A DNA stretch of 63,540 nt, counting the filler, from Octopus bimaculoides (lineage: Eukaryota), in NCBI RefSeq assembly GCF_001194135.2. It is 5 parts of 4 records of this genome, joined end to end, with 100 filler letters (N's around TTAATTAATTAA, not from the genome) between each part and the next. Parts side by side here need not be neighbours in the genome. Positions count along the whole stretch, not along the records: positions 1 to 21,729 come from NC_068989.1; positions 21,830 to 29,071 come from NC_069004.1; positions 29,172 to 50,731 come from NC_068987.1; 2 more parts are not named here. One strand, given 5' to 3'. The notes under the pieces are model-generated. The model was not told where the DNA came from and did not search any database. It saw nothing but the letters and a program-made list of their open reading frames with translations. A program made the translations under genes and the position numbers. This document shows positions 1 through 63,540 of this stretch, piece after piece. Each line of letters begins with the position of its first letter. Positions within the stretch are counted from its first letter, which is position 1.

Positions 1-37
<37 letters not shown>

Positions 38-928
38 ATATCACGTCCTCACTTTGTTGTTTTTTTGTTTTTTTGTTATTGTTTTTTTGAACTATATATA
101 TATACATATGTATATATGTATGTATATATGTATATATACATATATATATATGAATGTATGTACAGACAAACACACAAACACGTACACACACACTCACACA
201 CACACACATGTGGCAAGTATCTTTTTATACTTCTAGAAGCCGTTCAGCATGTGAAGTTGAAATGAATAGCGTAATGACTTCAAAGACGAATACAGTTGAA
301 ACTAAAAAGAAAAAAATAAATGTTCATTGTTTTTCTAGTTTGAGCATTCGAATTTATTAGTGCAGCATTTACATACAGTGGACATTCGGTTCATCTGTTT
401 GTTTACTATAAAAGACATAAAGCCTGTTAGATTCATATGAAAGTGATATTTAGATTTCAAACAAATTTCACGTAACGTAGCAGTGTAGCTCCAGATAAAA
501 CAGAATATATGATTTATAAAATATACCCTCTTAAAATATTCTAGAATAACAAGCCTAATATAAGCATTAATTGACATTCAGTGACATTTGTAAGTAAAAT
601 AGATGTGAAATAAATATTTGGGATAGTAGGTAAAAAATGTGGAAATAATACGGTATATTTTGTAAAAGAAGAACGTCTATCGTAGTTTAAATCTGAAACG
701 GTTTGGAAAATAGTGAAAATGTATAATACACACTTGAAAAGAGATTTATGTTTCGCTTAAATTTTTCTCAGTTCAAAGCATCAAGGCGTGAAGTTGGTGA
801 AATGATGTATATTTGTAAATAGAGATATAATAAACGTCGCCAACATGTGCAATGTATACACACACATACACACTCACGCACATACTCACATACACACTCA
901 CGCACATACTTACACGCACATACCCTAA

Positions 929-988
<60 letters not shown>

Positions 989-1484
989 TATGTGTTTCAT
1001 GTTATGAAATGATATATAGGTGCCAGTTAAACTGAAGTATTCTGTAAGCATTAATCAGCATGTATCCGGCTGTAGAAATATCATGTAACTTGTTTGGAAG
1101 GGAAGTATATTGAGATTGGGGAAGATTTTCCTTGAGGAATTTAACAGAAAAAGTAGGTTAAATTCTTTAAAGGAATAATCCCCTCTCAAATACACAAAAT
1201 CTACATATTTATGGAGAGCGAATATCAATAAATGAACGAAAATACTGATATAGGTAAACATCATACAAACACACATTCACATCCACACACAGACACACGC
1301 GCGCACATACGCGCGCACATACGCGTAAACGCATAAACAAACATATCCATCTAGAAATGTTTATAGGTTTATATGAAGATACATACCACCCGCGTAGCTT
1401 CTAACCAACAAGGAAACATTTAACGCTTTCTTTTACTGACGTTCACGTTGGTGTTTACATGTTTTTCTTTTATACACACGCAAA

Positions 1485-1643
1485 CAGGCGTGGCTGTGTG
1501 GTAAGAAGCTTGTTTCTCCAACCACATAGTTCCGGGTTCAGTCCCACTGTGTGACATCTTAGGCAAGTGCCTTCTATTATAGCCCTGGGTCGATCAAAGC
1601 CCTGTGAGTGGATTTGGTAGGCAGAGAGTGAAAGAAGACCGTA

Positions 1644-1724
<81 letters not shown>

Positions 1725-1935
1725 TTTGCGCCTGTGTTTGTTCCTCCCATCACCGTTTGACAACCGGTGTTGGTGAGTTTATGTCTCCATAATTTAGCGG
1801 TTTGGCAACATAACCGATAAAATAAGTAATACGTTTTAAAAAATAAGTCCTGGGGTCGATTTGTTCGACTAAAACATTTCAAGGTGGTGCTCCAGCATAG
1901 CCGCAGTCGTCAAATGACTGAAACAAAAAAGTTAA
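1485..1935 (+). mobile_element. tRNA-derived SINE family A (octopus OR-like), near full length, with internal (TA)n(TG)n
   Basis: The head GGCGTGGCTGTGTGGTAAG...GGTTCAGTCCCAC (A/B-box-like), the body GATTTGGTAG, and the tail AAGTCCTGGGGTCGAT...GTGCTCCAGCATAGCCGCAGTC are collinear with the copies at 12650 and 56620. Confidence 0.9.
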
Positions 1936-2160
1936 CGAAAGTATAAAAGAATAGTTAAGTGAGATCCAGGTAAAAACCTTGTATAATGCTGTGCAAAGCT
2001 CATCCATTGTTAAAGTCTACCTGATGTCATCATATAGTAGAAATGCTACTGATACTAGATATATATCAGCAATTCCATATTATCCGTAGAGTTTATATAA
2101 TCAGGAAAAAGAAAGAAAATTAAAATTAACGACATTCTTTATTTAATATTACTACAATTG

Positions 2161-2491
2161 CCGAGTCCGATTTTGCCTTTCATCCTTTCGTGGTCGATAA
2201 ATTAAGTATCATTTGCGTACTGAGGTCGATCTAATCGATTGGCTTCCTCCCCACAAATGTCGGGCATTGTGCCTAGAGTAGAAAAAAATATTACTACAAC
2301 TGCCACGCCGGACGAAATGCTTAGCGGTTTTTCGTCTGTCTTTACGTTCTGAATTCAAATTCCGCCGAAGTCGACTTTGTCTTTCATCCTTTCGGGGGTC
2401 GATAAATTAAGTACCACTTGCGTACTGGGGTCGATTTAATTGACTGGCCACTTCCGCCAAAATTTCGAGCCTTGTGCCTAGAGTAGAAAAG
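2161..2491 (+). mobile_element. Two tandem 5'-truncated SINE family B copies (octopus OK-like)
   Basis: The motif GTCGACTTTG(C/T)CTTTCATCCTTTCGGGGTCGATAAATTAAGTACC...CTGGGGTCGAT occurs twice. The copies are separated and flanked by AATATTACTACAA(T/C)TGC. Confidence 0.85.
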
Positions 2492-3179
2492 AATATTATT
2501 ACAATTGCTTCGACACATTCTCACATGTGTATTACATAGGTGAAATGTGCAATCATTTTCTTACATTCAAGGTCTGCAGTGCGCCTCCTCGGATGATTGT
2601 TCGTCGTTAGATCCTCTCGCCATGTCACTCAGTCTGATACTGTATAACCCAGATTGCTGTATCATGTCTAGCAGTTCATATATAAAACTAAAACCATACG
2701 TACAGTGACAGACAAGATACAATTACAATCAAAATACAAAATACATTGATAAAAAAGGAAAAAAACAATAAATATAGACAAATGAAAATAACACGGTCCA
2801 GTTGACTATAAACTTCTATTCTATCTAAAGGTCAGATTATTAGGGAGACTGACTAGATAATGAATTATAGAATAAAATAAAATAAAATGCATAGAGATAA
2901 CAAGTGTTAAGTCGTTCGCGAATTGACCATTTCAGTACATGTCAACTGTTTCTTTGTCTTCTTTAAGGACCCAAATTTATTTCCTTCACCCCCGACAAAA
3001 ATGATTGATCCCATCTTATACAGAAAGGTAAATTTACTACCGTTTACTTACTATACGATTCCTTGAACGGATAAGAGGATATGCCCATCTTTCCCGCACA
3101 TACATTGCCCCATACAACAACATATAAAAGAAATATACCTTGCTTTGTATGTATATATATATATATAGACGTTCTTTTC

Positions 3180-3426
3180 TTTATTTACATTATATACATT
3201 TGACGGATATTTGTCCTCATCTTGTTTGTTGTTAATACAACGTTTCGGCTGATATACCCTATATACCCTCCAGCTTTCATCAGGTGTCTTGGGGAAATTT
3301 CGAACCTGGGTTCTCATTCCTAAGGTATTTTTCGATGTTATTGTTATTATTATTATCATTATTATGGAATCGAACTCTGAATCTTGGAGTTAGTAGCCCG
3401 CGCTCGTAACCACTACGTCATATGCC
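3180..3426 (-). mobile_element. SINE family C: tRNA-like head, (AAT)n, and a tail with a hammerhead-like core
   Basis: The minus strand reads GACGTAGTGGTTACGAGCGCGGGCTACTAACTCCAAGATTCAGAGTTCGATTCC (A/B boxes), then (AAT)n, then ...ACAC-CTGATGA-A-AGCTG...CAGCC-GAAA-CGTTGTA. It is collinear with 51339-51608. Confidence 0.85.
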
Positions 3427-4229
3427 TTACCACAGACTATACTAGTAGTCACAAACCCAACAAAATGTTTATAAAAATGCGATGTTTTGTGGGGGTAATT
3501 CAAACCTTCGGATTACAAATACCATCCAAGATTGCTAGTGATTTCTTTCCTGCATCAGATTTTCCAAGATCTAAGAAATACTACTAGGTTTTTAACAAGC
3601 ATACAGTGAAAGTATAGTAGGCTATCTCTTATAATCTAGATTTTAGATTCTAGAATACATTTGTAAACTTGATAATAGAAAGATAAACCGGGAATAAATT
3701 AACACGATCAATGGGGGTAAAGATTGAAACGATCCACCCAATAAGAACTGCAAACCAGTCTAAATAATTTTTGGGGAATAATAGTACAGACGACGGCAAG
3801 AATAATATAAGTAAAAATAGATTACTAGACGGAAATAAATTGACTTCGAATAGAAAATGCATCGAAACAATTGTAGCATTATTACTTAAAAATGCTATTA
3901 ATTCCATATATANNNNNNNNNNNNNNNNNNNNNNNNNNNNNNNNNNNNNNNNNNNNNNNNNNNNNNNNNNNNNNNNNNNNNNNNNNNNNNNNNNNNNNNN
4001 NNNNNNNNNNNNNNNNNNNNNNNNNNNNNNNNNNNNNNNNNNNNNNNNNNNNNNNNNNNNNNNNNNNNNNNNNNNNNNNNNNNNNNNNNNNNNNNNNNNN
4101 NNNNNNNNNNNNNNNNNNNNNNNNNNNNNNNNNNNNNNNNNNNNNNNNNNNNNNNNNNNNNNNNNNNNNNNNNAAAATTCATTTAAATCCGAAATTGTAC
4201 ATTCAAATGATTTATTAATAGTTATAATA

Positions 4230-4375
4230 GGCGTACGAGCGGCTGTGTGGTAAGTACCTTGCTTACGAACCACACTGTCCGGGTTCAGTCCCATTGCGTG
4301 GCCCCTTGGGCAAGTGTCTTTTGCTATAGCCTCGGACCGAGCAAAGCCTTGTGAGTGGATTTGGTAGACGGAAAC
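4230..4375 (+). mobile_element. SINE family A, 5' half
   Basis: GGCTGTGTGGTAAG...GGGTTCAGTCCCA...GTGAGTGGATTTGGTAGACGGAAAC. Confidence 0.85.
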
Positions 4376-4459
4376 AGCAGATTTGTTTCATTATTGACAT
4401 TTTTATGCTATTGGCACAAAGTCTGAAATTTACGTGGGAGGTGGTTGCCGACTTCTTCA

Positions 4460-4612
4460 ACACCAGTGCTCAACTGGTTCGGACCTTATTTTATTAATCC
4501 CAAAAGGATAAAAATCAAACTCGATCTGGGCGGAATTTGAACTAGGAACGTTAAAACCTGAAGAAACGCTGCTAAGCGTTTTGTCCGGCGTGCTAACGAT
4601 TCTGACAGCTGT
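4460..4612 (-). mobile_element. SINE family B, degenerate
   Basis: GGCGGAATTTGAACT...GCTAAGCGTTTTGTCCGGCGTGCTAACG is the reverse complement of the family B head. Confidence 0.75.
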
Positions 4613-4734
4613 TTATCTGAAATCAAAGGAAGTAATTATAGTTTGAATCATCCATTTTGACGCGACATATTAAAGGAAAATGAGATTTTGAAATCGGGTT
4701 TAATAAAAGTAGAACTCAAATATATAAATCATTT

Positions 4735-5165
4735 TATCTTTTACTTGTTTAGTCACTGGACTTCGCCCAAGCTGGAGTACCTCCTTGAAGGGTTTTAGTC
4801 GAACAGATGGAATCCAGTATTTATTTTTCTGTGTGGTACTTATTCTATCTCCTGCCGGACTGCTTAGTTACGAGGAAGTAGAAAAATTACACCAGAGGTC
4901 AAGCTAGTGTGGGGGACAAACGCACACACAACCTCACACACACACATATATGTACACACACGCACACACACACACACACGCGTACGCACACACACACATG
5001 CATATACGACAATCTTCCTTCAGCTTCAGTCTACGAAACCAGTCACAAGGCTTTGATCGGCCCAGGGCTATAAAAGAAGGCACATGGTGAATGTGTCACG
5101 CAGTGAGACTGAACCTGAAACCATGAAGTTGGTAATCAAACTTCGTACACAGTTACGCCTGCTCC
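4735..5165 (-). mobile_element. SINE family A, diverged full-length copy
   Basis: Reverse-complement family A motifs are in order: TTTTACTTGTTT, GCTGGAG, GGGGGACAAAC, (CA)n, CAAGGCTTTGATCGGCCC, GACTGAACC. Confidence 0.8.
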
Positions 5166-5655
5166 TATATTTATTTTTGCTTTATTTATTCTGTTGTATA
5201 CCGAATTTTTACTAGTTTAGAATGCTTTATCGCATGCGTTTACCTGAGTCCCACATAATTTTTGTCCCAAGAGGCATAATGTATCTGACATAATAATATA
5301 TTATCGAATCCTACAAGCTGCGTCAGCTTAGTCATGTTTCTCATTAAAGAAATTCGTTTAAGCTGCACATGAAGAGCCATTTTTACTACCAAGACTCCAA
5401 TATATTAACTAAGAATTCAGTGACGTACATATGTTTATTGGAAACGAATATTATATCACTGAAATGTTCCCTGCATCTCAAAGAACAAATGTATAAACAT
5501 TTTCAAAAGTCGTCTGTATAAATATTAGCAACTGCCATTGAAACTGTGTTAGCAACTGAAACGAATCGTTGAAATAGTTTTGTAGTCTTGAAAAAATTAC
5601 GGATAGCAAAACAATTTAAAACAGTTGTAATATCGAAAATTAATATCATATTTTG

Positions 5656-5698
<43 letters not shown>

Positions 5699-6103
5699 GG
5701 TCTATATATCTATACATACATAAACAACACACATGTTCAGACATATGTTGATTACAGGAAATTCTAATACTTATATTTTGCACAAAGCGGAGACAGCCGG
5801 AAATAATTTCTTTACATTTGCCAACGGGATAAGTAATTCTAATTAATTTTATTAAATATAATTACCAGTGCTTTATTAACTCTTGTTCTATATATTACTT
5901 TAGTGTCGTTTCTCTAACTGTTTCAAAAGCATTGATTTGTCAACTAATAAATAATTCATAAAAATATAAATGTAGCGTGTAAGAAACTATATTTATATAT
6001 GCATATATTTATGTTTGTTAACTAACACACACACACACACTCACACACACACACATGCACACACGCACACACACACATGCGCACGCGCGCGCAAACACAT
6101 ACA

Positions 6104-6790
6104 CATTAGGTTGTATATAAAGAAATCCTGTCCCATTTTCATATTGTTTTGTGGGACTTTTTGTGATATTCACGAAAGAATAAGTATTAACTTTTACACT
6201 CTAATGTTTTCTTCTTTCTTTAGATTACTGTTTAATTATAATGGCTAACGTATCGCTTTTACCGTTTCAAAATAAGATCTATATCAGACACTGTATGCAG
6301 ACGATGAATATAGACATGGTGTATGAATTCAAAAAGGGCTCTTCAGCAATAGAAATAGCAAGAAATTTTCGTTCTGTCTATGGGAATGGAGCTTTAAGTG
6401 CCTATATATACAAACTACGTTTCGGCCAGTTGCACAAGGGAAACTTCTCTTTTGCAGATTCCCCTCGATCTCTCAATATTGAGCTTCTGGAAATCATTGT
6501 TGAGGAAAATCCATAGAAGACTGCACGAAAATTAGTAAAACCGATCAATTGAAGACTCACTTCAATTACAAAATACCTTCATGTACTGGGAAAATTGTCA
6601 AAACATGGATAGTGGGTCCCTTAATATCCGACTGCTTTTCAGCTTAAGCGAAGTTGTCTTTGCCTCATCATTGAAGAGTAGGCTTGATATCAAATCTATC
6701 CTAGTTAGAATCATCACTAGGGATAAAAATCGGTTTCTCACCGAGAGATCACCAATATGCCAAAAGTATTGGATTATATGATCCGTATAC
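6104..6790 (+). mobile_element. mariner transposase remnant (N-terminal HTH to start of DD34D domain), 3' part lost
   Basis: The translation IRHCM..VYEFKKGSSAIEIARNFRSVYGNGAL...GNFSFADSPRS..IELLEIIVEENP, then ILVRIITRDKNR (decayed RIVTGDEKW), matches mariner. A TIR-like ATTAGGTTG lies at ~6105. Stops and frameshifts are present. Confidence 0.85.
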
Positions 6791-6890
6791 TCTAAAGTAT
6801 ATATACAGAGAAAATCCCATTCGAAACATATGAAGTAGAAATGTAAATAAATAGCTTTAATTTTTATTTTCGTTCTCTGATTTTGACCAC

Positions 6891-6956
<66 letters not shown>

Positions 6957-7021
6957 GTTTGTGTGTGTGTGTGCTTGTGTGCGCGCGCGTNNNNNNNNNN
7001 NNNNNNNNNNNNNNNNNNNNN

Positions 7022-7060
<39 letters not shown>

Positions 7061-7067
7061 TTATGAT

Positions 7068-7358
7068 GGACTCTTCCCTTGAAGACGACGTATGAGCATT
7101 CATCTTTGACTGAACAACCTGCACAAATGATTTGTTTATAATGATAAAATGTATGTGCCGTACACTAGTCCACTCCGTCCATCAAATCGAAGTCGTCTGA
7201 ACAGGTACACAGCGGACCACGCGACTGATGTCGAAGTGATCACAGTGAAATGTGAGATGAAGTGGTTTACCCAAGAACAGAACACACCCCACCCCGTCTA
7301 AGAATTGAAACCGCAATCTCGCTCGTACAGTACCTTAGCCAATATGCCAATATGCCAT
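7068..7358 (-). mobile_element. Probable SINE (family D)
   Basis: The minus strand has a tRNA-like head with a B-box-like GGTTTCAATTC. This is followed by a TTCTTGGGTAAACCACTTCATCTCAC core-like block and a GC-richer body ending at (AT)n. It is the only copy in the window. Confidence 0.55.
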
Positions 7359-8402
7359 GCATCACTCTCATATACATACATACATACATACATACATACA
7401 TACATACATACATACATACATACATACGTACATTTCAACTTTTGGAAAATCAGTGTAAAATGTGAAACCGGTTAAAGCTTTAAATGTACGAATAAAAAAT
7501 TATTTTAACTGTTCACAGTGCATTTTCAACTTCAATTTTTTCTATATTTNNNNNNNNNNNNNNNNNNNNNNNNNNNNNNNNNNNNNNNNNNNNNNNNNNN
7601 NNNNNNNNNNNNNNNNNNNNNNNNNNNNNNNNNNNNNNNNNNNNNNNNNNNNNNNNNNNNNNNNNNNNNNNNNNNNNNNNNNNNNNNNNNNNNNNNNNNN
7701 NNNNNNNNNNNNNNNNNNNNNNNNNNNNNNNNNNNNNNNNNNNNNNNNNNNNNNNNNNNNNNNNNNNNNNNNNNNNNNNNNNNNNNNNNNNNNNNNNNNN
7801 NNNNNNNNNNNNNNNNNNNNNNNNNNNNNNNNNNNNTATCTTCTGCTACAAAACTAGACGATTGTATAGTATTTCGTTATTGTTTTTTTTTAATGTTACT
7901 TGATCATGTTTATATCGATTTGTTAAAGGGTATTTGCATGTTTTAATGAATAGGAAATCAAGACATCTAAACATGAAATTAATAAAGAAAGATTTCAAGC
8001 AGGATTATTCTTTTGATGAAATTTATAAGGTTCCTTTGTGTGGAAAGTGTGTTCTGACATCTAAAATATTTGTTGTTTCTACTGGTTACAAAAGCCATTT
8101 TCTTCTACGTTATGGCAATCACGCAAAAACAAAAAAGCAATAAGAACAAAAACAAAAACAACTTCAATTAGCAATCTAGGCCTCCACCGACGTGGGTCAG
8201 TGGGAACTTCTATATCGATTAGCATATTCACTTTTCATTAAAAAGTACATTCTATTTCTTATTATCAGGATTTCATATTTTCTCAAAAACTTTCTCTCGT
8301 TCCTGAGTTGATATGTCTTTTTTAAAAATTTTTCTTGTGCCATTCACTTATTATTCTTCCTCTATATCTTTCCAGATTTTGATTTAATATCAGTAAAATC
8401 AA

Positions 8403-8544
8403 GCTGGCGAGCTGGCTGAATTATTAGCAAATAGGGCAAAATGATTAGCGCCATTTCGTCCGTTTTATGTTTTGAGTTCAAATTCCGGTGATGTTGACTT
8501 TGTGTTTCATCCTTTTGGTGTCGATAATAGCAGTTAAACACTGG
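8403..8544 (+). mobile_element. SINE family B 5' part, cut off by the hammerhead module
   Basis: GGCGAGCTGGC...GAGTTCAAATTCCG...CATCCTTTTGGTGTCGATAA...CACTGG, after which similarity to the SINE stops. No continuation is seen after 11548. Confidence 0.8.
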
Positions 8545-8715
8545 TTTAGGACGAATGTTTCTTTAATTTAGCCCCAGAAGACATCGTCTCCAGTTGGCTA
8601 TACGACACGATCTGTGTCCTTATATTTTCGAACAAGGGAATCTTGCACCCCCACTCAGCTCAGAACTATATCTGTGTATCGCGATTTCCAGGTTATTTCC
8701 CTTCACCAGCACAGA
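8541..8715 (-). ncRNA. 175-bp hammerhead-ribozyme module, left inverted copy (core mutated to CUGGUGA)
   Basis: The minus strand reads TCTGTG-CTGGTGA-A-GGG AAATAA CCT-G-GAAA-TCGCGA-TA-CACAGA, with a perfect 6-bp stem I. It is about 90% identical to 11374-11548, without indels. Confidence 0.8.
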
Positions 8716-8744
8716 GGTAAATTAACCTTTGCTGGTTAATTTAC

Positions 8745-10530
8745 ACAACCTGTCTATATCTCGTGACTACAGCTTGTTTCGTTGACGACCTTAGGTTACA
8801 AGATATAGATGTGGATGAGCCGAGCGTTCCGCAGTGGACGTGGAGCAATAACGACGGCTCATGCAGATCTTATATAAATAGGCTATTCTTTAGAGATAGA
8901 GATAGGGATACTTTTAGTTATCCACAATTATGTATTGTCCCTTACACGGATCACAAATTTGTGGCGTGTGAGGTACATAGAGATAAATGTCATAGACAGG
9001 GACCCGGGTACCGGAAGGTGAACAAGTCTAATTTGACTTGTGAAACCTTCTGCGTCCGGATTAAGGAAGTACTACAGAGGGCGCTATGTGGCGGCATCAT
9101 TAATAATAGATGGTGGGAGGCCCTCAAGAGAGCCATTCGTTTAGAGTCTATTAGATTTAGCAATCAGCTAAGTTGAGATATATCTAAAATACAAGGGGAA
9201 TTATCTAAGAATTTAGACGAGGCAATGGAATCTGGCTGTGCATCTAGAGTGTTGGCGGCGAGAACGGCTTTGTACCGTCACCGCCAAGCCAAACGCGAAG
9301 GCTGCAGAGTTCGAGCTAAGCTACGTGCAGTGGGACGAGAAGGTATTAACGTTATCAGATGGGCGCGTCGTGTTGAGATTCAGAGGGGCAAAAACGTCTC
9401 TATAATGTCTTTAACTGACGAACACGGGCGGAAGATCTATGGGCAGGAAAAGATGCAAAAGGCCTTTCACCAGCATTTCGCCCGGTCGTTTGGGCAGGGC
9501 GACGCGCTTGAGCGTGGGGTGGCCCTAAAGGGCTTCCGCGCCGATGAGCCGCGGCTCTCGGCACGGGAGGCAGACTGCTGTGAAGGACTGAATACACCTG
9601 CGGAGGTCAAAGAGGAGTTGGCCGGGTATGCTGGGGACAAGTCGTCGGGAATGGATTGTCTACCCTATAAGTATTATCGTAGCATGCCGAACTTGCTGGC
9701 CAGCGTCTACACAAACCGGCAACACAATAGGAAGATTCCCAGCCCTGTGAGTCGGGGAGTGGTCAGAGAGGATCCGAACTTGAACTTTCCGGATCCTGCG
9801 GGGAGCTGGAAGAAACCGTTAGCACGCCGGGTGAAATACTTATCACTATTTCGTCTGCCGTTACGTTCTGAGTTCAAATTCCGCCGGAGTCGACTTTGCC
9901 TTTCATCCTTTCGGGGTCAATAAATTAAGTACCAGTTAATCCCTTTGTCTGTCCTTGTTTATCCCCTCTATGTTTAGCCCCTTGTGGGTAATAAAGAAAT
10001 AAGAAAGGATCCCAGCAAGGGTATATTATAAGTAACTACAGGCACATAACTCTACTCAAAGGCGTTAGCTAAAAGGTTGACGCGTGTCGTGCAGAAACTT
10101 GTAAGGAAGGCGCAGACATGCACTATTCCAGGACAATTTTCACCTTATACGCTACACCTTAGACAGCGTGGGTAAATTAACCGGCAAAGGTGGGGCACTG
10201 GTCCATTTAGACAAAGCAAAGCTTTCGATAGGGTAGACCACCAATACCTGGCGGCGGTCCTTGAAGAGCCTGGGCTGGGCCTGGATTTCCGTGGTTGCCA
10301 TTTATAGCGGCATCAACATCACCGTCTAGGTAAACGGTTACTTATCGGAGCCGTTTCAGATCAAGCGCTCGGATCAAGCGCTCGGTTCTGTATGTATTGG
10401 CTCTTGAGCCATTACTGCGGAAGTTGGAGAATCTGGGGGCATCCCCAATGGAATCGGATGCAGTAAGTCTGTCTCTGCCTATGCGGATGACGTCACCATC
10501 ATCGTGTCCAATTAAGCTCAGTTACCTTGC
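8745..10530 (+). mobile_element. L1/Tx1-clade LINE ORF2 fragment X1 (APE endonuclease C-terminus, linker, RT up to YADD), pseudogenised
   Basis: Translations give WTWSNNDGSCRSYINR...PYTDHK...GPGYRKVN (APE end), KAFDRVDHQYL, and SAYADDVTIIVSN*AQLPC (RT). Frameshifts and stops are present. Confidence 0.92.
9798..10005 (+). mobile_element. SINE family B inserted in the LINE
   Basis: The sequence runs GCGGGGAGCTGG...GAGTTCAAATTCCGCC...AGCCCCTTGTGGGTAATAAAGAAATAAG. AGGATCC is duplicated on both sides (9769 and 10006). Confidence 0.9.
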
Positions 10531-11370
10531 TTAGAGTTGCTCGCGGAAACGGTGACAGTTGGAGAAACAATGATGAATGTGTGGGTAGAGGGTAGAATCC
10601 CGTGTTGCTATAAATGTGGCCAAAAAGGCCACATTAGAGCGGACTGCCCTCTGAAAAATAAGCCAACCCAGGAAAGAGCAGAGAAGGAACTGGAAAGGAT
10701 AGAAGAAAGAAATGAGGAAGATGGATGGCAAGATACGGGAAGAAAACAGGGGAAGAGGAAAAGGACAGCTTAAGTGAACCCCAGCCCGTACCCACCTCAC
10801 CCATACCCTCTCAACCCCACCTCCTCTTGCAGACACCAAACCCACCCATTCCCCTCCGACACAAAAAAGAAAAAAAGAACAGCAGTCACACAAAAAAACC
10901 GCAGAACGACCTTCCCACTTGTTTTTTTGCGCCTTATTAAAAGGTGTAAAAAAGGATGTGGTAGATAAGCTTGTGCAATGGAAAGATGTAAAAGTGATAA
11001 ACATTAAGGGAATGAAAAAAGAAAAAAATGATTTTAGGCGTATTGGTGCCAGGACACAGAATGAAAATAATAAGAAACTGTAAAGAAAGCGCGGAATACG
11101 GACAAAGAGTATTCGACATAAATGAAGTACCGCACGGAATAGATTATGATAAATTACTGGGCCTATATGGCATTAACTTTAATTGGATATGAAAGGACAA
11201 TAATGCCGCTGAAGTGGGGTTTGTGGAACATTCTTCATATATCATTATCATGTATCATTCATATTTTCATAATTGTATTTTAATTGTTATATGACTCCAC
11301 ATGTCTTGTGTTGTCCCCTCTATGTATGATATTTTTGTTGTTGTAAAGAAATAACCTCTAGCCGAACAAT
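10531..11370 (+). mobile_element. Tx1-like ORF1 (gag) C-terminal half plus 3' UTR (H2), with no ORF2 between them
   Basis: It encodes LELLAETVTVGETMMNVWVEGRIPC and a CX2CX4HX4C knuckle (CYKCGQKGHIRADC), then a K/E-rich tail. The 3' UTR resembles 41080-41332 and ends in CGAACAAT. Confidence 0.8.
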
Positions 11371-11373
11371 TAT

Positions 11374-11548
11374 TCTGTGCTGATGAAGGGAAATAACCCG
11401 GAAATCGCGATACATAGATATTGTTTTGAGCTGAGTGGGAATGCTAGATTCCCTTGCTCGAAAATATAAGGACACAGCTCGTGTCGTATTGCCAGCTTGA
11501 GACGATGTCTCCTGGGGCTAAATTACAGCAACATTCATCCTAAACCAG
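11374..11548 (+). ncRNA. 175-bp hammerhead-ribozyme module, right copy, intact type I (PLE-like minimal) HHR at 11374-11418
   Basis: The sequence is TCTGTG (stem I), CTGATGA, A, GGG aaataa CCC, G, GAAA, TCGCGA, TA, CATAGA (stem I', one G-U pair). Helix III is the palindrome ATCGCGAT. Cleavage is predicted after AUA at 11412. Confidence 0.85.
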
Positions 11549-12649
11549 GACTGCCTTGTTATGTTGGCAAAATACTGTTGCTGAATATCTCTCGTGAGAT
11601 TTAAAAATAGTAATTTTCTAACTTCATTTCTTTATTCCGAATAATTTTTTCCCAAAATCTGACTACTACTCACTGTTAGTAGGTCATTTTCCTACTTCCG
11701 CATTTGAAATCTATTCAAATGGTCTTTAATTTCGAACTTCCCATGAAATACTAATGGTATACGAGTGGTGTACTGTACAGCAATCGACTGCATTCCTTTT
11801 CTGGTTATACTTAGTCCGATATTATACTTAGTTCGAAGCCATTATTTCATCCGCCTTCAGTCAGTAACACAAAGGCTGCAGTTCTGAAGTTGATTAAATC
11901 TGCACAAAATCTTATGTGTGTAGCCGGGGGTGTAAAAGTTCGAAGCAATTCTTATATCGTTTCAGGAACTTGTATCCAACATGTAACATCATTAAATATT
12001 AATGTGCTGAAAACTGTCTGTAATAATTAGATAATTTAAATTAGATTTTTCCTAATACAAAGTCGCCATTATTTAAGGTATATTATGCTATGCTGAACAA
12101 CAATATATCAAACGTTTGTGGAACATATGTACGATACGTGTACATTGTGCTAAACAATAAGTGTCAAAATGTTTATCATCATCAATATGACTTACAGAAT
12201 ATTTTTAGTTTTCTACGAGCGAAGGAGATGAAGTAATAACATAACATTTTCTTCAGAACAACTTAAGTTATTAACAGTTAATAAGCTTTACTACAATGTA
12301 AATGGTTAAATGGCTCCTGAAGTAGAGCATTTTTCTCATAAAATTTGGATCCGTGTCGACCTGTGTTCACACTGTGCTTACTCTACTATTAGCAAAATAG
12401 CGACTAAGTATATTAAAAAGTACTCTTGGCAGTCTCACCTTTACACAGTCCTTTGCAATCCTTTAGCCAACATCCATTCCCTTTTATGGGCTAAAATACG
12501 TGTGTAATTATTGCTCTTTATCTACTCGTTGCTTATATTTCCCATTAAACAACTTATCTATTAGAGCTCATGAATCATACCTGGCATATTTTTAACTCCT
12601 GAATGTTATGTATTACTTTTCAGAATAAGTAGAAAACAAAAAGTACATA

Positions 12650-12785
12650 GGCGCAGGAGTGACTGTGTGGTAAGTAGCTTGCTAACCAACCACATAGTTC
12701 CGGGTTCAGTCCCACTGCGTGGCACCTTGGGCCGGCCAAAACCTTGTGAGTGGATTTGGTAGACGGAAACTAAAAGAAGCCCGTC

Positions 12786-12864
<79 letters not shown>

Positions 12865-13068
12865 TGTTTGTGTGTCTGTGTTTGTCCCCACACCATCGCT
12901 TGACAACTGATTTTGGTGTGTTTATGTCCTATTCATTTAGCGGTTCGGCAAAACCGACCGATAGAACAAGTACTAAGTTTACAAAGAACAAGTCCTGGGG
13001 TCGATTTGTTCAACTCAAGGCGGTGCTCCAGCATAGCCGCAGTCAAATGACTAAAACAAATAAAAGAA
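12650..13068 (+). mobile_element. SINE family A, full length with long internal (TA)n
   Basis: GGCGCAGGAGTGACTGTGTGGTAAG...GGTTCAGTCCCACTGCG...AAGAAGCCCGTCG(TA)n...GCGGTGCTCCAGCATAGCCGCAGTCAAATGAC. Confidence 0.95.
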
Positions 13069-14999
13069 TGACAGACTCCTTAATGTTATTACATTCAGTG
13101 TTTCGACAGCAAGTTAGTAGAGGACAGAGTAAAAAAGAATTATACAAGTTTATTTCTGGGCTCACATATCGTTAGATTTGAAATTGTCTCTTGATCTTCC
13201 TGAGTTAATACCGTAAATTGCAGAAGTATATAGTGAGAGAAATACATGCGGATATCTTCAGAATTATACATGGTAACTAATAAATAGGTTTTGATTTTGT
13301 AGGTGCATAAGCATAAAAAGATATGTAATTGAAAGATATGTAATTGAAAGATATGTCTAAATTGTTTTTATGTTTCAGATTTGAAATATTACAATTACAA
13401 TTTTTGTGCCTGTTTCAGTATAACTGCTTATGGTATTGGTGTTGTAATGCGATAAATTTCGTTGATATAAAATATGTTTGATAGCAGTATAAATTTTGAT
13501 GATTAAACGCGCCACTTTTCTTTGCATTTTGCGTATATTAATTTCTTAATACAACCAAAGTAGAAATGCCTGGAATGCCTGCTACGGGCAGAGTATTCCC
13601 TCTGATAGCTTATCAAAATCACACATCTTAGAAATGTAAGCTCTTAAGAAAGTGCAACACGGAATTTCCGGAATAACAGATAACATAAGTGTTTGGCAAG
13701 ATAACTACGTTCATCTTATATGCCAACGTTATATAAAATAACCAGTGCTTTTGTTATTCTTGTAAGACGAGACTTGATCGGTACAGCAACTTTGTAGCTG
13801 GGTGATAAATCTAGCGTCAGTTATCACGATAGTTATAATTATCCATGCGCTAAACGGAGCATTCAACATACCTAACTACGTTAGGATATTTTTTTAAATT
13901 ATGTTTATGATGGATCCAGTTACCGCTGATTATTTCTATATAATGTACACCAATTATAAAAATAGGGTCAAAGCTACCTAGTACATGATGATAAAATAGT
14001 AGCTGATGTAATCCTAAAAAAAAAAAAAAGATCATAACTCGGCATTGATAGATGCTTATACATCAATTACTGAAACAATAGAATCCCCCAGGCAATACAG
14101 CTTACAACAGAGTTGTTTCTTTATAGTTTTTTATATTATTGGTTTACTATAGAATTCTAGTTTTCGTCCCATAACACTTTCTTTCGTTGCTAGCGGTACC
14201 TAAATCAAGTGCAGCCTGTCCCACCCTCAGTCTGACCATAGGTGATTCCTTCCAGTGAAAAAGAACTGTTTTTAGTGACCTCTAAAAATAAAAACAATAA
14301 AAAAACAAAAACATGACTTCGCTAGAATTTGAAGTCATAAAGCTGTAACTACCGGAATGCATTCTTTTGATACTCTATCAAATCCCCACCTCTGTTTATG
14401 AAGAAGTAGGCCGGTGAATAAATTCTAAGTACTGTGTAATGTGAACAGAAACTAGATGAGACGACTCACTGTCAGCCTAACTCTTGATCTACAATGACCA
14501 ACATAAAATTGTTTCAGTGTTTAGCGTGTTCTATAAGCAAAACACAAGAGGAGAGTAACTGCATTTTAGTATCTAATATCATCCAGCATGCCTTTCATCT
14601 TTCCATATAAAATAATACGCGGCTTGTATCAGATCAGATCAATTTATCATGGCTTGAATCGCTACTATATTCCTTTCCTTACAAATTGATGACCTAATAT
14701 AGTATTCATTTCAATAACTAAATCTACTACTCCTAGATAACAGCAAAAATCCACGCAAATTATAGTAACAAAAACACACTGACAGCACAAAGCAGATTTT
14801 GTTCTTCCTCTGATCGAGCAGCTATTATCAAAGGTTTTCCGTCAGTTATCTACGATCTGTTGTCTATCTAGAATTAATCTTCTTCTTTAAGGCAACGACG
14901 TCAAGAGGGAGAATTGAATGAACATGTAAATTATTTCTTGATAAAGATATATTACTGTCTGTCTTTACTAGCACAATCACCGACACCTTGAAATCCTTT

Positions 15000-15830
15000 T
15001 GGTGTTTACTGAAGACAAGCTAAGTCTATTTATCTCTCACTCTTTCTCATCTTACACACATCAAACGGTCAATTTCCTACTCTCAGTTCCGTCTCCGTAG
15101 GTTCTCTATTGGCGACCATGCCATAGAGACAGTCTCAACTCATAGCTCTCCCCTTCACCTAAAGGTGGTACCTCACTATTATCTAAGCTGTCCTAACCCG
15201 CACTGCATCCATCCCTCACTTACCCGCCCCCTTTCCACTTACCTACCATTCCTCCATCCTACCCATCCAATGCACAATTTTACGCGCTCTCAGCGAACTC
15301 CTATCCGAATCCATCACCTTCCGCGTCTGCACCAACTTGCTTCTCCATTGCTTCAACTCCCCCCAATACTCCCGGAACTCAATCTAGCCACTTCTGTTGC
15401 TGTCCGCCACGCTGTACCCGTCTTTTCCTCTCTAACACCGTCGTCTTCACCACTACCCATGACTGCTTCTCCCATGTCACTAACTCCTTTAATTGCACTT
15501 CCAGGAATCTGATTTACACCAACCTCTGCTTTATTTGCCAGTCACCTGTACATTTGACAAACTGGCTGACATATGGCAGGGGTTGCAGTTATCCCTCTTG
15601 CCACTCACGCCTCTGGCAACCGCTTTCTACTTCCGGTAACTTCAGCATCAGATTCGATTGTTCTTTCTCTCTATAATTTTGTTCTAGTCTATTTGCTCTG
15701 TAGAAGAGTCTATGCTTGAAACGTAAAAGAGTTTACTTTCTATTTTTCTTGAGCGTAAACCTAATACACTTTCTTCTTCTTTTACCTCACCATCGTGTTA
15801 TAATTTTTGCATATCATATACCCATACATA
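15000..15830 (+). mobile_element. Highly decayed GC-rich Penelope-like remnant (GIY-YIG trace plus HHR relic)
   Basis: 15480-15575 reads NSFNCTSRNLIYT..CFICQS, then (frameshift) HLYI*QTG*, i.e. a decayed LYIGQTGR. An HHR relic CTGTAGA-A-GAG tctatg CTT-GAAA-CG-TA lies at 15698-15725. Boundaries are approximate. Confidence 0.6.
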
Positions 15831-18299
15831 CATATANNNNNNNNNNNNNNNNNNNNNNNNNNNNNNNNNNNNNNNNNNNNNNNNNNNNNNNNNNNNNNNN
15901 NNNNNNNNNNNNNNNNNNNNNNNNNNNNNNNNNNNNNNNNNNNNNNNNNNNNNNNNNNNNNNNNNNNNNNNNNNNNNNNNNNNNNNNNNNNNNNNNNNNN
16001 NNNNNNNNNNNNNNNNNNNNNNNNNNNNNNNNNNNNNNNNNNNNNNNNNNNNNNNNNNNNNNNNNNNNNNNNNNNNNNNNNNNNNNNNNNNNNNNNNNNN
16101 NNNNNNNNNNNNNNNNNNNNNNNNNNNNNNNNNNNNNNNNNNNNNNNNNNNNNNNNNNNNNNNNNNNNNNNNNNNNNNNNNNNNNNNNNNNNNNNNNNNN
16201 NNNNNNNNNNNNNNNNNNNNNNNNNNNNNNNNNNNNNNNNNNNNNNNNNNNNNNNNNNNNNNNNNNNNNNNNNNNNNNNNNNNNNNNNNNNNNNNNNAAA
16301 ATATATATAGTACTTTTTCTACTTCGTGGATTTTCACCTATCGCGGGTGAGTTTTGAACGTAACACTCGCGATAGTCGAGGGAGTATTGTAATCCTTTCG
16401 AAGTATAAATTAATCTGTCGATACGGTACATAACGCGTTAGGAATGAAAGCGTATGAGTGAAAGTATGAACAAGTATAAAATGCAGAGATTCATAACTTA
16501 AATAAATGTAATGAATATTAATGGCGTCTACGAATTTTTAGCTTTAAAAAAAGGCTCAATAACAATCTCGTCTCTTGTAACTATGAGTGTCTAGTTAGAT
16601 AATTGTATTTCATGTGTCATATCCTACTTCTACCTATATTCAATAATGTGTAATATTTTGTATAGGAAACGGAAATATGCACAAATTCACCACAAGAAGC
16701 CACTGATTAAATGAAAACACCAATAAAAGTTATGAGTTGCGTTAATGCTATTGGAATTCTAGTCAACACTATATGTACTCATAGGTGTTGCATTGGCTAA
16801 TTAGGCAAGTATGTTAAAATACCCACTTTAGATTGGTGCAGAAATGGATGGTATATGATTACAGTATACAAACATGTGTATCCCTTGTGATTTAGATACT
16901 TAAACCAGACAGGTTTTTGATTGAAAACACTACTAGTTTTTATCTTTCTTTTGAAGTATTTATGTAAAAAAAAAAACAGATTCCGCAGGAATTGAATATC
17001 CCTGTAATGTTATTTAAAGTATTTTTAATGAAAAACATCCGCTTAGCTTACTAATTTTGAATTTCCTATGTTGATGTAATGAGAGATTTCCCTTAGCCCA
17101 GGAAGGGAGTCAGGAACATTGAAACTAAACTCTATTTTATTGCAGTACATTGAAATCTATTCTATAGATTGGATGAAAGGAAAAATAATCAACATGAGCG
17201 AGGTTTGAACTACGAACGGCATCATACTTCTAAGCTGGTAACCTTTGTATACTGAGAATATTCACAATAAAATATGCATCCATGCATTTTCAAGGCCTGG
17301 TTGATGCACGCATGTGCTTGTGTGCAAATTGATGCTCACAGACACTCAGAAATATACATTTGTGTTAATGTGCATACATACATCTGTTTCTATTAGGATA
17401 AGCACTCACACACTTTAGTATATACACATACATATACATAGGTGTATCTTTACAAAGACGTGCATATATTTATGCAAATATGCACACACACATTTGCAGA
17501 TACAGATGTCAATCGAAAATAAAACACTAGCAAACGCATATACATACATATATGCAGGCATAGACAGAAAATTTGAACATCACGTTCTGGAACTTTTAAA
17601 AGATGAAGAATAGGAAGGAATGATGAGAAAATTCATTCTCATCTTTTAAAGCAGATACGCATTTCACCTGGGTAGATACAATCACCACTGAAAAAAAAAA
17701 TCAATATATTTGATAATGGAAAGTTGAAAAGCTTTCTGCAAATGATACAATTGTCAGTTGAGAACGATAATTCACGTAGACTCTGTTTATTTCAAAGAAA
17801 GAGAATTTTATGAGAGAATTATCATAAGAAGAGAACAACTAAGACCATAAAATGAAATGAGAAATAATTTTTTTAAGAAAATAAGAATTTGCTTCATTAA
17901 GATTTATAAAAAAAATGTCTTTCTTGTTTAATCACAGATTAAATTTTCAACGAAAAGAAGCTAAACATAATTTTTAATAATTCGGAATGTAAAAATGTGA
18001 AAGGATTTTAACATGTTCGAATATTCCGTACTGATGATGTGATTAATGATAAAAAAGACGTTGTAGATTGGAGCCAGTTACACGAATTGCTTGATCAGGT
18101 TTAGAACAAATATTCTGAAAGAAAAATTTGGTCCAGAGTTGTTGCGATATTGATTCTGTGTCTATTGATATTTCACAACCGAGAGATACGACAAGGAGCG
18201 AAATGTATTTGAGGATATATTTCATAATTTAATAAAACAAATCTTCTCTTGAAAAGACCAAATCTAGTTTTTAAAAATTCTGCAAAATGTTCTCGATAA

Positions 18300-18400
18300 T
18301 CTTTCTTTTATGAAACCGCCTTCTGCTTTGATGACTGCTTCGACGCGGAACCTGAAGTTCTAAAACCATTACAGTTGCGGGTAATTTAGTGTGCATTACT
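18300..18400 (-). mobile_element. Tc1/mariner transposase extreme C-terminal relic
   Basis: The minus strand reads FRFRVEAVIKAEGGF, resembling the Tc1/mariner C-terminal RxEAVIKAxGG motif. Confidence 0.5.
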
Positions 18401-18539
18401 CAAGGGACATCAGAAGGAACTGCACATAACCATTTATCATTCATGTTAGAATTTTGGTCTTTTTCAAAGTTTTCTTCATCACCAAAGCATGCTATATTCG
18501 TAAAGACGTTTTTGCCTTAAGTAAATACTTGGCACGGCC

Positions 18540-18700
18540 TAAACGGTTTTCCTGTCTTTTGCAGACATTAATCAGTATCTCCGAAGGATGAATGTTAAAG
18601 TCAATCTGGGCAAGATTTGAAATTAGAATGTGAGGAGTCGCAAGAAATAACGCAACGAGTTCTTTTCCCGGCGCTCCAACGGCTCTGCTAACTCGTCACC
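18540..18700 (-). mobile_element. SINE family B, degenerate
   Basis: GGATGAATGTTAAAGTCAATCTGGGCAAGATTTGAA...CCCGGCGCTCCAACGGCTCTGCTAACTCG resembles the reverse complement of the family B head. Confidence 0.55.
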
Positions 18701-19705
18701 TTACTATACGCTAAATATACGTATACATTACTTTAAAAGTAGATCTAATAAAATTATTCACATTATTCACTTGGCCACGGGTTTCCACACGTTATGTGGG
18801 GATGCGTGACTTCTTCTTTAGCGAAACATTTCGTTTTACGTTACTTCAGTTCAAACAGATGAAAATGAGTTCCGATATTAGGCGGTAAGTTAACTCTGCG
18901 ACAGATCGGCGTCCTGTTCAAGGGAAAGTATTGTATTCTCAGTCAATTACACGCTGTGGAAACCAGATTAGGCTCCAGCATTATGAATCGTATCGTGCAT
19001 TACATACCGAAATCTAAAGTAAATTCGTTCACATTAAAAACCAAATAAAGGAATGAGAGGATGTAGAAAGCATGACCTGCAATTTTGGGATTTCTTCTTC
19101 ATGGCTGAGACAGAATAACTTGTGATATTTGTCTCAACTGCCTTAGTTCTGAGGTCAAATTTTGCCGAGAGAAAAGCTGGTTTCCATATGTGCAGGATGT
19201 ATAAATAAAGTACTCGGTAGGTATAGTGACTGACACTTTCCTTCGTTGTATTTGGTTAAATTTCATTGCTAAAAAGTGACGTAGGGATATAATCTCTTCC
19301 CACAGAATACCTCCCGCAAAAATACCCGATATACTACTGAAATCATTGGAAAAGAGATCAACGTGGACGGCATGACGAGAACGAAACAAAGAAGGAAGTT
19401 AGTGATATCCTACTTAATGTAGTGTGGGCGCATGAAGTAGAAAATTGAATAACCAATATCTTTTAGGCTAATGTTGGAAAATACGGATGATAACGTTCAG
19501 ATACTTTATATCAGCTCAGCAAATCATAACATCCTGTGACTTTACCAAACTAGCAATAACATAAGTATTGAAACACAATTATCTTCAATAGTATCACGAG
19601 AAACTATGATAATGACAGAGAGAAAGTACACGGTGACTATATCAACACAATTTTTTACTGTTGAGTTAGTGTTATTCAACATAAGGCAGCGACGAAAAGT
19701 ATTTA

Positions 19706-19786
<81 letters not shown>

Positions 19787-19800
19787 AATAATAAATAATA
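19706..19800. repeat. (TAA)n microsatellite
   Basis: Direct reading. Confidence 0.95.
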
Positions 19801-20047
19801 AATGATGTGTGATGAAGAACAGAAAACATGAAAACATTAGCTTAATGAATGTTATTATTTCAATCTGAGTTTGGCAAGGAAAAAAAATCAATCGTATTTT
19901 GGTTCTCTCAGATGTACGGATTTCTCCGTACCTTAATGTGGTTGATAGTGAGAGGAGTACAGTATAGATGGAAAGTGCCATCTTATATAATTTCAGTTTA
20001 GGACAAATGCTAAAATTTCCAGCACTAAAACAGACACTAGGTCTGTT

Positions 20048-20380
20048 TTACATTGTACACTCCTTCTCTCAGGTCCACAATATGCACCCGTTCTTCCATT
20101 CCTACATTGTGCACTCTATTATCCCTGCCCTACAAGGTGCAACACTTTCTCGCTGATCTAAAATGTGAGTCTAATTTTCCAGTCCTACAGTATGAAGATC
20201 CTTCTTCCAAATTTAATACGTGCACCCCTTTCGCCAGCTTCAATGTATACATTTTTTTTCTGTCCTCTTTTCCCCAGCCCTAAAGCGTGCACCTCCTTTC
20301 TTTCTCAGCCCTACAATGGGCACAGTCTTTCTCCAACGCTACAACATGCTACCTGTCTTCCAGCCCAACAATTTGTGGCA
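20048..20380. repeat. Degenerate ~27-bp minisatellite, about 11-12 units
   Basis: Recurring CCTACAANGTGCACNCNTT(T/C)CTCCAG-like units, e.g. cctacattgtgcactct, cctacaaggtgcaacac, cctaaagcgtgcacctc, cctacaatgggcacagt. Confidence 0.7.
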
Positions 20381-20871
20381 AAATTTGTACAAAAACTCAC
20401 TCCCACCACTATCCTCTTAAAAAAACTCTTAAAACATGCAACTGAAAAATCACAAACTTATTCACAAGAAATCTATAGTTATGTGTATGATGTAATCAAT
20501 TTTTTTGTAAAATCTTAAGTGTTTGGGGTCAACACATTTCAAAATGTCACGATCACATCGACTTTCCTTCCACATCTGCACCCTGACATTTACTTTTGAA
20601 TGATATTTGTCCGATTAACAAATGTTCATTTGCTTCAGAATTTGAACGGTGCTCCCAGTATTTTAGTTTCACAGGTGATTGACTAGATTGGTGAGTGGAG
20701 CGGGCCGTAATTAAGATTTACAGATTCTTGATGACGTACAATTAATGTATATGGAAGGACACACGAGACAAAGTTGTACTTAAGTAATTATTTAATCAGG
20801 AGAAACTGATAAATGAGACGGTGACTATGTGAAATCTATCGACGAGGCAAACACTTCACTCGAATGAATGA

Positions 20872-20935
<64 letters not shown>

Positions 20936-21773
20936 ACATCTCTCTCTATATAAAATTCTTCGTCTCTCTGTCTCTTCCCAATGCATTCTCAAACGGCACA
21001 ACCAAATCAAATCAAATTTTGCATGGTAAAGCACGTAATTGTTTTGGGATTAAAATAATGCAACATTGGCACTGGTATCGTATCACATGCCGTCGAAACT
21101 CAAAGAATAAAAGTGAAAGTATGACATCTATATTGTAATGTGATATATTGTTTCACTTTTATACTTTACTTTTAATTCTAACCACGACGACAACGACGAT
21201 GATGACGTCACAGTTTGTATATGACTGTATATCTGTCTGCGAATGTATGTGTTTGAGTGTATGAGTGTGTATATGTCTCACAGTGTGTGTGACTTTCCAT
21301 GTTAGATATGTTATTAAACATACTATATGCACATAAGAGCTGGTCAGTGTCAATACGAAATTTTATTTTCATTTCGATTAAAACAATATGACATTTCATA
21401 GAGATAATCTTTCAATTTACGGAGATGTACTTGCATAGCAAGTGACTTGATCTGAGATCATGACCTCGGAGAATATATACATACAACATTCGACGGAGTA
21501 ACTCTTATATATACAACACTTGAATAGACATACAGATCAGTACATAAACAGACATTTACATGTACATACACATATACACACATGCAGACACGCCTACACA
21601 CTTACATACGTGTACGCTCACTAACATACATACATACATACATACATACATACATACATACATGCATACATACATACATATATACATACATGCATACACA
21701 CATACATACATGTTTATATATATACATATNNNNNNNNNNNNNNNNNNNNNNNNNNNNNNNNNNNNNNNNNNNN

Positions 21774-21785
21774 TTAATTAATTAA
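21774..21785. other. Assembly gap linker TTAATTAATTAA (artefact; also 29116-29127, 50776-50787, 62408-62419)
   Basis: An identical 12-mer lies between two runs of 44 N in each case, giving a 100-bp placeholder gap with stops in all six frames. Confidence 0.95.
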
Positions 21786-21847
21786 NNNNNNNNNNNNNNN
21801 NNNNNNNNNNNNNNNNNNNNNNNNNNNNNAAAAAAAAAAAAAAAAAA

Positions 21848-21896
<49 letters not shown>

Positions 21897-22677
21897 TGGA
21901 TATATAAAACTTTACATCCTGTACATCAATTATGTTTATTATAGAAAACCTCATATCCTGTATATCTAATTATATGTGTTTGTATACCAACAGAGATGTG
22001 CGCGTGCATACGTGCGCGTGCATACGTGCATATACACGCATTACGTGTATGCATGTCTGTGTGTGTGAGACACAGAGAGAGAGAAAAAAATGTGTGTGTG
22101 TGTGTGTGTGTGTGTTTGTATATGATAATGGTGGTTATTGTAATGATTATATTCATCCTATATACATAAATAGTTATACATACATACATACATGTTTTCG
22201 CTCAATAAACACACACAAAATATTTTTAAGAACTTGGAGTGGATTCTATGTGTACATTCAGGTATTGCATCAGTAAATTTATTCAATATAGATTGATTAT
22301 AGAGTTTTAATATAATGTACGCTTCCCTGATGCATAAATTGCACCTTCTTTCCATTTCTCTGGTGCTCTTCTGTGGTGTATTGCCTTAGAGATCTTTTGG
22401 CGAGGAACAGTGGGAACATGAATCTAAAATCGATCAGCATTCACCATGGCAATTGGCTTCCAACCCCTTCTTTGGTGACACATTTGGCCATCAGCAAAGT
22501 GGGCTGGTTATTGGGACCTCCATCCATTGTAAAATCCGCGTCTGGCGCCCTCCGGCTGCCGCCTGTTCGGGCCAACGAAGGAAAAGTTTTCGGTGACAAG
22601 GATTTGATGACAAGGACGTGAGTAGGGCAGTGTGCACTTGATCCTGATCAGGGATGACTCGACAGTCATAGTCTTTC

Positions 22678-22975
22678 ACTTACTCACTCACTCATTCATT
22701 CGTTCACTCATTACACATTCACTCACTCATCACTCATTGATCTACTCATTCATGCAATCACTCACTCACTCTCTCACTCACTCACACACCACTCACTCGC
22801 TCACTCACACAATCATCCACTCACTCACTCACTCACTCACTCACTCACTCATCACTCATTGATCTACTCCTTCATGCACTCACTCATTCGCTCACTCATT
22901 CGTTCACTCATTACACACTCACTCACTCATCACTCATTGATCTACTTTATGCACTCACTCGCTCACTCACTCACT
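22678..22975. repeat. (CACT)n-derived low-complexity array with higher-order repeats
   Basis: The TCAC units include a re-used block ATCACTCATTGATCTACT (three times) and CATTCGTTCACTCATTACAC (twice). Confidence 0.85.
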
Positions 22976-23227
22976 TTCTCTTTCTTACACACACGCTCAC
23001 ATAGACACCGCCACTACCCATCACCACTACCACCACACATAGTTGGACATAACCACACACAAACACACACAAACACACACACATACACAAACACACATGT
23101 ACTGATATGTAGATACACACACAGGCTAACTTGAACATCCGAACACACTCACAGGCACAGACATATCTATTATCCGCCACCTTGACTCATTCAGACAGGC
23201 TTACCCACGCGCCAATCTTACACATAT

Positions 23228-23291
<64 letters not shown>

Positions 23292-24160
23292 NNNNNNNNN
23301 NNNNNNNNNNNNNNNNNNNNNNNNNNNNNNNNNNNNNNNNNNNNNNNNNNNNNNNNNNNNNNNNNNNNNNNNNNNNNNNNNNNNNNNNNNNNNNNNNNNN
23401 NNNNNNNNNNNNNNNNNNNNNNNNNNNNNNNNNNNNNNNNNNNNNNNNNNNNNNNNNNNNNNNNNNNNNNNNNNNNNNNNNNNNNNNNNNNNNNNNNNNN
23501 NNNNNNNNNNNNNNNNNNNNNNNNNNNNNNNNNNNNNNNNNNNNNNNNNNNNNNNNNNNNNNNNNNNNNNNNNNNNNNNNNNNNNNNNNNNNNNNNNNNN
23601 NNNNNNNNNNNNNNNNNNNNNNNNNNNNNNNNNNNNNNNNNNNNNNNNNNNNNNNNNNNNNNNNNNNNNNNNNNNNNNNNNNNNNNNNNNNNNNNNNNNN
23701 NNNNNNNNNNNNNNNNNNNNNNNNNNNNNNNNNNNNNNNNNNNNNNNNNNNNNNNNNNNNNNNNNNNNNNNNNNNNNNNNNNNNNNNNNNNNNNNNNNNN
23801 NNNNNNNNNNNNNNNNNNNNNNNNNNNNNNNNNNNNNNNNNNNNNNNNNNNNNNNNNNNNNNNNNNNNNNNNNNNNNNNNNNNNNNNNNNNNNNNNNNNN
23901 NNNNNNNNNNNNNNNNNNNNNNNNNNNNNNNNNNNNNNNNNNNNNNNNNNNNNNNNNNNNNNNNNNNNNNNNNNNNNNNNNNNNNNNNNNNNNNNNNNNN
24001 NNNNNNNNNNNNNNNNNNNNNNNNNNNNNNNNNNNNNNNNNNNNNNNNNNNNNNNNNNNNNNNNNNNNNNNNNNNNNNNNNNNNNNNNNNNNNNNNNNNN
24101 NNTATATATATATATAATGATATATATGTGTGTGTGCGTATATGCATTTATATATATATG

Positions 24161-24247
<87 letters not shown>

Positions 24248-24376
24248 GTGTGTATCCTGATATATGCACTCTGACACATACACACTCATACACACACTCA
24301 CCATTATGCAGTGTTTATTTAAATTCTTATCTCTTCAGGACATTTTTTTATTTTTAGAAATCTTTTCACACAATAG

Positions 24377-24408
<32 letters not shown>

Positions 24409-24769
24409 AGTGTACTGTTGTTGTTGTTGTTGTTTTGCTGCTGCTGCTGCTGCTATTGCTGTTTGTTGATCTGGTTGATGTTGTTGCATACACTCTGAGC
24501 AAACAGTCCCTTTCTCCGTTGGCATTCTCGAGCGAACGTAATGTTGAGGCTCGACCCAGTTATATCTGGTTTCCTTAGCTACTCGGTTGCACCTTATCCT
24601 TTAATTGACAGCAAACTCTTCTTCAAATAACAATATCCAACCGGATCTGTTCTTGCTATCTTTTCCCTCCATACTTGTTTTAGTTATTGAATTGCAGCCA
24701 CGCTGGGAAGTCACCTTAAAGGGGAAACTCTGACAAATCGGCCACAGTATTTACTTTTTTAACCACTCG

Positions 24770-25300
24770 TACTTATTTTAGTCGTTTCTTTTGCCGAAAA
24801 GCTAAGTCACAGGGGTGTAAACAAACCAAGTAGCGGATGTGGACAAACGCAAGGCAAACACATACTCGTACACACACACACAAACATATGTGCATGCACA
24901 CACGTCCATATGACGGGCTTCTCTACAGTTTCTTATTTCTTTATTGCCCACAAGGGGCTAAACATAGAGGGGACAAAAAAAGGACAGACAAAGGAGACTA
25001 AGTCGATTACATCGACCCCAGTGCGTAACTGGTACTTAATTTATCGACCCCGAAAGGATGAAAGGCAAAGTCGACCTCGGCGGAATTTGAACTCAGAACG
25101 TAGCGGCAGACGAATTACTGCTAAGCATTTCGCCCGGCGGGGTAACGTTTCTGCCAGCTCGCCTGTGGCTTCCCCACAGTTTCTGTCTACCAAATTCACT
25201 CACAAGGCCTTGATTCGCTCGGAGCTATAGCAGAAGGCACTTTTCTAAGGTCCCGTGCCGTGGAACTGAATCCAAAATCACATTCTGGCAAAGCCAGCTT
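24770..25300 (-). mobile_element. SINE family A interrupted by a family B insertion
   Basis: The 3' part (TCTTTTGCCGAA, GGACAAAC, TATGACGGGCTTC) lies left of the insertion. The 5' part (GTCTACCAAATTCACTCACAAGGCCTTG) lies to its right. Confidence 0.8.
24933..25164 (-). mobile_element. SINE family B, full length, nested, with ~17-bp TSD
   Basis: It is flanked by GGCTTCTCTACAGTTTC (24916-24932) and GGCTTCCCCACAGTTTC (25167-25183). Confidence 0.92.
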
Positions 25301-25609
25301 CTAAATTCTGAGCAAACAGTCGTTTTCGCCTCAGGGAGTCTCAACCAAATGTCGAAGGCACGACCTAGTTACAGCTTGTTTTCGGGCATCTGATAACCAC
25401 GTTGTTCAGCTATTCGGCTCCTTCTTCCGCAACTAACAATTTAATCTTCAAATAATTGCTGCGGATTTTTGAGACAGGGCCAACAATTTTAAAAAGGTGT
25501 CTAGTCAAGTACACCGATACCAGTGCTTAACTGGGATTTTTATTTTATCGACTGCAAAGCGATGAAAAGCTGTGCTGTTGCTGAAGTGCCGTTGATGGAA
25601 ATGCTGTTG

Positions 25610-25720
25610 ACGATAGTAGTAGTAGTGATAGTAGTAGTGTTGGTGGTGGTTGTGGTGGTGGTACTGGTTGTAGTAGTGGTGGTGTTATTGGTCGTGATAG
25701 TGGTGGTAGCAGTGCTGGTA
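25610..25720. repeat. Compound (GTA)/(GTG)/(GTT) trinucleotide low complexity
   Basis: Direct reading. Confidence 0.85.
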
Positions 25721-25789
25721 TTGGTTCTTGAGGTATTAACGCCCAGATGTCACATCTATGATACAAAATAGATGTCTTGTTAAATTTAT

Positions 25790-25915
25790 GAAAGGCCATG
25801 GAAGACTTCGACGGTATTTGAACTCACAACATATAGACGCAAGAAATGCCGTTGAGCATTCTGTCTGGCGCGCTGACGATTCAACCAGCTTTCCGCCGCC
25901 TTCGAATCTTCTTCA
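25790..25915 (-). mobile_element. SINE family B, degenerate 5' part
   Basis: GGTATTTGAACTCACAAC...GAGCATTCTGTCTGGCGCGCTGACG...CAGCTTTCCGCCGCC. Confidence 0.6.
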
Positions 25916-25944
25916 AACAACACCCTACAGTCATTGTAGGGTGT

Positions 25945-25945
25945 T

Positions 25946-26038
<93 letters not shown>

Positions 26039-26060
26039 ACTGATGTTGACGATAATGATG
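25945..26060. repeat. (TAG)n then (TGT/TGC)n microsatellite
   Basis: Direct reading. Confidence 0.95.
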
Positions 26061-26649
26061 ATAAAATCTTTTGTAAACTGCGCGTCTTACGCTAGGTTAG
26101 TGTGACATGTTCAACTCGCACTTGCTGTACAGTGGAACATATTTACAATTCGGATGATGACGCCGACGCCGACGACGATGATGATGATGATATTAATGGC
26201 GATACGCATGCGCAAGCATGTTTGCGAGAGTGCGATATTTTTCAGAGACTCTAAGCAGATGGGCGAGGGCGGGTCGTCATAACACAACGACGGAATCTCT
26301 ACTTTCTCGGTGGACATGTCAGAAATAGCAACCAAATCTTCCTCATATCAATCACACAGTACTTGTTCGAAACCACGCACATTGAATAATGCTGTCTGAA
26401 CGAAAAACAACAACAACGAAACAAAACAAAAGAACACCCCCACCAATAGTAATATGGGATGCTTGAGGGTGAAACGCTGGATCAAGGTTGACCTGTGGCT
26501 AAACACAACTACAAACATCAGCACCACCAAAACCAACACCAACAACAACACTAAAAACAACAGCCACAAGAAACAGCTGTTACATCTTTGATCTGTAGAT
26601 CAGGCAGGAATCGAGCGCTGACCGAAGACAAGAACTTAGCACTTAAAAT

Positions 26650-26829
26650 ATTAGTTTCAAATTTTGGCACGAGGACAGCAATTTGGAGAGAGGGGATAAG
26701 TCGATTACATCGACCCCAATACGCAACTGGTACTTGTGTTATCGACTCCGAAAGGATGAAAGGCAAAGTCAACCTCGGCGGAATTTGAACTCAGAACGTA
26801 ACGGCAGACGAAATACCGCTAAGCATTTG
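26650..26829 (-). mobile_element. SINE family B
   Basis: AAATTTTGGCACGAGG...GTCGATTACATCGACCCC...GAAAGGATGAAAGGCAAAGTCAACCTCGGCGGAATTTGAACTCAGAACG. Confidence 0.9.
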
Positions 26830-26998
26830 ATATAGATGTACACGCATATACATAAATACATACATACATACATGGATATATACATACATATATTTGTGTT
26901 TTTGTGTTTGTGTCTGGCATACATCCATACATACATATACATGTATATGCATGTGTATATATTCACATATTTGTATATTTCAATCTCTCTCCTTGTGT

Positions 26999-27058
<60 letters not shown>

Positions 27059-27785
27059 NNNNNNNNNNNNNNNNNNNNNNNNNNNNNNNNNNNNNNNNNN
27101 NNNNNNNNNNNNNNNNNNNNNNNNNNNNNNNNNNNNNNNNNNNNNNNNNNNNNNNNNNNNNNNNNNNNNNNNNNNNNNNNNNNNNNNNNNNNNNNNNNNN
27201 NNNNNNNNNNNNNNNNNNNNNNNNNNNNNNNNNNNNNNNNNNNNNNNNNNNNNNNNNNNNNNNNNNNNNNNNNNNNNNNNNNNNNNNNNNNNNNNNNNNN
27301 NNNNNNNNNNNNNNNNNNNNNNNNNNNNNNNNNNNNNNNNNNNNNNNNNNNNNNNNNNNNNNNNNNNNNNNNNNNNNNNNNNNNNNNNNNNNNNNNNNNN
27401 NNNNNNNNNNNNNNNNNNNNNNNNNNNNNNNNNNNNNNNNNNNNNNNNNNNNNNNNNNNNNNNNNNNNNNNNNNNNNNNNNNNNNNNNNNNNNNNNNNNN
27501 NNNNNNNNNNNNNNNNNNNNNNNNNNNNNNNNNNNNNNNNNNNNNNNNNNNNNNNNNNNNNNNNNNNNNNNNNNNNNNNNNNNNNNNNNNNNNNNNNNNN
27601 NNNNNNNNNNNNNNNNNNNNNNNNNNNNNNNNNNNNNNNNNNNNNNNNNNNNNNNNNNNNNNNNNNNNNNNNNNNNNNNNNNNNNNNNNNNNNNNNNNNN
27701 NNNNNNNNNNNNNNNNNNNNNNNNNNNNNNNNNNNNNNNNNNNNNNNNNNNNNNNNNNNNNNNNNNNNNNNNNNNNNNNNNNNNN

Positions 27786-27843
<58 letters not shown>

Positions 27844-28770
27844 GACGGACTTCTTTCAGTTTCCGTATACCAAATCCACTCAACTTACTAAGTTCAAATT
27901 CTGCCGAGGTTGACTGTACCTTTAATCCTTTCGGGGTCGATAGAAAAGGCTGAGCTCTGGAATCGATATAATCGACTTAACGTCGGGTCAAAATTCGAAA
28001 CCAATATTAAGATCCACGGCGAACTTCACAAGATGTTCGAAGATAGAATCATATTGATGAGGTTCAAGAGGACCTCACCTCCTTCCCAAAGTAATTCACT
28101 GCTGACATCTTTAGAACTGGCAAACATACATGTTTTACAGTCAGCTACTAAGAAATTTTATTCTCATCATCGTTCTAATTAATTAGCTTTTAATTACTTT
28201 TTGAAAGCATTCAGTGGGGGTGGGGGGCATAACATTTTAGAATAATTGAAGTGAACATTGTTGAGCGAAGACGAGTATGTTCTGTAATTATACGTGTTAA
28301 GACTCTCTTCGTTTTTTTTTTTCAATTTTTACTTTGTTGCTATATATATATATATATATATTTTTATATCCAATTGAGGATTGTAGAGGTTTTCAACAAC
28401 GATAATATAACGGAATTATATCACAAACTTGTTCCCAGTTGAAATGTGCTTGGGTGTATGCAAATCCGTAAGAAAGTCATTCGCCGTATTTTGTCACGTA
28501 GAAAATATCTCATTGAGGCACAAATAGGTGTAAACATACTAAGTCAGTTCGAAGCACTCTCTGACCAAACTGATGCATGCATGCATTTCGGAGTGGTTAT
28601 TCCGTCTTCAGCATTAGACACCCGAAAGGGGAACGCTACGAAATGACAAGAATACATCTTATATTCAATTTTTCTGTCATCAACTAACCAGTGTTTATAT
28701 CCCCGTAACGTAGCGGTTCAGCAGAAGAGAGACTCCTAGAATATCTACCGGACTTAAATAGAGGAAGAAG

Positions 28771-29024
28771 TCTTTTGCCGAACCGCTAAGTTACGGCGAC
28801 GCAAACACAGACACACAAACATATACACACACATGCATATACATATGTATATATACATGTATACGACGGGCTCGTTTCAGTTTTCGTCTACCAAATCCAC
28901 TCAAGACTTTGGTCGGCCCGAGGCTATAGTAGAAGACACTTGCTCACGGTGCCACGCAGTGGGAATGAACCCGGAACCATGTGGTTGGTAGGCAAGCTAC
29001 TTACCACACACCCACTCCTGCGCC
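28771..29024 (-). mobile_element. SINE family A (5' two-thirds)
   Basis: The plus strand ends GCTACTTACCACACACCCACTCCTGCGCC, the reverse complement of the family A head. Confidence 0.9.
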
Positions 29025-30406
29025 TATCTATATATTGTATATTTGAATTATGTGTATATATATATATATATNNNNNNNNNNNNNNNNNNNNNNNNNNNNN
29101 NNNNNNNNNNNNNNNTTAATTAATTAANNNNNNNNNNNNNNNNNNNNNNNNNNNNNNNNNNNNNNNNNNNNATATATATATATATATATATATATATACT
29201 GTCAATTTATCCATCTCATACTGTATATAGATCTCTGAGCATGTCGATAAGGATATCTTTTTTGCTCCGCTCTCTTTCTCTGTATATATATATATGATGT
29301 GTGTACTTGACGATACACTTATCTGTGAGCGTGTATTTGCGTAGTTACATCTGTACTGTTTTTCTCATTTTTATCTCTCCATTCTTTTGCATAGCAATGT
29401 CACATTTTTTAGTCGTTTCTAGCTGAGATAAACGTCACATCCACATAAATTATTAAAGTATATTTTGTTGCTGTTTATACATTGCGCTATATTTTTTTTA
29501 ACTTTTTGTATATTTAAAAAATTCTCTGATGCTGCCATTATATAAAACCTAAAGGGATATTAATGTAGAGGGGAAACACACACATACACACACACGCACA
29601 CACACACACACACAACCACAAACTCACAAACACACACACACACGCATAAGATAAAAGAAATATAATGATTTTCTTTTATGTGGGGTGTTGAAAACTGAAG
29701 TTAATATCAAAGTGATAAACGTGTATAAACGTTAAAAATGTTGTATGATCGATATATTCGTTATGTAGATAGCCTCATCATGTAGATATCAGCTCTTTTC
29801 ATGAATATTAAACTTTGATTTAAAAACTAAATTATAGGAAAAATAAATGTATCATCAACAATGCAAAAAAGAAATAACTTCATTGTAATAGATTCTTATT
29901 TCTTGGGTAAAATGTTTGTGAAAGTATATTGGCTAAACAATTTTATTTTGAGGTGAGAGTTTCTTGTTCCTGGCATAAAGGCTGTGTCAGAATACCTTAA
30001 CTGTTCTACGTCACCAGTGGAATCGTTGCTGTTCATGTTCACTTTCCTCAACTAGACTAGCTGACAAATGCAATGGAAACATTGAGATGGACAGAAATCC
30101 TCACGGTACTGGTAAAAATAACGTGTGAAGCAGCTTGTGTGGAGTGTCGCGGATGGTCAGTATGAATGACCAGAGGTGAGCGTATGTGAAGATGACACAT
30201 GACCGGCAACGTCGGAGAAACAGAGATAATATCGGGAGAAAAAGCAGCAATGAAGCAACTCATGTGTTACTAGAATTTTGAGAATGTTAACGGTGTTATG
30301 ACAGTTTTTGTGACAATTAGTCGTGTGAATTAATTGTTTATATGTGATAATACCATCGTCCTAGATGAGGGAGCATTATTCTGTTTTAAATATCTGTGGA
30401 GCTTTG

Positions 30407-31115
30407 TGTTGGGTCATCCTATAAATAATTCGGCTTTTTCAATTGTATGAACTAAACGTTGGAGTGGGACGGAATAAACAATCTGCATCAACTTGCTATA
30501 AAGCAGGTAGTAATTTTACCTTTACTTGTTCTTAGTGCAAGTTTTGAAGAATGAAGTTCGGTTTTAATAGACATGATTTCAAAGCTATAATGAAAGTGAC
30601 AAAGGAGCATATTCGGCATATTTTGTGCGAGGAATATTAATGCAGTATATGGGGATTGGAAAGTCTGTAGAGCTCGACAAAGCCTCCTGCAAACCCTGGT
30701 GTAACAACTCTCATCGTAACTGTTGAGAAACTAGTAGAGAAGCTTGAACCTGGTCATTCAACCATTCATAGACATGTACTTCCATCAGGATAATGCTCGG
30801 TTTCATACAGTGAGGATGACATTCACAAAGGCTGGGGCGGTTTCAACTGGAAACAATGCCCCACCCACTATATTTGCCGGACATTGCCCCATCTGATTAT
30901 CATTTATTCCGCAGTCTTCAAAATCATTTGGATGAAAAAATATGAATTCTGTAGACGAGGTCAGAACAGTACTGGAGGAGCATGTCTACCAGATAGATGG
31001 AAGGGCATTGTTAAATAGGAGAATATATTTTAGATTAAAAAAGAACTTTGGTTATCTTAATTTTGAAAAATAAAAGATGTGTAAAACAACCGCATTATTT
31101 ATGGGATGATACAAT
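30407..31115 (+). mobile_element. Internally deleted mariner element with both TIRs
   Basis: The 5' TIR TGTTGGGTCATCCTATAAATAATTCGG pairs with the 3' CCGCATTATTTATGGGATGATACAATA. Internal motifs are HQDNARFHT and MPHPLYLPDIAPSDYHLFRSLQNHL (mariner YSPDLAPSD). Confidence 0.92.
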
Positions 31116-31356
31116 AATGTTTGAATCTATAACTTTTTGTTTGAATAAACACAAATAGAATTTTTTTTTAAGAAGATATCATGTGTGTGTAGAGATTCCA
31201 GTTTCTGGATACTTCTAGACATATAACACTATGCAGGATCTAGATTTTAGAGCATTCTCAATATCAAATCTTAACACTATCCTCTATAAGAGATGAATAC
31301 TGCGCGGTTTATCAGGCATTCAGTGATGTATATATACTTTAATTATGATATACAAA

Positions 31357-31411
<55 letters not shown>

Positions 31412-31541
31412 NNNNNNNNNNNNNNNNNNNNNNNNNNNNNNNNNNNNNNNNNNNNNNNNNNNNNNNNNNNNNNNNNNNNNNNNNNNNNNNNNNNNNNNNN
31501 NNNNNNNNNNNNNNNNNNNNNNNNNNNNNNNNNNNNNNNNN

Positions 31542-31581
<40 letters not shown>

Positions 31582-32134
31582 ATATATGTATGTATATACA
31601 GTTGTTCGGGCTAAATTTCACGATTTTTCAATCTGGTTTTTTAAGGAACAGTTTGAAATATTGGTGAACTGATGAACATTCAACGGCTTTGGAGAGCACA
31701 CAGTCTAGCTGACATGGAGGATCGGAAGCCAAATGTTACCGGTATCATGATGATCCTATATACAAGGAGACAGAGAAATAGAAACTTTTAATAATTTATG
31801 ACTTAACATGTTAGTTATGTAAACGGCTTCTTAGAGGTCTGACTTCATTATGATCGGTTCTATTATAGAAATGCAAACATTGACCCTAAACTTAACTAAA
31901 ATTGTAATATACGTCCTTTATAGAACATAAAATTCTGCAAGCAATTTAAATATACTAAAATGAATTCCAGAATAGAACTTTTCAGGAACAAAAAAGAATG
32001 TTTAGCCTACGTGTAGACTGGAAAATTAAAAATTAAATATGTGCACCCTGTTTTTCTAAAATAGGAACATATTAACGGAAAATATGTAATCAGAATTTTA
32101 ATTCATTTTCAGGATTCACGCAAAATAAGATACC

Positions 32135-32335
32135 AATTTCAAATTTTGGCACAAGGCCAACATGTTCGGAGAAGCGGGCAAGTCGATTACATCGACTCCA
32201 GTGCAAATCTTATCGAGTCGGAAATGATGAAAGGTAAAATTCATCTTGGTGGAATTTAAACTCAAGATGTAAAGAGGACAAAATGCTGCGAGGCATTTTA
32301 CCCGCTGTGCTAACGTTTCTGTGAGCTCACCACCT
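32135..32335 (-). mobile_element. SINE family B
   Basis: CAAATTTTGGCACAAGGCC...AAGTCGATTACATCGACTCCAGTGC...GGAATTTAAACTC...GCTAACGTTTCTG. Confidence 0.8.
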
Positions 32336-33070
32336 TTGCAAAGTGGAATAGAGGAGTGTGTCGTCCCACCAAGTGGAAAGTCATCAACCGTTAAAAAGCT
32401 CTACACTGAAATGTCATTATAACAAAATAAAATACTAATAGCTACAAATTGCATTTTGAATCTAGAACAATAGTAAGAAGAACACTTAAACCGTTTTATA
32501 CGGGTCAAATATTCGAGGACTGGAATTACCTCGTCTGTTATTCTGATTAACTCATGACAATTTCCATTAGAAATGAAGAGAAGGTAATGTTAAGGAACAC
32601 TATTGTTTTTTTTAGTTCATATTAATAGATTTCTTGGATATAAATCGGTTGCCGTGGTAATCATTTCTGGAATAAATATCGAAAATGTCAGCGACTTGTT
32701 AATGTTCTATTTGATTTAATAGCAATACAGATTAAGTTTGAGATTGATGTCCTAATGTGGGTGGATGTGTGCATGTTTCACCGACAAGGAGTCGAGCGTT
32801 ATCGACACAACTCTGGTTTGTTAATTAAAATATCCCAATATTTATAGACTTAAAATGACTCTATAGGTATATATACAATTTTAGGCTGTAAATAAGAATG
32901 TAAATAAAAACTGCCACTTTATTACCAAACCTAGTTTACCAGGCATGAATTTTCTATAAATACAATTTTCATCAACATTACTGCTTCTGACTGGCAAAAA
33001 TAGCTGCAAAAAGGAATAAATCATGTAACGTTACTTAGAATTCGCTACTATGTCCCGTGTNNNNNNNNNN

Positions 33071-33127
<57 letters not shown>

Positions 33128-35288
33128 CGCGTGCGAATGTATGTGTATGTGTGTGTGTGTGTGTGCGAGTGTGTGTATGTGAAGAGCTGTTTCTTAACAA
33201 AATTAAAAACCATCATGACCATGGCATGCTCTGTCTTTTTCTTTGGTGACTGGAGTAATGTAATCTGGGATAGTTGCCCAATAGAAAACGATTATTGACA
33301 AAGGGCGCTGTTGAAATTGAAGAGTTGAATTCTTTTTTTAATTTTATAATTACTGAAACATCTAGAATTCCCCTTCGATAGTAGATTGAACATTCTTAAT
33401 TAGTGTTGTTATTGGTTGATCGCATGGTATTCATGACCGAGCGAATATAACCAATGGCAAATGGTTATTGCATGCTTTCGCACTTCTGCGTCTAAAGTGT
33501 CAATAGAATAATTATCATTGGCGAATGGTAGTTAAAATAAATAATTTTATACATTTAGTGGCATTATACCATTAATACAACTGAATATTGTAGCAGTTAT
33601 AAACGATGCGGTGGAATCAGTGAGTGGCAAAACCCTTACGAATAGCTGTAGTAAGTGCACTAATTTATGTTTTCCAATATTTAAATCTGTAATAAGTTGT
33701 GATACCATATCACACTGAGACGCAATTTTCTTTTCAATTCTTGTGGGTTGAGAAATACAATTTGTATAGAAAAATCGTTTTAATACGCTCTCGGCATTGT
33801 TTGATATAATGTGAGAAATTTATAAATGTATTTTGTAGGATAAAGGTTATGTAGAGTAAGTATAATGGAATGGTAATGGTAGTGGGGGGTATTTATCTCA
33901 TTACCTTTAAAGATGCACCACGAGCATTATCCATTTAATACATAAGCCATCCCTATTGCATTTATACTGAGAAAATTAAGGCAAAGATTGTAAATACTTT
34001 AAGACATTTAGCCTGAACCTTCGATGATTAAGTGTAATAAAGATAGATGTAATTGTCGTATATGGCTGAGCACATGTAAAGGAAGATAAGTATTCTCGAA
34101 TTAATCAGCTATCAACATTACGCAAGTGTTACTTAGTTTATTAATATACTAAATGTTGAAAGGTAACATCACTCATTGCATCTAAAATGTAAACGAAAAC
34201 TATTGATTTCCTTCATTCCAGCAGGCATTTAGCCAGACGCTTAAGAAGTTTACGTGGCAACTTGGCAGAGCCGTTTGTGTGTCAGATAGAATGATCGCGA
34301 TATGTGTTTCGATAGGTGTTCAAATCGCACAGATGTTAACTTTGCAGTTCATCTTTTCAGATGTGATTTAAAAAAACAAAACAGGCCGGGGAAATAGTTG
34401 CACTGGAAAAACGTTCTTCGGATGCTTTACAGTATTTGTTTCGGTTCATTGTTTTTTAAGTTCAAATCTCGTATGGCCTACTTGCATGGTCTACTTAACT
34501 TGACGCCTGGGCGAACACCACCACCTGACTTTGGGGAAACATTTGCGGATTCTCCTCTGCTGCAAGCATGCGCTCTAGCCTCTGGCTTCAAGATATTTTC
34601 TTCCCACCAGTATCAGATTAATACTACGTTCTCCCCCCGCCCTATAATAAAACAAATTGTAACTATTTCTCAAATGTGTCAGTCGATTAGAGACTACAAC
34701 AATATCGAATATTTTGCCAAACAATCAACACGTATCATCAAATCTATTCGTTTCTTATTTAATTCAACATTATTTTAAAATTTTCGCTTTATGCACTGTC
34801 AACATAAATACAATGTATTTGTGTTTGTGCCATAATTATTTCATTTAATTCATTTAATATATATGTTTGTTATAATGTTATAATGTTATATTTCATTTAA
34901 TACATTCAATGATATATTTATGGCAGGTTTGTATATCCCAATTTATTAGTTTCATTATAGTTTAATATAAACATGAATAGAAACATAATTAGATGAATTT
35001 TACAGAGTTCATTTTCATATTTTATTTGTAAAGCTATTTATTTTTAATTACTATAATACTATTGTAGTTCATTTATTGAATATATGTATGTGTGTATGTA
35101 TGTGTATATATATCTATACATTCATATGCAGACAGTGATACAAATAAACAAATAAAACTACTTAGGTTTGATATACAAAATATATATATATATATATGTA
35201 TACATGTAAATAGAAGGAAAGTAAAGACTGAAAATATTTAGACGATGAATATTCAAGTATAAATACGTATCGTCAGTACGTATTTATC

Positions 35289-35687
35289 CGTCGTCGACTT
35301 ACGACCGATCAACTTTACGACGATTGGCGTGCCATTTCCCTGCAGCAACAATAAATAGTCCAGTTGAAATCTAATTGGTTTAATTTCTGCGAATGATGTC
35401 GACTAACAAACACTTCCACTAGGTTTGGTTATCGATCGCCAATGTTTTGAATGACTATCCTGTCGCGGAGACATCGAGGCAACCTCATAAATATTTATAA
35501 GAAAACTACTTTAGACTCCGAAATTTTTTACTAACGCCAATATTATAGTATAATACACAATGCTGTGTGTGACTTTTACCTGAGAATGTACCATTAGAAT
35601 GTAAAAATATAAAACCAAGCTATGTAGGCCTATAGACCGACTTGCGACCAGTTAGTTGGAATCAATTGCGGTCCTTAGTCGACGACG
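35289..35687. mobile_element. Putative ~400-bp MITE
   Basis: The terminal inverted repeat CGTCGTCGACT (35289-35299) matches AGTCGACGACG (35677-35687), extending to 17/19. The interior is non-coding. No clear TSD. Confidence 0.5.
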
Positions 35688-35729
35688 ACTTGCATATATT
35701 TATGTATTAACAGAGCATTTATACATATT

Positions 35730-35774
<45 letters not shown>

Positions 35775-35777
<3 letters not shown>

Positions 35778-37385
35778 CGTCAAAAGTACGGAATTGCAAT
35801 GGGAACGAAAGTAGCCCCTGTTCTTGCGGAATTCACCTTATATGAAGTATCACTTCATAAATATGGTTACCCATTTTACCTCCACATAAGACAAAATTGG
35901 AAACGATATCTGGATGACTGTTTTATCATTTGGAAGGATAACATCAACAACCTTTTGGATTTAAAATCAACAGTAAATGATATAAATAGTAACATTCAAT
36001 TCACAATGGAATATAACAAAGAACAGCTCCCATTTTTAGACATCATGATAAAAAAAGTCAACAATCAAATCATAATTGACATCTATTATAAACCAACTGA
36101 TTCTAAACAATATCTCCTCTTTAGCTCATGCTACCCGAAACACGTCAAAATAAATATCCCTTTGAATTTGGTAAAAACAATTTGCATAATATTGTCTGAT
36201 AGAACAACTCGGGACCTTCGTCTTCAAGACCTCAAAACAACACTTACTGAAAGACAATATCCACCCTCACTTGTGTACGAGGGAATTAAACGTGCCAAAA
36301 AAATAGACATAAATCACTAAGAACAACAAAACATAACACCACAACTCATCTAGAAACACTACCATTTATATCAACATACAAACCTAGGACAGTGAGGCAT
36401 TCAACACTATTGTGCAAAATCTTCCTTTACTAACTAGAAATCCAAAAATGAACGACATCCTGAAAATGCACAAACTCATCAAATGCAAAAAGCAACACAA
36501 ATCGCTAAAAAGGCTACTAACAAATGCGAAGCTCTACAAAAAAACCACGAGACCAACAGTTAAAAAATGTAGACGCTTAAACTGTGGAACCTGCCCCAAC
36601 TTACTTGAAGGCTCGGATTTCCTTTTCAAACAAGGACAGAGGTTCACAATTAAAACTCGCTTCACTTGTGCTTATGCAATAACCTGCTCGGGTTGCGGAC
36701 ATAGCTATATTGGACAAACGAGTATGACCTCGAGAAGGAGAACCACACTACATAAAGAGCAAATCCGTTTCCCGCAGTACAGTCAAATTCCTCTCAGTGA
36801 ACATATAGAAAATGTGCAAATAACATCAAACCAAATTTCACAGTCTTCCCCATCTACCAGTGCAAAGACACAACCACTCTACAAGAACGTTTAAATAGAG
36901 AAACTTTTTTTCATTGAAAACTACAGAACACGTCCTAATATGCACGCATAAATACTTTTACATTTTTACATATTTCAATTCATGATTACATCACCTTTTT
37001 TTCCTTGTTTTGGATGTGTGTATGTGTGTACATATATATATAGATTCCCCGCCCCTTACCGAAAGCTGAACAGTTATCTCCCTTGCCCACAACAGCAACA
37101 ACAGTAATAACTATAACCAATTACCTCCCCGTATTCTTCTACATGTGAAGCCATTCACTCGTAAATATCATCACGCACAACATGGACAAAAATTTCTTCT
37201 TAAGAAAATACATATTCAAATAAGTAAACCATAATATCATGAATAGCGAAAGCGAAACCGGTCGATATATTAAAAATTATATTAAAACTATGTAAAGTGT
37301 GTGTACTTTCCTTTTTTCTTTTGTTTCATTTCTTATATATATTACAACTTACGACGTGGGGATAATCGAAATTTCTCTGTCTCTG
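35775..37385 (+). mobile_element. Penelope-like element, 5'-truncated: RT C-half, GIY-YIG endonuclease, and 3' region with HHR relic
   Basis: Translations give YRQKYGIAMGTKVAP...WKRYLDDCFIIW...LPFLDIMI...YYKPTDSKQYL (PLE RT) and C..CGTC...AITCSGCGHSYIGQT...HKEQIR (GIY-YIG). GAAACCGGTC is at 37253-37263. (TA)n lies on both sides. Confidence 0.93.
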
Positions 37386-39369
37386 TTACTATATATATAT
37401 ATATNNNNNNNNNNNNNNNNNNNNNNNNNNNNNNNNNNNNNNNNNNNNNNNNNNNNNNNNNNNNNNNNNNNNNNNNNNNNNNNNNNNNNNNNNNNNNNNN
37501 NNNNNNNNNNNNNNNNNNNNNNNNNNNNNNNNNNNNNNNNNNNNNNNNNNNNNNNNNNNNNNNNNNNNNNNNNNACCTCCATGTTGCTGAGGTGTGTGCA
37601 GCATTGTATGTTCAAATCATTTGAGCGCTATTGTTTTCTACACTGAGAATCTGTTTTGACTCAACATGCGCACATGTGCACACATATATACATGTGCACC
37701 TGTGCACACAGACTTGTGTGCGTATACATATACACAAACGTATATTCATACATTTTTCATATTTGTTTATCTCATCACTCCTGATAAAATGTTGCTAAAG
37801 TCCCCAGAATTTCTAACTCTGGTAACACCGTCCATTGGATGTTTAAAAATGGCTGTTAAATCTAAATGTGTTTTTCACTATGACTGTGGCATAGGCGTCT
37901 ACAGAATACTTGATCGTAGTTTCGATGCTGTTATTTTCTGAAGAATTTTATTTTGGTTTAATTTAATATACCTATCATTCATTGGTTTTCTTTTTTAACA
38001 GAACAACTTACAGCAAAATATTTGCCTAGTGTGGGTTGTCTATATTAGACATTCGCTTGACAGTTATTTCTGAATATTCAAATGAAAGTTCCTTTCAGAC
38101 AAATGGAGTATGTATTACAAATACACTAACCTCATGTACTGCGGGTACATATTGAATGCATTGTTTTCCGAATGAAGTCATTTCGTTACGCAAGGAAGTT
38201 TCAGGTCGTCAAGGAACCACAAATATGTTTGATAATATTCTAAAATATAATTCAGATTACTCATGCATTTTATAAAGCTGCAAATTTTGGAACAGTGTAG
38301 TTTCAGGAAATAATAAAATATGAATAGCTTCTAAGTTGAACGATGATAATAAATTTGATAGAGCTTTGTTTGTTGATACCAAGCCCGTTGTTATATAGCT
38401 ACTAAATTGATGAAATTTTCCGACAAATTTCTCTCATAGAAAAAAAGAAAAGATAAGTTTCTGAGATCTTTCAATAGTAATCTCTGCTCTATTGGCACAT
38501 ACACATATAACAGAGATTGGGTGATATGCTCAGCAAACATGCATATGAAGTGCATAGTAAGTACGGTGGTACACCATTCAAGAAACTTAAAAGGGTTATG
38601 TCCAAACTTAAGGCAGACATTTCAAAGTAACAATGAAAGCTTCAATGATCATTGAAGCAGCTTTCTCGAAAAGAATCATCCGTATTTCATCAAACTGCAT
38701 TAGATCAAAACAATGTTTAATCGAAAAAAATCATTGTGATATTATATCTAGACATACTTATGATCCATTGTTAACGCAGTTAACCAATTCAGTTTTCTCT
38801 GAAAGGACACACCCAGCCTCATTGGAATGTCAGAATATGTTGTTGCCAAAACAGTAAACATAAGAATCAAGTGCAGGTGCATAAAATTAGTCTTATGTAT
38901 GCCCATGACTATTTACATGTGTATGGCTTTACAATCTTATGAGCATACAAATATACGTTCCTTTTTATATTATTTACATATTTACAATTTCATTGTAACC
39001 ATAATAGTAGTGAAATACATTGATTTAATACGAGTCTTATCTCAGTAGTTATGTACAAAAATATTTCCAACTTTAGAACAATGTATTATCAGGCTGAGAA
39101 AAAAGTAAGCAACGTTTTAAACCATAAAGAACTTGTATCGGAATTTTGCAGAGTTTTAAATTAATTTTTTTTTTGTTTGCAATTGTCTGATAATAGATAT
39201 AGACTTACCCAAATGCATCAATAAATTAATATTGATATTTTTTGCCGTTGCTGCAATCATTTCTAACCGAGCTGTTCATAATTTTTGTTTGTGCGTCGTT
39301 CGGAAGGTTAGTGAAAAATTGTTGAATTACATTTGCTATTAATTGTTGTGTCTTGAGACACTTGTTTTT

Positions 39370-39786
39370 GTTGCCCTACGGCAGTTTTGTTAATGTTGTC
39401 CCCCTTGTATAAAGGGGGAAGCGCATTATTTGTGTCTTCATGATGTATGAGGATTTGAATTCTTCAGACGTCGTTACGTCTGAAGAAGAATTACTGAGAA
39501 GTTTGGATATTGCAGACCAGAAGATGGAGACAATGAAGGTGGTAAAAAAGTGAATTTTGCAGCTGCGGCTGGTGAAACAAGAGAAGAGATTTGTTTTAAG
39601 AAGGTGGAGTTGAACAAGTACAGGGAAATCTTGCAAACGGAGGGGCACGAAGTAAAAGTATCTCCTCCTAGTGAAATTACAAAGGGCACGCAAAAAAAGA
39701 TAATAATATATAGAACGTATAGTTTGAATGCAAAGAGAATAGAGATAATTGTAACTAGAGAAGGCTTTGAGACCCATCTAGCAGGA
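39370..39786 (+). mobile_element. Tx1-like 5' UTR plus ORF1 N-terminal half (H1)
   Basis: The ATG at 39440 starts MMYEDLNSSDVVTSEEELLRSLD, with a frameshift, then KKIIIYRTYS...VTREGFETHLAG. It joins in frame to 10531 LELLAETV. Confidence 0.6.
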
Positions 39787-41332
39787 AGTTACCTACCTTG
39801 CCAGGGAGAGGAAATACGATGCGGTAGCAGGGGCAAAAGTTAACAAGGACAAGTCCATCGGCTTGCCCCTCGGCACCTGGAGGAGCAAGTCGATATCGTC
39901 CAGTGTCGTGGGTCACTGGACAGATGGTCCTGCTAAGTTGTTTGGAGTTTGGTTTGGCCCAGACTCTCAGACGAAGAATAACTGGAGCGAGGTGACATAC
40001 AAGGTAGAGGCCGTAGTACGGAAGTGGTCCGGAAGACCCCTGTCCTTGAAAGGAAGGGCGGAGATGGTACAGATGTTCATTGCATCTGTAATCACTTACC
40101 GCCTGACCGTTGTCCCTTGCCCCGATTCGTGGCTAAACAAGTTGGAAGGACTCCTTTTCCGCTTTTTGTTGAAGGGAGGAAAGCAACTTGTAAGGCGCTC
40201 TGTTTCTTGCCAGCAACCGTTAAAGGGCGGGCTGGGAATGCCTTGCCTAATGATGCTCAGATATGCGTTGAGGCTAAGAAATCGCTGGCGCCACCTGGAA
40301 GGGAATAAAGCGTGGAGTCCTCTGGCAAAGGAATTCTTCCCACGACCGGTTTCAATAGAGAGATTTAAACCGTGTTTCATAAAAAGACAGAATCTGCTTT
40401 TATGGCAGAATGAGTGCCGACAGACACTCCCGCTGCTCCACAAGATGGGCAAGGCCGGCTGCGGGAATACCACCTCAGTGTTCTATGAAGGGCTGGTAGA
40501 GGTTAAAAATGATGACGTCCTAGGAGGGGCTCTGAGGTTCAGCGAGAACCAACTTACCAACCTGTTTAAAAAGACTTTCAGGCCAGGGTACTTGGACAAT
40601 TACCAAAAATCCTGACCTAGTAGTACTACAGGAACGGTTCACCTGTTCGCGATAAGTTGTCTAAGCACGGAATGTCAGTGCCACCGACATGTCCAAGATG
40701 CGAGCTGGATGATGAAACAGTTCAGCACGCTTTTGTACAACGTCGGGAGCTGTCTAGCTTGATACGTTACGTAGAACACATGTTGTCGCATCTAAGACGA
40801 GTACAGCTGTCGGCTGGATCTATAATAAAGATGGTACCACCAACTGGACTCCCAATAGAAGGTGAGGCGTGTTTACACTGTACGGCGGCAGTATTGAAAG
40901 TGTGTGTATGGCGAACTAGAATGAAAGGTTTCGTGACAGAGCCCTTCGTCTCTGGCCAGGGTTTGTTAACCTACTTCAGATACCATCTGAAGAGCAAGAT
41001 GGGGTTGGAGAGTGTAGAGAGAGTATGAGAAACGTTCGAAGCATGTGATGAGAAAGATGAGTGTCAGTAACCTAGCTTAATCATCAATGAAAGGAAAAAA
41101 GATAGTTGCTGGGCCTTACAGGCTGCCGGGTATGAAGTTTGAACTTGTTTCGTTTACTTTATTTTAAAAAAAAAAGGTAACGGAAATTCAAGTAAACTAT
41201 ATAAATTATATCTAAATTTTTAACGTTCATTCAAACTCATCTTAACATTTTTGTAATCGTTTCGTCCCGTAATGTTCCATCTGTGTATTGATTGTATAAT
41301 CATAATAAAGAATCCACCGCCACCCGAACAAT
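39787..41332 (+). mobile_element. L1/Tx1-clade LINE ORF2 C-terminal part X2 (post-YADD RT, C-terminal CCHC) plus 3' UTR
   Basis: Translations give LPC..YDAVAGAKVNKDKSIGLPLGTW...KLFGVWFGPD...LSLKGRAEM...KGGLGMP and CPRCELDDETVQHAF. The 3' end is AATAAAGAA...CGAACAAT. Confidence 0.92.
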
Positions 41333-41459
41333 CTTTTGCGTCGTGAGTTACATTTTGCTAACAAACCTAATGTGAGTTCATTCCTCTGTATGTTTGTACG
41401 TCATTTTTCTGTGTTATAATTTGAAATTCTGTTATTTGAACTGTTGTATGTTGAGAAAC

Positions 41460-41940
41460 AGCAATTTCCACCCTACGGGGCAGAAAATTCTGTTGGAGTA
41501 TTATTTTGAAAAAACTTATTATCGAACTGTTTGTTTTACCCGTTACTGGGTTTATTTTTTGTGAATTTGTCAATTTTGACAAAGATTTTTAAAAGTTTTT
41601 GTGATAGAATTTAACATACCATCCCGAAAGGATTTTCCTGCGATGGGAAAAGATTAACAAGTAATAATGACGAAACACAGGAAAAGCCAACTTTTTCGGC
41701 CGCAGTGAGTGGTAACGTGACTGAGTTAGGAGTGAAAATGGAACAACAGTTCCGAAATTTAATTTTAAAAAGTGGTGGTGACACTAAACTGTTGCTAGAA
41801 CCGTGGTATATAAGATTTACAATCTGAAGGAAAAGCCAATGGAAGCCAAGAACGAAGGGTTGGAAAGGTGCTTGGCACCAATATGGAATAAGATATGCTA
41901 CGGAGAAATAGAACCTTGAATATTGAAGGTAGATGAATAT
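41460..41940 (+). mobile_element. Possible second LINE 5' end / ORF1 N-terminal relic
   Basis: CCCTACGG as at 39374, and a purine-rich frame KPTFSAAVSG typical of ORF1 N-termini. Weak. Confidence 0.3.
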
Positions 41941-43499
41941 GTTTTTTATTAAAAATGAAAAATCTTCACAAACTGTTACCCAGGTTCACGTTACCGTGTA
42001 TGTATGTATGTATGTATGTATGTATGTATGTGTCGAATTTGTCTGCAACGGTTGAAAATCAACGTCATAAAATGGTATTAAGTGCCATTTATTGAACGTA
42101 GGGGAGGAGGAGTGATAATGCTATGTATAGAGAATACAAATAAAGGGGGAAGATGCAGAATAAAGTCTAAGTTTGACTTAAAACAAGCGTGACAAAATGT
42201 GAAAGTTTAGCAATACAATAGACAACCAAGAAGCTCAATTCCACTAAGTCAGTAGAAATTGTAAAATCTCTAATGTACATAAAAATTTGCCAGCAACTAG
42301 TCTTCAACAGAAGCAGTATATCTGTTCTAAAGACAAAGTCGCCAACGTACGGCAAAAGTTTTTCCATGATAGAAAATGAAAAGTGAATACAACAGTATAT
42401 GTGTTTTTTTAAAACCTTCCACTAAACAGTTATATACGTACATATATGTATGCGTTTAGTTGTGTGTATGTGTGGATAAGCAGTGAGTAAAAGACGGAGA
42501 AACTAGTAGAGAGAGAAAACTGGAACTGTAAGATTGTGTAAGACAAATTCCATTTGCGCAGATAGAAAAATGAAGTGTAAAATCTTAGTTGCAATCATTT
42601 TTATTTTCCCCTCAAGTAATATTTTATTGCACACAATACTTATAACTTGATATTAAAATAATAACTTAAACACATGATATTTCCTATAAAGCACTACACC
42701 AGCAAAATGTTTCAAGCGTTTAAATTCCATTTATAGATTCAGTAAAAGAGTCATTCCAAATCTGATATATATTTTGGCTTTTAGCTGGGATTGGCAGGTG
42801 TTGCGCTCTGAGCTTACTAGGAACAAATCTTTAGTTAAGATTATTTTCTTTCTTTCTCTGAGGCAGTTACCACGGCGCTGCAAAGCAATTACTTTGTAGC
42901 CATCAATTCTAAGCAATATGTCTCAGCTCAGAATGAATTTCATTAATGGAAATCAAAAATATTACAGGTAAAACCTCTTTCATTCCAAACAACATATTTT
43001 TTTTTAAACTATTAGTTATTTCACAGTAGACTTTGGCATCGGTAACATATTGTCTTCAGTGACAAAACTTGAAAAATATCCCTTACTGTATTTCAGTGTT
43101 ATTTTGAAATCTGTTCATTGTGATTGCCATACACTGCTAAAGTGTGAAGATTTTCAACAGAGTGGAATATAAGAGTAAAATACAGTAAATTTCAATTAGG
43201 TGAAAGTACAATTCTTACATGAATATATTGACATGAAATACGAATGCAGAAAAGTGCATCTATTACTGTTGAAATAATAAATATTCTTGAAATGATAGAA
43301 TTTCAAGTCAGCGCATCATAAGGATGCATCGACTGAGAACAGACGAGTGGTAAATCTCATTCTGAATAGGACTATAGTTTGGTCACAATTTTCTTCCGAG
43401 AGATTTGAGTCGAGTTCTTTAAACCAAACGGGTGTGCTTAAAACACAACTATATTGTCTGCACTGATTAATTGTTCCCGGAGAGATTAGTGTTTTGGAA

Positions 43500-44200
43500 C
43501 GTATCTTGACTTAACAGCAGAATAATTTGTGAATGTATGAACAAATTTGACCTCAGGAGTGATTGGCCACCATTATGTGACTTGGCCAACATTACTGAAT
43601 TTTTAAAGACGGTGGACATTAGGCTGTTCGATTTAGACTGAAAACCACAGATAACACCACTGACAAGACCAATATGAAAGAACAAATGAAAAAGTTTATA
43701 ACGTGGAAAACCAATATCGAAGAGAAACCACGAAGTGAGGAAACCATCAACTGCAACTAGTGACAGGAACGAATTGATTTGCACGGGCAGTCGACTTTAT
43801 TATCTGGAAAAGAAGTTCTAGTTCTGTTCTCACGTGTCAAGCATTCCATTCTTCTACATTTTCAGGAATATGACTGGACTGCGAAAAGCAAGCAGTAAAT
43901 GGAGACACTCAAAGGGAATAGAGCTTTTAGGAAAAAGAAACCTATCAAGAATCTGAAAACGATCAACATTAGCCGTGACCACAAAGCAAGGAATCAGGAA
44001 GTTGAGCTAATCAGTGCCCCCCCCCCACATCAACCGTACAGCCCGGAGCTGGTGTTCTTGCACTTCCACATCCTTTTTCTAACGAAGGACATTCTTCTGG
44101 AAAAGCATTTTGATATGACATATATGAAAATGGCTATGGTAAGTGACAACAGCAGTGTACAACTGAATAATTCTTAGATCTGTTCGATGATGGTGGAAAT
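43500..44200 (+). mobile_element. mariner transposase remnant with large internal deletions
   Basis: EEKPRS(G)KPSTATSD resembles DEPRSGRP at ~43720. PHQPYSPELVFLHFHI resembles PHPPYSPDLAPSDFHLF at ~44025. Confidence 0.65.
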
Positions 44201-46599
44201 AAATAGATGGTAATAATAACTATGTTCAGTAGTGTCCTTTTTAGAGTAGTTTCTCTAGCATGTGTAATTTGTGCAACATGTATAAGTTAATAAAAGCGAA
44301 ATGCTCACTTTTGTATTGGTTTCTATAGAATCCTCGTACGTATTGACACATGAACACACAAACTGACATACATAATCACGAAAACAAACGCATACACACA
44401 CGCACACAGGCACGCACATGCACACACACACACATACACATACATATATATATCTAGTTATGTCATTGTATACATGTACACACACACACGCACACACATA
44501 TATATATGTATGTGTGTGTATATGCACGTGTGTGTGTGCATGTATACAATTACACATACAGTTTTGTATGTATGTATGTATATATGTATGTATCACACAT
44601 ACACCTTGAGCAACACACACATTTCTCAAATGTTAAACCATCAATTTTAAGTTATTCTCCGTTGGCATTTATTTAGTGTCTATGTTAGATGTAGTGTTAG
44701 CAAAAATACTACTAGGATAAGGAGGATGCGGAGAAGAGGAGGATGAGGAGAGGACCAGAATTTGTGGTGTACTTTCGTCTTTGTTGTTCCTTCTTCTGGT
44801 GTCTCTAGTTTTTACTTTTATAATTTTTGTTCTTTTCATAGTTGTTGTTGATGTTGGTGCTGACGTCGGTGTTGTTGATTTTACTGCTACTGTTCTTTAG
44901 TACATGTTGCTGTTATTACTTTTTTTCTTGTTATTAATTTCGATATTGAAGGCTATTCTCTAAATATGGCTTCCATTTACAGCTATATTCAGATTTATCT
45001 TTTAATCATATGACTTTTATATTTCGACCGAGGCAGAGGTTGATATAAAATACACTTTATTGCAAGATCTCCAAATAGATTGTAAATTGTTTGCTTTTTC
45101 CTTTTCCTTGTCCTGGTTCCTCTGGTTATTGTTTATTGTTTATATTGATGATCTTTTATTTCTTTAGCTTATGTATTTTTCCTATTTTTATCTACTTGTT
45201 ATGATGGTGTTGTAATTTATTTTAGTTATGTTATTATTTTTTAATAAATTCATTTTTATTTTTCAACATAGTAATTCAGACCAAGTTCTAGCGATTGAAA
45301 TAAAGTCGCATTGTTTCACTTTACTATGCCTTCTCTTCATTTTATTTTCTCTCAGCTCTCTAAATACGTCACAATTTAAATCGATTTAATAATGTTTTCA
45401 ATAGGCGTAATTAAGCCTCTATTCTTCATCTTTTATTGAACAATAAAAACAGTAACAACACCAAAATACTAATACAAATGTCAGTCAGGTTCGAATTACA
45501 AAAAATAAACATGTAATTCTGAGAAAAATAGTTTTTGATCAGCATTATTTAATTTTATTACAGTGATTTCTTAGACAGGCACAAGGCTTAACATTTGTAG
45601 GAACACGTTTCTACGTCTATGTATTTGTATGTTTGTGTGCGCGTGTCTGCGTTAGAAAATCGACATAGTATGACTTTCATCTCCTTCTCATGAAAATTAT
45701 ATTGATGGTGTGCAAATTAGGTTCAGTGTTAATGATGAAATCGTGAATATGTTTATTTAGGAGTTTCAGTTAATGACATCAGAAGACGTTTGTATTATTG
45801 TTCTAGCAAAGAACTCTCCTAATTAACTCTATGCTAGCTCCTTGTTTATAAATGATAATAAGTAGGCATAAAAAAACGCAATCGGTTTAACATTACTTCT
45901 CAGTCTTTGGGTTCTTTTACTGGAATCCATTATATTGCATGCATTTAGCCCAGAGCTCCAAGTGGAACCAACCCAAGATGTTCTACACATCAGCTGCAAC
46001 AATCTCACTGGAATGGATAGACGGCTGTAAAGCTGAGTACTCTACTTCGATGTAATTTACAGCTAGCTAAAATTTATAAAGTAACAAACATGTATTATAT
46101 CTATCTCTCCTGTCTGAACACGAAGAGGGAACGTAATAGTAGTAACTGAAGTGGGAATATAAGCAGTAGAAGTCAGCGATAGATACGACATCAAATTGTA
46201 GAATTAGAACAGTAATTGTTGAATTAGATTCAGATCGAATTGGACCTTGATAGAAAACTGACTTAACTGTAACATTATCTGTATCCAAAGACAAATATCG
46301 GTTAATTGCAAAATTAGATATTAATTAATTAGTTTTTATAGTATTTACTGTCAGGTAGCATGTAGGGTTTGAAATTATTACACCAACAACAAATATTGTT
46401 ACCATTGAAACAAACACATTTACTGCAACATTATTACTATTACAAATTCGTAATGATATACTCTAAGTATCAGTTGCTAGTATCATCCACGACATGTTCC
46501 TTGATGCACCACAAATACCGGAAATAGAATATACACTCAGAAACCTATTATCAGTCGCACATTCATACATATGTGTGTGGGTATATATATAGAAAAAAG

Positions 46600-47568
46600 G
46601 TTATTTTATTCCACACGGGTAGAAATATAGGAAAAATAGAAGTTGAAAATGCACTGAGAATGGTTAAAATACTTTTTATTAATATATTCGAAGCCTTAAC
46701 CGGTTTTATAGTTTACACTTATTTTCAAATAGTTCAAATAGAAAGACGTGGCTTATGTGGCAGTTGTTTTGCTTCTGTCTAGTGTTTGAAGATTGCCCTA
46801 TTTTTATAAGGAGTTCATTAGTATATGTTTTGAACAGGATTTGATTGGTAGAGGATAGTCACATGACTGATCTTAGAAATGTTTGTAGGTGTCCCGCTAC
46901 GTCTGTGTGTTAGTATCAAGTGACAATGTCTGGTGTCGTAAGTTAAGGCTGATACGATTGACTGAACATGTCCAAACAATCAATTTTCTGAATGTTTTCT
47001 GTCAAGTGTTTGTAGAGAATGAACATATGGTTAAGTTTCGAACCTCTTGTACGTTTCCCGCTACGTCCGTGCGTTAGTGTCACGTAACAGTGTACTTTGA
47101 GCCTGAAAAGAGGGCCAACAGGCTTGAGGGAACATGTTTAGTTATACTCAAGGCCCTCCAAATTTAATCTGTCTAGAGTGGACAGGAATCGTTTGTATGT
47201 AATTCAGTGGCTAAAGTTTAGGTTGCTAGCTGTATAGGTTCCTCATGATAAGTGGCAGAATGAGTTTTTAGTATTTATTAATTATGTATGTACTCTGTCA
47301 AAGTTTGTTACGTCTTGGTTTGTACTTTCGTATGAAATTATTTCCTTTGTTTATCCATGTTTCATCTCTATTATTCGCCGAACATAGGTAGAGTGGGATG
47401 ACCTAGAATTTGGGGGACGTACCTTTTGCACATATGTCTATGTGTCCACTCAGTGGAATTTGTCTAGTACTGGGATCTAGTATTTGTTGTCGGTGAATGT
47501 TTAGTCTATTTCTTAAAGTTACTTTGTTTGACCTATGTAATCTTCATTACATCCTTGACACCTGATAC
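46600..47568 (-). mobile_element. Second Penelope-like remnant: GIY-YIG C-terminus plus long 3' region
   Basis: The minus strand from 47568 reads IRCQGCNEDYIGQTK, (frameshift), TLRNRLNIHRQQILDPSTRQIPLSGHIDICAK, homologous to the 36690-36810 region. The left boundary is approximate. Confidence 0.8.
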
Positions 47569-47765
47569 ATATATACATACATATATACATACACAACGTT
47601 CTTGTCAATAATGGTCGTTCGACCACCTAGTGATAGAAGCGATTTACCTCTGCCACGGATGTATGGAATAACAGAGTCAGAGCAGGCACTGGTGTCGTGA
47701 TTCCATGATTAGCCATATATACATATATGAAAGAAGGTTTGAAAATGCAATTTTAAAGATGTTTA

Positions 47766-47813
47766 TTTACTTGACCGGTTTCACTTTTTTAGAAAAAGAT
47801 TGTCAAAAGTAAA
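47766..47813 (-). ncRNA. Decayed hammerhead ribozyme upstream of the minus-strand PLE
   Basis: TTTACTT (stem I), TTGACAA (CTGACGA with two transitions), CTTTTT cta AAAAAG, GAAA-CCGG-TC, AAGTAAA (stem I', 7/7 complementary). Confidence 0.6.
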
Positions 47814-49036
47814 ATGTAAAACTTTGTATGAGCTTTGTTGTGTTAGGTACTGGTTATCACAAAAGTTTTAAAATACTGTTATGCATTCTGTGATAATAAT
47901 AAGAAAATGTTAAAAACTGTTTACAAGAAAGTATTTAAGAAAGTAATCAGAACGGGACTACAAAANNNNNNNNNNNNNNNNNNNNNNNNNNNNNNNNNNN
48001 NNNNNNNNNNNNNNNNNNNNNNNNNNNNAGAGAGAGAGAGAGAGAGAGAGAGAGAAGGAGATATATTTAAGAATTTACAAAAAGTTGGAAAGGAATAACT
48101 GACCTGTCTTTCTGACATCTTGTCTTGTGTGTAGATAAGGAATGTTTGCTATTTTAAGGGAAAGTGTGGGAGGTTGGTTGGGGGGAAAGAAGAGCAATGT
48201 GGAAGCAAAAGAATTTTTTGTTTCTGGGCTAGTCTGTCATGGTTCAGTGGTTTTGGGGACTGGTCTTAGAGATCAGAATGGTGTGAGTGTGTGTGTCCCT
48301 GTGCACGTCTCTATGCGTGTGTGCATATATACATGTGCTTGTGTTTTATATTTGGTGGGATGGTGAGTGTATATGTGTGCACGTTAGTGTGTGTGTGTGT
48401 GTATCTGTGATTAATTGTTGTCAGGGTGTTGTGTGTGCGCAAGTGTGTAGATCTGTTTGTTCGCGTGTGTGTGTGTCTTTTAAACTACGAACTATCTTCT
48501 GCCTCCTACCACCTCACGTTTCTATGAAACTTTTAGAACGTTAAATTTTGCATAATTAAGCTTCTTTAATATGTGACTTGAGTTATGCCGCACCGACAAT
48601 TCCAAAGAAAGATGAAATAGTATTACACGTAGCTACCAAAGTCAAAAACCTTTATTTCAGTTTCTGTAAGAAAAAAAGAAATTATATTTTCAAACTGAAA
48701 ATTAAATATGCAGTTTCTCCAGCATTGTCTCATCGAAAAGAGCTCACCTCTCATAACAAATTTATTAGCATCGGTAAAACACGTATGGGGTTATGTCTGT
48801 GCATCTGTGTATATCATATGAGAAGACGAATAGTTTAGAGACACATCCCATGAGTTTCCATACAATCAACTTTAAGATTAGATTTTCATATTATGCGTTT
48901 TCTTTTCAACATGTAAATGTGTATTGAGATTTTCACTTTGTTTTGTGGTAGAAAATCAAAGAAAGAGTAGAAAAGCGAAAGCCGCACATATATAAACACA
49001 TGTATATGCATATTCGTATATGTGTATGTATGTATG

Positions 49037-49067
<31 letters not shown>

Positions 49068-49709
49068 CAACACACCACACACACACCAGCACACCNNNNN
49101 NNNNNNNNNNNNNNNNNNNNNNNNNNNNNNNNNNNNNNNNNNNNNNNNNNNNNNNNNNNNNNNNNNNNNNNNNNNNNNNNNNNNNNNNNNNNNNNNNNNN
49201 NNNNNNNNNNNNNNNNNNNNNNNNNNNNNNNNNNNNNNNNNNNNNNNNNNNNNNNNNNNNNNNNNNNNNNNNNNNNNNNNNNNNNNNNNNNNNNNNNNNN
49301 NNNNNNNNNNNNNNNNNNNNNNNNNNNNNNNNNNNNNNNNNNNNNNNNNNNNNNNNNNNNNNNNNNNNNNNNNNNNNNNNNNNNNNNNNNNNNNNNNNNN
49401 NNNNNNNNNNNNNNNNNNNNNNNNNNNNNNNNNNNNNNNNNNNNNNNNNNNNNNNNNNNNNNNNNNNNNNNNNNNNNNNNNNNNNNNNNNNNNNNNNNNN
49501 NNNNNNNNNNNNNNNNNNNNNNNNNNNNNNNNNNNNNNNNNNNNNNNNNNNNNNNNNNNNNNNNNNNNNNNNNNNNNNNNNNNNNNNNNNNNNNNNNNNN
49601 NNNNNNNNNNNNNNNNNNNNNNNNNNNNNNNNNNNNNNNNNNNNNNNNNNNNNNNNNNNNNNNNNNNNNNNNNNNNNNNNNNNNNNNNNNNNNNNNNNNN
49701 NNNNNNNNN

Positions 49710-49797
<88 letters not shown>

Positions 49798-50052
49798 ATA
49801 TTATCATTATATATGTATGCATATATAGAGAGATAGTTATTGATATTGATATATAAATGTAAGATCCAAGGATCGAATTGTAGGAAGAAAGTGAGCTTCA
49901 AGCTATCTGTACAAAATTTTTTAAAAAAAGAACTTTAAGGAACAATACTTGTTAATTGGGATGGAAGGTTGTGGATCTTTTGTATATCGAAGTACGATAA
50001 ACTGAAAAAAAATATTTTATATTTCATGCTAGGCCGCAAGAGTTCCGTGGTC

Positions 50053-50265
50053 TGCGAATAAAAATTCAAGAGTTAAGGAATGGAGTAGATAAAATCCGGC
50101 TACATATGTTTGATAGCGAATGGAACTTCTGGTGTAGTAAATGTCCAAGCCAGCTTTGCAAGGCTTGCGAATAAAAAATCCAAAGTGTTAAAGAATGGAG
50201 TAGATAACATCTGGGTCACGTATGTTCCATAGCGAGTGGAACCTCGATTTGGTAAATGTCCAAGC
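50053..50265. repeat. Two diverged tandem ~113-bp units
   Basis: TGCGAATAAAAA...GAATGGAGTAGATAA...ATAGCGA.TGGAAC...GTAAATGTCCAAGC begins at 50053 and again at 50166. Confidence 0.8.
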
Positions 50266-50893
50266 GAGGTGTATACCGCAGGCCAAGGATAACTTGATTA
50301 AATGAAGTTACCACATTATCGCTAGGCGATCCATCTTCCCCGCAAAAGATCTACAGAATAAATATCAGGCTTATAAAAACTAAGCACTGGGGTCGATACA
50401 TTCGACTAAAAATTCTCCAATGCGGCGCTCCAGCATGGCTGCATTCTAATGATTGATGCAATTAAAAATGATAATGAAACGACTACACGTGTTTCATAAC
50501 CAAAGTTTTAAATAGAAAAAATATTTAAATCGATTAAAAACTAATTCTATCCCTAATATTATATATATATATATATATATAGAAAAAAATTAAGGTACTC
50601 AGAAATCTGGATGTTTGTACATTTACAGATTTTGATTAATGTCGCATATTAAATAAAGCGCTTTTCACCTAGTCGTGTAGGATTTTCAAATTGTTAAAAA
50701 ACAATTTGAAAATCCTACACGACTAGGTGAANNNNNNNNNNNNNNNNNNNNNNNNNNNNNNNNNNNNNNNNNNNNTTAATTAATTAANNNNNNNNNNNNN
50801 NNNNNNNNNNNNNNNNNNNNNNNNNNNNNNNATATATATATATTTATATATATATACACATAAATATATGTGTGTGTGTATGTGTGTGTGTGT

Positions 50894-50933
<40 letters not shown>

Positions 50934-50984
50934 ATGTATGTATTGTGTGTCTGTGTCATTGTGTTTGTCCAACACCAACCGACA

Positions 50985-51170
50985 GCGGTCATGATGGGAC
51001 ACCGCCTCAAACAAACTAACCCCAGTACCCAGTATCTGTTTAAGCCCATTACTTATTTTGTCGGCTCTTTTGCCGGGCTCCTAATTTATGCGGACATTAA
51101 CAAAGTGACACCGGTCGTCAAATGTTATGGGGGGGGGGGACAAACACACCACAAACATGCAGGCACCCGC
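50985..51170 (-). mobile_element. SINE family A 3' part, degenerate
   Basis: TACTTATTTTGTCGGCTCTTTTGCCG...CACCGGTCGTCAAATG...GGGGGACAAACAC. Confidence 0.65.
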
Positions 51171-51338
51171 CTACATAGTTTTTTATGCATTGATTTTAAA
51201 TGAACACAATACGTAATTATGCCTATAGCTTTGCAGTCCCGTCATGCAGCAGAGCTCTTTGTATTTAGATTATTTACATTATTTACATTTGACGGATATT
51301 TTCCCCATCTTCTTTGTTGTTATAAGCCATAAAATTCA

Positions 51339-51437
51339 CTCCATATGGCGTAGTGGTTAAAGCGCGGGCTACTAACCCCAAGATTCCGAGTTCAATTTCA
51401 GACAGTGGCCTGAGTAATAATAATAATAATAATAATA

Positions 51438-51510
<73 letters not shown>

Positions 51511-51608
51511 AAGAAGAAGAACGAAAAATACCTTAGGAATGAGAACCCAGGTTCGAAATTTCCCCCAAACACCCGAGGAAAGTTGGAGAGTATATCAGCC
51601 GAAACGTT
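51339..51608 (+). mobile_element. SINE family C, truncated at the HHR-like site; its missing tail lies inverted at 51270-51322
   Basis: The sequence runs GGCGTAGTGGTTAAAGCGCGGGCTACTAACCCCAAGATTCCGAGTTCAATT, (TAA)n(AGA)n, ACCTTAGGAATGAGAACCCAGGTTCGAAATTTCCCC...CAGCCGAAACGTT. Confidence 0.88.
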
Positions 51609-52130
51609 AGTTTCTTGCTTTAGAGATATAATTTATAAATCTGCTAATTTATTGTACATTTAAAGCATGAAAGTACAAATAGCTGTTTGTTCAAATTAGT
51701 TGTATTAAATGAAAGGTTATGTAATATATGCATATACCCATTCATNNNNNNNNNNNNNNNNNNNNNNNNNNNNNNNNNNNNNNNNNNNNNNNNNNNNNNN
51801 NNNNNNNNNNNNNNNNNNNNNNNNNNNNNNNNNNNNNNNNNNNNNNNNNNNNNNNNNNNNNNNNNNNNNNNNNNNNNNNNNNNNNNNNNNNNNNNNNNNN
51901 NNNNNNNNNNNNNNNNNNNNNNNNNNNNNNNNNNNNNNNNNNNNNNNNNNNNNNNNNNNNNNNNNNNNNNNNNNNNNNNNNNNNNNNNNNNNNNNNNNNN
52001 NNNNNNNNNNNNNNNNNNNNNNNNNNNNNNNNNNNNNNNNNNNNNNNNNNNNNNNNNNNNNNNNNNNNNNNNNNNNNNNNNNNNNNNNNNNNNNNNNNNN
52101 NNNNNNNNNNNNNNNNNNNNNNNNNNNNNN

Positions 52131-52188
<58 letters not shown>

Positions 52189-53214
52189 TGTGTGTATGCA
52201 TGTATGTATGTACATATACATAAGTACTTAAGTGGATGTATATATTCGTACATGCTTGCCTACATACAAATATACATTTATACATACCTTAGCAATTTTG
52301 TTAGCGACTTTCTCACCTTAACAATAAAGTTTTCTCATTATATATCTTTCCACACTGCCTCCATCTTTCACTCTATTCTAACTATTCTAAATATATTCTC
52401 ATCTCTTCGTTCTTTTTTTTTTTTTTTTTGCTTCATTACTTATATCTTCTATTGTTCGTCTTCATCGTCATCACCTTACACTTTTATCGTCGTTCTTCAT
52501 TCCTTTTTTTTTTAACCTTCTCATTTCTGAACAATGTCTCAACCACGCCTATCGCAGTTGCAGATTAACTACTACATACGACATCATAAGATATCAGACA
52601 TGAAAACTCTTTAACTATTTCTTTTACAGATGTGCCGGCAACAAAACAATTTTCTATTTCAAGTATCAACGACTTACTCCTTCTATAGACAACTTCAGTA
52701 TAACATATTTAGAATCCATCTCGTTATTACTGTCTTATGAAAGAGAGTTGTTCGTGTTACTGCATATACTTATTATTGTTTTTTGTTTTTCTTTTTCTTA
52801 TTCTCACATTGTTGCAGTTCTACAATTCCCAATACTAGTCTTTCCATCTTTTTTCCTTCCCTGTGCTTGTTGTATATGTAGCTTAATCGTTTTTCTGCCT
52901 CTTACTTTCTATCGACGTTTTACTAGAGAAATGTTTTGTCATTTCCGCAGCAATGGCTTATGTTGTTACTGCTGTTTTGTAGATTCCTGCTCTTGGATGA
53001 TGTAGCAGTTCTCATTGATATATCCCGTTACCGAAACCGAATAGAAAAGATCTAACATGAAAGCTAAATCCATATGTAACGATTCACAACTATTTTGTTT
53101 TTGTGTTTCAAGGATTATAACCTCTGTAATGCCCGTTCTTTAAATATTAAAGTGAGTCATTTAGGGACGTCTGGGTTGCTATTTCTAGGTGGTCAAGTTA
53201 TCGTCTGTCCTTTG

Positions 53215-53430
53215 TCATCTTTTACTTGTTTCAGTGATTACACTGAAGCCATGCTGGAGCAACTCCTTGAAAGGTCGAGCGAATTACTTCATATTTTTCC
53301 TTTTAAATCCGGTACTTATTCTATCTGTTTCTTTTGCCGAACCGCTAAGTTACAAGAACGTAAACAAATCAATGCCGATTGTCCAGCGATGGAAATGTGG
53401 GTTGGTGGGACAGACACAAAGACCCCCCCC

Positions 53431-53502
<72 letters not shown>

Positions 53503-53668
53503 GATAAGATTCTACGCAGTTTCCGTCTACCAAATTAATTTACAAAGGATTGGCGGCACGAGGATATTATAGATGACACTTAATCAAAGTACCGCACCTT
53601 GGGATTGAACCATGCACCACGTGATTGTATAGCGAGATTTTTAACCACGCAGTCATGCTTGTGCCTAT
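53215..53668 (-). mobile_element. SINE family A, full length, diverged
   Basis: TTTTACTTGTTTCAGT...GCCATGCTGGAGCA...TCTTTTGCCGAACCGCTAAGTTAC...(TA)n...GTTTCCGTCTACCAAAT. Confidence 0.85.
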
Positions 53669-53698
53669 GTAGGAGACTTTCTTCTGTAGTCGATTATA

Positions 53699-54027
53699 TG
53701 TGAAGGCGCGTGGCTTAGTAGCTTGGGTATTCTGTTCGAGATCGTAAGGTTGTCAGTTCGACACCTAGGGGGCGTGGTGTGACCTTCAGCATGATGCTTT
53801 ATTTTGCGTTGTCCTAGTTTACTTACCTTGGGGAAAATGAGTTGTACCAGCAGATCAATGGGCCAGCCCCATCACATTCTATGTCACACTGAGCCTCTCT
53901 GAGAACGACTTTAAACGTTATGCAAGTCTGTGGAGTGCTCAGCCACTTTCACGTTAATTTCACGAGCAAGCTGTTGCGTTGAGCGGATTAATTGGAACAC
54001 TCGTCGTCGTAACCGACGGAGTACCAG
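53699..54027 (+). mobile_element. Probable tRNA-derived SINE (family E)
   Basis: The head GGCGCGTGGCTTAGTAG...AGTTCGACACCT is A/B-box-like. It is followed by a core-like central block and a GC-rich tail ending CTCGTCGTCGTAACCGACGGAGTACC. Single copy here. Confidence 0.6.
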
Positions 54028-56079
54028 CTGATGCTTTAGTTATTCTCATTCATGCAGTTGCTTGTTGTAGGGTTGATACAATGGCAGATAATTATACTTG
54101 TATAACACTGATGTAACACACAGTATGAAATCATGCTTCCTCGGTTTCTCGAGTTCAAATTTCAAGCAGATCCAATTTTCTTTTAATTTTCGCTAATCTA
54201 AACCCACCGCCTTCCACTCCACAAGTTCAAATTTCAAACGCTATTTTTCTTTTAATCTTTCCCACTCACAGAGAAGCTGAGATGTTCATTGATACAATTA
54301 TTCTTTTTCATTAAACACCATCACCATCGCCCTTGTTGACGCCTTCGTCTGCCTTGTCGTTTTCGACGTTGTTCTTGTTGTTGCCGTTCCAACCATTCTT
54401 TCCTTCTTTCGTTCTCCTGTTTTATTTCTATTTACTTTTCATACTCTGGATTTCATATACTTGTTCAAAACATTGTTGCATCAGTTGTTGTTAATTTGTT
54501 ATTGCTGTTAGTGTAGTTGCATCGATATTTCTTTGCTATACTCAACGTTTTGTGTTTGCAGCCTACGCGTTTGTTGTTGTTGTTTGTTTTTGTCGTCGTC
54601 GTTGTTGTTGTTATGTACCGATGCTGCTCGTGTCTGCTGCAGCAGTTGTTGTTTCAGTTATTTATTTGTTCTACAAGATGCTTAAATCTCGTTTTTCTCG
54701 CTATGTTAATTTCTTCCTTTTGTTATTTCTTCTTATTCGATGCCTTTCTCTCTTTCTCTCTCTTCACATTACTGTATTTGTATTTCTATATATCTGTGTC
54801 AATTTGTGTGCATGTTTGTTTCTGTGTGTGTACGTAAAAGTGTATGTGTGTTTGCATTTGTATACGCTTGTGTAAATATGGGTGTAAATTGTCTTTTTTT
54901 CCTCTGTGTGTGAATATGTGTATTAGTATGTGTACTTGTGCGTGTGAATATATGCGAATGGAACTCTGTATGTGCATAGATGTCATTTGGTCTCTTAGTT
55001 CCTATTTCTCTTCGCTGCAATTGTGAATACCGTCGCCATTGGTAACAATCGCAGTTATGGCGGCTTATAGCTTTCCCAGTTACTAATGATGCTTTTACAG
55101 TAATTTTTAGCTCTTGTGGTTCTTTTAGTTTTTATTGACATTGTTCTTATTATCATTTATAAGTGATATTTTCTGAAACTTACTGGATCTTATCTGCATT
55201 GCCCTTTTCTTTATATTAATTCATCATGTTATTCTCTATTTTTATACATGTATATTATCCTAAACAGAAGGAATTTTTTTAAAAATTAATAATACAACGA
55301 TGGAAGTTGAGTGAGTGGGTGTATGAAAAACGGAATTGGAAACGGAAGGATAAACAAAAAAAAAAAGAGAATGGAAACGAGAGTGAGTGAGTTTATGGTT
55401 AAAAGTTTTGTTGAAATATAAGTATACAATAATTTATCTTTCCTGTGTATACGTCAAAAAGCGCATAAAAAAATATTTTCACTTGCATGCTTATATCAAT
55501 GCAAGTGATATGTATATAAGCAAGCATGTATGTGCATATGTAAGTATATATGAGGATATACACAGGTATTTAGAAAATGCTTATGCTGTTGTATTTTGAA
55601 GGGAATATTTTTGTGTAAATAAATATGAGGTGCCAGCAAATGCGTTATTCAATCCTATTGGACAAGTGACGTTTTTATATGGCTGTGTGTGTGTACGCGC
55701 ATACGTATCTCTCTATTTGCCCCTCCGTTGGTTATTGAAGTCCCCGTAAACTAGCAGTTCAGCACAAACAACGGTGGGAAGAAGACTAAAACTTAGAAAT
55801 AAAAAAAAATCACTTGCCCAATGTGCCGCACAGCTACTTCTGCGTCTATATGTATATGTTACGATACCAAAGAAAGCTGGGGGTGAGTTTCATGCAGTCA
55901 GTTTTATTCAGTTGAAGACCATTATTACACACAGTAGGAAGGGTTACACAAAAAGATATTGATAATCATAAACAGGGGGAAGGAATGCAATGAGAAGGAC
56001 GACGATGACGACGAAAAGCATGCGATAAGGAATTGCACGGTGATGATAATGATACTGATGTTGGTGGTCATAATGCTGA

Positions 56080-56175
56080 CGATGATGATGATGATGATGA
56101 CGATGACGATGACGATGACGATGATGATGGTGGTGGTGGTGGCGGTGGTGATGATGACGATGACGATGATGACAG
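56080..56175. repeat. Compound (GAT/GAC)n(GGT)n microsatellite
   Basis: Direct reading. It gives the spurious poly-D/G and poly-I ORFs. Confidence 0.9.
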
Positions 56176-56324
56176 TGATGGCGGTGATAATGAAGACAGC
56201 AACAATGCTGAGTGCGACAAAAATAGATATAGCTGTAAATATTGTCACAAAGTACTAATCATTGTCAGGTCTGGGAGAAGTGTTGAAAACGATGTGTTGA
56301 TCATGATGTAAGTCTCGATAATTA

Positions 56325-56468
56325 TGACACTAATTTCAAATTCTGGCACAAGGCCAGCAATTAATTCAATGGCAGATGTTAGTCCATTACATCGACCCAA
56401 ATGCTCAGCTGGTACTTATTTTATAGACCCCGAAAGAATGATAGGCAAAGTTGACCTCGGTGAAGTTT
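56325..56468 (-). mobile_element. SINE family B, 3' part
   Basis: TTTCAAATTCTGGCACAAGGCC...ACATCGACCC...GGTACTTATTTTATAGACCCCGAAAG...AAAGTTGACCTCGG. Confidence 0.8.
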
Positions 56469-56619
56469 AACATTTAAATATATATGAGCATGCCTAGATA
56501 TGCAACTGTATGCATGAGCATACACACATTAAACAAAATATAAAAATCTGCTTGTATATATGCATACAATCATATATACATATATACATATACACGCATA
56601 TACAAACATACATGTATAC

Positions 56620-57017
56620 GCGCAGGAGTGGCTGTGTGGTAAGTAGCTTGGTTACCAACCACATGGTTCCGGGTTCAGTCCCACTGCGTGGGACCTTTGG
56701 CAAGTGTCTTCTACTATAGCCTCGGGCCGACCAAGGCCTTGTGAGTGGATTTGGTAGACGGAAACTGAAAGAAGCCCGTCGTATATATGTATATATATGT
56801 ATGTGTGTTTGTGTGTCTGTGTTTGTCCCCCCACCATCGCTTGACAACCGATGCTGGTGTGTTTACGTCCACGTAACTTACCGGTTCGGCAAAAAGAGTC
56901 CGATAGAATAAGTACTAGGCTTACAAAGAATAAGTCCTGGGGTCGATTAGCTCGACTAAAAGCGGTGCTCCAGCATGGCCGCAGTCAAATGACTGAAACA
57001 AGTAAAAGAGTAAAAGA
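56620..57017 (+). mobile_element. SINE family A, full length, young-looking
   Basis: GCGCAGGAGTGGCTGTGTGGTAAGTAGC...GGTTCAGTCCCAC...GCAGTCAAATGACTGAAACAAGTAAAAGAGTAAAAGAG. Confidence 0.95.
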
Positions 57018-57316
57018 GAGAGAGAGTATACATACATACGTACATATATACATACATACATGCATGCATACGTACATACATACATACAAGCGTTGGAATG
57101 CAGTGAGATCTACATGGTTCTGATCTCTGTCCTACTACGTGACATATTGGGCAAGTGTCTACTGCAATAGCAACGGGCAGTCCAAAGTCTGGTGAGCGGA
57201 TTTAGCAGACGAAAACTAAAGGTACCACATGAAATATATGTCCGTGTATGCGTGTGTGTGTGCGTGTGTGTGTCGTGTATGCATAAGCATATATCTATTT
57301 ATATATAATATATAGA

Positions 57317-57364
<48 letters not shown>

Positions 57365-58083
57365 NNNNNNNNNNNNNNNNNNNNNNNNNNNNNNNNNNNN
57401 NNNNNNNNNNNNNNNNNNNNNNNNNNNNNNNNNNNNNNNNNNNNNNNNNNNNNNNNNNNNNNNNNNNNNNNNNNNNNNNNNNNNNNNNNNNNNNNNNNNN
57501 NNNNNNNNNNNNNNNNNNNNNNNNNNNNNNNNNNNNNNNNNNNNNNNNNNNNNNNNNNNNNNNNNNNNNNNNNNNNNNNNNNNNNNNNNNNNNNNNNNNN
57601 NNNNNNNNNNNNNNNNNNNNNNNNNNNNNNNNNNNNNNNNNNNNNNNNNNNNNNNNNNNNNNNNNNNNNNNNNNNNNNNNNNNNNNNNNNNNNNNNNNNN
57701 NNNNNNNNNNNNNNNNNNNNNNNNNNNNNNNNNNNNNNNNNNNNNNNNNNNNNNNNNNNNNNNNNNNNNNNNNNNNNNNNNNNNNNNNNNNNNNNNNNNN
57801 NNNNNNNNNNNNNNNNNNNNNNNNNNNNNNNNNNNNNNNNNNNNNNNNNNNNNNNNNNNNNNNNNNNNNNNNNNNNNNNNNNNNNNNNNNNNNNNNNNNN
57901 NNNNNNNNNNNNNNNNNNNNNNNNNNNNNNNNNNNNNNNNNNNNNNNNNNNNNNNNNNNNNNNNNNNNNNNNNNNNNNNNNNNNNNNNNNNNNNNNNNNN
58001 NNNNNNNNNNNNNNNNNNNNNNNNNNNNNNNNNNNNNNNNNNNNNNNNNNNNNNNNNNNNNNNNNNNNNNNNNNNNNNNNNNG

Positions 58084-58338
58084 TTACAAGTCTATGCTTA
58101 AAATGGTGTCGTCTTTCATTCTTACCATTCTTGCCACATTTACCCATTTTTTATTGAAACTTTCATTCGACAACACCTTCCTCTCTATCCTCATCCTCCT
58201 TTTCAAGTGGTACTTGAAAAAGTTGACGAGGGATTGACCAGAGAGGAAAGTGTTTGTTTGTAGACCTTTCAAACGCATCCACCACACGCATTCTTTTGCC
58301 ATAGCTATCAGTGTTACAAAAACCGTTTTTTCTTCCCG
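58084..58338 (-). mobile_element. Tx1-like LINE ORF2 extreme C-terminus, 5'-truncated at (CTAT)n
   Basis: TLIAMAKECVWWMRLKG..NTFLSGQSLVNFFKYHLKRRMRIER is homologous to AAVLKVCVWRTRMKG..PFVSGQGLLTYFRYHLKSKM at 40880-41010. Confidence 0.85.

Positions 58339-58339
<1 letters not shown>

Positions 58340-58397
<58 letters not shown>
58340..58397. repeat. (TAGA)n microsatellite
   Basis: Direct reading. Confidence 0.95.
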
Positions 58398-59008
58398 CGA
58401 GAGAGAGATACGTGCATATATATGGGTGTATATATGTGTATATACATCCACATACACACACTGCAGAATCATACCCGTCCGGCTTTCCTGCTCTACAAGA
58501 TTCTGCCGCACGTCACATCCGTAAAACGGTTGCATTACATGTAGGGTAATTTCCGATAGTTAGTTATGTTGGTAGAAAGCATTATAGTAAAATATTGTAG
58601 AATATTATAGAATATTACATTTGAAGAAAACTATATACACTGCATCACAAGTATATATCTTGAAGATCTAAGATGATGAAAGATAGCTTTGACGATGACT
58701 ATTTTAATTCAGTAAAACAAAAATTAAAAGATTGAGTTAAACACCATCAAAACATTTTGATCGGGTCGTATCAACTTTGTCGACCGTTGGTCTTAGATTC
58801 TGCTGACTTATTAAACGTTAATATACGTATATCACACATCACACACTTCCGCTGGAATAAACCATTTTAACGTTTCAAAATGCTGAAACGGTGGAACATG
58901 AAACACAGTCCAATATCGCTAGTATATATATATATGTGTATGTATGTGTATGTGTGCGTGTGTATGTGTATTTTTATACATACAGCAATGCACACACGCA
59001 CGCACACG

Positions 59009-59055
<47 letters not shown>

Positions 59056-60151
59056 ATATANNNNNNNNNNTATATACACATACATATATACACATACATA
59101 TATACACATACATACATACACATGTATATATATATATATATATACACATATATATATATATGTATGTATGTATTATGTATATAACAAGGAATGTGGAAAA
59201 GTAGATAAACGTAACTGAGAGAGAGAGAGAGAGGAGAGATGGAGAGGGAGAGAAAGAAAGAAAGAAAGAGAGAAAGGCTGAGAGAATGAACCGGCAGAAA
59301 AATAGGATTATGTATTATACATATATATATACAAGAGAGTGCATATATACGTATATGTATGTATATGTATTTATTTATATAGAGGAGAGAGAGATATAGA
59401 GAGGGTCGTAATATGTATGTGCATGTGTGTGTGAGTATGAGTGTGTATGTTAAAAAGAGAAGGGAATGTAATTCAAATGAAGAAGGAAGGAGATATATAG
59501 AAAGAAACTTTATCTTGTAATGGAATATGATTTACATTTTCCCATCATACTTTCGGTTATTCTTACATCGTTGTTTCCCTTTTGATAAGATCTTTTTGAA
59601 ATCTCATGATTCTAATATTTAAGGGGTTTTCTGCTTTGCGTTCGCAAACCTAACTACAATGCGTGTCATGTTGTACAGGCAATTAATCATTGCATTTATT
59701 CTCCAATGTAGAATTGTTCTGTTACACCACGAGAGTGGCACGAATTGCAGCAACCATTTTATGGTACTGACGTGTTTGTGTTACAATATTCAACCATCAC
59801 ACAACATAGAGTGTATTACTGCTTGAGCGTGCATAAGCGGCTAAACTTCATTCGGTTGTTTAAGGTGACAATTACTGCTTCCTTTGGAAAAGAAATTATT
59901 AACATAAATATTCTTTACAACGGCACATGCATGCATACATATATACATATATATATANNNNNNNNNNNNNNNNNNNNNNNNNNNNNNNNNNNNNNNNNNN
60001 NNNNNNNTATATATCGTATCATCAACTCAAATTACGCAATTACGCTTGATAAATTGCAGTATTTGGTACTTGATTTTAAATTAAAAACTATGGCACGACT
60101 TATAAATAATTAAATACAGTTATAACCCCATATTACACGCACACATACACG

Positions 60152-60198
<47 letters not shown>

Positions 60199-60489
60199 AT
60201 ACATTTCACTGAGGTACTGCGAACCTGGGGTAGAATTCAATATACATATATTTCACTGCATTCTATAGCAGAAATACCTCGAGAAAACTTCAATGTGACA
60301 CGCTTCAACAATTGTGGAAAAGAAACTGGATATTATACAGACGATCCCATGATCGTGGGCCGAATATCCTAAATCAGTAGGCTACGTGCCTTCACAATAC
60401 CCTCTGGTAGTCCACTGAAATTTGTTTAAGACCGTGAACAATAAAACGCAAAGTGAATCACTGAATAATTTGAAGTATGGTCAAGCGTT

Positions 60490-60630
60490 TCATCAATCGC
60501 AGTACTTTATTGGTACTTATTTAATCGACCTCCGAAGTCAAAGTTGATCTCCGCGGGATTTGATCTCAGAACGTAAAGAACCATCAAGCAGTTCCTGCGA
60601 CGTGCTAAGATCCTGCCAACCCGTCACCAG
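60490..60630 (-). mobile_element. SINE family B, degenerate
   Basis: GGTACTTATTTAATCGACC...GCGGGATTTGATCTCAGAACGTAAAG...CGTGCTAAG. Confidence 0.7.
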
Positions 60631-60711
60631 GAAATAATACACTTGTAGATATTTCTTTCATTACTGGCAAGATTTGAACTTAAAACGTAATCAGTGAGTA
60701 CTGTAATATAT

Positions 60712-60862
60712 TTATCCGAATTCAAATTCCGCCGAGGTCGACTTTGCATTTCATCTTTTCAGAGTCGATAAATTAAGTACCAGTTGCATAATGGAGTCGA
60801 TCAAATCGACTGGTCCCCTACCCAAAAATGTCGGGCCTTGCGCCTAGGATAGAAAAGAATAT
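60712..60862 (+). mobile_element. SINE family B, 5'-truncated
   Basis: TTCAAATTCCGCCGAGGTCGACTTTGC...GTCGATAAATTAAGTACCAG...CGGGCCTTGCGCCTAG. Confidence 0.85.
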
Positions 60863-61176
60863 ATTTAATATATTTATCCAACAAACCACAGTTTCTACTT
60901 CTAACGTCTTTTTGTGTGCTTAGAATAATAAAATAGAAATTGAACGAAGTAAAAATATTTAGCATTGAAAATAAATAAATTCTACATTGTAGATTTAGAT
61001 ATATTCCCCAGAATATTCTTTTGTAGCTTTGAGTCATAGACTGTAAAATTTAGTATATTTATCCTCCAGCTATTTTGAAATTTTATTTCTGCAGCTATGT
61101 TTTATGTACATCTGTGCCATTATACGCACGCGCACACGGAAATGCCTACGCATACATGCACGCTTATATATGTACA

Positions 61177-61207
<31 letters not shown>

Positions 61208-61216
61208 CCCCCACAC

Positions 61217-61299
<83 letters not shown>

Positions 61300-61634
61300 G
61301 ATAGATAAATATATCTATATACATACATACATACATACACACACACATACATACATAGATATATATATACATCGATACATACATACACATAGACTATTCA
61401 TATATATGTACATAAACACATACACACAAATATAAATCTATATATATATATATCTATATTTATATACGTGTGTGTGATTTAGGTTGTATGTATATATGTG
61501 CCATTATACGCATGCGCACACAGAAATGCCTACGCATACATGCACGTTTATCTATCTATCTATCTATCTATCCATCTATCTATCTCTCTATCTATCTCTC
61601 TATCTACCTCTCTATCTATCTCTCTATCTATCTT

Positions 61635-61700
<66 letters not shown>

Positions 61701-62463
61701 CATACACACACACACATATGTACATACATACACATAAACACATACACACAAATATAAATCTATATATCTATACATATGTGTGTGTATGTATATATATATG
61801 TATATACCTATGTGTGTGTGGGTGGGCGTGCACATTTATGTGTTTATTTGGAAAGTTTAATATCTGTAGAAGCCTGCTATGCATTTATATATTTCTAACA
61901 AATATGGAAAAAATATGGAAATATTTTCTTTTTTGTTTTCTGTTTTGCTCGAACCGTAGATTTATAAAGGAAGCGGGGGGTGCAGTCAGGGACACGTCGG
62001 GGTGAGATTTTACAGATATGTAAACAAACAATTCAGAAACAACTAAAACATCCCGAATGTCAAAAATGCCTCCTGAAGTTGTGTAGAAAGTTGTTGGTGT
62101 AAATATCTATCGGCGTTGCAATTAAGTCAACTTGTTTTTAACAATGAATCTATGTCTCTGTTCTTACACGTGTAAATATATCAACATTCATCATTTAAAT
62201 ACTCTGCCATGTTAATGCCTCCGTGCCAAGCAATACCCGCGCATGCGTGCATAAAACATACATATAGACACGGTCTCCACACATTTATACGTTGCACTCA
62301 GATGTGTAAAGTATAATATACACATATATGTGTGTGTATGGTATTATATATATATATATATATNNNNNNNNNNNNNNNNNNNNNNNNNNNNNNNNNNNNN
62401 NNNNNNNTTAATTAATTAANNNNNNNNNNNNNNNNNNNNNNNNNNNNNNNNNNNNNNNNNNNN

Positions 62464-62499
<36 letters not shown>

Positions 62500-62500
62500 C

Positions 62501-62532
<32 letters not shown>

Positions 62533-62539
62533 CGTAGTC

Positions 62540-62592
<53 letters not shown>
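62464..62592. repeat. (GTA)n microsatellite
   Basis: Direct reading. Confidence 0.95.
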
Positions 62593-62593
<1 letters not shown>

Positions 62594-62820
62594 AAATGGC
62601 AGATTGCTTTGCACGATCAGAAAATTCTTAGTAGCGTTTCGTTTGTCTTTATTGTGTTCCTACTTCAAAGGACACCAAGATTAACTTTGTCATTAAGTCA
62701 TTTCAGGTTGACCAAATAAGTGCCGGATGACCCCTGGGGTCCATGTCACTGACTCTCGCCACTATCCCACCATCAAATTTGTTGGAATTGTTTGTGCCAT
62801 GACAAGAAAGAAAGAGCTAT
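62592..62820 (+). mobile_element. SINE family B, old degenerate copy
   Basis: The order of family B blocks is preserved: GAAATTCTTAGTAGCGTTTCG, TTAACTTTGTC, AATAAGTGCC, CTGGGGTCC, AAATTTG...TGTGCC. Confidence 0.55.
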
Positions 62821-62883
62821 TGTTATTATTCCGTATACGCAAAACAGATTAAACCTATGGAAAAGAAAAACTCCTTACGTAAG

Positions 62884-63430
62884 CTAGATGCCAAAAATCC
62901 TCCTCCTAAGTATTCTAGCTGCCCTTAATACCACTGTTTCCTGGCGCTGTACTAAACTCGGTTTTATGCCTATTTTTTCTATCCCTCCGTTCAAATCTCT
63001 CGGGATAGTTTCTAATGCATCTATAACTACAGGGATACATTTTACCAGAACTTTCCATAGTCCCTGTAATTCAATGACTAGGTCCTGGTACTTTGCCATG
63101 AGCACTATCTTTTGAATGTCTGCCATTTTGGGGTTTCCTGGTATCTGACCAAGGGAGGATTCATCCCCTTTTGCTATCATTCCTAGGATACCTATGACAA
63201 CAGGTATTGTTTTAGTCTTAATGGTTCCACATTTTGCCAATTTCTAGTTCTAGATCTTTATACTTGCTCAGTTTTTGGTACTCAGAACGTAGCGACACAC
63301 CCTCACATAGATATGCATGAAAATGTGAATGTAATTTTATATGTGGGATTCCGTTCTTTTTTTTTATATAGTAACAGGCATCGGTGGGTGTGTTGAAATC
63401 TACTATTTGAAAACGTGCTTTCGAGTTCAT
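62884..63430 (-). mobile_element. Non-LTR retrotransposon C-terminal restriction-like endonuclease region (R2/R4/Dong/NeSL type), two fused modules
   Basis: KLSKYKDLELEIGKMW...TIPVVIGILGMI is followed by AKYQDLVIELQGLW...CIPVVIDALETIP...VLRAARILRR. Both match the K-Y-x-D-L...W...PVV-G-LG end of REL-LINEs. Confidence 0.85.
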
Positions 63431-63540
63431 TCTCGCATTAGGGCGTCATGTAACCGCGTCCTATAAGTGAATTAAGTACACCGTAATTTATACATGTATT
63501 TATATATATATGTATATACACACATACACACACACACACA

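Follow-up and report, generated by a model that had tools for sequence, protein, structure and literature searches.

Two chimeric LINE units in the window

The window analysed here is a stretch of 63,540 nt from Octopus bimaculoides, filler included, made of five parts of four records (positions 1 to 21,729 from NC_068989.1 and 29,172 to 50,731 from NC_068987.1) whose neighbours need not be neighbours in the genome; all positions and distances are counted along it. Two units in which a LINE (X) meets an ORF1-bearing element (H) were found in it. By sequence inspection both joins lie in N-free contigs (7837-15836 for the left and 37575-47965 for the right), and 10 N-gaps separate the two. The four pieces all lie on the + strand, and the order X1|H2 ... 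H1|X2 reported in an earlier note was borne out on this gapped scaffold, on whose 10 gaps that order depends. The left unit and its flanks comprise:

8401..8545, +, SINE copy whose truncation point coincides exactly with the outer end of the left repeat copy (alignment with four other copies in the window)
8541..8715, −, left copy of an inverted repeat of 175 bp, with a hammerhead-like motif at its start (self-comparison)
8716..8756, no strand assigned, fold-back head of X1, an inverted, hairpin-forming copy of 10160-10191 (sequence match)
8745..10530, +, X1, LINE ORF2 from the late endonuclease domain to 13 codons past YADD (alignments to an intact relative and P0003)
10002..10512, +, cluster of small indels beside the left join (frameshift count)
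10520..10530, +, 11-mer at the end of X1, native X sequence reading Q-L-P-C (family loose-end consensus)
10531..11354, +, H2, 3′ part of an ORF1-only element with CCHC knuckle, AT-rich 3′ end and tail (PF00098, homologues)
11355..11373, +, stub of 19 bp, similar to H1 and H′ at their 5′ ends (motif search, sequence comparison)
11374..11548, +, right copy of that inverted repeat, again 175 bp (self-comparison)

X1 corresponds to aa 163-700 of the ORF2 of an intact relative and to aa 3-468 of P0003, and harbours a SINE (about 9780-10001) whose target duplication was read by eye as 12/15. At 10530/10531 its reverse transcriptase piece passes directly into the zinc-knuckle ORF1 piece H2, which upholds the switch first described at this left join. 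The last 10 nt of X1 match the loose-end consensus of the family at 7-8 positions, and its last codons resemble the X2-type family, unlike P0001-P0004 (SDISEIEV there, for example). Frameshifts are clustered, 7 of 8 falling in 511 of the 2511 aligned bases (binomial P about 1e-4), and the indel load of X1 and X2 is unequal. H2 matches PF00098 (E 1e-6), has P0010, P0035 and P0071 as homologues, beginning at aa 102 of P0035 with 28/40 identical residues (70%, by eye) in its core, and gave no ORF2 match downstream. The stub behind it may represent the start of an element.

The two copies of the inverted repeat are 90.3% identical and bracket X1|H2 exactly. The fold-back head matches X1 10160-10191 at 28/32 positions (E 6e-6). 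A hammerhead-like motif in the repeat, with the CUGAUGA...GAAA core and helix I visible, occurs twice in the window and in none of 100 shuffles; its fold z values are −1.6 and −2.7, and hammerhead families were absent among 149 Rfam matches. Viral-contig and genome-contig scans found no family or orthologous DNA of the repeat segment. The missing tail of the SINE at 8401..8545 was not found in the four regions searched, and a candidate tail beyond the right repeat copy was rejected.

The right join is a short microhomology

The right unit was examined with family contigs from four read runs aligned to the window, for which 28 records were listed, and comprises:

39140..39262 (left edge approximate), no strand assigned, Y, a high-copy repeat interrupted by H1 (contig depth)
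39263..39818, +, H1, opening portion of an ORF1 with its 5′ end, which contains the 15-mer of 39787-39801 (family contigs, P0035)
39814..39818, +, right join, 5-bp microhomology common to H and X (family-contig ends)
39814..41313, +, X2, 3′ part of ORF2 (end of the reverse transcriptase, zf-RVT), 3′ UTR and tail (P0003, Pfam)
41314..41901, +, H′, 5′ piece from an ORF1 of a different subfamily, abutting the X2 tail (family contigs)
41904..44368, no strand assigned, unique right flank, for which organisms B and C have orthologues (contig records)

H-family contigs fit the window through the 15-mer and up to 39818 in all four runs, with 2 of the 28 listed records ending at 39818, and contigs with T at 39787, 32 letters before the contig end, number 4, 5, 5 and 12 across the runs. 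X-family contigs begin at 39814, where 36, 36, 27 and 36 loose ends were counted. A second switch, from H1 to X2, is thus present as previously noted, and its site moves from 39787-39801 to 39814-39818. The 11-mer (10520-10530) and the 15-mer (39787-39801) stand where they had been placed, and neither recurs in the window; the latter is not the 11-mer with a 4-nt stutter: it is native ORF1 coding sequence reading QEVTYLARERKY against P0035, and the frame 39755-39826 (LEKALRPI*QEVTYLARERKY..) is identical to P0035 aa 6-28 at 14/23 residues (score 54). Since the right join is a 5-bp microhomology, the supposed 11-bp duplication does not exist. Splicing was rejected as its origin because the H match extends past any donor site. 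None of the contigs listed spans this join. The multi-copy junction family that would have marked it as a transposed chimera was not seen there: the family contigs leave the window at 39814/39818, and in the run labelled X2, summed depth is 91 at 39749 against 34.5 in the unique flank.

To the left, Y reaches a summed contig depth of 5,765-31,806 over two bins and its family departs from the window at 39243-39262; a continuation of Y behind H2 was rejected. The motif shared by 11357 and 39262 (9/11) was likewise rejected as a target duplication of H, the family contigs suggesting that it is the element's own 5′ end, and no target duplication was found around either unit. To the right, X2 is identical to P0003 aa 480-881 at 204/400 residues and matches PF13966. 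H′-family contigs begin at 41314, and H′, whose LERCLAPIWNKICY aligns to LEKALRPI*QEVTY of H1, ends at about 41901, about 20 nt (in ORF1 terms) from the position at which H1 is cut. One contig of run X8 links H′ to X (41650 to 40574). A joint from 39818 to about 41902 was absent among the 15 of 102 joints listed. The contig of organism B fits from 41904, and the 25 letters preceding that point fit neither the flank nor H′. In both runs of organism A, the unique flank at 38483-38936 has single-contig depth, with which an identical second copy would still be compatible. These runs also have zero depth over parts of 42115-43703, which was given no weight, since a hole of this kind proves nothing.

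Pairing of the element halves

The X family encodes an ORF2 with RVT_1 and zf-RVT domains, preceded in intact relatives by a CCHC ORF1, and these relatives form head-to-tail arrays of 6.5 kb; by this domain layout X appears to be a LINE of the L1/Tx1 type, the Tx1-like label being our assumption. Its summed depth reaches 82,335 against 35-63 in single flank contigs, a value that is not a copy number, and a third X-like piece lies at 58087-58353. The halves X1 and X2 had been said to abut exactly at LPC; the family consensus holds 20 more nt between the end of X1 and 39814, and about 20 bp of X are therefore missing. A register this close has a chance of about 41/3468, or 1.2%, on an ORF2 of 1155 aa, which makes it likely that X1 and X2 once formed a single LINE copy, now dead.

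Comparison with the family thus agrees with the proposed contiguity for X, whose halves are near-adjacent, and contradicts it for H. As H2 starts at aa 102 of P0035, at least 76 ORF1 codons are missing between H1 and H2, and an intact relative gives a gap of 92 codons when the anchors are set by eye; the in-frame gag join HLAG|LELLAETV dissolves, GFETHLAG being an off-frame reading. P0035 fits the end of H1 better than H′ (score 23 for the latter), which leans towards a pairing of H1 with H2. Given the contig of run X8, H′ may be the ORF1 of X itself. Between the two units there are 12 exact direct matches of at least 10 nt, 4 of which reach at least 11 nt, and a score as good as that of the pair formed by the ends of X1 and H1 was reached by 422 of 20,000 random pairs of X and H windows.

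Searches for relatives covered protein and DNA collections. A phmmer search gave 798 matches, of which six single-stretch ones among the 150 listed were used, and word-index searches with H1 and H2 gave 38 and 55 candidates, none accepted; atlas searches yielded no information. Scans for family copies found 0, 0 and 4 loci in viral contigs (the four probably chance 18-mers), 39 loci with generic knuckles (E 8e-6 or weaker) in metagenome DNA, and 0 loci in one set of genome contigs and 31 distant relatives in another. Host exons that could orient the 28-kb block were sought by a crude splice scan, with nothing convincing, and by Pfam in 300 of 305 filtered frames, with 3 matches, none usable.

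Origin of the two joins

The earlier view that one simple crossover does not suffice, with multi-break repair among its options, is likely right. We tentatively favour, at less than even odds, a route in which a piece of 2.1 kb (X2-tail-H′) left a tandem and came to lie within a different H copy 29 kb downstream. LINE X would originally have stood at the left locus, head to tail with an ORF1-only element; the piece would have been excised from this tandem and captured inside the ORF1 copy H1 by microhomology-mediated repair. The left gap would then have been closed as X1|H2 after resection, and the right end of the captured piece placed by ORF1-ORF1 homeology. On this account H2 would be what is left of H′, not of H1; the intervening 28 kb would be a bystander that never moved; and the 175-bp inverted repeat with the fold-back head would be the product of a separate insertion or repair event. 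The elements do run in tandem, X2 tail into H′ and H2 tail into the 5′-like stub, as do the intact relatives in their arrays, and the model can therefore dispense with a chance hit on an unrelated element. Scars of error-prone repair, the clustered frameshifts and the fold-back copy, lie beside the left join; the orientation follows with neither a flip nor an extra breakpoint within the 28 kb; and H′ ends near the homologue of the H1 cut, with the fit of organism B starting at 41904 after 25 unfitted letters. Against the capture, those 25 letters have other explanations, the inverted repeat is left unexplained, the 3′ part of H1 must have been lost, and H′ may be X's own ORF1, whereas H2 lacks a following ORF2. 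The better fit of P0035 to H1 than to H′, the absence of a joint from 39818 to about 41902 among those listed and of a listed contig across the right join also count against it.

The same all-plus order results from several routes that involve a small circle or none. One that we consider unlikely starts from an H-X tandem at the right locus that lost its middle to give H1|X2, the excised interval of 3-5 kb having circularised head to tail to give X1|H2; the circle would then have reopened between the H2 tail and X1 and inserted 28 kb upstream with an inverted duplication of 175 bp. Such a course accounts for both joins and their orientation, for the 19-bp stub as the start of an X unit and for the repeat that brackets X1|H2 exactly; P0035 fits H1 as well as H2, and a 5-bp microhomology deletion is natural within a tandem. 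Its re-entry would leave a deletion join and a circle join, and a hammerhead-bearing repeat could point to machinery of the Penelope type, an idea no more probable than the course itself. It requires, however, circularisation, lossy reopening and local re-entry, leaves the position of H′ unexplained, and loses at least 228 bp on the H side, against the 1-27 bp reported at circle junctions (PMC7450558). Slightly more doubtful again are two independent chimeras, X1|H2 from deletion in an X-H tandem and H1|X2 from a 5′-truncated or template-switched X insertion, with the register coincidental. X is high-copy with a third piece in the window, a further H′-to-X join exists elsewhere on a contig, the indel loads of X1 and X2 differ, and template-switch chimeras of LINEs are described in the literature; yet a 20-bp register arises by chance in only about 1.2% of cases, the same two families would have to meet on one strand within 30 kb twice, and both units lack a target duplication.

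Inversions make the remaining non-circular routes. An improbable one has X (+) and H (−) 28 kb apart, with inversion of the interval giving reciprocal joins on opposite strands, followed by a 2.66-kb staggered-break inversion that turned X1|H2 round and produced the inverted duplication of 175 bp. A repeat of 175 bp and 90% identity fits the staggered-break signature given in PMC1885836 (46 bp-1.9 kb, mean identity about 88%), and intrachromosomal inversions between octopus species are reported in 10.1101/2023.05.16.540928. Against this, the route takes two events, one break must have fallen by chance within an H element, the missing 5′ part of X was not found reversed beyond 11548, and H′ is again unaccounted for. 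A single ordinary inversion combined with a flipped contig would also give reciprocal joins on opposite strands, and 10 N-gaps lie between them; with contigs of 8-10 kb and individually sized gaps that suggest paired-read scaffolding, and with the inverted repeat and H′ left unexplained, this is the most improbable reading of all. Hardly better placed is the circle of tens of kb that had been proposed, whether a 29-kb circle opened in H that entered X or an X2...H1 interval excised and reinserted. The all-plus order is the topology expected of one circle insertion, the 20-bp loss from X is within the junction indels of 1-27 bp reported in PMC7450558, and 10.1101/2022.06.22.497135 cites a case of 28 kb, that of tilapia vasa. 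But the 11-bp duplication is absent and the H halves, short of 76-92 codons, are not cleanly rejoined; no donor copy was found, the flank at 38483-38936 having single-contig depth (still compatible with an identical copy); the closing junction was not seen in self-comparison of the window; and the inverted repeat ties the left flank of X1 to the right flank of H2, which a 29-kb insertion would take from two different loci.

Relation to known systems

H2, from a cephalopod family that we take to be L1/Tx1-like, differs in this respect from HAL1. It nevertheless seems HAL1-like, sharing with these half-L1, ORF1-only elements an ORF1 with its own 3′ end and no ORF2 (PMC5753468). With duplications and translocations mediated by circular DNA (human cSDPs, cattle KIT, tilapia vasa) the locus shares the swapped order of halves and microhomology or short indels at joins; here, in contrast, donor and closing junction were not found, at least 228 bp are lost on one side, and smaller routes without a circle account for the locus equally well or better. 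The 175-bp, 90% inverted repeat at both segment ends is a feature shared with staggered-break inversions (Ranz et al. 2007, PMC1885836), whereas the duplicated sequence here is probably a repeat-family member rather than unique DNA, and the inversion is putative. L1-associated local rearrangements (10.1101/2024.12.14.628481) and microhomology-mediated repair resemble it in few-bp microhomology, the fold-back copy, short deletions and an inverted duplication near LINE ends, whereas this is an old germline fossil in whose internal joins neither a poly-A nor an endonuclease site was identified. An inverted 3′-end copy flanking the whole unit and a hammerhead-like motif are shared with Penelope-like insertion units that have an inverted pLTR (PMC8557442); the body here, in contrast, is LINE/ORF1 and not a Penelope ORF, and Rfam gave no hammerhead match.

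Significance

The locus is likely an ordinary rearrangement scar, left when breaks among dead retroelements were repaired locally, and no host gene was shown to be affected. Joins that look reciprocal need to be set against the family consensus before a duplication or a circle is inferred from them. The small circle, if true, would provide a base-resolved invertebrate case, with a deletion scar beside the site of re-entry.

Pieces of LINE ORF2 and ORF1 in the window

The window consists of animal DNA that is AT-rich, full of repeats and broken by 23 N-gaps. Its elements have their closest named homologues in Octopus bimaculoides, O. sinensis and Argonauta, which makes an octopus the likely source. 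Two ORF2 parts (X1, X2) and three ORF1 pieces (H1, H2, H′) were delimited:

8745–10530, X1, part of LINE ORF2, aa 3–468 of homologue P0003
10531–11354, H2, knuckle half of ORF1 with its own AT-rich end, without ORF2 behind
From ~39263, H1, inside a high-copy repeat
39814–41313, X2, part of LINE ORF2, aa 480–881 of P0003
41314–41901, H′, ORF1 5′ piece directly behind the X2 tail

X1 starts at aa 163 of the 1155-aa ORF2 of an intact relative, and a third X-related piece, a 3′ fragment, lies at 58087–58353 (−). Similar tails were found at the ends of H2 (11305–11354), two SINE copies (9950–10002, 24930–24982) and X2 (41270–41313); this shared tail type suggests that the SINE and the ORF1-only element use an X-type RT. 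Intact relatives form head-to-tail arrays of ~6.5 kb. X-related LINEs occur at 31 loci (L044–L074) in 10 contigs of a genome labelled uncultured Arenicella sp., in head-to-tail arrays of ~6.4–6.9 kb; L054 has intact ORF1 (678 aa) and ORF2 (1155 aa), and five loci gave no Rfam matches. This is likely DNA of a host that was binned with a bacterial genome.

Other features of the window comprise a Penelope-like RT end with endonuclease remnant (35679–36950, by eye, no Pfam match), a Mariner Mos1 HTH remnant (6205–6513, PF17906, E 7e-11) and a weak RING-H2-like match in a degraded frame (38440–38652, PF12861, E 2e-4, under cut-off). Next to the latter, 37693–38192 shows extra contig depth in organism A, and organism B carries a 90% orthologue of it. 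An inverted pair (7432–7549 and 46623–46739, 83% over 118 bp, left copy ending at a gap) is probably a repeat family. At 42115–43703, both organism-A runs have no contig depth in five bins covered by organisms B and C, which may reflect a filter effect or a deletion allele.

The right join is a 5-bp microhomology

The pair of chimeric LINE/ORF1 joins is real. The earlier note placed the second switch at 39787–39801; H-family contigs, however, aligned through this 15-mer up to 39818 in all four sequencing runs, and a frameshift-aware alignment independently matched LEKALRPI*QEVTYLARERKYDAV with VEKVLRPIRQEI-YLARGPKFGVV of the ORF1 homologue P0035 (14/23 identical). This makes the 15-mer part of the ORF1 coding sequence, with the gag reading GFETHLAG off-frame; the actual join is a 5-bp microhomology at 39814–39818, which removes the supposed 11-bp duplication. 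The likeness between the 15-mer and the left 11-mer (10520–10530) carries little weight: among 20,000 random window pairs, 422 reach an equally high score, and four exact direct matches of at least 11 nt exist elsewhere between the two units. Nor do the gag halves rejoin in frame, since H2 starts only at P0035 aa 102, leaving at least 76 ORF1 codons missing (92 as suggested by the intact relative).

The comparison with four runs revealed no visibly amplified family carrying the right join. Because none of the contigs listed spans it, confirmation in other animals is indirect: both organism-A runs contain the unique flank 37611–39228 with 0 substitutions, and only these had non-T letters at 39787. 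The cut in H′ lies ~20 nt from where the H1 cut would map by homology, and the orthologous organism-B flank begins fitting at 41904. The frame at 41902–41949 (GEIEP*ILKVDEYVFY, no significant alignment) may continue ORF1 of H1 or H′. Contigs of B and C also fuse Y, the high-copy repeat at 39140–39262, to sequence of the H type (39243 to 39324 or 39431); Y may therefore be a target of H, or the two may travel together.

X1 and X2 probably share an origin

The 11-mer is native X sequence terminating X1. X-family contigs had loose ends before 39814 in all four runs (36, 36, 27 and 36 contigs; agreement 0.76–0.81), and their consensus matched the last 10 nt of X1 at 7–8 positions, then continued for 20 nt before X2, agreeing with the 20 residues from YADD to the tyrosine where X2 resumes in 4/4 YADD-bearing homologues. 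The X1 end and X2 start are 20 bp apart (chance ~1.2% for a given pair, by arithmetic), and the last X1 codons match the X2 family type. A common origin is therefore quite probable, but the halves do not abut exactly as proposed, 20 bp being missing.

X1|H2 lies between the copies of a 175-bp inverted repeat (90.3% identity), which come within 30 and 19 bp of it; the SINE outside the left copy is cut exactly at the repeat edge. The opening motif of the repeat we take to be hammerhead-like; no Rfam hammerhead family was among 149 matches. At its head, X1 has a fold-back copy of its 10160–10191 stretch (28/32). Seven of the eight X frameshifts fall within the 511 bp preceding the left join (P ~1e-4, the test being chosen after seeing the cluster); this stretch (10002–10512) also carries a 13-bp tandem duplication, whereas the remaining 2 kb of X has a single frameshift.

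Origin of the two joins

As X and ORF1 pieces lie in tandem here, the swapped order is attainable by moving only 2–3 kb. Our weights on the mechanisms are judgements. Tentatively, the best explanation is that a linear piece, X2–tail–H′, would have moved rightward; against it, P0035 fits H1 better than H′, one contig ties H′ to X, and a further event must be invoked for the inverted repeat. The run-X8 contig fusing H′-type (41650) to X-type (40574) sequence points to a further copy, elsewhere, that is chimeric or has lost internal sequence. A small circle carrying H2...X1 leftward is unlikely, and independent chimeras, which require a 1% coincidence, slightly more so. Two nested inversions, which would also produce the joins as seen and account directly for the inverted repeat, we consider a little less probable again.

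Sources on circle-mediated duplications describe swapped order, a closing junction and 1–27-bp indels (PMC7450558; PMC7188851; 10.1101/2022.06.22.497135), the last also naming linear-fragment insertion and MMBIR as alternatives. Inverted duplications are described for staggered-break inversions (PMC1885836), L1-linked repair (10.1101/2024.12.14.628481) and Penelope-like insertions (PMC8557442), and HAL1 in PMC5753468. The excised and re-integrated circle of tens of kb favoured by the earlier note is now improbable, since the duplication and exact rejoining are gone and the inverted repeat would join flanks that should, on this reading, be unrelated. We rate a flipped contig as more improbable still. 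The search for host exons by which the block between the joins could be oriented yielded none. We found no paper on this locus in searches not designed to exclude one. The two joins likely derive from one broken LINE copy.
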